Source of the DNA: Yuukianura sp. NJ FZ-2021
Lineage: Eukaryota
Direction of reading: 5' to 3'
Length of the DNA: 64,000 nt
NCBI GenBank assembly: GCA_046563655.1
Contig: CM102289.1
Location: 1,674,001-1,738,000 of the forward strand
In this document: positions 1-64,000 of the stretch, one piece after another
How the letters are laid out: every line of letters starts with the position of its first letter
Position numbering within the stretch: the first letter of the stretch is position 1
The notes under the pieces: model-generated
Seen by the model: the letters and a program-made list of their open reading frames with translations, nothing else
What the model was told of the DNA's origin: nothing
Database searches by the model: none
Program-made: the position numbers and the translations under genes

Positions 1-1512
1 ATTTGAATTGTAGGGGTTAATTGCAATTGTTGTGTGTGAAATTGGGGGTGATAGAGACTTTTTCCAAGGAGTGTCATGGTTGCATGGTATTTTTCATTCT
101 GTTTTCGGTTGAGAAACTGGGGCGGACGCGGAACAATGGATGGGCGTAGCATTTTGGTCGAATGTCTCTCCGTGTCTTGTGGCCCTTTCTGCACACTCTC
201 TCCGTTACAATTCCTTAACTTAATTTGGAGAGAACCGCAACAATGGAAAAATCAAGAAAAAGCGAAATTGGGTAGACAAAGAACAGAAAATGTTAAGGTA
301 GAGACTAGTCGTAAGAGTGTTGCGAATCCTAACAGGCAGGCTCAAAGTTCTGATTTTCACTAAAAACCCTAAATCATTTCCAACTTTCTAGATTTGTTTA
401 GTTTTAATTGTTCAATTTAACAAAGCGCAGACTTATCGTTTTCGAAAAAACATTTCCTAACCAGTCTACATTACTCCATCAAAGAAAACACAATCACAGT
501 CCTTTTTTCAAAGTTTTATTAAAAACTGAATCAGTTACAACTGCTTGATTCCTTCTTGTTTTGCATGGAGTTGAACTTTAAGTGAAAACGATTAAATTTT
601 GAAATTTGGAAGGTGATTTTGAAAACGTGAAGAAAGTGGTGACTCTATTTCGAAATGTGACTTTAGACGAATAAGTGAAGTTCTACCTGTCGAAATGATA
701 CTAAAAACTGATGTGTACACACTACAAAAAATATTTTGAATTAGTTTATTCATGGATCTGGAATTAGCCATTCCATACTAAGGTGAGTCCTCAAAATTGA
801 AATAAACTCAAATCATAGCTTTTAAAATTTACTTGTAAAAATTCTTTTTAAAAGTTTCAGTTTTAAGTTTTACATATCTTGGAAAAAATTATGAAAAATG
901 ACGATCCGGAAGCAATTTTTAAAGAATGAAAGAGATAACAGTATAAACGTAACAGCGTAATCTTTTTGTCAAATCTTTCTGCTTCAAAATCTCTTTGCAT
1001 AAACTGAAAATTATGAAACCAAAAAACTAAAAAGTTGCTGAACTTTGTTTTAACATTATGGGAAGTCCATTGTGAGTGAAAAGCAGCGCTAATAATACTT
1101 AGTACTTTGTAATGAGATCACTCAAAGCCAACACAGAGAAGGTCAAACTTCCGCCACAACAGGAATCCAACAACGTCTAATTTGGGCTAAGAATCTCTGA
1201 ATTCAGCGAACCATGAATTGCAAAAAATTGCAGAAACCAAACCATTTTTGCAATTCTGAAAAAACTAGACTAAAAGTGTTTAAATTTGTGATGGTCAGAT
1301 GCTTGTCCTTTACAACTCAATAACCCAGTTTTCAATAGAAATGGTGCAACTCCTGATGCTTGAGTAACCATATAATATTGCATGTTGTAAAACTCAAAGT
1401 AATTATACCCAATTCAACCAGGCTTAACCCACCTAAACTAAATTTAACACAACCTGAATAGGTTAGCCTAGTTAATATAACCTAACAAATTACTACTGTA
1501 ACTTGCAGGAGC

Positions 1513-4500
1513 ATGCATCCAGGAGTACAAGTGGCAGTATTGATGCTATTGCTTGGACTTACTCATATTAGCATTGTAAGTGCCAACCGATGTCCGCTTC
1601 CAGAAGATATCATGCCATGTCGATGTCGTGGACGAAACGACCAGATACAAATGTGGTGCAGTCACTCGAATCTGGACAGGGTCAATGGTGCACTGGAGAA
1701 TTTAATGCGTCTGCGCAGCATGCCTGCAATCGATGAACTCATTGTGGAGAACAACAAAATGCCACTTTTGCCAGCACGAGCCTTTGGAGCACTCAGGGTA
1801 AAATTTTCCAAGTTTTTCAAGAATTTAACTCTAATGTGGATTGAATTTACGTCAGTTTTGATTTTGAAATTACTCCTTTTTTAAAAGAAAGTTTTGTGTT
1901 TTGAAATTTTTGAAATTGTGTTTATGGTTTCCTTTGTTTTCGGCTAGATTGGTCGTCTGCTTCTGCGTAACAATGGACTGGAGTCAATTTCACGCAACGC
2001 TTTTGCCGGACTTGAGAATTCTCTTGAAGAAATTTACATAATTGAAGAGAGTTTGATTGATTTTCCGTTTGATTCCATTGAGCAATTGCGCAATTTGGAA
2101 GCTTTCACAATTGAAAAAAGCAAAATTCCACTCCTACCCAAATTTTCTGGTTTGAATCGCCTAAAGCACATTCGAATAGACGGATCTCGAATCAATGGAC
2201 TGCCGGTTGGCGCCTTTGCGAAAATGGCCGCCATTAAGCAAATTCACGTCGTCAATTCAAATTTGACGACTTTGGCTGACGGAATTTTCGGACCGTTAGA
2301 TACTTTGCAACTCGCGAATTTTAGCGGAAACCAAATTAGCTCAATTCAGCGTCGCACTTTTGCAAGGCTACCAAAACTTGAGGTAATTGAAAAAAAATCA
2401 AAAATTTCTAACAATTTTGAAACTTGTTTAAAAAAACTTAGTGTTAAGCTTGTTGCTAAAAGCATTGTTTTCAAAATTTGAATCAAGGTGTTGTCAATTT
2501 CTAAAAATCGGCTCCACGATGCGATTGCAGTTGGTAGGGCTTGTGAAGAGTTGCCGTCGTTGAAATCACTTGACATTTCACAAAATCAGTTCAAAATTTT
2601 ACCAGAAGGTTCCTTTGTACATCTCCGTTCTCTACAATTGCTAAATTTAGCACAAAATTCAATCCAAACTGTCAGTCCCCGCTCTTTCACTCACCTTCCA
2701 GCTCTGCGTAAAGTCGACTTCAGCTCAAACCAATTACGAAATTTACCAAAACTATTTTTTGATTCGTCGCCTCTTCTGGAAGAAATTCGGTAAGATTTTC
2801 AAGCTTTTTAAGAAAAAGAGAATTTCGAAAACTTTAACATGGAAGAAATTATTTCAGTCCCCCAAGTTTAAACCCCCCAAATTTTTTAAAACATACTTTG
2901 AATTTTTTTTCTGAATCGTTCAACAGCATGCGTCGAAATATGTTAAGCTCCGCAAATGAGATTGGAGAGATTCTGAATTCTTTGAAATCTTTGCGTTTTC
3001 TGGACCTTGGTCACAACGGGGTCACTGACCTTCCTGCCGGCACAATCGCAGATCACACTCAGCTGGAACGAATTGACTTAAGTGACAACTTAATTACCCG
3101 AATTCATAAAGACGCTTTCCGTAACGTTCCTTCCCTCATCGAACTGAGTTTGCGCAATAACTCTCTTCTGGAAATGCCATCCACCGATGCAGATTCATGG
3201 AAAATACCGTCACTATCTCTACTCGACCTCTCTTCAAATAAACTTCAGAGCCTTGAATCTTCTGCTTTCTCTTCTCTTGTTCAGTTGACCCGCCTTGACC
3301 TCAGTTCCAACAAAATCAAAGCCATCGGATCACTAGCTTTTGGCGGGAATTCAAATTTGGAAGAACTGGAACTTTTTGGAAACGGACTCAAGTCAATCAC
3401 ATTCAACACTTTTGCTGGCTTGGGGAAACTGAAACTTTTGGATCTTAGTAGAAATCATCTCGAAGTCATTCCGAGTGCAACTTTTCGCGATTTGGGAAAA
3501 CTGGAGCGTCTAAATCTTGCAAACAACAGGATCAGTGACATCTCGAACGACATTTTCCATGGACTGAAGTCACTTGAAGAATTGAGCATGAAAAGTAACC
3601 TAATACCACGAATTCCATCAGGATTTTTTGCTTCGTTGCAAAATTTGAAAGATTTAAATCTAAAGCAAAACGCAATTGCTCACATTTCTCCAAGAGCATT
3701 TTCTGATTTGAAAAATCTGCGTGGATTGAAATTGGCGGCAAACAAGATTTCTGAAATTGATGACACGGCGTTTGATGATCTTCAGAAATTGAAAACCATT
3801 GACTTAAGTTCAAACCGAGTGACACATTTGACTGCAAGGTGTTTAAAAAATCTTGTGAATTTGGAAAAACTTGATGTTAGGGAAAACCGAATTGCGACAG
3901 TTGAAAAAGGAGCGTTCAGTGCATTAGGAAAACTGCAAGTGATTGATTTTGCACAAAATGCGTTAGAGAAGTTACCGGATTTGGTGAAATCGGCAACTTT
4001 ACGAGTGGCAGATTTTAGTCACAATCAAATTTCTAGCCTCGAGGCAACTGCTTTTGTGGATTCGAAAAATGTAGTGGAACTTTACCTCAACGACAACAAA
4101 ATAACTATAGTTCAATCACAAACTTTTAGCGTAAGAACAAAATTTGGAAAAAGTAGAACTCGAATTTAGAGGAATCAACACAGGACTTTGTTAAAAATGA
4201 ATTTTTGAATTTGACTTTTTCAGAATTTGGAACATCTGACAATATTGGACCTGTATGGAAACGATGTTGCAGAAATTCCGAAATTTGCGTTTCAAAATCT
4301 TCCGCGTCTGGTTTACTTGCGTCTTAGTCGCAACAAAATTCGAAAAGTAGAAACCAGTGCTTTCAGTGGCTTAACTGCACTAGACGGTGTTGATCTTCAA
4401 GAAAACGAACTGGAAAGTATGAGTGATGGAGCTTTTGACAAAAGCGGGACTTTGAAATATTTGAATTTGAGTCACAACAATTTCGATGACATGTCAAAGC

Positions 4501-6889
4501 TTGGCCTCCTTCCGCTTGTATCACTGGAAGTTCTGGACGTCAGCTTTAACCGTCTACGCACTTTCGACGCAAAGGCGCTACGACATTTGCAGTGGCTGGT
4601 TGAACTACGGGTAAGACAACGCTCTGTTACGTCGTCGACTTTTTAAACAACTTTTGGAAGATTTCAAAATTTTAGGTAAACGACAACGGAATTTGCTCAT
4701 TGCCGTTTGGAGTGTTCGATGGAATGAGTCGCCTGAAGATGCTGATACTGAAGAATAATACGATTTCGCATTTATCAGAATCCGTATTTTATAAACTAAA
4801 AGACAACATCGCGTTCCTAGATTTATCAGGTACTCTTTTTTCAATTTTAAAAAAAAAAAAATTTTCGATTCACCATTTTACATTGAAGAAGTGAAAACAC
4901 CGTGGTGCTTTTTGTCGGTTTGCAGGAAATCCTATAGTTTGTGACTGTGAATTGATCTGGTTTCGGAATTTGATTGCACGAGAAGGCATTCGGGAACTGA
5001 CAGAATCAAGTTGCGGTGTTCCAGAAATTTTGAAAGGCCAATCGATCAAGAATGTTCGACCAGGACGCCTAATCTGCACAAATTCAAAACAAAATGAAAA
5101 CATCGGAAATTCCAAAACCGAAAAAATCTGTCCCGCCATGCCAATTTCAAAAAGAATGCCTCGTCCAATTTTGTCTGAACCTCTGCAAAAACTAGTTTTT
5201 GCAGATACACAAAAATTTGATGATGTAGGCGAAAGTACGCGAGGTGGGGCCAACGACGTTCAGCAAATCAACCGCTACAAAGGTATACTTGTTTTTAGTA
5301 AATTTTCAAAATTTCAAGTAAAATTTGTACAGATTTTTGAAAATTTCAACACAATTTGTTGTAGATGAAAAATCTATTTTGTCCAACGATTATGTTCCCG
5401 GTGATACTCCAACAATTTACGCAGGCAGCATCAGTCAACCTAACACTGTAAATCAATTTTTAAGTTTTTGTTTGAAATATTTTCAATTAACTTCATTAGT
5501 TATATTATTTGGATTTAAATTATATTTATTTAGGTTCCAATACGAGAAAAAGTTTCTTCCGGTGGTCTTAGCGCCTTAAGCTCCTTATTTGGCATTCCAA
5601 TTCCAAATTTGGACTTTGGCCTCAACATGGGCATTTCGCCTAGTGTGTCCGTCGCAGAAAAAGACACAGAAGCTGAGCGTCCAATGTCATTTGGATTCAA
5701 AAAAGATCCACTCCCGCCAAGTTGGATTGAACGACCTTCAAAAGACGATGACCGCTCTCCAGTGACCTATGACCCACCAGAGTACATTCCACGGAAGCCC
5801 ATCCAACCTTACATTCCTCTCAATCCTTATGCACACGCTGATTCAAACCACTTTTTACCAAGTATCGTCTCACCCAAACTCGTTTCAAAAAATTCAAACG
5901 CAAATTCCAAATGGAGCAGCACAGTACCTCCAAAAACGGATTGGTTCGCAGCTTATCCAACAGTCGAAACTGGATTTATTCCAATTGAACCATTTTTTCA
6001 TGTAAATCCAAGCGCTGGAACTGGAAGAAGTCAGAATTCAACTAGAACAACTCCGACTCCGGCTTCATCTCGACCAAATTTTGAAATTTCTACGAAATTT
6101 GGAAATTCTTACCCATCAAGTACAACACCTTATAACACAAAAGAACAACTAACAACTAGAAATCAACTGAACAAACCAACTGAACCAACGTTTCTAGTTA
6201 CCGCTCCAGCATCATTTACCGAATCCAGCCGACACGAACTGGAACTAAATCCGGAAGAATCCGAAGAGGCTGATTCGCTGTCAGATTTTTGGGGAATTTT
6301 CAATTCCAGAAATTCTTCGCAAGATTCTCCCCCTGTTGATTTTGCGGCTCCGATTGATACTGAACTGAATTCAGATTTAGAATCAGCAACTTTGCAACCA
6401 TCAGAAGTCAATGATCCATTCAATGAAAATAGAGATCCAGCCAATCAGAGCCCTCTAACGGGCCAGAACAGCAAGGGAAAGTCTACGATAACAAAAGTCA
6501 AGTTGGAAGACGCCTATCGTAGTCCCAACGGTCGACGCAGTGGCAGTAGTAACAGTGGTTTCCATGGGAATCCAAGTACAAACTCCTTTGTGTACTCCGG
6601 AACTCCACCAACTACTGGTAGAAAGGAGCCCCTTGTTCCGCCAGTTCTGATTGGTGGGGCTGAAGAGCCGCTTGACTGGTACTACAAAAATTACGACATT
6701 CAACAAAATCCGGAAGAGGAAATCGAAAAATACCTAGACAGGAGTCGAGTAAATACACGGGACGATAGGGTTGTAGATTTTAATACGTCACAAGCACTTT
6801 CTTATTTTCACTTTACTTCCTCATTGTGGTGTCTACCAACATTATTTCTCATTCATTTTATTAACACGCTTTACGTGTGCTATATTTAA
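1513..6889 (+). CDS. atk: Secreted/cell-surface leucine-rich-repeat protein, artichoke/chaoptin-like (~1520 aa). Exons 1513-1797, 1948-2382, 2488-2789, 2927-4130, 4224-4610, 4676-4829, 4926-5282, 5365-5447, 5534-6889
   Basis: Signal peptide, LRRNT (CPLPEDIMPCRC..IQMWCSHS..IDELIVENN), long LxxLxLxxN array, LRRCT (GNPIVCDCELIWF), GDTPTIYAG and FGIPIP motifs, S/T/P-rich tail, hydrophobic C-terminus. All introns are GT-AG and exon lengths sum to 4563 nt (in frame). Likely 5'UTR intron 783-1508. Symbol is from recalled N-terminal motif only. Confidence 0.8.
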
Positions 6890-6892
6890 TAC

Positions 6893-7214
6893 TGTTGTAG
6901 AAAATGGAATTTGATTGTCAAGGAACCTTGGGAAAGGGCGCCATACAATTTTTTTGTAATTCTAAACTGCAATGTGCCTTTACAACCGAAATACAGAAAT
7001 TGTATTTTCTACAACAGGTTGTCCAATAACTCGGGGTTTGCAAAAATTTACCTGCAAACAATTTCCCCCCAATTCCTACTAATTAAATTACATACAAATC
7101 ATTATCATAGAAAGACACGGCGACGCAAGTTTGGCAAATTATTTGAGAAAATTAAAAACGCCGAGTTATTGGACAATCTAGTGTAGAATAAAAAATTTGT
7201 GTTTACGAACCTTG
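6893..7214 (-). mobile_element. Rearranged copy of CAAG-ended MITE family in the LRR gene 3'UTR
   Basis: 7004-7214 is a reverse-complement match to 52820-53069 and 20430-20650; ends ..tttacgaaccttg. An extra inverted end piece lies at 6893-6930. Confidence 0.75.
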
Positions 7215-7273
7215 TAAAATTGTGCCGCAGATTGGCCTAAATAAACAGAAGTAAGTAAATAGTGTATGCAGAG

Positions 7274-7671
7274 CAGTGTTGGTGGATATCCACTTTTTCG
7301 ACATTTCATCCACGGCTGGATATCCAGTGGAAGAAATGGACGAAATGGATGAATCCAAAGGGGCGGAGCTTTGCCCTCTGAATTTGAATTAATTGAACAC
7401 AAACAACTAAAAAACGTGAAAACACAGTTCAAAAACTATGTATATATTGTTTTTAAATACGTTTTAAATGATATGTTAACTATAATCGCGAAAGCAAAGC
7501 TTTCTGCTATCATTTCGAAAATTTAAATTTGAATTGATTTGAATTTCGCGCAAAATTTGTGATTTCTTCCATCCACTTTTAGTTTCGTCCATTTGGGGTG
7601 CGTTTCTTCCAGTGGATATCCACTGGAAGTGGCAATTAAGCCACTGGACGTTTAAGCGTCCACCAACACTG
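7274..7671. mobile_element. hAT-like MITE, 398 bp
   Basis: Perfect TIR CAGTGTTGGTGGA/TCCACCAACACTG; perfect 8-bp TSD ATGCAGAG at 7266-7273 and 7672-7679; internal TGGA/TCCA motifs. Confidence 0.9.
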
Positions 7672-7679
7672 ATGCAGAG

Positions 7680-7832
7680 GCAACAATGCACAAATGGACA
7701 TAAAGTCTCAGAAAATTTTATTTTGAAAATCAACACTAGTTTCAAATTGATTACGGTAGATCAAGGAGTTAACCATGATAAAAATCTATATCATACGAAT
7801 AAAATTCCAATAAAATTGCTTCAACTGATAAT
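7680..7832 (+). pseudogene. 3' remnant of a fourth 12-Cys family gene
   Basis: TGG ACA TAA (W-T-stop) followed by ttttattttgaaaatcaacactagtttcaaa, matching 9085-9225 downstream of copy 1. Confidence 0.65.
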
Positions 7833-8323
7833 ACCCTATATTATAATTTATTAGGATTGTGGATATTTTTGTTTGTTCATCAAATTGCGACGTGGAATAA
7901 TTTATAAATTCATCAAAAAAATCAAACATTAGCAGTAATATTTTAACTTCGCAGATGGCCATTTATTACCTTGAATTTCCAACTTTTATGGTTGACAGAA
8001 GCTTATGCATATTTACGACAACTGTATTTTAACAAAATCATTTTTTAAAAATTGTGTTGAAAATTCAACGATGTTTATAATAGAGCCAGCAGCCGTCAAG
8101 TAGTTTCACAATATCACAAGCTGCCAAATCCGTATCACGGCATTTTGTTAACCAGGATTTTGTATAGCAACCTGTAACAGCCTAATATCTTAAAATTGTA
8201 GCAGTGATAAATTTTTAACACTAACAAACACATTCCTACGATTGGTCATAATTTTGTTCAGCTCGAACCTGTACTTTGTGTTGTTTTGAGAAATTTCTGC
8301 TCAATATTTCGTTCGATAGAAAA

Positions 8324-9097
8324 ATGAACCAAAAGGGAACATTTGTAACGTCAGGATTATTTGTATTTGTTGTTTTAAACCTCTTACTTCAGACAATTCC
8401 AGTAAGCTCATCGCCAATCTCTAGCGGCGATGCGGTAAGTTTTGAACAGTAGTAGCAGTAAAAACTGTTTTTTTACGGTTTTTCAAGCACCGTATTATAA
8501 ATCGCTTTATTTGCCCTATTGTACATGAAATTTAGACATCACAAATACGTTTCAATGGCATTATTTTTTCCAAAATTAGCAGTAAATGGGGGAAACGACG
8601 CAAAAGGCAGACAAAAAAGTATTCTTTTTCTCTTCTGCATTTGGTACTGCTCACTTCCACCCCACCCCAATATAAAAGCTTTAGGTTTGTTGGTGTCAAA
8701 GTTTTCCTGAACAGCACTTTACATATTTACATTAGTGCATTTTAAGAGTATGTGACCGCCGTTTTGTCCTTTTCAAACAGGTATTGCCATACAGAACATC
8801 ACTAACGCTGCGACGTGCGCCACAAGTTCTGCATGCTGCCGTTACAGATGTGCTGCGATACCTGCTGGTGGAACGACCACTCAACTTGCCTCAGAATGTG
8901 CAACGGGTGCTGTGCCGGGATCGGCTGCTGGGCGCTGTATAGCCAGCGATGGCATGGCAGCTAACATTGCACCAGGAACACTTTGTGTATTTAGTTTGAC
9001 TTGTCCTGCCTGCTTCGATTATAATGCAGTAATAGCATGTGTTGGGCAACCGGAATGTACAAGAGTGTTGGGTAATGCCATTTGCCCATATACGTAG
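8324..9097 (+). CDS. Small secreted 12-Cys protein, copy 1 (exons 8324-8434 and 8795-9097, 137 aa if the downstream acceptor is used; otherwise frameshifted)
   Basis: Signal peptide MNQKGTFVTSGLFVFVVLNLLLQTIPVSS; GTAAGT donor at 8435; Cys domain TCATSSACCRYRC...GNAICPYT intact. The paralogous acceptor (8780) gives the wrong frame; the CAG ending at 8794 gives the right frame. Confidence 0.6.
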
Positions 9098-9236
9098 AGT
9101 TTCAGAGACTTTTATTTTGAAAATCAACACTAGTTTCAAAAAGATCCGTAATTCAAGTAGTTATACCATTACATAAATTTACATCCCACGGATAAAATGC
9201 TAATAAAATGGCTTTAGTTGATAACACTCACACAAG

Positions 9237-9385
9237 CAATTTCACGCAACGCTTTTGATGGATTTGAAAACTCTTTAAACGAGATTTACATAATTGATTG
9301 AAGTGAGTTTGATTAATTTTCCGTTTGATTCTATTGAACAAGTTCGAAATTTGGAGGGTTTCACGTTCGAAAAATTCGGAAATTC
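9237..9385 (+). pseudogene. Degenerate duplicated fragment of LRR gene coding exon 2
   Basis: caatttcacgcaacgcttttg..atttacataattga..ttttccgtttgattctattga..aatttggag..ttcac aligns with ~1985-2128, with substitutions and indels. Confidence 0.85.
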
Positions 9386-9951
9386 AAAATGGAACATCTG
9401 TCTACAATACTTTTTGTTTGCTAATTTTTTCTAAGACACAATAAACAAAAACAAAATAGAAGTTGTTTTCGACCATGTCAGTTCGATTGCGTTGAAAGTT
9501 TTCCATTTTCTAAAGATGATTTTTAGGGAAGTTAAGTGTTTGAGTGATTCTAGAAAAATTTAGCAGCGAACAACAATGATTTAACAACGAGAATTGTTTT
9601 CTGACGTACTGACCTGACTCATTCAAGCTTAAAAATACTGAAAATGTTTTTTGCCATGTTCTGCTCCAGACATGTTTTACAATTGCAAAAAGCTTGGACT
9701 AGATAACTGGAACATGAGCAAATATTTAGTAGTTGTAAACACAGCTTTTAGTTTCGTGTAAATTTGAATAGGATTTGAAGTAATATTTTCAGTTTAGTAT
9801 AAATTCGAGGTTTGCAGGGTATGTAGCAGGAAAACTTTATTTTTGCTTTACTTTTGCTTTTTTTTTTTAAACAAAAGTGTTTCCTTAAAAAATTTTTTTT
9901 CTATTTTTCAATGCATTGAGTTGCACCCAGTGAAAACTAAAACCTTTGGAA

Positions 9952-10582
9952 ATGCTCGGAATTATTGTATTTGTTAGTTTAAACACCCTAATTTTCAATA
10001 GTGTAGTAAATGCAAAACCATACTTTGACGGAACTAAGGTGATTATTAAGTTTAACTAAACATGTTAAGCTTTGTGTTGCAACTTAATAAAAACTTAGGA
10101 TGACATAGATTGCTGGATAATGCATTTTTGGGATTGTAGGTTTTGCCATACGGAAACGGCACAGACGTCTACGATGAACGTAAGTATAGGATAGACTAAA
10201 AACCTAGTGCTTTTGGTAGTTTTAATAAAAGTGGCTTACAATTGCTTTAGGTTTATTTTTTCTGCAACCAATTAACAACAGTAACAACAATGCCGCCACT
10301 TGTGTCTCCACTACTACATGCTGCCGTTATAGATGTGCTGCCGTAACTTCTGGTGGAATGATGGGTCAACTAGCGTCAGAATGTGCAACTGGTGCTATGC
10401 CAGGAATGGCTGCTAATCGTTGTATTACTAGCGCTGGTACTGCAGCTACACTCGCACCAGGAGCACCATGTATATTCAGCTTAAGCTGTCCCGCCTGTTT
10501 CAATGCTGGTGCAGCGATTGCCTGTATAGGACAACAAGAATGTACTACCATATTGGGTAACGGCATCTGCCCTTGGACGTAG
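9952..10582 (+). CDS. Small secreted 12-Cys protein, copy 2 (exons 9952-10038, 10140-10179, 10251-10582; 152 aa)
   Basis: Signal peptide MLGIIVFVSLNTLIFNSVVNA, linker VLPYGNGTDVYDERLFFLQP, then the 12-Cys domain; GT-AG introns in frame. Confidence 0.88.
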
Positions 10583-10862
10583 AGCTTCAGAAACTTTTAT
10601 TTAGAAAATCAACTCAAATGTCAAAAAACCAATCTCTGCAGATTATAAATAAGTTAACTATCGAAAAACATATTTGTCCCACTTTCTCATCCCAAACTCA
10701 TAAAGTTATCAAATAAAATCAAACATTGCTCTTTCGATATAACGTTTTCCAAATAGCCATATATGACGGTGAATTTTAAAAATTCAGCTTACTGAACGCT
10801 ATGGTAGAAACTTTTGTGAAATCAACGATAAATTGTTAAAGTCATTTTGCTTCATATTTCAT

Positions 10863-11760
10863 TTAAAATGCCAGAAGAGCATTTATATTACAGCCGACAA
10901 CCACTTCAGGGTAAAAGTTCCTCGTGCAGGTTGTTACTGAGACAATTCAGTCTTTCAATCGTTGTTAAATAAATATCTACAAACACTGTCACCAAAAATT
11001 AGACAATTGAAAAGTAATTGTTCAAACTCTCAATCCAGGGACTAAATAAAACACCAAATTTACATAGGATAAAAATCCAGGAATATGTAGGAAATTCTGG
11101 AGTGACGATTTGTAACGCAATAGCTGCCGTTTGGTTATACAATGAAGAGAACAATCCGGGATATTCAAAATACAACAATGGTAGCAACCCATCTGCGCCT
11201 AACCAAAGTGCGCCTACAGCCAAAGTGCGCCTCTATCAATATGCGCCTGAAAAATGTGCGCCTCCGTCCAAAGTGCGCCTCCATCCAAAAAGCGCCTCCA
11301 GCTCCAATTCAATACCAGGTATATTTGGTTTGATTCAATTACAAGTTTGAGCTTTCCAACATGGGTAGTTATCCACAACCCGGGCGTCTATAGTTTCCCG
11401 CGCCGAAGGCGCGGTGTTAGGTTTTTAAATTCGCAATACTGATTACGTCTCGAAGGTATAGATTGGGTAGGTTAGGTTTTTTAAAGTTCACAATACAGAT
11501 TACTTTTCTAGGGTTTCTAACATTTTTTAGGCGCATATTGAGAGGCGCACATTGGAGAGGCGCACTTTGGTTAGGCGCAGATGACCTGGAAGCATTACAA
11601 CAATGGTACGTGAGGACTGATCTATACATTAAGAAGTACCTAATTATTTCACAAAAGTGCAGTAATTAGTTGTGCACGTGGAACACTATTTATTCAGAGC
11701 AACGTTGGTAGCATTAATACAATGTTTGGTAGTTGTTGGGGTGAGTATAACAGATTGTGA
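10863..11760 (-). pseudogene. R0: decayed chemoreceptor-like array gene, closest to R1, interrupted by a foldback element
   Basis: 10863-10908 reads EVVVGCNINALLAF-stop; 10945-11175 matches exon 1 (PGLFSSLYNQTAAIALQIVTPEFPTYSWIFILCKF); 11600-11760 aligns with 14460-14615. Most of exon 2 is missing. Confidence 0.8.
11180..11593. mobile_element. Foldback (Mutator-like) non-autonomous element
   Basis: Long inverted arms built of TGCGCCT-containing tandem units (catctgcgcctaaccaaagtgcgcct / aggcgcactttggttaggcgcagatg); flanks aatacaacaat / attacaacaat (10 of 11 identical). Confidence 0.8.
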
Positions 11761-12382
11761 TGTTGGAGGTTTTTACTCGATACGTTGCATTTTAATGAAA
11801 TAATGGTTGGCGCATCTTTAAATTGTTTATTAGAAACGTTTATTCATATTAAGGAAATTAAATAAACTCCTTAGCATGAGTCTTGGGTGCACCGTCCATA
11901 ACTCGCGCAGATCCATTCCACCAGAACGTCTTTATAATTTGTTTAACCTCAAATCGTGTTTCTAGCACAATGACATAAATTGACAGATGTAAATAAATTG
12001 GGTAAACACAAGCTGACTATGGTTGCACAACGCTCAAGTTGTCTCAAATCATCAAAGTCTGCCAAATCATCCTCAATCGTGTTTTGCAACAAGAGTTTTG
12101 TAAAACAACCTGTTGAAAAGCCAGAAACCCTCAAATAAGAGCACTGGTAAATATTTAACCCCAACAAACACAGCCTTTTTTCGTACTCAGCTTGACACAA
12201 TATCTGGGAATCTTTATAAATCCAATTCATTTCTGCAAATACGTAGAAAATATAGGTTTGGGGTCTGTACTTCTGTACTTGTGTTTTTGTTTAAAAAATA
12301 ATGCTGTTTTGAGACACTTGTCATCCACTTTCGTTTGATAGAAATGCGATTTCCTAATATATGAACAAAAAAAGAATTTGAA

Positions 12383-13003
12383 ATGTCAGGATTATTTGTA
12401 TTTGTTATTTTAAACGTCTTACTTCGTTCAACTCCAATCAGCTCAACACCTATTTTTGGCCGCGAAGTGGTACGTTTTAATTATAAGCCTTGCTAAAGGT
12501 TTCATTATTTAATTAAACCTTAGTGTATTAAGTATTACATAACTGGATTTGTCTTTTCAAACAGGTTATGCCATACGGAAACGCGAGTGACGCCTACGAT
12601 GACCGTAAGAGTATATGTTGCGTATATAATTTCCAATCACTTTGCTCTGAAGCAGCAAAACTTTGTGGTTCTAGGCATATTTTTTCTGCAACCAACTAAC
12701 AGCAACAGTAATGCGAATACTTGTGTATCAAGTGCTACGTGCTGCCGCTATAGGTGCGCTGCTGTGACTATGGCGGGAACAGGAGTTCAAATTGCCTCAG
12801 AATGTGCAACTGGTGCTACGGCGGGATTGGCCGCTGGGCGCTGTATAAGTAGCGATGGTACTGCAGCTTCCATTGCACCTGGAGCGCTTTGTATATTTAG
12901 TGTAACCTGTCCCGCGTGCTTTACTGCGGGTACAACAATCGCTTGTGTAGGACAACAAGAATGTACTACCATATTGGGTAACGCCATTTGCCCATGGACG
13001 TAG
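12383..13003 (+). CDS. Small secreted 12-Cys protein, copy 3 (exons 12383-12469, 12565-12604, 12675-13003; 151 aa)
   Basis: Signal peptide MSGLFVFVILNVLLRSTPISS, linker VMPYGNASDAYDDRIFFLQP, 12-Cys domain ending GNAICPWT; same intron positions and phases as copy 2. Confidence 0.88.
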
Positions 13004-13355
13004 AATTTCAGAACCTTTTATGTTTAAAATTAACTCGAATTTAAAAAAATCAGATCACCGAAAATCAAGGAGTACAAATAAGTTAAATATTTAACGAGAA
13101 ATTGATTTGCCCCCACGCAATGCTACGTTTAAATTTTGATCAAGTCACACAGAACGACGGCTGACTTAACCAAATTGTGAAATATAACTGTAAAGTCGTC
13201 AAATAAAATCAAAAATTGGTACCTAGTATTGATATTCTAATTTTGCAGACTGTCATTTATTGCATTCAGTTAACCGGATGACAGTCGCTTTTTCGTTTTG
13301 CGACTACGCTACTTTTAATTAAAATAATTGTTTTGAACTTTTTTTTTCATTTTGC

Positions 13356-14897
13356 TCAAAAAGCCAGGAGAAGGTCAATAATAGAGCCCACCACCACTTC
13401 AGCCCAAATGAACAACACGAATTCCCTCGTTTCAAAAGACGTCACATTCCCCACGTGGATTCGTAGCGGAGTCATTCCTTTCCAAAATTTTGAATCGGAT
13501 TTTGAATATTTTGGCGAATGGTGACGAGCCTGTTGGATTAACTCGTGAGACAGTATATGTTGGTTTGTTGAGAGATTAATAATAAAGTTTGTTGCCAAGA
13601 CAGAACCAAAATCGGCAAATGCCACTGCAAAGACGATCACAAAGGGATTTCCAGATCCCCTGATTGTGAAAAAAGTTAAAATAACAACGCCCATGATAAG
13701 ATTCAGCATCATTAACGAAATTGCATCTTCAAATGCTGCTCGAAATGCTTCACCAGCCACTTTGAGCTTTAAATACGCCAGACGCTCCTCCCAAATGTGC
13801 ACCCAGAAGCGATTTCCGTCTGTTTCTAAGTCCATTTCACTGTTAAATGTGAGAAAGATTTGGACTCAAGGTTTCTTGACAAAGAAGAATGAATTTTCTT
13901 TACAAGGTTGAGTACTACTTCGCGTGTTGACAAAAAAGAAAAATTAGTACCAAATTTAGTACCAATCCAATAAATTGGAACCAACTTATATGCAAAATTT
14001 GCCAAAAACTCGGCTGTATAATTATAACTACGATGGCCTGAAATGAAAGGACAAAGAAATGAAATGAAATGAATTTTGCAAAATCAAAAAATATGATGTA
14101 TTACCCAACCTGGTAAAGAAAATCAATGTCAACTAACCTTGATTTGTACTGATAATTTTAGTAACAAAATTGTTTCAATTCGTGAAAATTTCTTACCAAC
14201 TGAGATCTTTTAGTCTTTCAATTGTTGTAAATAAATATGTGACAAGCCAGTGAGCAAAAACAAGGCAGTTGACTACTGAATGCCCCAGTCCAATCGAAAC
14301 ACAAAATAAAATACTAAATTTGCATACGGAGAAAATCCAGGAAAATGAAGCCGTCTCAGGATTGCTGACTTGTAATGCAATAGATGACATTCCATTGTGA
14401 AATGTAGCGAAGAGTCCAGGAAATGTCCATGACATCGCATATAAAATTGGAACATACAGCAACGGATATATGACTGAACCGCACAACATGAAGAAGCAGA
14501 GGATTTCAAGAAAGAGTGGCAATTTTCTGGACAAGTGGAACATAGTATCCAGAGCATAGTTTGTAATATTAACACAACGTCGTCGAGCAGTTGGGATGAG
14601 CATAACATATTGTGCTGTGTGCAGGATGTTAAAGATGCAGTTTGCCCCAAGAGCAAGTATTTTTTCCATTTCTGTTGTAGCTCCGAATGCTACTTCGTAG
14701 TATAAGTAAGAAATAAACAAACCGACGACAACTGTTGAAAATATTCCAAAACTTCTGCACAATGATGGAAATTTTTGGACAGAGTGGGCAATAGTATCCG
14801 GGTTTTTACGTCCAAAGTTGTACCTCACAGGGACATAATACAGTGTTCCTGCCCACATGTACAACAACTTGACCCATAAGTTCAGCCTTTGCTCCAT
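13356..14897 (-). CDS. R1: Gr-like 7TM chemoreceptor-superfamily protein (exons 14897-14197, 13839-13356; 394 aa)
   Basis: Multiple hydrophobic helices; C-terminal FWKGMTPLRIHVG..FETREFVLFIW..SIIDLLLAF; single phase-2 GT-AG intron, frame checked. Confidence 0.8.
13867..14141. mobile_element. CAAGGTT-ended MITE in the R1 intron
   Basis: Imperfect ~45-bp inverted ends (caaggtttcttgaca..ttttctttacaaggttg / caacctggtaaagaaaa..tgtcaactaaccttg); flanks atttggact / atttgtact. Confidence 0.7.
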
Positions 14898-16241
14898 TAT
14901 GAAATTTAATACAGTCCAATAAACAAGGTTTTTGGTTTTAACTGTTAGGCCATTAGGTTAGCCCAACAAAAAAATAGCCAACAATCCAAGCAAATGACTT
15001 AGAATTACGTCGACAACTGAGTTGTACCACAAAAGACGAAAAACTTTGAAAAAAGTGGCTAGTTGAAAAACAAAAATTTCTAAATTTTCACATTTCTGGA
15101 CTGCTTTATCCCACATGGATTTTAATACAAGGTTGATGCAAGGCTTTCTTCGGAAATTTCCTCATTCACTTTTTTAATTTAAAAACCAACTGAGCTATAT
15201 TTTCTTGATTAAAGTTTTTCATTCAGTTTATAGACACTAGAATTGAAAATGAGTCAAATTATTTTTAGCCTTGGATTAAATTTTGCATTGCCAAGTAAGC
15301 AGTTATGAAAAAAAGCTAAAAGCCTTAAACATCTTCGTTATGATGCATAAGTTCCTTGCGACTGTAACGCAATAAAGCAACATTTACATTTGCCGCTGAT
15401 TAAGTAAACACGTAGTCTAACAAATATTTATCCTTGAAATTGTATAAATTTTAAATTGTCAAATTCGCATTTAGGCGAAGTAAAAAAGAAATGCAAAGCA
15501 AAGCGATTTGGATTTTTTCTTCAAAATAACGAACCCGGTAACTGGAGACAGAAATGTAAAAATCAATTCTTTTGTTTCAGAAATCGCCAATCTTGAAAAT
15601 CATATTACTTTTACTTTTAACAATTTGATGCTGGACAATATTAGTAGAACTAAATAAAACCACTCGAAAGCTGCACAAGATTAGAAAGAACAAGATTGGC
15701 ATATAATGGGAAAATATGTTTTCAAAACTAAAAATAAATAAACTTTTCCATAGACAAACAAATGCTGTAATATGCTCTTCAAGCAACCAGCTTTTAGAAG
15801 TTTTTACATCAGCAGCTTACGACGTTTTTAAAACTAAAACTAAATGCATTTGTTTGAAAGTTTGAAAATTGAAACCTTTAAAACTGTCAGCAAGAAAAGA
15901 GCATTACGAAATTAAATTTAAACTTATCTCCCCATTTTATTACAGCCAAAATGCTTTAGGCAGGTGAAAGTTTGCATAAAAATGCATTAAAAAAATAAGG
16001 AGCTTAAAAGAAATGGAAAAGGAACTTACATCACCTCGAGTTTTTTTTATTAAAATTTTTATTTCGTTTTTGAAAAGGAGTTAATAGTTATTGAAGCTAC
16101 CTCTTTTATGTTCACATTGACTTTGTCGGTCTGCCTGTCCGTCCAAAATTCTAATTGATTTTGACAGCACAAAATTTTTAGACTGTTTTATATAAGTGCT
16201 CAAAATTAACTTGATTACATTAACTAACATTAATCTAATTT

Positions 16242-17512
16242 TCAAAATGCAACTAGTAAGGTTATTAGAGAAGACACGACTACGTCTGCCCAAATGAATA
16301 AAATAAATTCCTTAGTTTCAAATGTCGCAAAGCTTCCCACGGGAATTCGAAGTGGTGTCATGCCTTTCCAAAATTTGGATGCTTTTCCTGCACTATTTCG
16401 AGTTCGTCGATGAGCGGCTTGAATCAAAGCTTGAGAAAGCAGATGTAGATCAGTTGCAGTATCAATGGTAAAATTAGCAACACAAAAAGCAACGAAATCA
16501 GCAATAGCAACCAATAGAGTAAGCATCACGACGTGATTGCCACCCCGTATTACAAAAAAAGTTAAAGCAATAATTGCCAGTAGCAAGTTGACCACAACGA
16601 CCGTAACTAAATCTTCAAAAGCCACTTGAAAAGCGGCATTTAGCACTTTGATTTTCATGTACTCGCATGCATTTGTGATGTTTGACTTGTTTTCCATTAA
16701 GGATTCTTCTGTCTCCGTCCATGTTTCACTAATTGCAGTTTTGAAATTTTTGAAACTCAAAATTTTCTAATTTAACTTTTAAATTTTAGAATTCTGATTT
16801 CTACATACCCGACCAAAGCTAAATCCTTTAGTTGTTGGTTAGCTGTATACAGATATATAAAAAGCCAATGAACAAGTGTCATGGCATTCACCATTGAATG
16901 GCCCACTCCGATAGTGATGATGAGCAAGGCGCAAAATTTGAAAATATTGAAGCTCCATGCATATGTGGACGATTGAGGATCCTGGTTCAGTTGGAATGCT
17001 GCAAATGCTATTCCATTGTGTAATGCTGTAAACAAACCTGGAAATGTCCATGCGGCAATACAGAAAGCTGGAAGGAGCGCAAATGGATACACTAATCCGT
17101 TGGAACAGAATAGAAAGCAAATCAATTCAAAAGAAGGCGGTAATTTTTTGGAAATGTGGAACATATTATGAAGAGCGACATTGGTGACGTTGATGCAACG
17201 TTGTCGTGTAGTCGGTAGAAGTAGAATCCATTGCGACATATGAAGAAAACTGAAGACGAGGTTACAACCACCGCCTAATATTTTTGCCATTTCCGTTGTA
17301 TTTCCAAAAAGTATTTCGTAGTACCAGTAAACAGTAAATAATCCAGCGACAAATGTTGAAAATATTGCAAATACCAAGTATATGGATTGCCGCTCTGTTG
17401 GAACAATAGTATTTGCTTGTCCGACTCCAAACTTATACTTGACCGGTATGTAGTTCATGATCTCCGCCCACATATAAAATACTTTTACCCACAAGTTAAT
17501 TCTTTGTTTCAT
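16242..17512 (-). CDS. R2: Gr-like 7TM protein (exons 17512-16809, 16728-16242; 396 aa)
   Basis: Paralogous to R1; same phase-2 intron; frame checked. Confidence 0.8.
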
Positions 17513-18434
17513 TTTGTTATTTACAAAACTTTTCCCCAACCTTCAAAATTGGATTTTTAAAATTTGATTTCTAAATATTTGTTAATGTGAAGTGAACAGT
17601 CACCGATCTCCTCTGAAATAAATTTGCTCAAAATTTTTCTGAGCCAAAGTTTTTGAAATTCGGGATAGGTTTTTGTAAATAACAATGATTCGTAATCATA
17701 ATCATTAATCATAATAAGTGATACTATCTTTGCTTCAATTGTATTATTAGACGGCTCAAGCCCCTCGTTAGGGCTAGATCAAAGCGATTTCACGCTTCTT
17801 TTTTTAACATGCATGGTTACTTAGCGTTGAAGGCACAAAAATCAATAAGCATTGAGCCACCTATTGAAATTCACACGTCTCGCTCACGATCCTTCAGGAA
17901 ATATTTATGGACTCTTAAACTAGCTGCAAGATTTTGGGATAAAAACTAAAACCCGGTTGTGGACTGTTAAAATTTTATTAACTTTTCCATTTTGTCGGTA
18001 ATCGGTCAACAAGGTGAGGTGATTATTAGATTGGTAAGTTGTTGCCAAGGTTATACGTTAACCCAAACTTAACCTTGAATTGCTGTGCCTCCATTCACCA
18101 AACCTGTAAAACTTAAAAATGCAACTGAAAGCAATAAGTTTTTGTGTTTTTTGAAGGTCTCAATTTCTTAAATTACAGAAATCATCTGCACTATATTTTC
18201 ATGAAACTTTTTATTATAATAGCGAAGCAATTATAATAATAGTATTCAGGAACACCTGGAAAACCAGGAAGGTAAGGAAGAGAAGCATGCAAATCTGAAG
18301 ATGTTTCTAATTTTCAAAGGAATTTATATGCATTTGCTAGATTCGAAAGGTAAAAACAAATTCATTTTTCTACGCAAGCCAATGTACTTAATGCTTTTCA
18401 GACAACTTGTAATTGATCGAAATTAACTTAAATT

Positions 18435-19725
18435 TTAAAATGCAATCAGTAAGTTGATAAGCGAATTTACAACTACGTCTGCCCATACGAACAAAATGAA
18501 TGCCTTAGTTTCAAATGTCGCAAAGCTTCCCACCGGAATTCGAAGTGGAGTCATTCCTTTCCAAAATTTAAAATCATATTCTGCACTATTTCGAGATCGT
18601 TGACGAGCGCATTGAATCAAACCTTTAGAAAGAAAGTGTTGATCAGTTGAGGTTTCAATGGTAAAATTAGCAACACAAAACATAAAAAAATCAGCAATAG
18701 CAGCCAAAACAGTAAGTAGCGAAGCGTCTCCACTATCGCGCATGACAAAAAAAGTTAGAGCAACGATTCCTATCAGAAAGTTGACCACGATGACCGTAAT
18801 TGAATCTCCAAATGCTGCTTGAAACGCTGTATCCAGCACCCTGATTTTCATGTAATCATTTGAAACATGCTTTATTGATGTGTTTTTGAATAAGGTTCGT
18901 TCTGTCTCCCTGCATGCTTCACTGAAAATCAAGCATAAAATCAGGTTTTTGGTAACTTTCGAAATTTTTCAAATTCAAAATTTTCACATTTTTAACTTTT
19001 AGGATATTGATTTCTATATACCTGGCCAACGTCAGATCTTTCAGTTGCTGGTTAGTTGTATACAGATATATAAAAAGCCAATGAACAAATGACATGACAT
19101 TTACCACTGCGTGGCCCGCTCCGATTGAGATGATAAACAAAACACAAAACTTGAATATTTTTAAGTTCCACAAATATTCAGGCGATTCTAGCTCTTGGTT
19201 CAGCTGGAGCGCTGCAAATGCTATTCCGTTGTGCATTGTTGCAAACAAGCCTGGAAGTATCCATGTAGAAATATAGATGCCAGGGAGGAACGCGAAGGGA
19301 TACAACAATGCGTTGGAGCAGGACACAAAGCAAATCAATTCAAAAGAACGCGGTATTTTTTCTGAAATGTGGAACATATTATGAAGAGCGACATTGGTGA
19401 CATTGATGCAACGTTGTCGTGTAGTCGGTATGAGTAGAATCCATTGCGACATATGCATGAAACTGATGATCATGTTGACACCAACACCATATATTCTTTC
19501 CATTTCCGTTGGATTTCCAAAAATTATTTCGTAGTAGAAGTAAGCTAAAAATAACCCAGTGACAAATGTTGAAAATATTCCAAATACTTTGTACGCCAAT
19601 TGCCGCTTTGTTGGTACAATAGCATCGGATTCTCCAAATCCAAACTTATATTTGACCGGTATGTAGTTCATCATGCCCGCCCAGGCATACAGAACTTTAA
19701 TCCACAAGTTGATTCTTTGTTTCAT
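18435..19725 (-). CDS. R3: Gr-like 7TM protein (exons 19725-19022, 18921-18435; 396 aa; alternative ATG at 19740)
   Basis: Paralogous to R2; same intron; frame checked. Confidence 0.8.
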
Positions 19726-20317
19726 TTTATATTTACTCATGCTGAAAATGTTTCTTTTAAACTACAGAATTTGATTTTTAAATATTTGTTACTTTGAAAT
19801 GTAACTTAACACCAAACGCTACAGCTGCTTCAACAAAGTTGTTTGAAGATCTGTCGCTACAAAACTCTTTGGAATTCTGCGTAGGTTTAGTTAAGAACAA
19901 TGGTACATAACCAGCAATAACTGATACGATCTTGATTGAAATATTTTTTTAGACGGCGGAGGGCCATTGGTAAGGGATATATGTAAGCGATTTGATGTTT
20001 TTAATATTAACACACCCATTGTTATGGTATTGTAAACACAAAAAAGCCTGTAGTATCAACTCTTGTTGTGTACAAATCTTCATCGTGGAGGAAATAATTG
20101 AATTTTTGAACACCGCATGATTTTAGGATAAAGCTAAACCTTGGTTATGAATTGTTAAAATTTTATGTACTAACTTGCCCAGTAACTTCTAGTGCTTCAA
20201 GTTTTCGCACTTTAGAGTTAGGTTCGAACTTCCGAAATCCAACCTGACTATTTTCCTGGGTACGAAGTTCAAACCTGAGCCATTCCAACTTACTGGTCAA
20301 TATTTGCAAAATACTCA

Positions 20318-20385
20318 ATAATGTATGAATGTGGTAAGTCAAGGTGGGTGTTTACCCACCTTGACTTACCACATTCATACATTAT
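20318..20385. repeat. Perfect 32-bp-arm palindrome with 4-nt loop
   Basis: ATAATGTATGAATGTGGTAAGTCAAGGTGGGT-gttt-ACCCACCTTGACTTACCACATTCATACATTAT. Confidence 0.95.
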
Positions 20386-20413
20386 GTATGAATTTATTAT
20401 ACATTATACATTA

Positions 20414-20650
20414 TGTAGAATAAACAAACAAATTGTTTATTCTACACCAGGTTGTCCGGTAAGTCGATGTTTTTAATTTTATCAAATAATTTGCAAAACT
20501 TGCGTCGCCGTGCCCTTCTATGGTAATGATTTGTATGTAATTTAATAGAAATTGGGGGAAAAAGTTATTTGTAGGAAGATTTTTGCAAACTCCGAGTTAC
20601 TGGATAACCTCTTGTAGACTATTTGTAGATTGGTTGCTATAGCAACCTTG
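20414..20650 (+). mobile_element. CAAG-ended MITE family copy with rearranged left end
   Basis: Aligns with 52830-53069; right end tggttgctatagcaaccttg; left end replaced by hairpins; no TSD visible. Confidence 0.8.
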
Positions 20651-20784
20651 TATACACCTATACACCATATACTGCTATGAACCTCCATACTATAGAGTAC
20701 TGTGTACCTATACACCATATACTACTATATACGCATGCCATTTCGACTATATTCAATGGCATATAGTTTCGTTTAAAATTTGTT

Positions 20785-22448
20785 TTAAAATGTCATGAGA
20801 AGATTAATAACAGATGCCACAACTACTTCAGACCAAACGTACAGAATGAATTCTCTGGTTTCAAAAGATGAAACATCGCCAACATGAATGCACAGAGGGG
20901 TCATTCCTGACCAAAATTTGGCTTCAAATTTTGAAATACTTTTTGCAGCCTGATGAGCTTCTTGAATTAAATTTTTTGACAAAATGTGGTGATCCGTCGA
21001 TAGAACCATGATAAAATGTGTTCCAAGTAGACAAACCAAATCACAAGAAACGGCAGCAATAATAATAATTACATGGTAGTCACCGGCACAAATTACGAAA
21101 AAAGTAGCAACAATAGCAGCAATAAGGAAATTTGTAATGAAAAAAGCAACCGTGTCTCCAAAAGCTACTCGGAATGCTTGTCCCACCAGTTTTACTTTGA
21201 GGTAGTCCATTGTGTCAGCAGGAGATGTTTCACTGTACAATTGAAAAACTAAATTGTTTAAAATCATAAAGTAAACAAACCGTTGTAAACGCCGTAACTA
21301 AGTAGCGAATTGTATATAAGGGTTTGTGACGATGATTCATACATTTGAAGCACGAGGTCAAAGGTCAAGGTCACGAAGTTGTTGTGTCAATGTTATGAAC
21401 ACATTTTGTAAGGTTCATTTTTTCGATTTCCGTGACTGTGAAAAATGTACTTGACCTTGACCTTTGACCCGGAAGTTGGCCACTTCTGGTCAAACCGGAA
21501 ACCACTTGTTTACCCCTGGACCATGTGAAGTTCATCTATGAAGACAGATTGAAAATCCGTCCAGTGGTCCTTGAGTTATAGACGCGCGTAGACAGACAGA
21601 CAGACGAACGGACTGACAGACAGGCCGATACGGGCAAAAACATAAAGTACCGAATAAATTCGCTACTTAATAAAGTATAAATTTGTAGTACATGAAGACT
21701 TTTGGATTTCTTAATTAGTACAATTAAACTGTAAGTGGAATACAAACCTTTTCAAATTGAGTTCTTTTAGTCGTTGTGTAGTTGTAAACAAGTATACACA
21801 AAGCCAATGCGCAACAGTGGCCGTATTGACAGCAGCATGGCCCAATCCAACTGAAATGCTTCCAAATACGCAAAATTCCAATATGTGGAAAATCCAAAAG
21901 TATGTTGTGGATTCCTGGTTAACCAGTTGCAAAGTTACAAATGTTATTCCTTCACGGAATGTTGTAAAAAGTCCAGGAAATGTCCACGACACGACATACA
22001 CACACGGAAAGTACAGAAACGGGTACAAAACAGAGTTGTAACAAAGAAGAAAGCAGACCATGTCAAAAGAAAGTGGCAAACATTTTGACAGACGGAACAT
22101 GGTGTCCAGAGTAACATTTGTGACAGTAATACAGCGTTGTCGCCTAGCTGGAATGAGTAGCACCCACTGCGAGATGTGCAATACGTTAAAGATGCAGTTT
22201 GCTCCGAGTGCAAACAAGGTTTCCGTTTCCGTCGCCTTATTAAACAAGGCGTCGTAGTACCAGCTGAGTATGAATAATCCAACCCAAGCTGTTGAAAATA
22301 TTCCAAAAACTCTGTGTACTGATTGGTGTTTGCACTCCACGATCTTATCGGGTTGTTTCGATCCAAACCGGTATTTTACCGGTACATAACGCATAAATCC
22401 TACCCATTCATACATCACTCTTACCCACAACCTTATTCGCTGCTTCAT
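20785..22448 (-). CDS. R4: Gr-like 7TM protein (exons 22448-21748, 21232-20785; 382 aa)
   Basis: Paralogous; same phase-2 intron, enlarged by an inserted repeat; frame checked. Confidence 0.8.
21273..21674 (-). mobile_element. Helentron-associated (DINE-1/HINE-like) non-autonomous element in the R4 intron
   Basis: 13-bp subterminal inverted repeats TAAGTAGCGAATT (21299-21311) / AATTCGCTACTTA (21657-21669); (GTCY)n microsatellite at ~21590-21625; internal ggtcaaaggtcaaggtca inverted pair; T-rich ends on the minus strand; absent from paralogous introns. Confidence 0.75.
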
Positions 22449-23369
22449 GGCTTTTGTTTAAAATACTTGTGGTGTAATCGGATTTCAACAATTTGATTTC
22501 TTATTATGTATTCTGCTTTTAAAAAAAAGAGAGCTAAAAAGAGTAAATTACTATAAGTTAAGTCAGTATTTTGTAGTTAGGTGGATGCTGAAATGTTACT
22601 GTATGTTTTGCCCAACATTTGAGCTAGTTTTAGCTACAAAGTTATGGAGGTATGCAGTTGTGTCGCTTTAGCCCCTCGTATTTAAGGGAATCTAGTACAC
22701 CATTTATGTTAAAGGTTTTATGGACCGGAGAAATTTAATCTCAATATTAAGAAATTGATGTTTTGGAAAAAAGTTTAATTTGAAAACCAACACCGACCAG
22801 CAACCATTTTAACAACCAGAGTTTATTTTCCGATTCAACACTCTTTCATAGTAATCTTCAAGTTTATTCATTAACATTGAGACTCAGGTCGGTCAAACAA
22901 GGTGGTAAATTACCTCTACATTCTGTAATCAGAGTGTGAAAAGACTTTTACGGACTTCCACGATGAAATTTTAACCATAGTCTCCGTAAATAATTCATGT
23001 AATTCACATATGGAATCAAAAATGAATAATTCGGTTGGTTTAGATTGTTGACGAGCGTAGTGCAAACATAGCATGGAAATTAGAATGAAGGACAAACTTA
23101 ATTTTAACTTAGGTTTTTAATTAAAACCTCTAGCTAGAGCTTCTTGTGAACCCACTTCGTGATTAAAAAGAAGTGTGACATGGCAAGGTCTCTCGATTCT
23201 CAATTTTCTTTTATAATTAAACTGAATGCGCATTATTAACTTTTTTAATACCATTAAAATTTTTCATTATTGTAAAACTACGTTAAAGCTACTTAATTCG
23301 AAATTCTATATTTTCAATTTTTAAATTCTAAATTTAAGAGAGTAAGAACAGCAATTCTTTTTGGAAATT

Positions 23370-24671
23370 TTAAGACGCAATGAGAAGGTCAATAATTGAA
23401 GTAAGAACTACGTCTGCCCAAATAAACAGAATGAATTCCCTGGTTTCAAAAGAACAAACCCCTCCAACACCTATACGCAGCGGAGTCATGCTTTTCCAAA
23501 ATTTTAAATTATAATCTTCATAATTTTTTCTTGCTTGACGATGAGCTGTTTCGATTAAATTTTTAGACAGAAGATGCTGATCAGTTGAAACATGAAGTAT
23601 AAGTTTTGCGACTACAACAGAACCAATATCACCAAGCACAATAGGAACAACAATTGCGACAGGATAATTAGCAACTCCAACACTGAAAAAAGTTAGCACA
23701 ACAATGGCAATCAAAATGTTCAAAACTATGATGGTTACTGGATGTTCAAAGGCTTCGCGAAATGCTTGACCTGCCACTTTGACCTTCAAATACTCCAAAG
23801 GATCTGCACAAATTTTTGTATCCAAACTGCTTTCGTATATGGATTGTCTCATATGTTGTTCTCTGTGAAAGAAAAAGTTACAGAAATTATGGCAAATCTT
23901 TATAGCAGAAATTTATAAAAAATTTTATGGCGGAAAGCCAAATTTCGCCAAATTGCAAAAATTTCTGGCCAACCTGTCTAAACAGAGATCCCTTAAGTTT
24001 TGATTAGTTGTATATAAATTTATAAAAAGCCAATGTAACAGCACGAGAGCGTTGATCATTGCATGGCCTAACGCCACTGAGACAAGAAACAAGACAAAAA
24101 ATTTGAGAATCTTGAAGCACCAAACACTACCACTGGTATTTGGTTCAAAAATTTGAAAAACCGTGAATTCTATCATATAATGAAACGTTGTGAACCCTCC
24201 AGGCAGCGATGATGAAGCAGCATACAATCCTGGAAGGTACAAAAATGGATAAGTGACTGAACCAGCACAGACGATGAGGCAAATCAGTTCAAAAGATGAT
24301 GGCCACTTTCTGGACAACCGGAACATGGTCTCCAAGGCAACGTTGGTGACATTGATACAGCGTTGTCGACTAGCCGGAATGAGGAGCACCCACTGCGACA
24401 TATGCATGATGAGCACAATGGAATTTGCACCAATAGCAACAACGGTTTCAACTTTCCGCGTTGGGCCAAACATAGCTTCGTAGTACCAATTTGCTATAAG
24501 TGAACCAACACCAACTATTGAAAAACAGCTAAAAATTTTATGCACTAAATCATGTTTTGGCACAAGAACGTCGGGTTTTCCATGCACACAGTGATATGTA
24601 ACAGGTATATAGTGCATATATGCTGCCCATTGGTAGACCCACTTAACCCAAAAATTTAGTATTTGGTGCAT
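23370..24671 (-). CDS. R5: Gr-like 7TM protein (exons 24671-23974, 23862-23370; 396 aa)
   Basis: Paralogous; same intron; ends SIIDLLIAS; frame checked. Confidence 0.8.
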
Positions 24672-24961
24672 TGCGTTTTACAACTATTTCAAATTTTTGA
24701 AAAAAAAATCAAATTTTGATATAAAAAGTTAATCAAAATTTGGTTGGCGGATTCAAGATTAAAAAACTTGCTGGCTAATATTTGAAATTTGGTTCCACGT
24801 ACGTTGCTGGAATGACGAGAATTGGCAAAAATGCATTATGTTTTAGGCTATATTTTGTAATTAGGGTGTAATGCATCAAAGTTGTTAGGTTAATATTTAA
24901 TAGTTGATTAATGGCCAAGCTAATGTTTAGCAAAACACAGAGTTAGGAACATTATTTCAAA

Positions 24962-25437
24962 ATTGGTTCACAATTTTCAGAAATTATTCTTTTATTGTAA
25001 CTTTATTGGCTCCTAAGCTGTGTTGCTTGTATCGAAAAAAAAATCTCAACTCAATCCTTATTTTGAAAATTAAGTTCCCGCTAAATTTTCAAATTGTAAG
25101 TGGAAAACTGATGTAGGCTAAACCCTTGCACCAGAATTTAAAACAAGATTGAACCATTTGCATTAAGTAAATTGCTTTTTTTTTTCTGGAACTCCCACTT
25201 TGGAAATCTAAAATTCAAATGGAGCGACCAGCATTCTGTTTATTTTTTTTACGGATTTTTTTTATGTCTTTCTCGTTAAAAAATGGTTATTAGTTTGAAT
25301 TTAAAATCATTTCCTCTATTAGATTTAGTCTTGTAAGGAATACACACGGTTGGTAACTTGGCTGGGCAATCCAGGTTTGGTTTCCCTGCACATGACAGTT
25401 TTCAAAATGTTTTTCAAATTCCGATAGTTTGAAAAAT
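24962..25437 (-). pseudogene. Duplicated 3' end (last ~48 codons plus downstream DNA) of zinc-finger gene ZF1
   Basis: Aligns with ~28040-28530; 25437-25290 translates KLSEFEKHFENCHVQGNQTWIAQPSYQPCVFLTRLNLIEEMILNSN-stop; no upstream fingers. Confidence 0.85.
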
Positions 25438-25967
25438 TTTGTTATCTGCTTTATTTAGTTTAAAAAGCAGACGAGCCAGCCTTTTTGTGAATGATCAAAC
25501 TTTTCCAATGATTTTAGAAACAAATTGAATTTGAAAATGAGTCAAGTTAAATTCTGCACAGTCAAGTAAGCTGTTCTGAAAAAAAAACTAAAAGCATTTA
25601 GTATCAATATTGACTAAAGTAAACACATAGCATAACCTATGCTCGTGCTTGAAGTTTTATGAATTTTCAATTTTTAAAGTCGAATTTAGCTGAATCCAAA
25701 AATAAATTCATCAATATCAACAGCTTAAAATGGTTTTAAAACCAAATATATTTGTTTGAACTTTTAAAACAAAGGTACATTACCTTGAGCTTCACATTTA
25801 AAAGAAGAATATTTATTTGGTGTTTAAAAAAAATTGGTTAGAAGATATTAATCAACTAAAGCCACTTTAAGGCTTTTCGGAACTGAGAAGAACTTCTTGA
25901 ACAAAATGTCTACTACAAAATATGTTACATAACTGATCGAAATAACAGGAATTGCATAAGTTAATTT

Positions 25968-27430
25968 TTAAAGTGCAACCAGTAAGTTGATCAGCGAAGC
26001 TACAACTACGTCTGCCCACAAGAACAAAATGAATTCCTTAGTTTCAAATGTAGCAAAGCTTCCCACGGGGATTCGAAGTGGAGTCATTCCTTTCCAGAAT
26101 TTGGATTTGTATCCTGCAGTATTTCGTCGAAGAGCGGCTTGAATCAAAGCTTGAGAAAGCAGATGTAGATCAGTTGCAGTATCAATAGTAAAATTAGCAA
26201 CACAAAAAACAACCAAATCAGCACCAGCAACCAAAAGACTAAGTACCACAACGTGATTCCCACCGCGCAATACAAAAAAAGTTAGACCAATAGTCGCCAG
26301 TAGCAAGTTGACCACACCAACCGTAACTACATCTTCAAAAGCTATTCGGTAAGCGGCATTTAACGTAGCAGGTGAAATGATCAGAAATATTTGGTCAGAA
26401 GTGAAATGATCAGAAGTGAAAAGGTCAGAATTCAAAAGATCTCAGGTTAGGTTTGGTTACGTTCCTTCCCTTTCTGACCTTTTTTTTCTGATCATTTCAC
26501 TTTTGATCTTTTCACTTTCTGACCAAATCACATGGAACCGCATTTAACACTCTAAATTCTTATGTACTCGCATGAATTTGTGATTTTTGGTTTCTTCTGT
26601 AGTACGGATTCTTCTCCCTCCATCCATGTTTTACTATGACAAACATAATTGCAGTTTTGAAATTTTTGAAACTCAAAATTTTCTAATTTAACTTTTAAAT
26701 TTAGAATTCTGATTTCTACATACCTGGCCAAAGTTAAATCCTTTAGTTGTTGGTTAGTTGTATACAGATATATAAAAAGCCAATGAAGAAGTGTCATGGC
26801 ATTCACGATTGAATGGCCCACTCCGATAGTTATGATGAGCATGACGACAAATTCGAAAATATTGTAGCTGAAAATATATGTGGACGATTGCGGATCCTGG
26901 TTCAGTTGGAATGCTGCAAATGCTATTCCACTGTGCAATGCTGCAAACAAACTGGGAAATGTCCTTGCAGCAATATAGAAGCAGGCAAGAAGCGCAAATG
27001 GATACACCAATCCGTTGGAACAGAATAGAAAGCAAATCAATTCAAAAGAAGGCGGTAATTTTTTGGAAATGTGGAACATATTATGAAGAGCGACATTGGT
27101 GACGTTAATGCAACGTTGCCGTGTAGTCGGCATGAGTAGAATCCATTGCGACATATGCAGAAAACTGAAGACGAGGTTACAACCACCGCCTAATATTTTT
27201 GCCATTTCCGTTGTATTTCCAAAAATTATTTCGTAGTACCAGTACATTATAAATGATCCAGCGACAAATGTTGAAAATATTGCAAACACCTTGTACACCA
27301 ATTTGCGCTCTATGAGGACAATAGTATCCGATTGTACTCCTATTCCAAACTTATACTTGACCGGGACGTAGTTCATGAACCCCGCCCACATATAAAAAAT
27401 TTTTACCCACAAGTTAAGTCTTTGTTTCAT
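25968..27430 (-). pseudogene. R6: disrupted Gr-like gene, close paralog of R2 (exons 27430-26724, 26633-25968)
   Basis: One extra base near 26554 relative to R2 creates TAG; a 175-bp element plus 9-bp TSD is inserted in exon 2. Confidence 0.85.
26365..26539. mobile_element. Foldback (Mutator-like) MITE, 175 bp, in R6 exon 2
   Basis: Perfect 9-bp TSD GCATTTAAC (26356-26364, 26540-26548); arms of ~15-bp gtgaaatgatcagaa units and their complement; central ggttaggtttggtta; empty site seen in R2 near 16636. Confidence 0.9.
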
Positions 27431-28381
27431 TTTGTATTATAATGCTATGTAACGTTGGGTGCAAATTATTTTTGCAAACTACAAAATATAATCGTTAAAT
27501 TTGATTCGTAAATACTCGTTAAAGTAAAGTAACAACCGCCGAACTCTGCAACTCCTTCAACTATGTCTTAAAATCTGCGGCTGCTAAATTGTTTTGCGTT
27601 CTGGATAGCGGTTTGTTAAGAGCAATTGTCGGTAAGCTTCAATAATTGATACCGTTTTGATTGAACTGTTTGATAAGATACGCCTCAAGCTAAGTCTCCT
27701 ATGCTCGATTTAAGCGATTTCACGTTTCTATTATTAACCTGCTTGGTTATTGACTTAGATACACAAAAATCGAAAAGTGTGTTAACCAAACTGTTGAAAT
27801 TTACAAATCTTCATTTAGAATGAAATAATGGAATTTTTAAACTCGCGGAGAGATCGTAGGATAAAACGAAACCCCGGTTGGGGATTTTTAACATTCAATT
27901 TACTTCTGTTGTCGTAATATGTCGACTTGTGGATGCCATATTGATATATACATATGTACCATAGATCTATATACTGTATACTACTATAGATATTTACCTT
28001 ACTATATACCTTACTTATATTATATATAATTATTTCGAAGTTGGTTCAAAATTTTCAGAAATTTACTAATTTTTCATTGAATTATTCTGTGTATACTGTG
28101 TATACAAACACCGCTCAAAAAATTTCAACTCTCATCAGTCTGTTTTGAAAATTAAGTTGCCGCTAAATTTTCAAATTGTAAGCGGAAAACTGGTGTACGA
28201 CAACCCTTTGCAACAGAATTTAAAACAAGATCGAACCATTTGCATTAAGTAAATTGCTTTTTTTTTCTTGAACGCCCACTTTCGAAATTTAAAATTCAAA
28301 TCGAACGACCAGCATTCTGTTTGTTTGTTTTTTAGTTAATTTGGTTTTTTATTTTGTGTCTTTCTTGTTAAAAAATGGTTA

Positions 28382-29476
28382 TTAGTTTGAATTTGAAATC
28401 ATTTGCTCTATTACATTTACTCTGGTAAGGAATACAAACGGTTGGTATCTTGGCTGGGCAATCCATGTTTGGTTTTCCTGCGCATGACAGTTTTCAAAAT
28501 GTTTTTCAAATTCTGATAGTTTGGAAAACTTTATATGACAATTTTGACAAGATGGTTCCTCTTTTGTGTGCAGTGTCACATGGTCTCCAAATTTAGCCTC
28601 CCCGTCAAAACAGAGATCACAGAATGGACACGTTAGAATTTGCTTTTCAGTAATGTCGTCACCAATTTCAAAATCTCCGAAAAATTTGGAATTTTCATCC
28701 AAAAGTTGTGGATTGTCGTGACCTTGACCCGAAGTTGACCTCTCACAGGTTTGTTCCTTCTTGATTCGAATCTTACCACCGCCTGAGTTGTCGTCGCAGT
28801 ACATGCCCCGTGTGAATCGAGTTAATCGTGTTTTGCCGACATTTGAATTCTTTGAAGATTCACTTGGTTTACACTTTCTCAAGTGCATCGCAAGTCCTTG
28901 TTTAGTGCTGAATGTCACATCACAATGTTGGCAACTGGAAGAATTTCCACTAGAATGAGCGCGCATGTGCTTCTGAAGTTCGCTCAGAAAACGCCCGTTG
29001 AACTTACACTGCGAACATTTAAATTTCCGATTTTCGCTGTGTTCAAAACGCTGATGAGTTTGAAGTGACCCGCGTCTTGGAAAAGCTCTTGGACACTGCG
29101 GGCACTGAAACGGCTTCAAATTTGTGTGCCGACTTCTGACATGATCGGTGAGAGCTGACAGCGACTGGGCGGCATGCTGGCAAATTGCACATGTAAATCT
29201 GCTCTGCCTTTCATGTGTGATAAGGTGAACTTGGAGTGCAATTGGAGACAGAAAAGTTTTAGCACATTTCCCGCACTTTTCCAAATTTTCTTTAGTGTGA
29301 CGACGTAAGTGAATGTCACGAGCAGCCTTTTGAGCAAACGTTTTTGAACAGAAACTGCACTTGAACGGTTTTCGAACAAGGTGGGTCAACATATGCATTT
29401 TCAACGTTCCTTCAATTTTGAACTTTTTCTCACAGAGTTCAATCGGACACAAGAAAACTTCGGCTTCACGGGCCAT
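28382..29476 (-). CDS. ZF1: C2H2 zinc-finger protein, ~9 fingers (7+2), 364 aa
   Basis: Repeated CxxC-x12-HxxxH units in one uninterrupted ORF; C-terminal QPFVFLTRV. Confidence 0.88.
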   Translation of the reverse strand: MAREAEVFLCPIELCEKKFKIEGTLKMHMLTHLVRKPFKCSFCSKTFAQKAARDIHLRRHTKENLEKCGKCAKTFLSPIALQVHLITHERQSRFTCAICQHAAQSLSALTDHVRSRHTNLKPFQCPQCPRAFPRRGSLQTHQRFEHSENRKFKCSQCKFNGRFLSELQKHMRAHSSGNSSSCQHCDVTFSTKQGLAMHLRKCKPSESSKNSNVGKTRLTRFTRGMYCDDNSGGGKIRIKKEQTCERSTSGQGHDNPQLLDENSKFFGDFEIGDDITEKQILTCPFCDLCFDGEAKFGDHVTLHTKEEPSCQNCHIKFSKLSEFEKHFENCHAQENQTWIAQPRYQPFVFLTRVNVIEQMISNSN

Positions 29477-29877
29477 TTTTTACAATTAGAGAAACTTTAC
29501 AAAACTTTAACTCTTTAATTCTCTTAGAGTTTAGTTTTAAAAAAGTAAAAAATATGTACAGTCATGTAATTTAGTGATGATGTATTAATGTAAGTGGAAT
29601 TCAAAAGTGTTTTTTTAAAAATGAAAAACTCGTCAGCTGTTTACTGTTCAACTCGTCCGTCTGTGTTCGGATTTTGGCAACAGTGAAAAGTTTAGCCACA
29701 ATCAAGAAATTCACAGAAAAAGATGTTTTAGTCCTTACCCCTTGCAGGGACGGAGATTTTTTTTATTTACAACTAAAACTACAAACTCACATTTTTGAAT
29801 TCACGAAGTAATTCCTATGTTTAACATTTAAATTTATTTCATTTTACCTTGAATGACTGCTCAACGCAGTTATCATT

Positions 29878-31157
29878 CTAAAATGACAAAAGAAGATTTA
29901 TAATTGACGAAATAACTACTTCAGACCAAACGAACAAGATGAATTCTCTTGTCTCAAGCGAAGAAAAGCTTCCAACACAAATGCGTAATGGAGTCATGCT
30001 TTTCCAAAATTTTGATTCATATTTTGAGCCAGATTTTTTTGCTTGGCGACGAGCCAATTCAATGAAACTTTTAGATAAAATGTGCTGATCAGTAGCAATA
30101 GACAGGAAAAGGGCTGCAATTACCGCACAAAGAAAATCCCCACTAAGAATAATAGCAACTAATGCTGGATACTCACTACCGGCACGAATTACAAAAAACG
30201 AAAAAACGACCACGGTTGACAAAATAAAAATTGCAGTTACTGTAAATAAGCCTCCCAAAGCTGTCTCAAACGCTTTACCGATTACTTTAATTTTCAAATA
30301 GTCCAATGCATCCCGACAGATTGCAGGTCCAAACGAATTGCTTTCTTCCAGGCTACGTGCTTCACTATAATCAGAAATGACAAAAATACTTATTGAAATT
30401 GATTTTATAAAAACTAGGCACAATAACCACAAAACAAATGTTATTTGACCTACCATTCCAAGCGGAGATCCGTCAATAGTTGGTTGGTTGTGAACAAATA
30501 TATGAAAATCCAATGAAACAACGTAGAATTATTAACAATTGCATGACCCATGCCAACTCCCATACTCGAAAACGCAATAAATTTGAATAAATTCAATAGC
30601 CAGAAGTAAGCTGTAGACTCCGGATTGCTGAGTTGTAAAGCAATAAGTGCCAGTACATTGTGAATTGTTGTGAATAGCCCAGGTAATGCCCAGGACAGAC
30701 CAAATACAAATGGCAGAAACAGGAACGGATACATTACTGTTGTCGAGTATAAGAGGAAACACATCATTTCAAAAACGCGCGGCAATTTTCCGGACAAGTG
30801 GAACTTGGTATCGAGAGTAACGTTTGTGACGTTGATGCAACTTTTTCGCGTGGTCGGAATAAGTAGAATCCACTGTGACGTATATATTATGCTAAAGGCG
30901 CTGCTTAGCCCAACACCAATTACCTTTTCAAATTTTGTCGTATCACCAGCAATGGTTTCGAAGTACCAACATGCTAGAAGTGTCCCAAAAGCAGCCGTAG
31001 AAAATGCTCCAAACACGTTGTACACTGTGTTGTTTTTAGTTGGCACAATGGTTTCAGGCTGTCCATCTCTGAAGTGGTATGTGAGTGGTACGTAGCGCAT
31101 AAAACTTATCCAAGTATACATTAACCTTACCCACAAGTTCGTTCGATCCATCATCAT
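29878..31157 (-). CDS. R7: Gr-like 7TM protein (exons 31157-30454, 30364-29878; 396 aa)
   Basis: Paralogous; same intron; three tandem ATGs at the start; frame checked. Confidence 0.8.
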
Positions 31158-31249
31158 TTCTCGACTTTTACGTAACACTGAAGGAATAATTTATCTACGA
31201 ACAATACAATAAAAAAATTAGGACGACTTAACGTTTTGTGGTTTACAGT

Positions 31250-31479
31250 CAAGGTTCGTAAACAAGAAAATAGTTTTTTCTTCAACAGGTTACTAGAACC
31301 TTTTAAATTTTGTTAGGGTAGCAAAAAAATTAGCAAAGCTTGTTTCACCGTGCCTTCATATGGGAATAATTTACGTAATCAAATGGAATTGGCGGAAAAA
31401 TTGTTTGGAGCGGAATTTTTCGTAAAGAGGACTTATTGCCAAACCTGTTAAAGGAAAACTATTTCGGTGCTAAACGTTG
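31250..31479 (+). mobile_element. CAAG-ended MITE, 230 bp, ~90 bp upstream of R7
   Basis: Begins caaggttcgtaaaca, ends taaacgttg; perfect 8-bp TSD TTTACAGT (31242-31249, 31480-31487); interior is a diverged match to 52820-53069. Confidence 0.85.
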
Positions 31480-31879
31480 TTTACAGTATATACTTCAGCG
31501 ATACATGTATTCTGCATTTTCTAAGCTAAATTAAATATGTATACATAGTTCATACCTGTAAAAGTGTTTTGCCTTATAAATTGTTGTTTTTCAAATCATA
31601 AAATGATTTTTGTCTTTTAAAAACTAAAAGTTGGTTTAAAAACAGTTTTCAAAAAGGCTATTGCATAATGAAATTTAGTTTTTTTTTGGCGATGGAGATT
31701 GACGACTGGATGTCAGTCTAAGGAAAAATTTGTACTTTATAAATATATTTTCCTCAATGTCATGCGTATGTAAATCATGTCAAGAAATTGTTGGTTTCTT
31801 TAGTCACGGTCAGTAAGTCAAAGTAAATTGGAAGTTAATGGTATGTTCTTCTAAAATGACAAGCTTTCAGAGCTTACAC

Positions 31880-32160
31880 AACTTTTTTTTAAGTAAATTG
31901 TAGTTCAGTAAGTAACTCAACTTTGAGTAAATTGTAGCCTAGATTAATAAGCTTTTTAGAAATTATAGCGTACCAAAGGAAAAATTTGCTCATTAACTTG
32001 GGACTAGCTAAAGTAGTCAAATTTTGTTTCCTAAATTATAGCCTTCTAAAGTACTTAACTTTTGTTAAGTAAATTGTAGCTTGCAAAGGTAATTCACGTT
32101 TTTTAATAAATTGTACCCTGCTACAGGAGTAACTTTTTTAAAGTAAGTTTTAGCCTACCA
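31880..32160. repeat. ~37-bp minisatellite (consensus ~TTTTTTAGTAAATTGTAGCCTACTAGAGTAATAAAC), about 7-8 units
   Basis: Recurrent agtaaattgtag at ~37-38 bp spacing. Confidence 0.75.
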
Positions 32161-32284
32161 TACTAGGCACGTAATTCGCCAATCCTAACCATTTTTAAGT
32201 ACACTTCACCCAAAACTTTCAGTTGTATTTTTTTCTTAAATATTTTTAAACCAATTTTTTGTATTTAAAAAAAACACTTTTCTC

Positions 32285-32600
32285 CAGGTTGTCTTGCCAA
32301 CGAATAGTTTTTGTTTACCAGGTTATGTTATATATCGAGTCAACGTGACAACTAAACAAAAAGGCACTTTTCGTTACTTATGTACTCTGTTGTCTCGCAA
32401 GCAGGATTGTTTGTTTAGACCTAGTTTAAAAAAATGTAAACAAAACTGAAATTGAGTTTTATTTCATTTTAACGTAGCAAGCGATAAGGGAAAGGCCTTT
32501 TTCTTTAGCCACTTTGACTTAATCTTAAAAATATTCGAAAAAAAAATAACAACAACCAAAATTGGAATAGAATTGACTTATTGCCTAACCTGGTGAACGA
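32285..32600. mobile_element. Degenerate MITE with ACCAGGTTA inverted repeats
   Basis: gtttaccaggttatg..gagtcaa (~32314-32343) versus ttgacttattgcctaacctggtgaac (~32573-32598); no TSD found. Confidence 0.45.
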
Positions 32601-32883
32601 AAAGCGTTTTACCAGAGAAATATTTCTTTGTTAATCAACTTTCTTGTTTTCCATCATGTTTGTGCAAACATTTCAAAATATCAAATATTTCAAAAGTTTT
32701 TTTTTTTTTTTGCTAAATCGAATGTGACTGGAAGATGGGCATGTTCTACTAGTAATAAGGCAAAAGCTCTAATAACTTGTACAGACTCTTTTTTTTTAGT
32801 AAATTGTAGCCTACTAAAGTAATCATCCAAGCCGCCAATTTTAAATCGCGCGTGCATGTTCAAACAAAAGCCATTTTTCCGAT

Positions 32884-34420
32884 TTACTCAAACGTTATAA
32901 TTAGTTTAATTAGGATTTTGATAATGACATTCTTGACGATGGAGGCAAAAGTGCTTGGTTGTACGTAGTAGCATCCACTGATTTTCCAACGGATGAGGCG
33001 ACATGACCTTTTGAACTCGCAGCTTAGCATTTTGCTATGCGTTTTGAGGAATTTGGACGAATTTTGTTTCGTGGCAGCCAGAAGTTGCATAATTTTGAAA
33101 GAGATGAGAAATGTGAAAATGTTGGCAAGTGATATGATGCAGTTGAAGAATGGGTTGAGTTCATGCCACAGTTTGATGAGACAGTAACTGCACAGAATCA
33201 TGAGTGAGATTGACGCTAGTTGCATACTTGGCAGTAGTACTGCCGTTATGTCCACTGCTTCTGCGTGCATCATTTGAAGCGACCGGTAGAAAACTTCGTT
33301 CTGTCTGGTCGTACACTGCTGTCCCATCCTTACGGCTCTGCATGATCAAAAATTAATGTAGATGTTTTAACTTTTAAAAAATTTTGACAAAAAATATTTT
33401 GTTTCAGTTTTATCTTCTTACTTTTGATTTTTGGTTTTCATCCAATCGTTCATGCACTTTAACGCGATAAACCCCATAGCACATATTGCCCAAGCATGAA
33501 ACCACACCAGAGAAACCTGGATGGACATTAAGGCAATGGCGACATCGAAGTTGAAATGAAGCAACGCCAAAATGGCGCGAAATATTTCCGTTAACTGCCA
33601 CTCCTGCGCAGCAATGAGTTTGAGTCCGGGAAACAGCATGCTGATTCCAACGAAATAACAGAATACCAAGAAGTGTAAAATTCTTTCAGTGCCGTCTCGC
33701 TCTGGTGTATTGATTTTCATCATTTTCTCTAAAAAAAAAAGGGAAATTTAAAATCAGTTAGGGATTCTGCTTGTTAACTTGGAAATTAACTTTTCCTGCA
33801 CCGTAACACACAAAATTTGGTAAACCTTTTAATGTAACTGCGGTGCAAACCTAAACACAGAGTTGGATCAAGAGTCATACAAAATTTTGTGCAGTGTTTG
33901 TGCCGTACAGGGGTCACATAGCTAGAGAGACAAAGAAAAGGAGTGTATGAAAAAATGAACCAAGTGGGATTTGAACCCACATCTCTTCAATCCGGAAACC
34001 ACTCTAACCTTTGACCTAGCACGCCCATTCTACAGGATCTGCAACTTTACCGAAATGTCGACTGAACTTGTCCAAAGTATTGAAGATGTTTGCCATATTT
34101 TGAGCCTTTGTTAAGAAAAATGTCTCCACAATGACGGAAATTGATGCAAAAGAAATGAACAGCAAGAGTGTAAATACTTCCGGAATGGAGAGTTCCATCA
34201 AGTAGAAAATCAACGCCAGCAAAATTATAGTTGCAACGTTACCAGCAACTATAACACACGCAAGTAGTTTCCATATTGGCCAACGAGAAATATTTTTGGT
34301 TGTGTCCGTTGTAACTACAAATCGATTCGAATTTGGTTCAACTGTGATTGGGCACAAGTGAAATGTATAAGTAGGGTTAAGGAGGATTTTGAGTAATTCA
34401 AAAGTCTTACGAGCAATCAT
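32884..34420 (-). CDS. G8: divergent Gr-like 7TM protein (exons 34420-34051, 33728-33422, 33337-32884; 376 aa)
   Basis: About seven hydrophobic segments, FYRSLQMM after TM4, KRSCRLIRWKISGCYYV before the last helix; phase-1 and phase-2 GT-AG introns give a continuous frame. Confidence 0.75.
33820..34020 (-). mobile_element. tRNA-derived SINE-like remnant in G8 intron 1
   Basis: Minus strand reads taggtcaaaggttagag (A-box-like) then GTGGGTTCAAATCCCAC (B-box/T-arm); no complete cloverleaf; 3' boundary approximate. Confidence 0.55.
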
Positions 34421-35548
34421 TCTCAAATTCGAAAAAAGAACAAGATTTTCAGGAATGCTTTTCTTATGAGTTAAAAATTTTTCACTTTTTTGAAGCTGAA
34501 TTCGTGTTCCAAATGACTTCAATTTTTTTTTACCTTGACATTCGACTCAACCCGGTTTGTCTAAAATTGGTTTCGATCCGTTTACGCCCAATTTCATCTC
34601 TGAAGTAATTTTGAATTTTTTAGCCCTAAAGTAATGAGTTTTTCAAATTTCAATTTTGATAATTCTCCTACGACATAAGTTTTATGTCAATTTACTGGGA
34701 CTTTTTATTGAATTCTTGATATTTGTACAAAAAAAAGAAGTAATGTTGCCAGTTTTAAGGTTTTATAAGTGATTTATAAGCAAGGCTGCCAAAAATATTT
34801 ACAGAAAACCACCGAAATATTTTAACCTAAGTTAACATTAAGGGCATGGAAAAATAAATGTCTAACAATAAAACAACCGGAAATATTTATTTTGTTAACA
34901 TTACAGGAAGGGAAATAACTAGTTTTGGCTAGTCTGCTTATAAGCAACATGTAAATTGAGCATTTCAGTCTACGATTTTCAAGAAAATTTCTGAAAATAT
35001 AAGAATTCTGTGAATAAAACTTTTTATTCAAGTGTTTTTGTACTTAACTCAAAATCCCTGAAGCATGTTTTGACTATTTTTATAAAACTCTCCGGGCATA
35101 ATGGGGGGAAGAAACCCGAACCTGCATCCCTTCAAAACCCAAATCCTTTGGCGGTTTGGGTTTACATACTTTTGTAAGCGGAGGGAATTCAAACTCATTT
35201 TTGAAATTACAAACTAAAAACTTCGAAAGTCAAGTTAAACTTCAACTTTTTAAAATTCATTTTAGGTTTACAAATCCATTCACTCGTCTACTTTGCTCCA
35301 TACAACACCTAGTAATTTCCAATAACAAATGTAAAATTGTAAAAACAGCGTAGCATAGATAGGTATCTTCATTTACTAAGGTAATAAGTGTTTAGATCAC
35401 ATTCACTCAGATGATATAAAGGTATACTATTATTATACTATACACTATTATTATTTTATACTATTATTTTGTTAAAATTTAGTCCTCATCTTTGGTTAAA
35501 GTTTCTTTTTTTTGCAAAATTTCAGAAACTCCCATTCCACCAACTGCC

Positions 35549-36502
35549 ATGAAAAGATCAAAGTCAAGACAAATTTTTTACGGCAGGTTCAAATGCCCCG
35601 AGTGTCCCAGATCTTACATATCAAAAAAGCATTTAAACGCTCACATACGAACTCACTTGCCAAATAACCCTTACGCTTGTACAATTTGCAACTATCAATT
35701 TGTATCCAGCACTGGACTCAACCGTCACCTCCAAAGAGCAAATGCACAGGGTCAGTTCAAATGTCGTTTGTGCTCGGTCACCTTGACAACAAAACATGAA
35801 AAGACTGTTCATCTTCGAACGCACGGAAATTCAGCTATGAATTGCACTGAATGCAAGAAACCGTTCAAAAGTCAGAGCGGCTTTGCTATGCATTTGCAGA
35901 AGTACCATGCTGAATACACCAACAAATCAAAATCTCTCTCTCTCTCTAATCAACCGCAAGATGACGAAGTTTCAAAAGAAGTTGAATCTGGAGAAAATGA
36001 AAACGATGACGATGAAAGTGATGAAATTTTTGAGAGGAAGCGTGCAACAGACGAAGTAGTTGAAGATTCTTCCGACAATCCGGAACCGAACCTGTCGAAA
36101 ATTTCCGGAACGGACTTGAATACGCTCGGCCTCACCGGAAGCAATGACAAAGTGAAGCAACAACTTCGCAAATGCTCACTCTGTGACTACAAGTCCCGTC
36201 ATAATTCCAACGTCACTGTACATATGAAACGTACACACTCCATTACAAAGGCGTACAAATGTACTGTCTGTCCAGACGCAACGTTCCGAAACTACATTGA
36301 ATTCAAAAAACATGAGCGGAAACATGTTGGGAAAAACAAGTGCCGGTACTGCGAAAAACAATTTTCTTCTAGTTCTGTGCTGCGACATCACGAATACATT
36401 CACACTGGTACGAAAAATCATAAATGTGAAATTTGCGGCACAGCGTTTGTTCAAAAAACAAACTTAATCAGACATGTTAAATTTTGTATCACGCTAGTAT
36501 AA
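35549..36502 (+). CDS. ZF2: C2H2 zinc-finger protein, 4+4 fingers around an acidic linker, 317 aa
   Basis: Finger motifs and HTGTKNHKC linker; start placed by alignment to ZF3; acceptor ttcag at 35525 suggests a 5'UTR intron. Confidence 0.88.
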   Translation: MKRSKSRQIFYGRFKCPECPRSYISKKHLNAHIRTHLPNNPYACTICNYQFVSSTGLNRHLQRANAQGQFKCRLCSVTLTTKHEKTVHLRTHGNSAMNCTECKKPFKSQSGFAMHLQKYHAEYTNKSKSLSLSNQPQDDEVSKEVESGENENDDDESDEIFERKRATDEVVEDSSDNPEPNLSKISGTDLNTLGLTGSNDKVKQQLRKCSLCDYKSRHNSNVTVHMKRTHSITKAYKCTVCPDATFRNYIEFKKHERKHVGKNKCRYCEKQFSSSSVLRHHEYIHTGTKNHKCEICGTAFVQKTNLIRHVKFCITLV

Positions 36503-36771
36503 ATGTTAACTCAAAAGTTAATTTATTGTTTAGTTGTAATCCAATTATTACAATGTACCCATATTATTCCTCTCTACTACACAAATCACACAGAAGTTAA
36601 AAAGCAAAAGTTTAGCACATTCCATAAAAAGACTAAAAATAAAACAAGCGCACATTTTAATTCACAACTTGCAAAGTGTTGGTTTGATTTTCATTACAGC
36701 CTAATTTTTTTAATTATAACTTTTAACTTGTGAATTATTAAATTCGACGTTGATTGAACGCTTCTATCATT

Positions 36772-38084
36772 CTAAAATGCTAAGAGGAGATTTATGATTG
36801 ATGAAAGGACTACTTGGGCCCAAATGAACAAAATGAATTCTTTTGTTTCAAACGAAGAAAAACCTCCAACACTAATGCGCAACGGAGTCATGCTTTTCCA
36901 AAATTTTGATTCGTAGTTGGAGCATGATTTGGTTACTTGACGACCTAGTTCGATTAAACTTTTAGACATAATGTATTGATCAGTTGAAATGGACAAGAGC
37001 AGGGCGGTACATTCTATAGAAACTAAATTGGCAATAACAATAACAAAAACGATCGTATGAGGATACTTTCCGCTGGCGCGAATTACAAAAAATGAGAACG
37101 CGATCATACCCATCAAAATATTAATTACAAATACAGTAATTAAATTTTCAAAAGCTACCTCAAATGCTTTACTAATTACTTTAGCTTTCAAATACTCCAA
37201 TGTATCTGGACAAATTTCAGGTCCAGAACAATTGACTTCTTTCTGCCAGCGTGCTTCACTGTAAACAAAAATAAAAAAAACATTATTTTTATTTTTCTTT
37301 AAATTTTTTAATTTTAATTTTTTTTAAAAATTATTTTTGAAAAACCAAAAGCAATAACTGCAGGACCATTTCTTTTGACTTACCGATCAAAGCGGAGATC
37401 CTTCAGTAGTTGCCTAGTTGTGAACAAATATACAAATATCCAGTGAAACAGTGTAGCACTATTGCTCAATGAATGTCCAATGCCAACTGCAATAGCCGAG
37501 AACGCAATAAATTTGAATATTATGAATAGCGAAGCGTATGCGTTTGACTCCGGACTGCTGAGTTGTAAGCTAGCAACTGCCAGTACATTGTGAATTGTTG
37601 TGAACAGCCCAGGTAATGCCAATGACATAGCATATAAGAATGGCAGTAAAACAAACGGATACGTTATTGTAGCGGAGCAGAAGAGAAAACATATTATTTC
37701 AAAAGAGCGCGGCAATTTTCTGGACAAATGGAACTTGGTAGTTAGAGTAACATTTGCGACATTGATGCAACGTTGTCGTGTAGTTGGGTTGAATAGGATC
37801 CATTGTGTCCTATGCATTATATTAAAGACGCTGTTTAGGCCCACAGCGATTATTTTTTCAAATACTGTTGTCACACCAAAAACAGTTTCGTAGTACCAAT
37901 ACACTATAACTGTCCTAACAGCAACCGTAGAAAATACTCCAAACACCTTATACATTCGGTTGTTTTTAGTGTGAACAATACTATCTGGTTCTCCATGTTC
38001 CAAATGGTAAGTTACCGGTACGTAGTGCATAAATTTTGTCCAAGTATACATTAGCCTTACCCACAAATTGGTTTGATCAATCAT
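36772..38084 (-). CDS. R8: Gr-like 7TM protein (exons 38084-37384, 37258-36772; 395 aa)
   Basis: Paralogous; same intron; frame checked. Confidence 0.8.
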
Positions 38085-38677
38085 AATGTCTCGACTTTTA
38101 TAATGTTAAATTGAATGAGTAACTGTGTAATGGAAGTGGCACAAAAAAAATATACTAACTTAGCCTTTCTACGCGGTTCTACTTCAGCAACAAATGTGTT
38201 CTGAATATTTCTCAGCAAAAATACATCAATATATATGTCATATCTTCAGAATACAGTGCCCAGGCTTAGCCTAAGATTACATATATTTTTGTTCTTGAAT
38301 TCCTAAAGCCTGTTTTTCTCCTCCATCACACCTACGTTTTCTAAAAAAAAATCCAAGACTATATTTTTCTAAATGACATACTTTTTACTATTCATTTTTT
38401 CTTCCACGGCGGCTGGGTTATGTGGGTTCATGAAAAAACTCGTATTTTAGAAACAATTTTCTCCATCATAATTGTACAAAGCATTTGAAAAAATTGATGG
38501 TTTATTTGCTAACTGTCAGTAATCGAAGGTTATTCTAAGTTGAGAATGTTATGCAAGACAAACTCGAAAAACGTCGCAACATTTTTTTTTTTAGAAAATT
38601 GCACGGTCTTCAAAAGGAGAAATTAGAAACGGTAATTTTATATCTTGAATACACGGTGAAACAAATTTATTTCAATT

Positions 38678-38774
38678 TTACTCGAAAGTGGTAATTATTT
38701 CAATTCGAATTTTTATGGTGACATTTTGGGTGACTGAAAAATGCTTGGTCGAACATAGCATCAAGTCATTCTTG
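38678..38774 (-). pseudogene. Decayed copy of the G8 3' end
   Basis: ttactcgaaagtggtaatta..tgacatttt..aaaatgcttggtcgaacatagcatc aligns with 32884-32985. Confidence 0.6.
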
Positions 38775-39084
38775 AAACCATTTTGAAACCAAAATGATGA
38801 ATTCTGAAAACGAGAATAACATGTTCTCCTTTTTTTTAAAAAAAAAAACTAAGAACATGGTTTTAAGAAAGATTTCAATGGAAGATATTTCGTAATGACA
38901 TAGTACTCTGGACAAGGCATTTTTTTTCTTTCACGGCGGGTAAGTTTTGTTGGTTGGGTATTGAAAAATTTGTGTTTTAACAACAGCCTTGCTCCATCCA
39001 CCAACTTTTAGTTACGTCGAATGTCATTGGGAGTTTAATCATATGTTCTCCTAAAATGACAAGTTTTCATTAATTTGTGAAACT

Positions 39085-39232
39085 TTTTCTTAGTAAATTG
39101 TACAATGCTAGAGTAACAAACTTTTTTTTAGTAAATCGTAACTTAGTAGAGTAATTAAATTTTTGGTAGTGAATATTTATTAACTGTATTAACTAAATTT
39201 TTTGTAGTAAATTGTACCTGACTAGAGTAATA
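39085..39232. repeat. ~37-bp minisatellite, about 4 units
   Basis: tagtaaattgtac..tagagtaa units. Confidence 0.65.
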
Positions 39233-39748
39233 ATCAAGACGCCGATTCCATACCTTGCATAGATGTTCAGAAGACCTAAATTCCTAATGTAAAATTTTCT
39301 ATTGTTCTCATAGAATTGTCATGGGCGAGGGGGCACGAAGAAACCCGATCCTGCCTCCACTCAAAACCTTAATTTTTTGGCGGTTTACAAACTTTTGTGA
39401 GCCTTGAAAATTCAAACTCATTTCTAAAATTACAAACCAAAAACTCCAAATTCAAAAGTTTATAAAGCTCCAACTTTTTTGAAACCATTTTGGGTTTACT
39501 AATTCATTTACTCTTCAAATCCTTGTTTTTCAAAGTTGGAAAAAATTGCTACAAAAGAAAACTGATTAAAAGGTAAAGTAAATTGTAGAAACAGCATAAG
39601 TTGTCTACTTTTACTCAGGTAAGTGTACAGCCTCTCTACATGTACAAAGTAGATATAAGCTATACGGTTCTGTTTTTTTGTTTTTTTTTTTAATTTATAA
39701 ATCGTTTCTTTCTATTTTAAAATTTCAGAAACTCCAATTCCAACCGGC

Positions 39749-40687
39749 ATGAAAAGATCAAAGTCAAGACAAATTTTTTACGGCAGGTTCAAATGCCCCG
39801 AGTGTCCCAGATCTTACTTGTCAAAAAAGCATTTAAATGCTCACAAACGAACTCACTCACCAAATAACCCTTACGCCTGCACCGTATGCAACCATCAATT
39901 TGAATCCAACACTGGACTCACCCGTCACCTTGAAAGAGCGGATGCCCAGGGTCAGTTCAAATGTCATCTGTGTTTGGTCACCTTGACAACAAAACATGAA
40001 AAGACAATTCATCTTCGAACACACGGCGATTCTGGAATGAATTGCACTCAATGCAACAAACAGTTCAGGAGCAAAACTGGTTTTGCTCTACATTCGCAAA
40101 AGTACCATGCTGGAAAAAACGAGAAGTCGGAATCTCCTCATCAACCTCAACATGACGAGGTTGAATCGGAAGAAGAAAACGATGAAGATGAAAGTGATGA
40201 AATTTTGGAAACGAGTAGTGCAATTAACGAAGTAGTGGAAGATTCTTCTGACAATCCGAAACCAAACATGCCGAAAATTTCCGAAACGGACTCAGATGAA
40301 GTCGACCGCGACACTAACGGAAACGCTGACAAAGTCAAGCATCCTATTCATAAGTGTCCACTCTGTGACTTCACGTCGCGTCGAAACTACAACCTCACTG
40401 CACACATGAAACGCAAACACTCTATTACAAAAGTGTACAATTGCAGTGTCTGCTCAAGTGATTTTGAAACGTACATTGATTTGAAACGACATGAAAGAAA
40501 ACATGGTCAAAAAAAGTTCAACAAGTGCCGGTACTGCGGAAAATACTTTCAATCTGGAGCTGGGCTGCAGAACCACGAAAACATTCACACCGGTACAAAA
40601 AACCACAAATGTGAAATTTGCGGAGCAGCGTTTGTTCAAAAACCAAACTTAATCAGACATGTAAAATTCTGTATCACGCTACTCTAA
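39749..40687 (+). CDS. ZF3: C2H2 zinc-finger protein, paralog of ZF2, 312 aa
   Basis: Identical N-terminus MKRSKSRQIFYGRFKCPECPRSY and the same 4+4 layout; upstream DNA also paralogous. Confidence 0.88.
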   Translation: MKRSKSRQIFYGRFKCPECPRSYLSKKHLNAHKRTHSPNNPYACTVCNHQFESNTGLTRHLERADAQGQFKCHLCLVTLTTKHEKTIHLRTHGDSGMNCTQCNKQFRSKTGFALHSQKYHAGKNEKSESPHQPQHDEVESEEENDEDESDEILETSSAINEVVEDSSDNPKPNMPKISETDSDEVDRDTNGNADKVKHPIHKCPLCDFTSRRNYNLTAHMKRKHSITKVYNCSVCSSDFETYIDLKRHERKHGQKKFNKCRYCGKYFQSGAGLQNHENIHTGTKNHKCEICGAAFVQKPNLIRHVKFCITLL

Positions 40688-40967
40688 ATGTTAACTAAGT
40701 TAATTTCTTATTTATTTGTAATCCAATTATTACAATGTACCGATATTATTGTTCATCTACTTCACAGATTACACTGAAGTTAAAAAGAAAATTGTTTAGC
40801 ACATTTCACAAAAAAACTAAAAATAAAACAAGCGCACATTTTAATTTATAACTTGCAGTGTTGGTTTGAATTTGAATGCAACAAAAAATTTTTAATTCTA
40901 ACTTTTAAGTTTTGAATTATTAAATTCGACATGGATTGGACGCTTATTAGTGTGTGTTATTATTGTT

Positions 40968-42273
40968 CTAAAATGCTAAGAGGAGATTTATGATTGATGA
41001 AAGGACTACTTGCGCCCAAATGAACAAAATGAATTCTTTTGTTTCAAATGTCGAAAAACTTCCAACACAAATGCGTAAGGGAGCCATGCTCTTCCAAAAT
41101 GTTGATTCGTATTCTGAACATAATTTTGTACGTTGACGAGCTATTCTAATTAAGTTTTTAGACAAAATGTACTGATCAGTTGAAATGGACAAGAGAAATG
41201 CTGCACATTCTATACCAGCTAAATCTGCAACAGTAATTACTAAAACGATCATAAGAGGATACTCGCTGCTGGCTCGAATTACAAAAAATGAGAAAGCGAT
41301 CATGCATACCAAAATATTAACTACAAATACAGTAACTATACCTCCAAAAGCTACCTCAAATGCTTTGCCAATTACTTTAACTTTCAAATACTCCGATGTT
41401 CCTGGACAATTGCTTTCTGCAATTTGACGTCCAAAACAATCGCCTTCTTTCTGCCAGAGTGGTTCACTATAAACAAAAATAAAACACTTCAAATTTATTT
41501 TTTGAAAATAGTTTGATCCTATTTTTGAAAACCCAAAAGTAGTAACTAAGAAACAAATTTTATTTGACCTACCCGGAGAAGCAGAGATCTTTCAGTTGTT
41601 GATTGGTTGTGAACAAATATAGAAAGATCCAATGAAGCAGTGTATTAGCATTGATTAGTGCATGACCTATGCCTACTGCGATGCTAGATAAAGCAATAAG
41701 TTTGAATACTATGAATAACCAAGCGTACGCGTTTGATTCCGGACTGCTGAGTTGTGAAGCAGCAACTTCCAGTACATTATTCAATGTTGTGAACAGCCCA
41801 GGTAATGCCAATGACATAGCGTATACGAATGGCAGTAAGATAAACGGATACGCTATCGATGTCGAACAAAATTGCAAACATATCATTTCAAAAGAGCGCG
41901 GCAATTTTCTGGACAAATTGAATTTGGTATTTAGCGTAATGTTTGTGACGTTGATGCAACGTTGTCGTGCATTCGGAATAAGTAGAATCCATTGTGCCAT
42001 ATGCAATACATTAAAGACACTGTTCAGTCCCACGGCAATAATTTTTTCAAGTTTTGTCGTATTAGAAGAAACGGTTTCATAGTACCAGTATACTATAAGT
42101 ATCCCAATAACAACCGTACAAAATACTCCCAACACCTTGTACACTGTGTTGTTTTTGGTATGAACAATAGTGTCAGGCTGTCCATGTCCAAAATGGTAGG
42201 TTACCGGTACGTAGTGCAGAAATCTTGTCCAAGTATACATTAACCTAACCATTAAATTAGTTCGATCCTTCAT
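40968..42273 (-). CDS. R9: Gr-like 7TM protein (exons 42273-41573, 41466-40968; 399 aa)
   Basis: Paralogous; same intron; frame checked. Confidence 0.8.
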
Positions 42274-42963
42274 AATGCCTTGAGTTCTTTAGTGTGACAC
42301 TGAGTGTGAATAAGTGTGAAATGGCGGTAAAACAGCGAAATGTAACAATTTAGCCTTTCACGGTTCTACTTCAGCAATAAATGTGTTCTCCAGGTGTATA
42401 CATGATTATATATTTCAAAACTTCATGAAACGGAATTGTAACTTTGCGCGTGTTTAACTTAATTTTCGTCCATGAATTCATAGAACATGTTTTCTCCTCC
42501 CCCTTTAAACCTATAACATATTTTTCCTTTACACGTACAATACTTTCTAAATACAAAGGATTTTCAGAATTATATATTTTATAATGACATACTTTCTGCA
42601 ATTTGTTGTTCTACGTATAACGAATAGTTCATGCCGGCTTATTAAAAAATTTGTATGCCGAATAACCCTTTTTCCATCACTTTTGTGCAAAGCATTTAAA
42701 GCAAATTAATGGTATTTTTGCAAACTGCGAATAAATCGAGCGCTATTAAAAGTTGACAGTGCAGAAAACTTTTAGAAACTTTTTAAGTAAATATCAGTCA
42801 ACTAATTGCATGCATTGAAGTAAATTGCAGTCTACTAATTACATGTATTTAAGTAAATTGCAGTCTACTAGTTGCAATTAACTCAAGTAAATTGCAGTCA
42901 TTAAAAACGGTAATTTTATGTTGCACATACATGGTGAAACAATATTGATTTTAGCTTCCAATT

Positions 42964-43072
42964 TTACTCAAAAGCGATATTTAGTTTAATTCGGATTTTT
43001 ATGACATCTTTGTCGATTGAAGGAAAAGTGCTTGGTTGGACGCAGTAGAGTTTACTCATTTTCCACAGGATG
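42964..43072 (-). pseudogene. Decayed copy of the G8 3' end
   Basis: ttactcaaaagcgatatttagtttaattcggatttttatgacat..aaaagtgcttggttggacgcagtag..attttccacaggatg aligns with 32884-32995. Confidence 0.75.
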
Positions 43073-43337
43073 TTAAGCTGTTTTTTGTTTTTATCATAAT
43101 TGACTCATATTGTTCTTTCATGACACAAATTACATAGAAGGGGAAATACAAGAACATTTTGTTACATTGCATCAAACAATTTAAAAATTTAAAAATAATG
43201 CAAATATACAATTTCGGAAATAGATTCCGAAATGGAATTTAAATGCTTCAGATTTCATTAAATTATAAATTTTAACTTGTAATTTACTAAATTTGAAAGA
43301 TATTTTTGAACAAGAAAGTGATGAATAAATTATCATT

Positions 43338-44622
43338 CTAAAATGCTAATAGGAGGTTTACAATTGATGTAATAACTACTTGTGACCAAATGAACAAAAT
43401 GAATTCTCTTGTTTCCAGCGAAGAAAAGGTTCCAACACAAATGCGTAATGGGGTCATACTCTTCCAAAATTTTGACTCGTATTTTGAGCATGGCTTTACT
43501 GCTTGACGAGCTAGTCTGATAATGTTTTTAGACAAAATGTACTGATCAGTTGACATTGACAAGAAGAGAGCTGTACATACTATCGCAGCAAAATCGGCAA
43601 TGACATTAACAAAAACAATCGTAAGAGGATATTCGCTACTGGCACGTATTGCAAAAAATGAAAAGATGATCATACCCATCAAAATGTTAACTACAAAAAC
43701 AGTAATTAAATTTTTAAAGGCTACCTCAAATGCTTTACCAATTACTTTAACTTTCAAATACTCCATTGTAATTAGACAGCTTTGAGGTCCACGAAAATTG
43801 GGTTCGTTCTGGCGTACTTCACTATAAAAAAAAAGAAAAGTTACGAAAGTTTTTTGAAACTTGCAAAAACACTAAAAATTAAGTTTATAAAAACTAAAAC
43901 CAGGATTAATTTTATCCAACTTACCCTGCCATGCAGAGATCCTTCAGTAGCTGCTTGGTTGTGAACAAATATATAAAGATCCAATGAAACATGATATGAC
44001 CATTAACCGATGCATGTCCTATACCAACTGCAATACTAAAGAAGGTAATAAATTTGAATATTATGAACAGCAAGAAGTAGGTCTTTGTTTCCGGACTGCT
44101 GATTTGTGAAATAGTAATATCGAGTACATTGTGAATTGTTGTGAACAGCCCAGGTAATGCCCATGACATAGCATATACGAATGGCAAATACAGAAAAGAA
44201 TACGATATTGATGTCGAACAGAGTTGCAAACATAGCATTTCAAAAGAGCGCGGCAATTTCTTGGACAAATGGAACTTGGTATCGAGAGTAATGTTGATGA
44301 CGTTGATGCAGCGTTGTCGTGTATTTGGAATGAGTAGAATCCATTGTGACATATGCAATATATTAAGGAAATTGCTTAGCCCAAAACCAATTACTTTTTC
44401 AAATTTTGTCGTAGAACCAAAAACGGTTTCGTAGTACAAAGATGATATAAATACGGCATGAGCAGCCGTAGAAAATGCTCCCAACACCTTGTACACTGTG
44501 CTGTTTTTGGTGGGAACAATAGTATCAGGCTTTCCATGTCCAAAATGGTATGCTACCGGTACGCAGCGTATGAAGTTTGCCCAAGCATACATTAACCTCA
44601 CCCAGATATCGGTTCGACTCAT
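43338..44622 (-). CDS. R10: Gr-like 7TM protein (exons 44622-43925, 43821-43338; 393 aa)
   Basis: Paralogous; same intron; frame checked. Confidence 0.8.
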
Positions 44623-45054
44623 TATACAATGTTATATTAAACGTTATCTCGCAGTAATATGTTTTATAAATTTCCAGCATAAAATCGTTGTAGGTGTGTA
44701 CGTTATCAACCTTCAAGAAACGTGGTGTTTAGTTTTTTTCACTTGGTCGTCCAGAATTAAAAACAAATTGCTTTTTTTCTTTGAAAAAAAGTAAATGATT
44801 TTTGACGTTTTAGAAACATAAAAAATCTTCGAAAATTTTTTCCAGGAATGACGTTATGATGAAACTAAAAGTTCTTTTTCTTTCTTTGCAGCTGAGGCAC
44901 TTTAGTTAACGGAGAAATTCGTAGTATATATAACAACTTTTCTCCATAGGGTAATATAAGGTATTCCAAAAAACTGATAGTTTCATTGCTATCTATCGTA
45001 GTTAATGGGAAGTTAAGGATATGTTCTCTCCAAATTACATGAAATGAAATTTCT

Positions 45055-45385
45055 TTTTGTAAATTGTACCCTCTACAGTAATCAACTTTTTCGAAGTAAA
45101 TTTTGGCCTACTACAGTATTCAACTTTATTTTTAGTAAATTGTAGCCTACTAGAGTAATAAGTTTTTTTCAGTAAATAGTTGCCTACTGCAGTAATAAAC
45201 GTTTTTTTAGTAAATTGTAGCGTGCTACAGTAATAAACTTTTTTTTAGTAAACTGTAGCTGCTATAATAATTTTTATAGCAACTTTTGGAAATTGTAGGA
45301 TATCCAGTAATAAGTTTTCTTTTAGTAAATTGCATCTACGGCAATAAACTTTTTTTTAGTTTATCGTAGCCAACCAGAGTAATTC
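45055..45385. repeat. ~37-bp minisatellite, about 9 units
   Basis: tttagtaaattgtagcctactagagtaataag-type units in tandem. Confidence 0.8.
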
Positions 45386-45631
45386 ACATTTTTTGGAGCA
45401 CAAGTTAGAACTTAAGTGACATAATACAAGGTAGTATAAGAGGTCAAGATACTCAACACCTTGTACGTACGTACAAGAGTTTTCAAAAATTGTTCCGATC
45501 AAACATTTTTTTTATTTCACAGTTTCACAATGCAGTGGTGACATGAATTTAAATGTAATTGACTTCGTTTTAATCTAATCGTAATCTATAATCGTAAATT
45601 TATTATTGAATGAGTGCTGAATAACATTATT

Positions 45632-46904
45632 CTAAAATGCTAAAAGGAGATTTACAATTGATACACTCACTTGTAACCAAATGAACAAAACGAACTCTTT
45701 TGTTTCAAGGGAAGAGAAACCTCCAACAACGATGCGCAATGGAGTCATACTCTTCCAAAATTTTGATTCGTATTTTGAGCATGGCTTTACTGCTTGACGA
45801 GATAATCTAATAATGCTTTTAGACAAAATGTACTGATCAGTTGACAATGAGAAGAAGAGGTCTGTACATACTATTGCAGCAAAATCGGCAATAACAATAA
45901 CAAAATCTATCGTAAGAGGATACTCGCCGGTGGCACGTATTGTAAAAAATGAGTAGACGATCATACCCATCAAAATGTTAATTACAAATACAGTAATTAG
46001 CTCTCCAAAGGCTACCTCAAATGCTTTACCAATTATTTTAACTTTTAAATACTCCATTGTATCGGGACAAATTTGAGGTCCAAAAAAATTGAATTTTTTC
46101 TGGCGTACTTCACTATAAAAAAAATATCAAAATTATTTAAAAATTACAAAATCACTTTGAATTTAGTGTATAAAACTAAAACCAGGATAAATTTCATCCG
46201 ACCTACCCAGCCATGCAGAGATCGTTTAGTAGTTGCTTGGTTGTGAACAAATATGTAAACATCCAGTGAAACATAATATGACCATTAACCGATGCATGAC
46301 CCATGCCCACTGCAATACTAAGGCAAGTAATAAATTTGAATATTATGAACAGCAAGAAGTACGCGGTTGTCTCCGGACTGCTGATTTGTGAAATAGTAAT
46401 ATCGAGTATATTGTGAATTGTGGTGAACAGCCCAGGTAATGCCCATGACATAGCGTAAACAAATGGCAAATAAATGAACGAATACGATATTGACGTCGAA
46501 CAGAGTTGCAAACATAGCATTTCAAATGAGCGCGGCAATTTCTTGGACAAATGGAACTTGGTATCGAGAGTAATGTTGATGACGTTGATGCAGCGTTGTC
46601 GTGTATTTGGAATGAGTAGAATCCATTGTGACATATGCAATATATTAAGGAAATTGCTTAGCCCAAAAGCAATTACTTTTTCAAATTTTGTCGCAGAACC
46701 AAAAACGGTTTCATAGTACAAAGATGTTATAAATACGCCAAGAGCAGCCGTAGAAAATACTCCCAACACCTTGAACACTGTGTTGTTTTTGGTGTGAACA
46801 ATGGTATCAGGCTTTCCATGTCCAAAATGGTATGCTACCGGCACGCAGCGCATGAAGTTTGCCCAGGCATACATTAACCTCACCCAGATATCGGTTCGAT
46901 TCAT
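45632..46904 (-). CDS. R11: Gr-like 7TM protein (exons 46904-46207, 46112-45632; 392 aa), recent duplicate of R10
   Basis: Exon 1 nearly identical to R10; frame checked. Confidence 0.8.
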
Positions 46905-47334
46905 TCTACAATGTTATATTCAACTTTATGCTTCAGCATTACATGTTTTCTAAATTTCTAAAATAAAATTATTGTAGGTGCTTACGCAAGAAACCTTCAA
47001 GAAACTTGGAGTTTTTACTTAGTGTTTTCACTTTTTCCAGAATTTAAAAAAAAGTCTTGAAATTATTGAACAATTCTTGAGTTTTTGGAAACGTAAAACA
47101 TCTTTTAAAAAGTTCCAGACGAATGATATTATGATCAAACAAAAAGTTATTTTTCGTTTGTTTGCGGTTGAGTTAAGTTAGCTAATGCAGGAAATCGTAA
47201 TATATATAAACAACTTTTCTCCCGAAGGTAATGCAAGGTATTCCAAAAAACCGATAGTTTCATTGCTATCGGTTAGTAAATCGTAGTTAATGGGAAGTTA
47301 AGGATATGTTCTCTCCAAATGACAGGAAACGAAA

Positions 47335-47580
47335 TTTCTTTTTGTACATTATACCCTCTACAGTATTCAACTTTTTCTAAGTAAATCCTGGCCTACTACA
47401 AAAATAAACTTTTTTTTTAGTAAATTGTAGACTACTAGAGTAATAAGTTTTTTAGTAAATTGTAGGCTACTAGTGTAACAAATTTTATTTTTAGTAAATT
47501 GTAGAGGAATGGACTTTATTTCTAGTAAATTGTAGCCTACAAGAGGAATAAGCTTTTTTAGGTAACTTTCCTACCGCAGT
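47335..47580. repeat. ~37-bp minisatellite, about 7 units
   Basis: Same unit as 45055-45385. Confidence 0.75.
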
Positions 47581-48285
47581 CAGTGCTGGCAAAATGATTG
47601 TGACTGACGTTAGTAACGTTTATTACCGGTCCCCTCTTGTCATAATCAAAAGTATGTCATTTTTATTTTTTTTTATCTCATGTGAGTTTCTGCCGTGTTT
47701 TTTGTGGGAAAATGAGCTAGAGGAGCGAATTTGTACCAAAAGCAAAGCCAAACACAATTTTGTCGTTTTGTGTTGGTTTATAATATATTTGATGGCAAAA
47801 TTTGTCTTTTAACAATCATCTTTCTCCGACAACTTTAGGCAACACATTTGAAAATAGTGATACCTTCGTCGCTAACTGTTAGTAACAAGTTGAAGGTGAT
47901 TGGATGTTAATAATATGTTCTCCTGAAAAGAGTAGCTTTAAGAACTTGTGAAACGTTTTCCTTAGTAAATTGTATCCTATAGTAATTATTCTTTGGTAAA
48001 TTGTAACCTACAAATGAAATTGCATTTTGTATAGTAAATTGTAACCTGCCAAAGTAATGATTTTTTTATTAGTTCAAGTGCATTTATTTTACTTTGCGGA
48101 AGTTGTTCACGGTGTTTGGGATTTTATATCTCTTTACTTTTTGTATAAAAGTTTAATGATTTCTTAGAGTTTCAAACTTACGTGCCACAAAACTAAATTC
48201 TATTACACTAAATTCTTTTAATACTTATTTTTAAGTTATATATCGTTCAATTTAACATTGAATGAATGCTGAATTAGTTATAATT

Positions 48286-49565
48286 CTAAAATGCTAAGAG
48301 GAGATTTATAACTGATGAAACAACTACTTGTGACCAAATGAACAAAATGAATTCTTTCGTTTCAAACGAAGAAAAGCTGCCAACAACGATGCGTAATGGA
48401 GTCATGCCGTTCCAAAATTTTGAGTTGTATTTAGAGTAGGATTTTCTTGCTTCTTGACGAGCTAGCTCAATTAAACTTTTACTTAGAATGTACTGATCAG
48501 TTGAAATAGCCAGGAGCACGGCGGCGTCTACTGTAGAAGCACAATCGGCACTAACAATAACAAAAACTATCGCAAGAGGAAAGTCACCACTGGCACGAAT
48601 TGCAAAAAATGAGAACACGACCACAATCACCAAAATATTAATTACAATTACAGTAATTAAATTCCCAAAAGCCACCTCAAATGCACTGCCGATTACTTTA
48701 ACCTTCAAATACTCCAAAGAATCTGAAGATTGAATTCCAGAGCAACTGCCTCCTCCATTCTTGCGTACTTCACTATAAACATCAATTAGAATTGTACTTA
48801 AAAGTTTTAAAAACGCTTTAAAAGTTTGAAACAAAACTAAAAACAATAAGTACAGCACATATTCTACTGGACCTACCAGGCCAAGCAGAGTTCGTTTAGT
48901 TGTTGATTAGTTGTGAACAAATACATATAAATCCAATGAAACAAGGTACAAACATTGACCGCTGCATGACCCATGCCAACTGCAATAATCCAAAACGCTA
49001 TAAACTGTAATATGATGAACGCCGAATACTGCGGAACGCTGAGTTGTGAAACGATAAATGCAAGTATATTGTTAATTGTTGTAAACAGTCCAGGTAATGC
49101 CCATGACGCAGCGTACAGGAATGGTAGGAACATAAACGGATACATTATTGATGAAGAACAGAAGATGAAACACATCATTTCAAAAGAGCGTGCCATTTTT
49201 CTTGATAAATGGAACTTTATATGGAGAGTACTGTTAACGACGTTGATGCAACGTTCTCGTTTGGTTTGAATAAGTAGAATCCATTGTGTCATATGCATTA
49301 CATTGCATACACTATTTATGCCCACAGCAATTATTTTTTCAAATTTTGTAGTAACACCAAAAATGGTTTCGTAGTACCAACATACTATAAGTGCCCCCAT
49401 AACAACTGTAGAGAATACTCCAAACACCTTGTATACAGTGTTATTTTTAGGTTGAACAATAGTATCAGGCTGTCCATGTCCAAAATGGTACGTTACCGGC
49501 ACGTAGTGCATAAATCTTGTCCAAGTATACATCAACCTTACCCAATGATTGGTTCGCTCCTTCAT
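48286..49565 (-). CDS. R12: Gr-like 7TM protein (exons 49565-48877, 48772-48286; 391 aa)
   Basis: Paralogous; same intron; frame checked. Confidence 0.8.
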
Positions 49566-50223
49566 ATTTCCTCGATTAATGTTGTATGAATCGTGTAATA
49601 GCGGTAATGCCAAGAATTAGAACGACTTAGGCGGTCACGGTATAGTCAAGCAATGAATGTGTTCTTGACGCTAAAACACATGAGTTTATATATCAAGCAT
49701 TCGCGACTTTTGACTGCATTTGACTTTGACCATAATTATACAAATTTTTGTCCAGGAATAGCAAAACCATGTTAACTACCACGCCTATTTTTTCTTCCAT
49801 GTCGGTTAAGCATGTCGACTTATGGATAAATTTGTATTTTAACAACCACCCTTCATCATGTTTATGCATAGCTTTTCAAAAAAATTATACCTGCTTTGCT
49901 AAATGTAGGTAAGTCAAATGAGATTAACAAGTTAATGATATATTTTCCAAAAATGACAGGCTTTAATAACTATGATAAATTTGTTTCAGGGAAATTTTTT
50001 TGTAGCCCGCTAGAGTAGTATGTTTTGTCTTTAGTAAATTGTACAGTAATTATTTTTTCTTATTAAATTGTAGCCTACTAGCGTAATAATCAAAAATGAC
50101 AAAGAGAAAGGTCAAAACCCAATCAAAAATCTGGTTAATGGTAATTGAACAAAATTTTCACCAATTGTTAAAATCAATATTGAGGTCATTTTTGCAAATT
50201 TTCAGGCTGAATGAGTTATCATT

Positions 50224-51493
50224 TTAAAATGCTAAGAGAAGATTCGCAAGTGAGGCAATGACTACTTGAGACCAAATGAATAAAATGAATTCTTTTGTTT
50301 CAAAAGTAGAAAAACGTCCAATAGGAATGCACAGTGGTGTCATGCTCGTCCAAAATTTTGATTTGTATTTTGAGCAGGATTTTCTTGCTTGGTGACGAGC
50401 CATTTCAATTAAACTTTTAGATAAAATGTACTGATCAGTTGAAATGGACAAAATTAGAGCTGTACATGCTATTGCAACAAAATCGGCACTAACAATAGCA
50501 AAAACTATTGCAAGGGGATAGTCAGCGATGGCACGAATTGCAAAAAATGAGAAAACGACGATACTTGCCAAAATATTAATTACAAATACTGTAATCATAT
50601 GTCCAAAAGCAGCGTTAAATGATTCCCCAATTACTTTAATTTTCATATACTCCAATGAGTCTGGGCAAATTTTAGTGCCAAAGCAATTGCCTCGTTTATA
50701 CCGGCGTACTGCACTACAAACAAATCAAGAGATACAAAAAATATAAATTTATTTTAAAAAACTAACGGCAATAACTACAAGAGAAATTTTATTTGACCTA
50801 CCCGAGATCCTTTAGTCGTTGATTAGTAGTAAACAAATGCATAAACATCCAATGAAAGAGAGTAGCAACATTAACCACCGCATGACCCATGCCAACTGCA
50901 ATACTAGAGAAAGCAATAAATTGTAATACGATGAATAGCCCGACGTACGTGGTAGACTCCGGACTGCTGAGTAGTGAAGCAGTAACTGCCAGTATATTGT
51001 GAATTGTTGTGAACAGTCCAGGTAATGCCCAAGACATAGCGTATATAAATGGCAGTTCGATAAATGGATAAACTATTGATGCCGAGCATAAAAGGAAAAA
51101 TATCGTTTCAAAAGAGCGCGGTAATTTTCTGGATAGATGGAATTTGGTATTGAGAGTAATGTTTGCGAGGTTGATACAACGTTGTCGTGTACTTGGAATA
51201 AATAGGATCCATTGTGCCATATGCGTTATAATGAGGGCATTGCTTACACCAAAAGCAATTATTTTTTCAAATTTTGTCGCCGGGCCAACAACTGCTTCAT
51301 AGTACCAACACGTTATAGCTGTCCCAACAACAACCGTAGAAATAACTGCAATCCTGTTGTAAGCTAGCTTGTTTTTAGTGAGAACAATACTATCAGGCCG
51401 CCCTTCTCCAAAATGGTATGTTACCGGTACGTAGTGCATAAATTTTGTCCAACTATACATTAACCTTACCCACAAATTGGTTCGATCCAGCAT
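50224..51493 (-). CDS. R13: Gr-like 7TM protein (exons 51493-50802, 50713-50224; 393 aa)
   Basis: Paralogous; same intron; frame checked. Confidence 0.8.
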
Positions 51494-52223
51494 AATTTTT
51501 CGAGTCTTATGTAATCTTGAAAGAATAATTGGGTAATAGCGATAATACCAAGAAATACAACGAGTTAGCATTTCAAAGTTTTACTTTTGCAATGGATGTG
51601 TTGTAGATGTTTTTAAGCTTAAAGTCCACTTACATTTCTATCCTTCAAACAACTGTGTTTTTCCGTGGGTCCAAAATTAAATACATGCAAGCCTTTGAAA
51701 TCATAAAATGTTTCTTGTGTTTTTTAAAAACTTAAAACATTTTTAAAAGGAATGATATCGTAAATTGAAACTAAAAGTGTTTTTATTCCATAACGGTTTC
51801 AAACATTTCCAAAATCGATATAGTTTCTTACCAATCTGTTTCTAAGTCCAAAGGTCATCGAAAGTTAAGCATAAGTTCTGAAATAACAAGCTGTATGTCC
51901 TTGAATTGAAACCTTGCAATCTGAAACTCTGTGCAGACAGACTAAATCAGACGTTAAATTTTGTATCACACTATTCTAGATGTAGAACAATACGTTTGTT
52001 TACAAATTACATAGTACAGATTACACAGGAAGTAAATGCAGAAAAATTACAGTACATCTCATAAGAAACTCTACAAATTAAAAATTAAAAAAAAAACGTG
52101 CATTTCTTAATTCACAATTAGCGAAATGGTGCTTTAAATTTAAATGCATCAAAATTGATTAAATTATAAATTTAACTTTGATTTACTAAACGTGACATTC
52201 AAAATGCCGAATGAGTTATTATT

Positions 52224-53779
52224 CTAAAATGCTAAGAGGAGGTTTACAAGTGATGAAATAACTACTTGTGACCAAATGAACAAAATGAATTCTTTTGTCT
52301 CAAGGGTAGAAAAACATCCGACATCGATGCGTAATGGAGTCATGCTCTTCCAAAATTTTGATTCGTATTTTGAGCATGGTTTTGCTGCTTGATGAGCTAC
52401 TTTGATTAAACTTTTAGACAAAATGTAGTGATCAGTGGAAAAGGATAAGACAATTGATGTACATATTATTGCAACAAAATCAGCAACAACAATAACAAAA
52501 ACAATTGCAAGAGGATACTCGCTGGTGGCACGTATTGCAAAAAATGAGAAAACGACCATACCCATCAAAGCATTAGTTACATATACAGTAATTGTATCCC
52601 CAAAGGCTACCCCAAATGCTTTACCGACTACTTTAACTTTTAAATATTCAAATGTATCTTGACTGGTTTGAGATCCACAAAAATCGCCTTCTTTTTTTCC
52701 CCGTACTTCACTATAAAAAACACAATATAATCAAAATTGTATATTTATTTTAAATTTAATTTTAATGTTTAATTAAATTTATTTTATCAAAACTAAAAGC
52801 AGGACACTTTATATTCGACCAAGATTGGTAAACAACCAAACAAATTGTTTATTCTACACCAGGTTGTTCAATAACTCGACGTTTTTAATTTCCTCAAATA
52901 ATTTCCAAAACTTGTGTTGCCGTGCCTTCCAATGGTAATGATTTGTATACAATTTAATAGGAATTGGGGGAAAATTGGAGGGAAAAATTGTTTGCATGAA
53001 GATTTTGGCAAACCCCGAGTTGTTGAACAACCTGTTGTAGGAAATAAAATTGGTTGCTATAGCAACTTGTATTCGACCTACCCAGTCACGCAGAGATCCT
53101 TCAGTTTTTGCCTGGTTGTGAACAAATATGTGTAGATCCAATGAAAGTGGATATGAGCACTAACTGATGCATGACCCAACCCAACTGCAATAATAAAGAA
53201 AGCAGTAAATTTCAACACTTTGAATAGCCAGACATACGCGTTTGACTCCGGACTGCTGAATTGTGAAGCAGCAACTGCCAGTATATTGTGAATCATTGTG
53301 AACATCCCAGGCAATGCCCATGACATAGCATATACAAACGGCAAATATACAAACGAATACGATATTGAAGTCGAACAGAGTTGGAAACACATCATATCAA
53401 AAGAACGCGGTAATTTTCTGGACAAATGGAACTTGGTATCCAGGGCAACATTGGTGACGTTGATGCAAAGTTGTCGTGTATTTGGAATAAGTAGAATCCA
53501 TTGTGACGTATGCAGTATATTGAGGAAATTGTTTAGCCCAAAAGCAATTAATTTTTCAAATTTTGTCGTAGAACCAAAAACGATTTCGTAGTACCAATAT
53601 ACTATAAGTGTCCTAAAAGCAACCGCAGAAAACATCCCATACATTTTGTACACTGTGTTGTTTTTAATGTGAACAAGAGTATCTGGCTCTCCATGTCCAA
53701 AGTGGTATGTTACCGGTACGTAGCGCATAAAACTTGCCCAAGTATACATTAACTTTAGCCACAAATTGGTTCGATTCAT
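52224..53779 (-). CDS. R14: Gr-like 7TM protein (exons 53779-53082, 52710-52224; 394 aa)
   Basis: Paralogous; intron carries a MITE; frame checked. Confidence 0.8.
52820..53069 (+). mobile_element. CAAG-ended MITE, 250 bp, in the R14 intron
   Basis: CAAG...CTTG ends; perfect 8-bp TSD TATTCGAC (52812-52819, 53070-53077); inner ~25-bp inverted repeat ctacaccaggttgttcaataactcg / cgagttgttgaacaacctgttgtag. Confidence 0.9.
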
Positions 53780-54402
53780 TGTATTGCCTTTTATGCGCTA
53801 CTGGATGAAGAACTATCTATAGCGGTAGCACCAAGAAATGAGACAGGTTTGGCGTTTCACTGTTCTAGTTCAGCAATGAATCTGTTTTGCATGTTTTTTA
53901 ACTGAAATATGTGAGTCTATATTTCTTACTTTCAAAAAATGGTGTGTTACAATAGTCTATGATTAAATAAATTTTCGTCCATGCATTCATAAAACCTGTT
54001 TTTCTCCTTTTCCGTTACACCTAAATCATACTTTTTCTATATTCCTTTACACATAAAACATGCTTTCCAAAAAAAAAAACAATTTCCAGAATTACATTTT
54101 ACAATGGCCAACTTTTTACAATACATTTTGTCTTCCAGGGCGGCTAATATTAGGTTATGGAAAATTTCATACTTGAGCAAATACTGTTTTCCATCATGCT
54201 TGGGCATCCATTTAAAAAAATTGATGGTTTCTTTGCTAACTTTGAGTAAATCGCACGTTTTTGGAAGTTGAAAATGTTCTGCTAAAAATACATGCTAGAA
54301 GATTATGCAGAAACTTTTATTTCTAGTAAATTGTAGTCTGTGAGAGTGGTAATCAAAAACGGCAATTTCACATCGTGAAAGAAATGCTTCTAGTTTCCAG
54401 TT

Positions 54403-54530
54403 TTACTTTCAAAAATGATAATTAGTTAAAATTATATTAATTGATGTAATTTGATTTTTATGATGACATTTTTGACGATCGAGGGCAGAAGCTTGGTTGG
54501 GCATAGTGGCATCCACTCATAATTCTAACG
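54403..54530 (-). pseudogene. Decayed copy of the G8 3' end
   Basis: ataattagtt..gatttttatgatgacatttttgacgatcgagggcagaagcttggttgggcatagtggcatccactcat aligns with 32884-32990. Confidence 0.75.
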
Positions 54531-54845
54531 ACTCTAAAAGTTTCAGATTAAAAAAGAATGCAATGTATAATTGTATGCTGTAGGGTTTTAAAAGCAAAAC
54601 TCTTTCTGGTTCTAAATGAATAGAGAATGAAGTAAATGCATTTCAAAGTTTACTTTAGTTCATTTAAGTTTATTTAGTTAAGATTGACTAGAAGCCATAA
54701 GGAAGGGCATTGTACAAGGTAAGCTTATGAGTACGAGTATAAATAATAAACAATTTTGGCAGCTTGGTCAGTAATTGTCCATCCAGGAGTATGTTTAACC
54801 TAACAATAACTTTAAAAACCTAACATAACTTTATGAAATCTACTT

Positions 54846-57568
54846 TCAGCTGCTTATGTCTGTCCAGAAGAGGGGGAGTATCACAGATAATATGGGAGAG
54901 AGGGACAAGGGGAAGGAAGCACCGACGCCACTGGTCAACTTCTCAGCACACGGTCCTAAAATAATTATTTTAATTAATTATATTATATATTTAATTTTTA
55001 TTTATATATTATTAATATATTTTTAGCATACCTTGTGTGGTGAGGTTGAAAGCCCAGTTTCCCTCTATCCCTGGATTCATATTTTGGCGGCAGGATTCGC
55101 TACTACTGGAGACGCGCAAGCCCCCCTCTGATTCTGTGTAGACGAAACAAACTCGCCGAACCGCCGATCCGCCGGATCGACTCGTCGGAGATGCAATTAA
55201 GAATCCCGTTGGCCCTTCACGCCAACTTCCATGGCAAGCATAGGCTGCACAACAAAAATAATTTATATAATAATTAATTATAAAATGTAATAATTAATAA
55301 TAATATATAATAATTAATTATAATATGTACTAGTGTTGGAATGTACTTACATGTGATTGGTTCTTGCGTGGCACAAGTTGAAATAAACTCCATTCTGCCA
55401 CCATCGCCGCACCCCACAGCGAGCGCCTTGAAATCTCCCAAAGATCCTCCGCAACTATCCCGCACCACACGACCATCCGATGTGACTCCACTTGTCATGT
55501 ACTTGCCCAGCGATGGACAGCGATTTGACGACGCTGAAGCGCTGATCAGCGTAAGCCATCCGCGATTTGCAGTGGCCAAGTGACTCTCACATTTGGAATT
55601 CTCTGAACTCGATTCCAACTCTACTTCCACAACGTGTGAATCCCGTTTGAAGAAGTTGACACAAAAATATTCGCTTTTGCTAAAACACAATTCAAAAAAT
55701 TAACACAACTGAAATCTTAAAAATTTTTAAGAAGCGTTTGATTTTAGTTTTGTTACCATCCGTCAATGTGATGAGCCAAAACACGACTGTGGTGGGCAGA
55801 AACGTCGTGACGACTTGTGCATACGAGTCTTGAGCCACTTTTGAAAATGGCGGAAAACCGATTACCGGTTTGAGCACCAAACTGATTGCCGCCAGGAGAT
55901 TCTCGTCTGGCAGATTCCATGATGTGGAGTGTCGTGTTCTTGTGATGATGACTCCGAATGGACATGGTTCCATCCAGTTCTTGCCAGTGACGAGAAGTGA
56001 TCCAGTGGGGGAAGCTGCATTTAGGTCCTGGTTCAGTGGACACTGCAAAATATGACAAAAATTAGAAAAAATTGTTATCATTTGTAACAAATCTTTTGCA
56101 AATATTAAACAAAACAAAATGAAAATCGAAAACAAAGAAACTCACAGCTGCTTAAAAGTTTTATTAAAAAATAATGCAAGAAAGAAATAAACACAAAGAA
56201 ATAAAAAATAAAAGAAAGAAATAGAACAAGAAAGAAACAATAACCAAAGAAATAATTTTTCAAGCGTTTACTTTCTGTTGCCACAGCCTGTAGGATGCAA
56301 AACTTATGCTATTTTGTTATTTGTGTTACATTTTGTTAGGGTGAGAATTTGAGCGCCCTCGGTTGCTGACTGGATGCCTACGCAAGTAGCGTCTCCTGAC
56401 TGCGCAACTCGGTAGCCCACGACGACCAACTGCCCGTCCTTGTCATGCGCCTTGACACGGTCCCAGATAAAACATCGATATTTTTCTTCATAGTTGGAGC
56501 TGCCCAGAGGACTCTCCACTTTGCCCATCAAGTAGTGATTCGATCCTTCCCGCCAGTGAGCAAGACACTCCAACTCCTCAGCTAGATTTTAGAAAAAAGG
56601 TTAAAATATATTAAAAATAATTAATATGAATTAATTATTTCATATCACATTAGTCTTTTACTTTTGCTTTCGGTTTTCTCCACGTCCGGACAGGCTTGGA
56701 ATTTGAGTAACAGCCGGGACGAGTGCGTGCAAGCTTCGACTCGAGAAACAGGCATTTTGCATTCACCATGACCGCGGTTATAAGTCATGTTGAACGGTGC
56801 TCCACTAAAAATGAAGAAATGAATTCAATTTCAAATTTTTTGGACTTTTAATCTTCTTTTATACCGAAATGGGCATTCTTCTGCTTCTGCGTCGAGTCTA
56901 AACAGAGAGTAGAGCTGGGCATCTCCATTGATGGAACTGCAGAGATTCTCCAGCGAGTCCTTGTCCCACTCACAGTCTGGACCTGAATGTGGTAAAAGTA
57001 CAGTTTTAGTTTCGCCAAACTTTTTTTTTTTCAAAGCTGGTTTTTAGGCGCTTCTGACTGCGGTTACAAATTGAAGGGAGTGGTGAAAGCTAAGGTTGCT
57101 TTGAAGATGATGTTCTTGATGGAAAGTGCAGCCAAGCGTATGTTGCGGTAATTAGAGCAAGGAAGAAAGTCAACGCTGGAGTAAAAGTCATGGTTTATGT
57201 AGCTACCCGGTTTTTCAAAATTTACTTTCAAATGAAAAATTTCATTTGAACAAAAAAAGGCAACATTTTCCAAATGTTAAAAAATTTGTGAAAAATACAA
57301 AGTTTGGTAAGAGTTAGTTTTTGCAGCATTTTTCTTTAACTACTGTTAAATTTTGATAAATTTCAAATTCACTTGGGATAAGTTACGATTGAAGTTATGT
57401 TTTGAAAATAGTAATAGCTTAAGCGCCTATGTTTCCTAAAGTGACAAAAATCCATGGGTGTCACACCATAACGTAATTGAAAAAGAGCGGGAAACCTTAC
57501 TTTCTTTGTATTGAAGGACGTTGACATGTCGTTCATTTATTACCAAACATTTGTGACAGTTTGTCGCC
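54846..57568 (-). CDS. 3' part of a conserved Cys-rich extracellular, probably GPI-anchored protein (recalled as DUF7042/DUF7043-type). Exons 57568-57501, 56982-56865, 56804-56662, 56581-56330, 56042-55757, 55679-55351, 55244-55032, 54955-54846; 5' exons not located
   Basis: GT-AG exons join in frame: CHKCLVINERHVNVLQYKE, LCSSINGDAQLYSLFR..CPF, TYNRGHGEC, KFQACPDV, LECLAHWREG, RVAQSGDATC, YACHGSW, WAFNLT, then a hydrophobic tail and TGA. Domain name is from memory and unverified. Confidence 0.8.
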
Positions 57569-60500
57569 CTGAAAAGTAGAACGAAAAAACCAATTACACA
57601 AGAGCTAATATTGATTGATTCAAATTTGATGTGTACACAATTTCAATTTCAAAAAAATGTCTCTCCGAAGGAAAAAACTAAACTTTCCGCATGTCAACTA
57701 TAACAACTTTTTTCATTTCAACAAATTATGAAACATTTAACAGGTAAAATTCACTGTAAAATTCATTTTCACGTCAAAATTTTTTCCTGAAAACATGAAT
57801 TCCAAATCGGTACGGTGTCTTTTAATTTTCAAAGAAACAGGCATGTTAAAAATATTCAGAAATGCAAATTAATTTGTAAAGTAAAAAATTGTTTGTAGGG
57901 CCGATTTTCGAAAAAAAATTGTTTCGCATTTCGTAATTTTTTTTTGAAAAGCCACGTGACTCAGCTAGTTCTGCACCAGATGGAACATGTAAATGTTAAT
58001 TGTTTCCAGGGGTAAGTTAAGTCGGATGAGATCCGAATCCAATTCATTTGACTGATTGACGAGCGGGATAAGGGATGAAGAAGATGAGATTGCGGCGGAG
58101 GAAGAGAACAATGGAAATCCATCTTACTAATCCAATATACTTTTTGCATCTACCTAAGACATTTCCTGTGTATTTACTTTATTTGGAAGGTAACTAACAC
58201 AGAAAATGAAATGCACAAAGTCGGAAACATGTGTGTAGAGTTAGTGGTAAATCCCCAGAGTAGGAACAGAGAATCCATCAAATGGGATTTGTACTTTTGG
58301 AAATACTCAGAAAACGCCGTGGCAGATGGAAACTAGATTTCTTACTTTTCTAGAAATTCTACAACTTCCAGGATACTCCTTTCACATAAGCAATGATTGA
58401 TGGTACCTTTGGAATAAAAATGAGCTCAAGTCAGATGACTCAGTTAGCCTAAAGTAACATAAACTAAAGATTTACAACAAAACCAAACTGAAAGTAAACG
58501 TTTACAGCCGAATTTCAAAATTTAGCGGTCGAAATGGAAAAAAAAGTTTCATAAAAAAGTATAACACTATAAAAAATAATATCGTAATAAAAAAAATGTT
58601 GCGAAGAGAAACACAGGAAGAATTTTTCTCACGTTACCACAACAATTATTGTTGGGGTACCTTGAGAAGAAATTTTTTCGAACGCTGGAAGGTTTACATT
58701 AGGTTTTCATGATCCTACCTAAACTTTTTTTCTTAGGTGAGTTTCTTTCCGATTCTTTTTTTTGAAAAAGAACGTGAAATTTTAGAAAAGTGAATAAAAT
58801 CTCATCAAACTCAAAAGCAGAGAAGTCTAATTTCCCTTCACTGTCCGTTTTTTTTTTCAATGAAAAAGTATAAGTGCCAGTCTTCTGACTTCCTTTGATT
58901 TCTTTCCCCCTTCATTTCCTCTTTGGTCGTAATTCTAAAAAGTTCAAACTTTCTCTACGGGGAGTAACTTTTAAATTTTGGAACATTTTCAAACAAGGCG
59001 CTCTGTCTGAGGTTAGGTTTTTTGTGTGAGTGAGTAAGTAAGAGAAATGTCAAAACGAGATTTTCCAAAAGTAAAAACCCAAAATCTAATTCTGGCATTT
59101 TGAGAGCCCAAAAGTCCAAAATATTTTTATAGGCGGGAAGAATTCAATTAAGTTTCCATAACAGCCGCAGTTGGAAACGGAAAAGTAAAAGTTGGGAAGG
59201 TTTGAGGTTGAGGTTTCGGAAACCTCAGGTATGCTTAACGTTACCAAAAGCGTCTGTGCTTTAATCAACCAAAAATTCATTTCACAATTTTACACAAATC
59301 TGCGTTTGGCACTTTTCAAATTTATTGAGTTACAAGCACAAACGTAAGGTAAAAAAAAACACAAGTCAATTTCTTTCGGAAAAGTTTCATAAGTTAGGAA
59401 AAAATTAAAATTTTGTGTTCAAAAGCTCCTTAAAGCAAACTTCGAAGAGTGTCGCTCTGACCCTCTTTGCGTAAAACCAAATCTCGATTAGTTTCAAAAA
59501 TTTGTGTCAAATTCCATAGTTTCTTATCATTCTTATTATATATACACGACAGGGTTTGAAAATTTCAACATGAAAACTAAAAAACTTACGGTTTTCACTT
59601 TTTTTTTCAATTTGGACTGGTTTTTTAGCTCAATTTAGACAAAAATTTGAAATCAATTTTAGTTGTGACAGAAACAAATGACTTTGGTCTCGCTACGCGC
59701 TTCTGCGATTCTTATTCTGGGTTCTCCCGTTTTTAAAAAAATGGACTCGGCTACTTTCTGTAAATCTTGTTTAAAAATTTTCGAAATTGAAAAGAAGAAT
59801 GGAGTTGGAGGAGAAGAGGGAGCTGCTGTAACTCGTAAGTTAATTAGAGCGGGAGGAGATAAAAATTGAATTTGAGTTAAATAAGGGAAATGGAAGATTT
59901 CGCTTGGAGGCAAATCGACATTCATCTTCCCACAAGGAGAAAGTGATGAGAATATATTAGCATTCCGCAACTCATCACCACCCAACAAGGCAATCATGGG
60001 GATTCGGAGCAGGGGGGGGGGTTGTGCGTACCCCCCCCCCCCACCAAATTATCCAAATTATCATTACTCATACTACCACTTTTCCCTCTCAACCCCCCCC
60101 CCCTCTTACCTCTCCGCCCCCAACTACTGGCCAAATGTATTCTTTCACTGCCCAAACTAATTTTTTATATTCCTTTTTAGTTGTAAAGTATTTTAAACGC
60201 CTTTTTTAAAAAAGAGATCACGATGAATTGGAAGCCTTTTTTGAATAAAAATGGAACAAAGAGAAGCTAATTTCAAGGTTCAGACAAAAAAAGAAAAAGT
60301 TTAATTAGAATTTCACCCTACACTTGGTTTTTCCTTGTTCTCCGATGGACTTGTACAAAGAAAAAAAAGGAAATTGAAGCTACTCATTTTTTCCATTATT
60401 TTCTTCAAAGACTCCAAAAAAGAAGCAAGAAAAGAAGGAAATTGAAAAGTTAGTTCTGCTCTACCGTAAAAATGTACAACAAAGAAAATTGTTTCACATT

Positions 60501-61647
60501 TTTCCTACACAGTTTCAAAGAAAAAAGAAATTCAGTTTGAAAAAATCAGGGCAGTGAATATGTTATGCTCCGAAAAAAGTCAAATTAGTCAACTCGAAGC
60601 ATAACACGAGGAGATGTGGAACGATGAGCAAACGCCAAATGGCTGCTCCTCCTCCATTTTGATGATGAGGCGGTAATTTTCAAAATTTTGAAAACCTAAG
60701 GAGGCGGAGTTTTCAAATCACTTTCTACCAGAAATTATTAGTTTTGGTGGAAATGAGAAATTTTTGTGATTGGAAGTTAGCTTGTTCCATAAATGTCTCC
60801 GAATCCTCCTTCTTTTACTTCCGGCGGCGGGAAAAGATTGAACGGAGCAAAGCAGAAAAAAGTCGAGGTGAGCAAATGAGATTTTACGATAATTTTTTTC
60901 AGAATGGCGCAAATCACAAATTTTCTGCCTTGTCAGTTTTTCAAAAAATCAAACCAAATTCATAATTTCAAAGTGGCTATCCTATCTTCACTGATTTCGT
61001 GTGTCTATTTACAATGTTATGCTGTTTTCCCGGTTTCAATTTTTTCTTTTCAGTTTTTGTCGTTCTTAAAAAAAAAATTCTAAAAAGTGTAATCTTGACA
61101 TGAGATGTGTGAATGACTTTGAAGGAAAAGGAAATTACCCTTTTTCCTAGATTGCTTTTTTCAAGTGAATTGCATGCAGTTAATACTTGACAAAAGTGAA
61201 ATTTATAATTTAAGCAATTCAAAATGAAAACCAAACTTTGTTAAAAAGAAATTCGAAAGATTTTGGAGTACTAGTTCGAATAAAATTTGCAATTTTGGAA
61301 AATTTAAAAAAACAATGAAAACAAAATGAGTCACTTTTGTTGCATTGCTTGAGGGTGAGAGGATCATAATGTTTCTATTATGCGGTACTTTAGTTTTATG
61401 AAATAGTGGACAATACACAGGAATGTTCTGGGGGGAAAGTCAAGTGACCTGTGGTGAAAACCTTAGTTGAAAAGTAGGCATAAATCCATTTGTGTGTGAA
61501 ATGACCAGACAGAGGGGTCATGGGCAGTTGACCTCCCACAGACATGGGACAGCCAAGAGGCTTCAGTTTTATTTCAAACTTATCCAAAACGTTCAACAAA
61601 CAAAAATATGGGCAAGGCACACTTATTCTACGAAATTGGTTTTAGTT

Positions 61648-61897
61648 CAGGGTTAGCCAGTTCAGTTTTTAGGAAAGTCGGGCATTCAGTTTAAATTTTT
61701 GGAACAATTTTATGACATGATAAAGAAATTTTTTGAAAATGACGACGAGAAGTTAGCGTTGTTGGGTTACGTTCTGGCAGGGGTTAGAATTAGAGCAGAC
61801 CAAAGTAAAATTTTATTTTTGAGTGTCAGTTTTTCAAAATACCCGGGGATACCCATGGGTATTTTCCATAAGGCGTCCGACTAACCCTGCCAGGAAA
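61648..61897. mobile_element. Possible degenerate hAT-like MITE
   Basis: CAGGGTTAG (61648) and CTAACCCTG (61881-61889); also ttctggcaggggttag (~61772) inverted against 61881-61897; no TSD. Confidence 0.35.
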
Positions 61898-62488
61898 AGT
61901 CGAGCGCTGCTCATGGATTGAGGATGAATCATTGTTCTTGTGCCTTAAAGCTTGGAGAGAGAGGAAGGCTAGTCTCCTGCTGCTACGTTGGGATAAGGGC
62001 AAGAAAAACTTTTAAATTTTCCCGCCTGCTGCGAGAGTTGAGCAGAGGGCTGGAGGAGAGATGAGATAGATTCCAAACGTCAATTATAGGCGAGTTTAGG
62101 GTAGGGATTTATTGAGAAAAGGCCAAAAATCCTGTCTATGTTCAAACTACGCGCTTTTGTGTACGCTACACTCCAACGTCCCCCTTCACTGATAAATTAC
62201 CTCATTTAGAATTGAGCCAATCTTCGCTTTCCCTTTGTACTTTCGACAGCACAAAACATAAAAGCAAACGGCTCCTTCAAACCACACGCAGAAAGTTTTC
62301 AATAAAAAAAAGTCACCAATTGAAAAACTAACTTCATTAGGTGTAGCGTTTGAACTTTCAAAATACCCGATTTTATCAAAAACATTCCTGAAATTTCGAT
62401 AAATATTCAGGTTTCGGACAACAAATTTCGCCCGTTGGTTTCATTGAGGAGCTTTTTGTCATCCCTGCTTTACATCCAAATTTTTAAA

Positions 62489-62835
62489 GGCGTTGCCAAA
62501 TTGTTCCAATGCTTTGAAAATTTGAAAAATATACGCTGGAAATGTTCAAAATGCATTGTTGCCAAAATGTTTAATGCCCGTTGTTACCATCATGCTCAGC
62601 CTGCATTGTTGCCAACTGTTGGAAATACATTGTTGCCAAAAAGTTTAAGCTCCATGGTTGGCAACATGTTCAAGGTATATTATCACCGAAATAGTTCATT
62701 CGCACTGTTGCCAATACCTTCATGGTTCATTGAAGCCAAAATATTTATGGTACGTTGTTGCCAAGTAGTGCGAAATTTCTGAAATTGAAAAATTTACTTC
62801 ACCCCAGGTTTTATTTGCTTGAATGTTGGCAACAG
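62489..62835. repeat. Cluster of GTTGCCAA / TTGGCAAC motifs, probable repeat-element remnant
   Basis: About eight copies in both orientations within ~350 bp. Confidence 0.5.
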
Positions 62836-63615
62836 AAACCACAATGTGCACACAGACGTTGAAAAATTGCAAACGGGATTACTTTTTGTTTGTGTTGCAA
62901 AAAGCTGTACTACTTTCACAAGTAGTTTTCAGAAAATCAGCTAAAATGGGTCTGAATTTTTCATTAGGCTGAGAGCCCATTTTCCCGAGGAAAAAGTTTT
63001 TGACAGCAGAAGATGAAAGGAAGTAGTGAAGGAAGAGGATGATGATCTCCATAAGAAATCAATTGTTTCATTTTATCAAAAGGAAGAAACACGAGAATGT
63101 CTCAATTCTGCGTGGAGGAAGATGTTTATTAGAAGGAATCAGAGAAAATGGCATTATTTGGTTTCATAAATAAATATTAGATGGAGTCTTGGATACTGCG
63201 CAGCCCTCTTTTACTCTGAATACACTTACTGCGCAGCTTCTCATTTCCAATTCAAAGGCAGCTGAGAATTGTTGGTTTTTCGTAGGAGATAAGCTTCATA
63301 CTATTACTTTTTTCTGTTTTCGGGGTGTCTTTTACTCAAAGTAAAAGTAAAAGTCCGAGGCGGGAGAAGAAGCAGATGCCCGGTTCTGGTGGGTGGGGAG
63401 CGGGAGAGTGACGGGGGCGGGGGAATGTGAGAAGGGATAAAAGGCTGGAATCTGTTCTGGGCCATTTGAGTAGAGTGTTCCTGTGGCGGCAAAACCCATT
63501 CTTGCATAAATGCTCACCTTCCTCTTCCCTGGTCCTTTTTACACGTATCCGGACACTTGCAAACGGAAACTTGTGTACCGGAACACTTACAAACAAGAAT
63601 TAACAAACAAAACCC

Positions 63616-63830
63616 CAGTGCTGCTGGATGGATAAAATGTTTCTTCCACTCTCCTCGCAAGTGCTACCACTTTCGAGGAGAGTGGAAGAAACAGTTTCTA
63701 TCTGGATTTTATTGGTTTCTTCCGGATGAAACACAATTTCGTCCAGTGGAAACTGGATTCTGTCCGGATTTATCTATTTATCCAGTGGATGAAATCCTAA
63801 AACCGTTGCTGGATATATTCAGCAACACTG
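63616..63830. mobile_element. hAT-like MITE, 215 bp, related to 7274-7671
   Basis: TIR CAGTGCTGCTGGAT / ATTCAGCAACACTG; TSD caaaaccc / caaaactc (7 of 8); shared tccagtgga motifs. Confidence 0.75.
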
Positions 63831-64000
63831 CAAAACTCCCACCCAACAGAATTCCTAGACATCCACTGGTACATTCCGTCCAAAATTTTCCGTCCATAGA
63901 TTTAGCTGTCCATGGATGTCCGTCCATGAGTGTTGGGGAATGTTGAAAAGACAAGGGAAAGTGCGGGGCATAAAGGAAAGTCAACTGGAGAAAGCAAAGC

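Follow-up and report, generated by a model that had tools for sequence, protein, structure and literature searches.

A tandem array of related two-exon membrane-protein genes, carried on a contig that most likely belongs to a springtail (Collembola) and not to an insect in the strict sense, quite likely represents a branch of the 7TM ion-channel (7TMIC, Or/Gr) superfamily that is cryptic at the sequence level and has expanded within this lineage; its members are probably chemoreceptors. The preliminary description of this DNA had proposed a lineage-specific chemoreceptor expansion with features typical of the insect Gr/Or superfamily. The superfamily reading and the escape of the copies from the standard profiles are supported. 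We assign the genes neither to the true Grs nor to the true Ors, because the sequence profile, the TM7 motif and the intron pattern expected of them are all missing. A chemoreceptor function is probable in view of the fold and the evolutionary pattern taken together.

Within the window, i.e., the whole 64,000-nucleotide stretch analyzed, the minus strand carries between 10936 and 53779 thirteen intact two-exon genes, a further copy disrupted by an insertion, and a remnant of exon 1 (Table 1). The ORF listing, together with a tblastn search of the window using the translated exons, gives 14 exon-1/exon-2 pairs plus the exon-1 fragment; thirteen of the pairs, once spliced, are open and encode 382-399 aa. 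Furthermore, a family HMM applied to all six-frame ORFs of at least 30 aa in the window recovers the same 29 pieces (E from 1e-6 to 1e-107), with no other match at E <0.1. For g3 and g13 the second ATG was chosen as the start codon. The fifteen genes on one strand announced earlier, thirteen intact and two pseudogenes, are present, but they do not form an uninterrupted array: four other genes lie between copies, three of the C2H2 zinc-finger type and an unrelated one, with three exons, for a multi-pass membrane protein. Repeats and MITE-like elements occur within and around the array genes, and a gene flanking the array is 56% identical to a gene of the springtail Allacma fusca.

Table 1. Copies of the array and an example of the upstream element (window positions)
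Feature	Position	Strand	Details
Pseudogene fragment	10936..11763	-	tblastn pieces 10936-11187 (E 1e-11) and 11692-11763; HMM match 11002-11232 (E 1e-6)
g1, intact, 394 aa	13356..14897	-	exon 1 14197-14897, intron 357 nt, exon 2 13356-13839
g2, intact, 396 aa	16242..17512	-	exon 1 16809-17512, intron 80 nt, exon 2 16242-16728
g3, intact, 396 aa	18435..19725	-	ATG at 19725 (upstream ATG 19740 adds 5 aa); intron 100 nt
g4, intact, 382 aa	20785..22448	-	intron 515 nt with repeat-like DNA
g5, intact, 396 aa	23370..24671	-	intron 111 nt
g6, pseudogene	25968..27430	-	exon 1 open; exon 2 split by MITE-like inverted-repeat insertion, about 26389-26531 (arms about 26389-26441 and 26472-26531)
g7, intact, 396 aa	29878..31157	-	intron 89 nt
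g8, intact, 395 aa	36772..38084	-	exon 1 37384-38084, intron 125 nt, exon 2 36772-37258
g9, intact, 399 aa	40968..42273	-	intron 106 nt
g10, intact, 393 aa	43338..44622	-	intron 103 nt
g11, intact, 392 aa	45632..46904	-	intron 94 nt
g12, intact, 391 aa	48286..49565	-	intron 104 nt
g13, intact, 393 aa	50224..51493	-	ATG at 51493 (in-frame upstream ATG 51571 adds 26 aa); intron 88 nt
g14, intact, 394 aa	52224..53779	-	intron 371 nt with dispersed-repeat copy
Shared 20-nt upstream element, example copy	38182..38201	-	alignment and pattern search

Each of the 13 intact genes is interrupted by a single intron of 80-515 nt, in phase 2 and at an identical alignment column, with a donor of the form xx|GTA[AGT]G or GTT[GT]G and an acceptor YAG followed by T/A and GAA-type codons. 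The site corresponds to the cytoplasmic turn between S4 and S5, and from this turn through the stop codon exon 2 is unbroken in all 13. Both the single phase-2 intron at one shared position in all full copies and the lack of the phase-0 introns customary near the C-terminus had been noticed at the outset, and both are confirmed here. Nine full-length relatives of 376-415 aa, each encoded by a single ORF, are collinear with the spliced models, and the exon join is thereby confirmed.

The protein is predicted to take the Or/Gr fold, in which a helix and a hairpin at the N-terminus are followed by S1-S3, then by long S4-S6 and a split S7a/S7b. The AlphaFold2 model of the homologue P0010, computed without templates from a 63-row alignment that included all 26 window exons, reached a pLDDT of 89.6 and a pTM of 0.89, with the caveat that the training of AlphaFold2 may have included the 2018 Orco structure. 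In this model, S4 spans residues 194-246 (53 residues), S5 251-295 (45) and S6 302-344 (43), while S7 is split into S7a (349-356), a linker containing two short strands, and S7b (374-395), which ends with the protein. The comparison with known Or/Gr structures by Foldseek, suggested in the preliminary description, returned from the PDB insect Gr/Or chains only in all 20 matches listed down to rank 24 (TM 0.44-0.62), the next row having an E of 0.49 and a TM <0.2; the structural alignment with the Or/Gr chains is collinear from N- to C-terminus. Moreover, exon 1 of g8 folded alone resembles the N-terminal half of Or/Gr proteins and terminates in a 52-residue helix (181-232), and in both models an N-terminal helix and then a beta hairpin precede S1, a segment that may or may not correspond to the re-entrant loop (TM0) of 7TMICs. 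The predicted structure displays the seven-helix packing of Orco and MhOR5, the long S4-S6 extending into the cytoplasm (anchor domain) and the split S7 that characterize 7TMICs.

The topology agrees with this fold, the N-terminus lying inside and the C-terminus outside. In g8 numbering, the extracellular loops (EL1 4, EL2 24 and EL3 7 residues) are shorter than the intracellular ones (IL1 27, IL2 and IL3 about 47 each), as in the 7TMIC superfamily, and the loop charges fit: across the 13 proteins the mean K+R count is 23.2 over the four predicted inner regions vs 1.2 over the four outer ones. Proteins of about 400 aa with seven hydrophobic segments could also be GPCR-like receptors with an extracellular N-terminus, but the fold and the charges contradict this alternative, which we regard as practically inconceivable; neither GPCR helix packing nor an extracellular N-terminus was found. 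The protein-language-model look-alikes of P0010 serve only as a lead: arthropod clusters scored 0.97-0.98, one of them auto-named ‘Odorant receptor’, and plant DUF3537 and nematode 7tm_7-bearing clusters 0.91-0.92.

The intact genes are under purifying selection. Indeed, dN/dS (NG86) has a median of 0.31 and a maximum of 0.55, staying below 1 in each of the 78 pairs; values of 0.3-0.55 are fairly relaxed. With two of the 15 copies broken and with repeats and MITE-like elements in and near the genes, decaying ORFs or the cargo of a repeated element might be imagined, the match of fold being then an artefact of a shallow alignment. This is very improbable, considering the dN/dS values, the 13 reading frames that each continue for some 390 codons over an intron at the right position, the template-free pLDDT, and the residues that every intact copy retains and that exon 1 of pseudogene g6 (84% identical to g2) has lost. 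Furthermore, 51 relatives exist in independent metagenome data, nine of them full length. The other pseudogene consists of degraded exon-1 pieces closest to g1, in which a stop codon and a repeat insertion occur, and its exon 2 was not found.

In a tree with 37 relatives, the 13 genes of the window group as a single clade (support 100/100). Inside it, g7-g14 share 60-87% identity and group together (100/99), g10/g11 being the closest pair (87% at the amino acid level), and g1-g5 are 42-50% identical to all others, except for g2/g3 at 67%; the identities and the tree thus bear out the initial impression that R1-R6 diverge more from each other, while R7-R14 form a tighter subgroup. A 20-nt element on the minus strand, matched six times vs 0.02 expected in the pattern search, precedes the starts of g7, g8, g9, g11, g12 and g14 by 27-336 nt, and may be promoter or 5′UTR, or a mere leftover of recent duplication.

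At the sequence level, none of 63 family sequences matches Pfam 7tm_6, 7tm_7 or Trehalose_recp at E<=10, as had been foreseen for 7tm_6/7tm_7; none of nine full-length homologues matches the Gr family profile (7tm_7/Trehalose_recp) at E<=1, and the DUF3537 profile finds no match among the family sequences. Among 30 of the 51 metagenomic relatives whose source was checked, none is of NCBI/UniRef origin, and the family seems absent from annotated proteomes. The C-terminal signature FWKxM[TA]PLRIxVGxFxxxETxEFILF[IV]WxxVVxxSxxNLLLAF holds as a consensus but not as a strict pattern: it is exact in 4/13 genes and within three substitutions in 10/13, the outliers being g5 (four substitutions), g4 (six) and g11 (a one-residue deletion). 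The last nine residues read S-h-h-[NDT]-L-L-h-[ATS]-F. Compared with the Gr TM7 motif TYhhhhhQF (T/S-x6-QF), as given in passages of PMC5644144 and PMC9998090, they keep the spacing, the S (13/13) and the final F (12/13), and lack both the Y and the Q in all 13.

These last residues bear on ancestry rather than function. The kept spacing, S and F would suit a recent and much altered branch of ordinary collembolan Grs, neither an old separate 7TMIC lineage nor an Or relative. Such a branch would have shed the Gr motif together with the phase-0 introns and acquired a new intron, on the model of the fly Grl36a/43a, described as derived from Gr36 (PMC9998090). The other multi-pass gene inside the array (32884-34546) recalls the Gr36/Grl36a neighbourhood of the same source, and the arthropod look-alikes of its C-terminal exon include a cluster with 7tm_7 in 16% of its members (score 0.89). 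On the other hand, the motif Q and Y are missing throughout, the Pfam Gr profiles are silent, and the profiles of family and neighbour show no significant similarity (hhalign probability 0.3-2.5%, HMM E 0.9). In addition, the metagenomic relatives are deep and diverse (branch lengths around 0.7-1, several well-supported clades) and have the phase-2 intron in common, arguing for some age. Altogether, such an origin is a serious candidate, though somewhat less likely than not.

As for function, the S7a-linker-S7b segment is the best conserved (pairwise identity 66, 72 and 70%, respectively), and S1 (47%), outer S4 (48%), S6 (45%) and the IL2 tip (25%) are variable, a pattern reported for Ors in part of 10.1101/2023.08.30.555482. 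The fold alone does not fix function, and the same 7TMIC fold could serve light or temperature sensing, developmental or housekeeping tasks, or intracellular channels; GrlHz is described as broadly expressed in non-neuronal tissue (PMC9998090) and a cnidarian relative as acting in body patterning (cited in PMC5644144). Nevertheless, housekeeping 7TMICs like GrlHz are presented as lineages conserved across Holozoa (PMC9998090), whereas here there are fifteen tandem copies, pseudogenes among them, whose paralogues are 42-87% identical and monophyletic at the species level, and the variable helices are those that form the Or ligand pocket while pore and anchor are conserved. No RNA run contains this stretch, which weighs on neither side. 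We judge such other roles improbable.

For the chemoreceptors that we prefer to see in these genes, established Or/Gr channels suggest a mode of action. Four subunits would join through an ‘anchor’ formed by S4-S7a in the cytoplasm, and S7b would line a cation pore at the centre; each paralogue would have a distinct small-molecule ligand, held in a pocket in the outer helix halves, and binding would gate the pore directly. Small sets of chemosensory neurons would express single paralogues, and the repertoire would turn over by duplication through unequal crossing-over and by loss, as the two pseudogenes may illustrate.

Springtails are among the oldest land hexapods. Surveys of Collembola report no Ors or Orco and modest Gr numbers, such as 18 Grs in Holacanthella, obtained with a filter demanding T/S-x6-QF (relevant parts of PMC5644144 and PMC6080948); that motif is absent from the array family. 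Should our reading hold, chemoreceptor repertoires of non-insect hexapods would have been under-counted, a large, fast-turnover family of Or/Gr fold having been missed by sequence profiles, and a concrete candidate for springtail odour or tastant detection would be at hand. In turn, a datable branch, with the phase-2 intron as a marker, would enter the debate on the origin of insect Ors (PMC13388675). It is rather doubtful that the array belongs to the principal odorant-type receptors of springtails, as a family not annotated until now, Or-like and structurally nearer Ors than Grs, be it a sister lineage relevant to insect Or origin or a separate route to olfaction on land.

Insect Ors correspond to Pfam 7tm_6, with solved structures of AgamOR28, MhOR5, AaegOR10, Orco and ApisOR5, and arthropod Grs to 7tm_7 and Trehalose_recp, with solved Gr43a, Gr64a and BmGr9. 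Unlike the Ors, the family has no 7tm_6 match, aligns structurally with 6-12% identity and has its only intron in the S4-S5 turn; unlike the Grs, it gives no profile match, lacks the Y and Q of TM7, and has none of the three C-terminal phase-0 introns stated as the rule in parts of PMC9998090 and PMC13388675. The Drosophila Grls (Benton and Himmel, 2023, PMC9998090) are likewise cryptic and Gr-like, but they are described from flies and as few, mostly single genes, which sets apart, by taxon and copy number, an array of 15 copies in 43 kb. Animal GRLs, plant DUF3537, GrlHz and PHTF have the superfamily fold (10.1101/2023.08.30.555482) in common with the array family, which differs from PHTF by lacking a long IL1, and from both GrlHz and PHTF, conserved orthologues, by being multi-copy and fast evolving. 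The ‘precursor ORs’, ‘relict GRs’ and ‘basal hexapod GRs’ described from Collembola and Diplura (Mitchell et al., 2026, PMC13388675) are also recently recognized, previously overlooked superfamily lineages of non-insect hexapods. Nevertheless, that work describes these lineages as found via Gr homology, a bitter supergroup as retaining the Gr phase-0 introns, and precursor ORs as numbering only 1-4 per springtail genome. In part of one supplement of that work, a motif look-up gave no occurrence of the two five-letter core motifs of the family, and one collembolan precursor OR listed there looks unlike it by eye. The same source explicitly expects further cryptic lineages.

Stop-to-stop ORFs, together with tblastn searches of the window using the translated exons, define 14 exon pairs on the minus strand (g1 to g14), each made of an ORF of about 235 codons followed, 80-515 nt downstream, by another of about 160 codons; tblastn also recovers, on the same strand, an isolated exon-1 fragment, unpaired, near 11 kb. 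When all six-frame ORFs of at least 30 amino acids in the window were searched with an HMM of the array family, i.e., these copies and their relatives, exactly 29 pieces of the array were retrieved (E 1e-6 to 1e-107), and no further piece was found below E 0.1. In the 13 intact copies, the last codon of exon 1 is cut after its second base, the donor being GTA[AGT]G or, for two genes, GTT[GT]G; the remaining base of this codon opens exon 2, directly behind YAG. A single phase-2 intron is thus present at the same alignment column in 13 out of 13 intact copies, and the spliced frames correspond to proteins of 382-399 amino acids. The preliminary description, made by a model from the sequence alone, had reported 13 intact genes and two pseudogenes sharing a phase-2 intron at one place: the count agrees with ORFs, tblastn, junction reading and HMM, the coordinates with ORFs and tblastn, and the intron with the junctions of all the intact copies. 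The C-terminal signature that it proposed holds as a consensus, but not as a strict pattern, being exact in four of the 13 genes and within three substitutions in 10. The head-to-tail array does lie on one strand, but between its copies there are three C2H2 zinc-finger genes and a membrane gene of three exons, unrelated to the array.

The two dead copies carry different lesions. The exon 1 of g6 is 84% identical to that of g2, yet it lacks residues shared without exception by the 13 remaining copies, and its exon 2 is disrupted by an insertion (see the table below); in the exon-1 fragment there is a stop codon, and a repeat has been inserted.

Features of the window other than the intact array genes
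Feature	Position	Strand	Remarks
Leucine-rich-repeat gene, artichoke/chaoptin type	1486-6889	+	Multi-exon; LRR C-terminal cap, long low-complexity tail
Dispersed repeat, copy 1	6890-7186	+	ORF-like stretch in common with copy 2
Dispersed repeat, copy 2	52854-53159	-	Opposite orientation; within the 371-nt intron of g14
Small cysteine-rich protein ORF	8756-9097	+	Paralogous to the next two
Small cysteine-rich protein ORF	10229-10582	+	
Small cysteine-rich protein ORF	12524-13003	+	
Exon-1 fragment (15th copy)	10936-11763		Pseudogene
GC-rich tandem repeats, unit about 13 nt	11200-11330, 11540-11600	-	Between both remnants of the exon-1 fragment
g6 lesion	26389-26531		Exon 2 split by a MITE-like element; inverted arms of about 50 nt made of 15-nt sub-repeats
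C2H2 zinc-finger gene	28382-29479	-	Interleaved with array genes
C2H2 zinc-finger gene	35483-36502	+	Interleaved with array genes
C2H2 zinc-finger gene	39701-40687	+	Interleaved with array genes
Multi-pass membrane gene	32884-34546	-	Three ORF blocks (176, 109, 153 aa); inside the array, same strand
20-nt element	31493-31512, 38182-38201, 42369-42388, 46931-46950, 49645-49664, 53868-53887	-	

Both plus-strand zinc-finger genes are paralogues (71% identity) and adjoin g8 and g9, which suggests the block duplication of a unit of about 4.2 kb comprising a putative receptor gene and a zinc-finger gene. The cysteine-rich ORFs, 64-74% identical across their last 100 residues and interleaved with the pseudogene fragment and g1, gave no Pfam match for the two of the three that were searched; they are possibly a secreted-peptide family. 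The 20-nt element matches six times, against 0.02 expected by chance; in six members of the g7-g14 subgroup it precedes the start codon by 27-336 nt, and it is a candidate common promoter or 5′UTR element, or else a residue of recent duplication. Regarding the embedded membrane gene, membership in the array family was not detectable (hhalign probabilities 0.3% and 2.5%, family HMM E 0.9-3), and it has no Pfam match; its C-terminal block resembles arthropod look-alike clusters (0.97), one further cluster (0.89) carrying 7tm_7 in 16% of its members. It may represent another Gr-type receptor gene, unrelated to those of the array. No tRNA or Rfam family was found in the window. The host is most likely a springtail, as judged from the leucine-rich-repeat gene, the single taxonomic anchor found in this sequence: its 399-aa ORF block at 2970-4169 matches a protein from Allacma fusca, a springtail (56% identity over 97% of its length, E 4e-167), all other matches covering most of that block being at or below 34% identity. 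The protein-language-model look-alikes of the array family are arthropod clusters too.

Relatives of the array family were sought among 1.84 billion representative proteins; scoring these with a profile built from the 13 exon-1 sequences yielded 52 matches. One of them, a bird protein of 2,451 aa (P0048), was discarded as spurious, a short repeat having been matched 16 times (tblastn against the window E at least 0.58). Nine of the remaining 51 are full-length single ORFs (376-415 aa), which align over their whole length with the two exons joined and share the same C-terminal block; their collinearity independently confirms the splice join. The source was checked for 29 of the 51 and for one more of them, P0035: the 30 are all metagenome-type data of JGI/IMG, ENA or Logan, with no NCBI or UniRef entry among them, and an annotated member is possible among the other 21. 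A word-index protein search proved too coarse for this family, since with exon 1 of g8 none of 632 candidates passed; with a 63-row profile it returned only P0035 and the full-length homologue P0010. A scan of metagenome contigs with a narrower alignment detected 31 loci, 28 of them from a single data set and 27-44% identical to the window genes, implying that the family is large in at least one other organism. By tblastn, the gene is continuous in 14 of these loci, divided where the window genes are in 13 and represented by its C-terminal half only in four, one locus (L004) bearing two copies in tandem. Among the split ones, a phase-2 GT donor occurs at the homologous site in at least nine, two have an in-frame stop fitting the same donor, and the other two are ambiguous.

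In a tree of 50 rows, from which P0048 and the shortest fragments were left out, the 13 window genes form a single clade against 37 relatives (UFBoot/SH-aLRT 100/100). The tighter subgroup g7-g14, anticipated in the preliminary description, is recovered with support 100/99 and 60-87% amino acid identity, compared with 42-50% elsewhere; two pairs, g2+g3 and g10+g11, are of recent origin. By the Nei-Gojobori method, dN/dS stays under 1 in 78 of 78 pairs (median 0.31, maximum 0.55), and the youngest pair shows dN 0.068 and dS 0.229. That these ORFs are non-functional is very improbable. The sequencing runs containing the stretch are four DNA runs, with no RNA run among those listed, which says nothing on expression.

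For the predicted structure, a full-length model was built on the homologue P0010, rather than on a spliced window protein, with a 63-row alignment that includes all 26 window exons. The model is confident (pLDDT 89.6, pTM 0.89), and in Foldseek against the PDB all 20 matches shown down to rank 24 are insect Grs or Ors (TM 0.44-0.62), the next having E 0.49 and TM below 0.2. The defining features of the 7TM ion channel superfamily (7TMIC) were taken from a preprint (10.1101/2023.08.30.555482). In the model, an N-terminal helix and hairpin are followed by S1, S2, an IL1 helix, S3, an EL2 helix and S4-S6, the last three very long (53, 45 and 43 residues); then come a short S7a, a linker, and S7b, which is the end of the protein. 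The position of the intron corresponds to the cytoplasmic turn between S4 and S5. The outer loops are short (4, 24 and 7 residues), and K+R averages 23.2 in the four regions predicted inside against 1.2 in those predicted outside, a bias that fits an N-in/C-out orientation, reversed with respect to GPCRs. A fold unlike Or/Gr, or a GPCR-like extracellular N-terminus, had been proposed beforehand as what would speak against the assignment; the leading structural matches and the charge distribution point the other way. On this modelling, the Or/Gr fold is nearly certain, and a GPCR can practically be dismissed.

Among the array genes, the best conserved parts are S7a, the linker and S7b (66-72%) together with the IL1 helix (68%); S1, outer S4 and S6 (45-48%) and the IL2 tip (25%) are the most variable. 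In the same preprint, Ors are described as having this gradient, with conserved pore and anchor and divergent pocket helices (10.1101/2023.08.30.555482). By analogy with Or/Gr channels of solved structure, the protein would be a tetramer joined through an S4-S7a anchor, with a cation pore that is lined by S7b and gated directly from a ligand pocket in the outer halves of the helices; presumably, each sensory neuron would express one paralogue or a few. The documented steps of this scheme are the structure and intactness of the genes, the selection on them, and the fold and topology of the protein; the chemoreceptor-channel reading as a whole is probable. A 7TMIC with a non-chemosensory role would share the fold, but copy number, turnover and the conservation pattern are against it, making it rather unlikely.

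At the sequence level, standard profiles had been expected to miss the family, and indeed 7tm_6, 7tm_7, Trehalose_recp and DUF3537 detect none of 63 array-family sequences at E up to 10. No Pfam receptor family was found on the window exons, the nine full-length homologues or the 63 alignment members; in the PDB, the exon-1 profile matched nothing and the exon-2 profile a dynein light chain by chance (E 0.95). The TM7 motif of Grs is TYhhhhhQF (PMC9998090), and a springtail annotation used the form T/S-x6-QF (PMC5644144). The array genes only shadow this motif: an invariant Ser and the final Phe stand at the right spacing in the last nine residues, whereas Y and Q are missing in 13 of 13. Nor do the array genes have the three phase-0 introns that Grs typically carry towards the C-terminus, as first described and as the junctions confirm. 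On profile, motif and intron, the family can therefore be placed in neither Or nor Gr, and it is predicted from the model to fold and work like an Or/Gr. Z scores are higher for Ors (22.6-25.7) than for Grs (18.8-21.1), a suggestive difference that may only reflect conformation or the exposure of AlphaFold to the 2018 Orco structure. As to ancestry, that the family branched off from ordinary springtail Grs and diverged strongly, as opposed to being an older or Or-related lineage, is a serious possibility, if somewhat the less favoured one.

No published description fitting the family was found in the literature searched, and its two core five-letter motifs do not occur in the readable part of the supplement of PMC13388675. 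The kind is known already: cryptic lineages of the Or/Gr superfamily have been recognised by structure, among them the Grls of flies (PMC9998090) as well as relict GRs and precursor ORs (PMC13388675), the latter work explicitly predicting that more such lineages exist.
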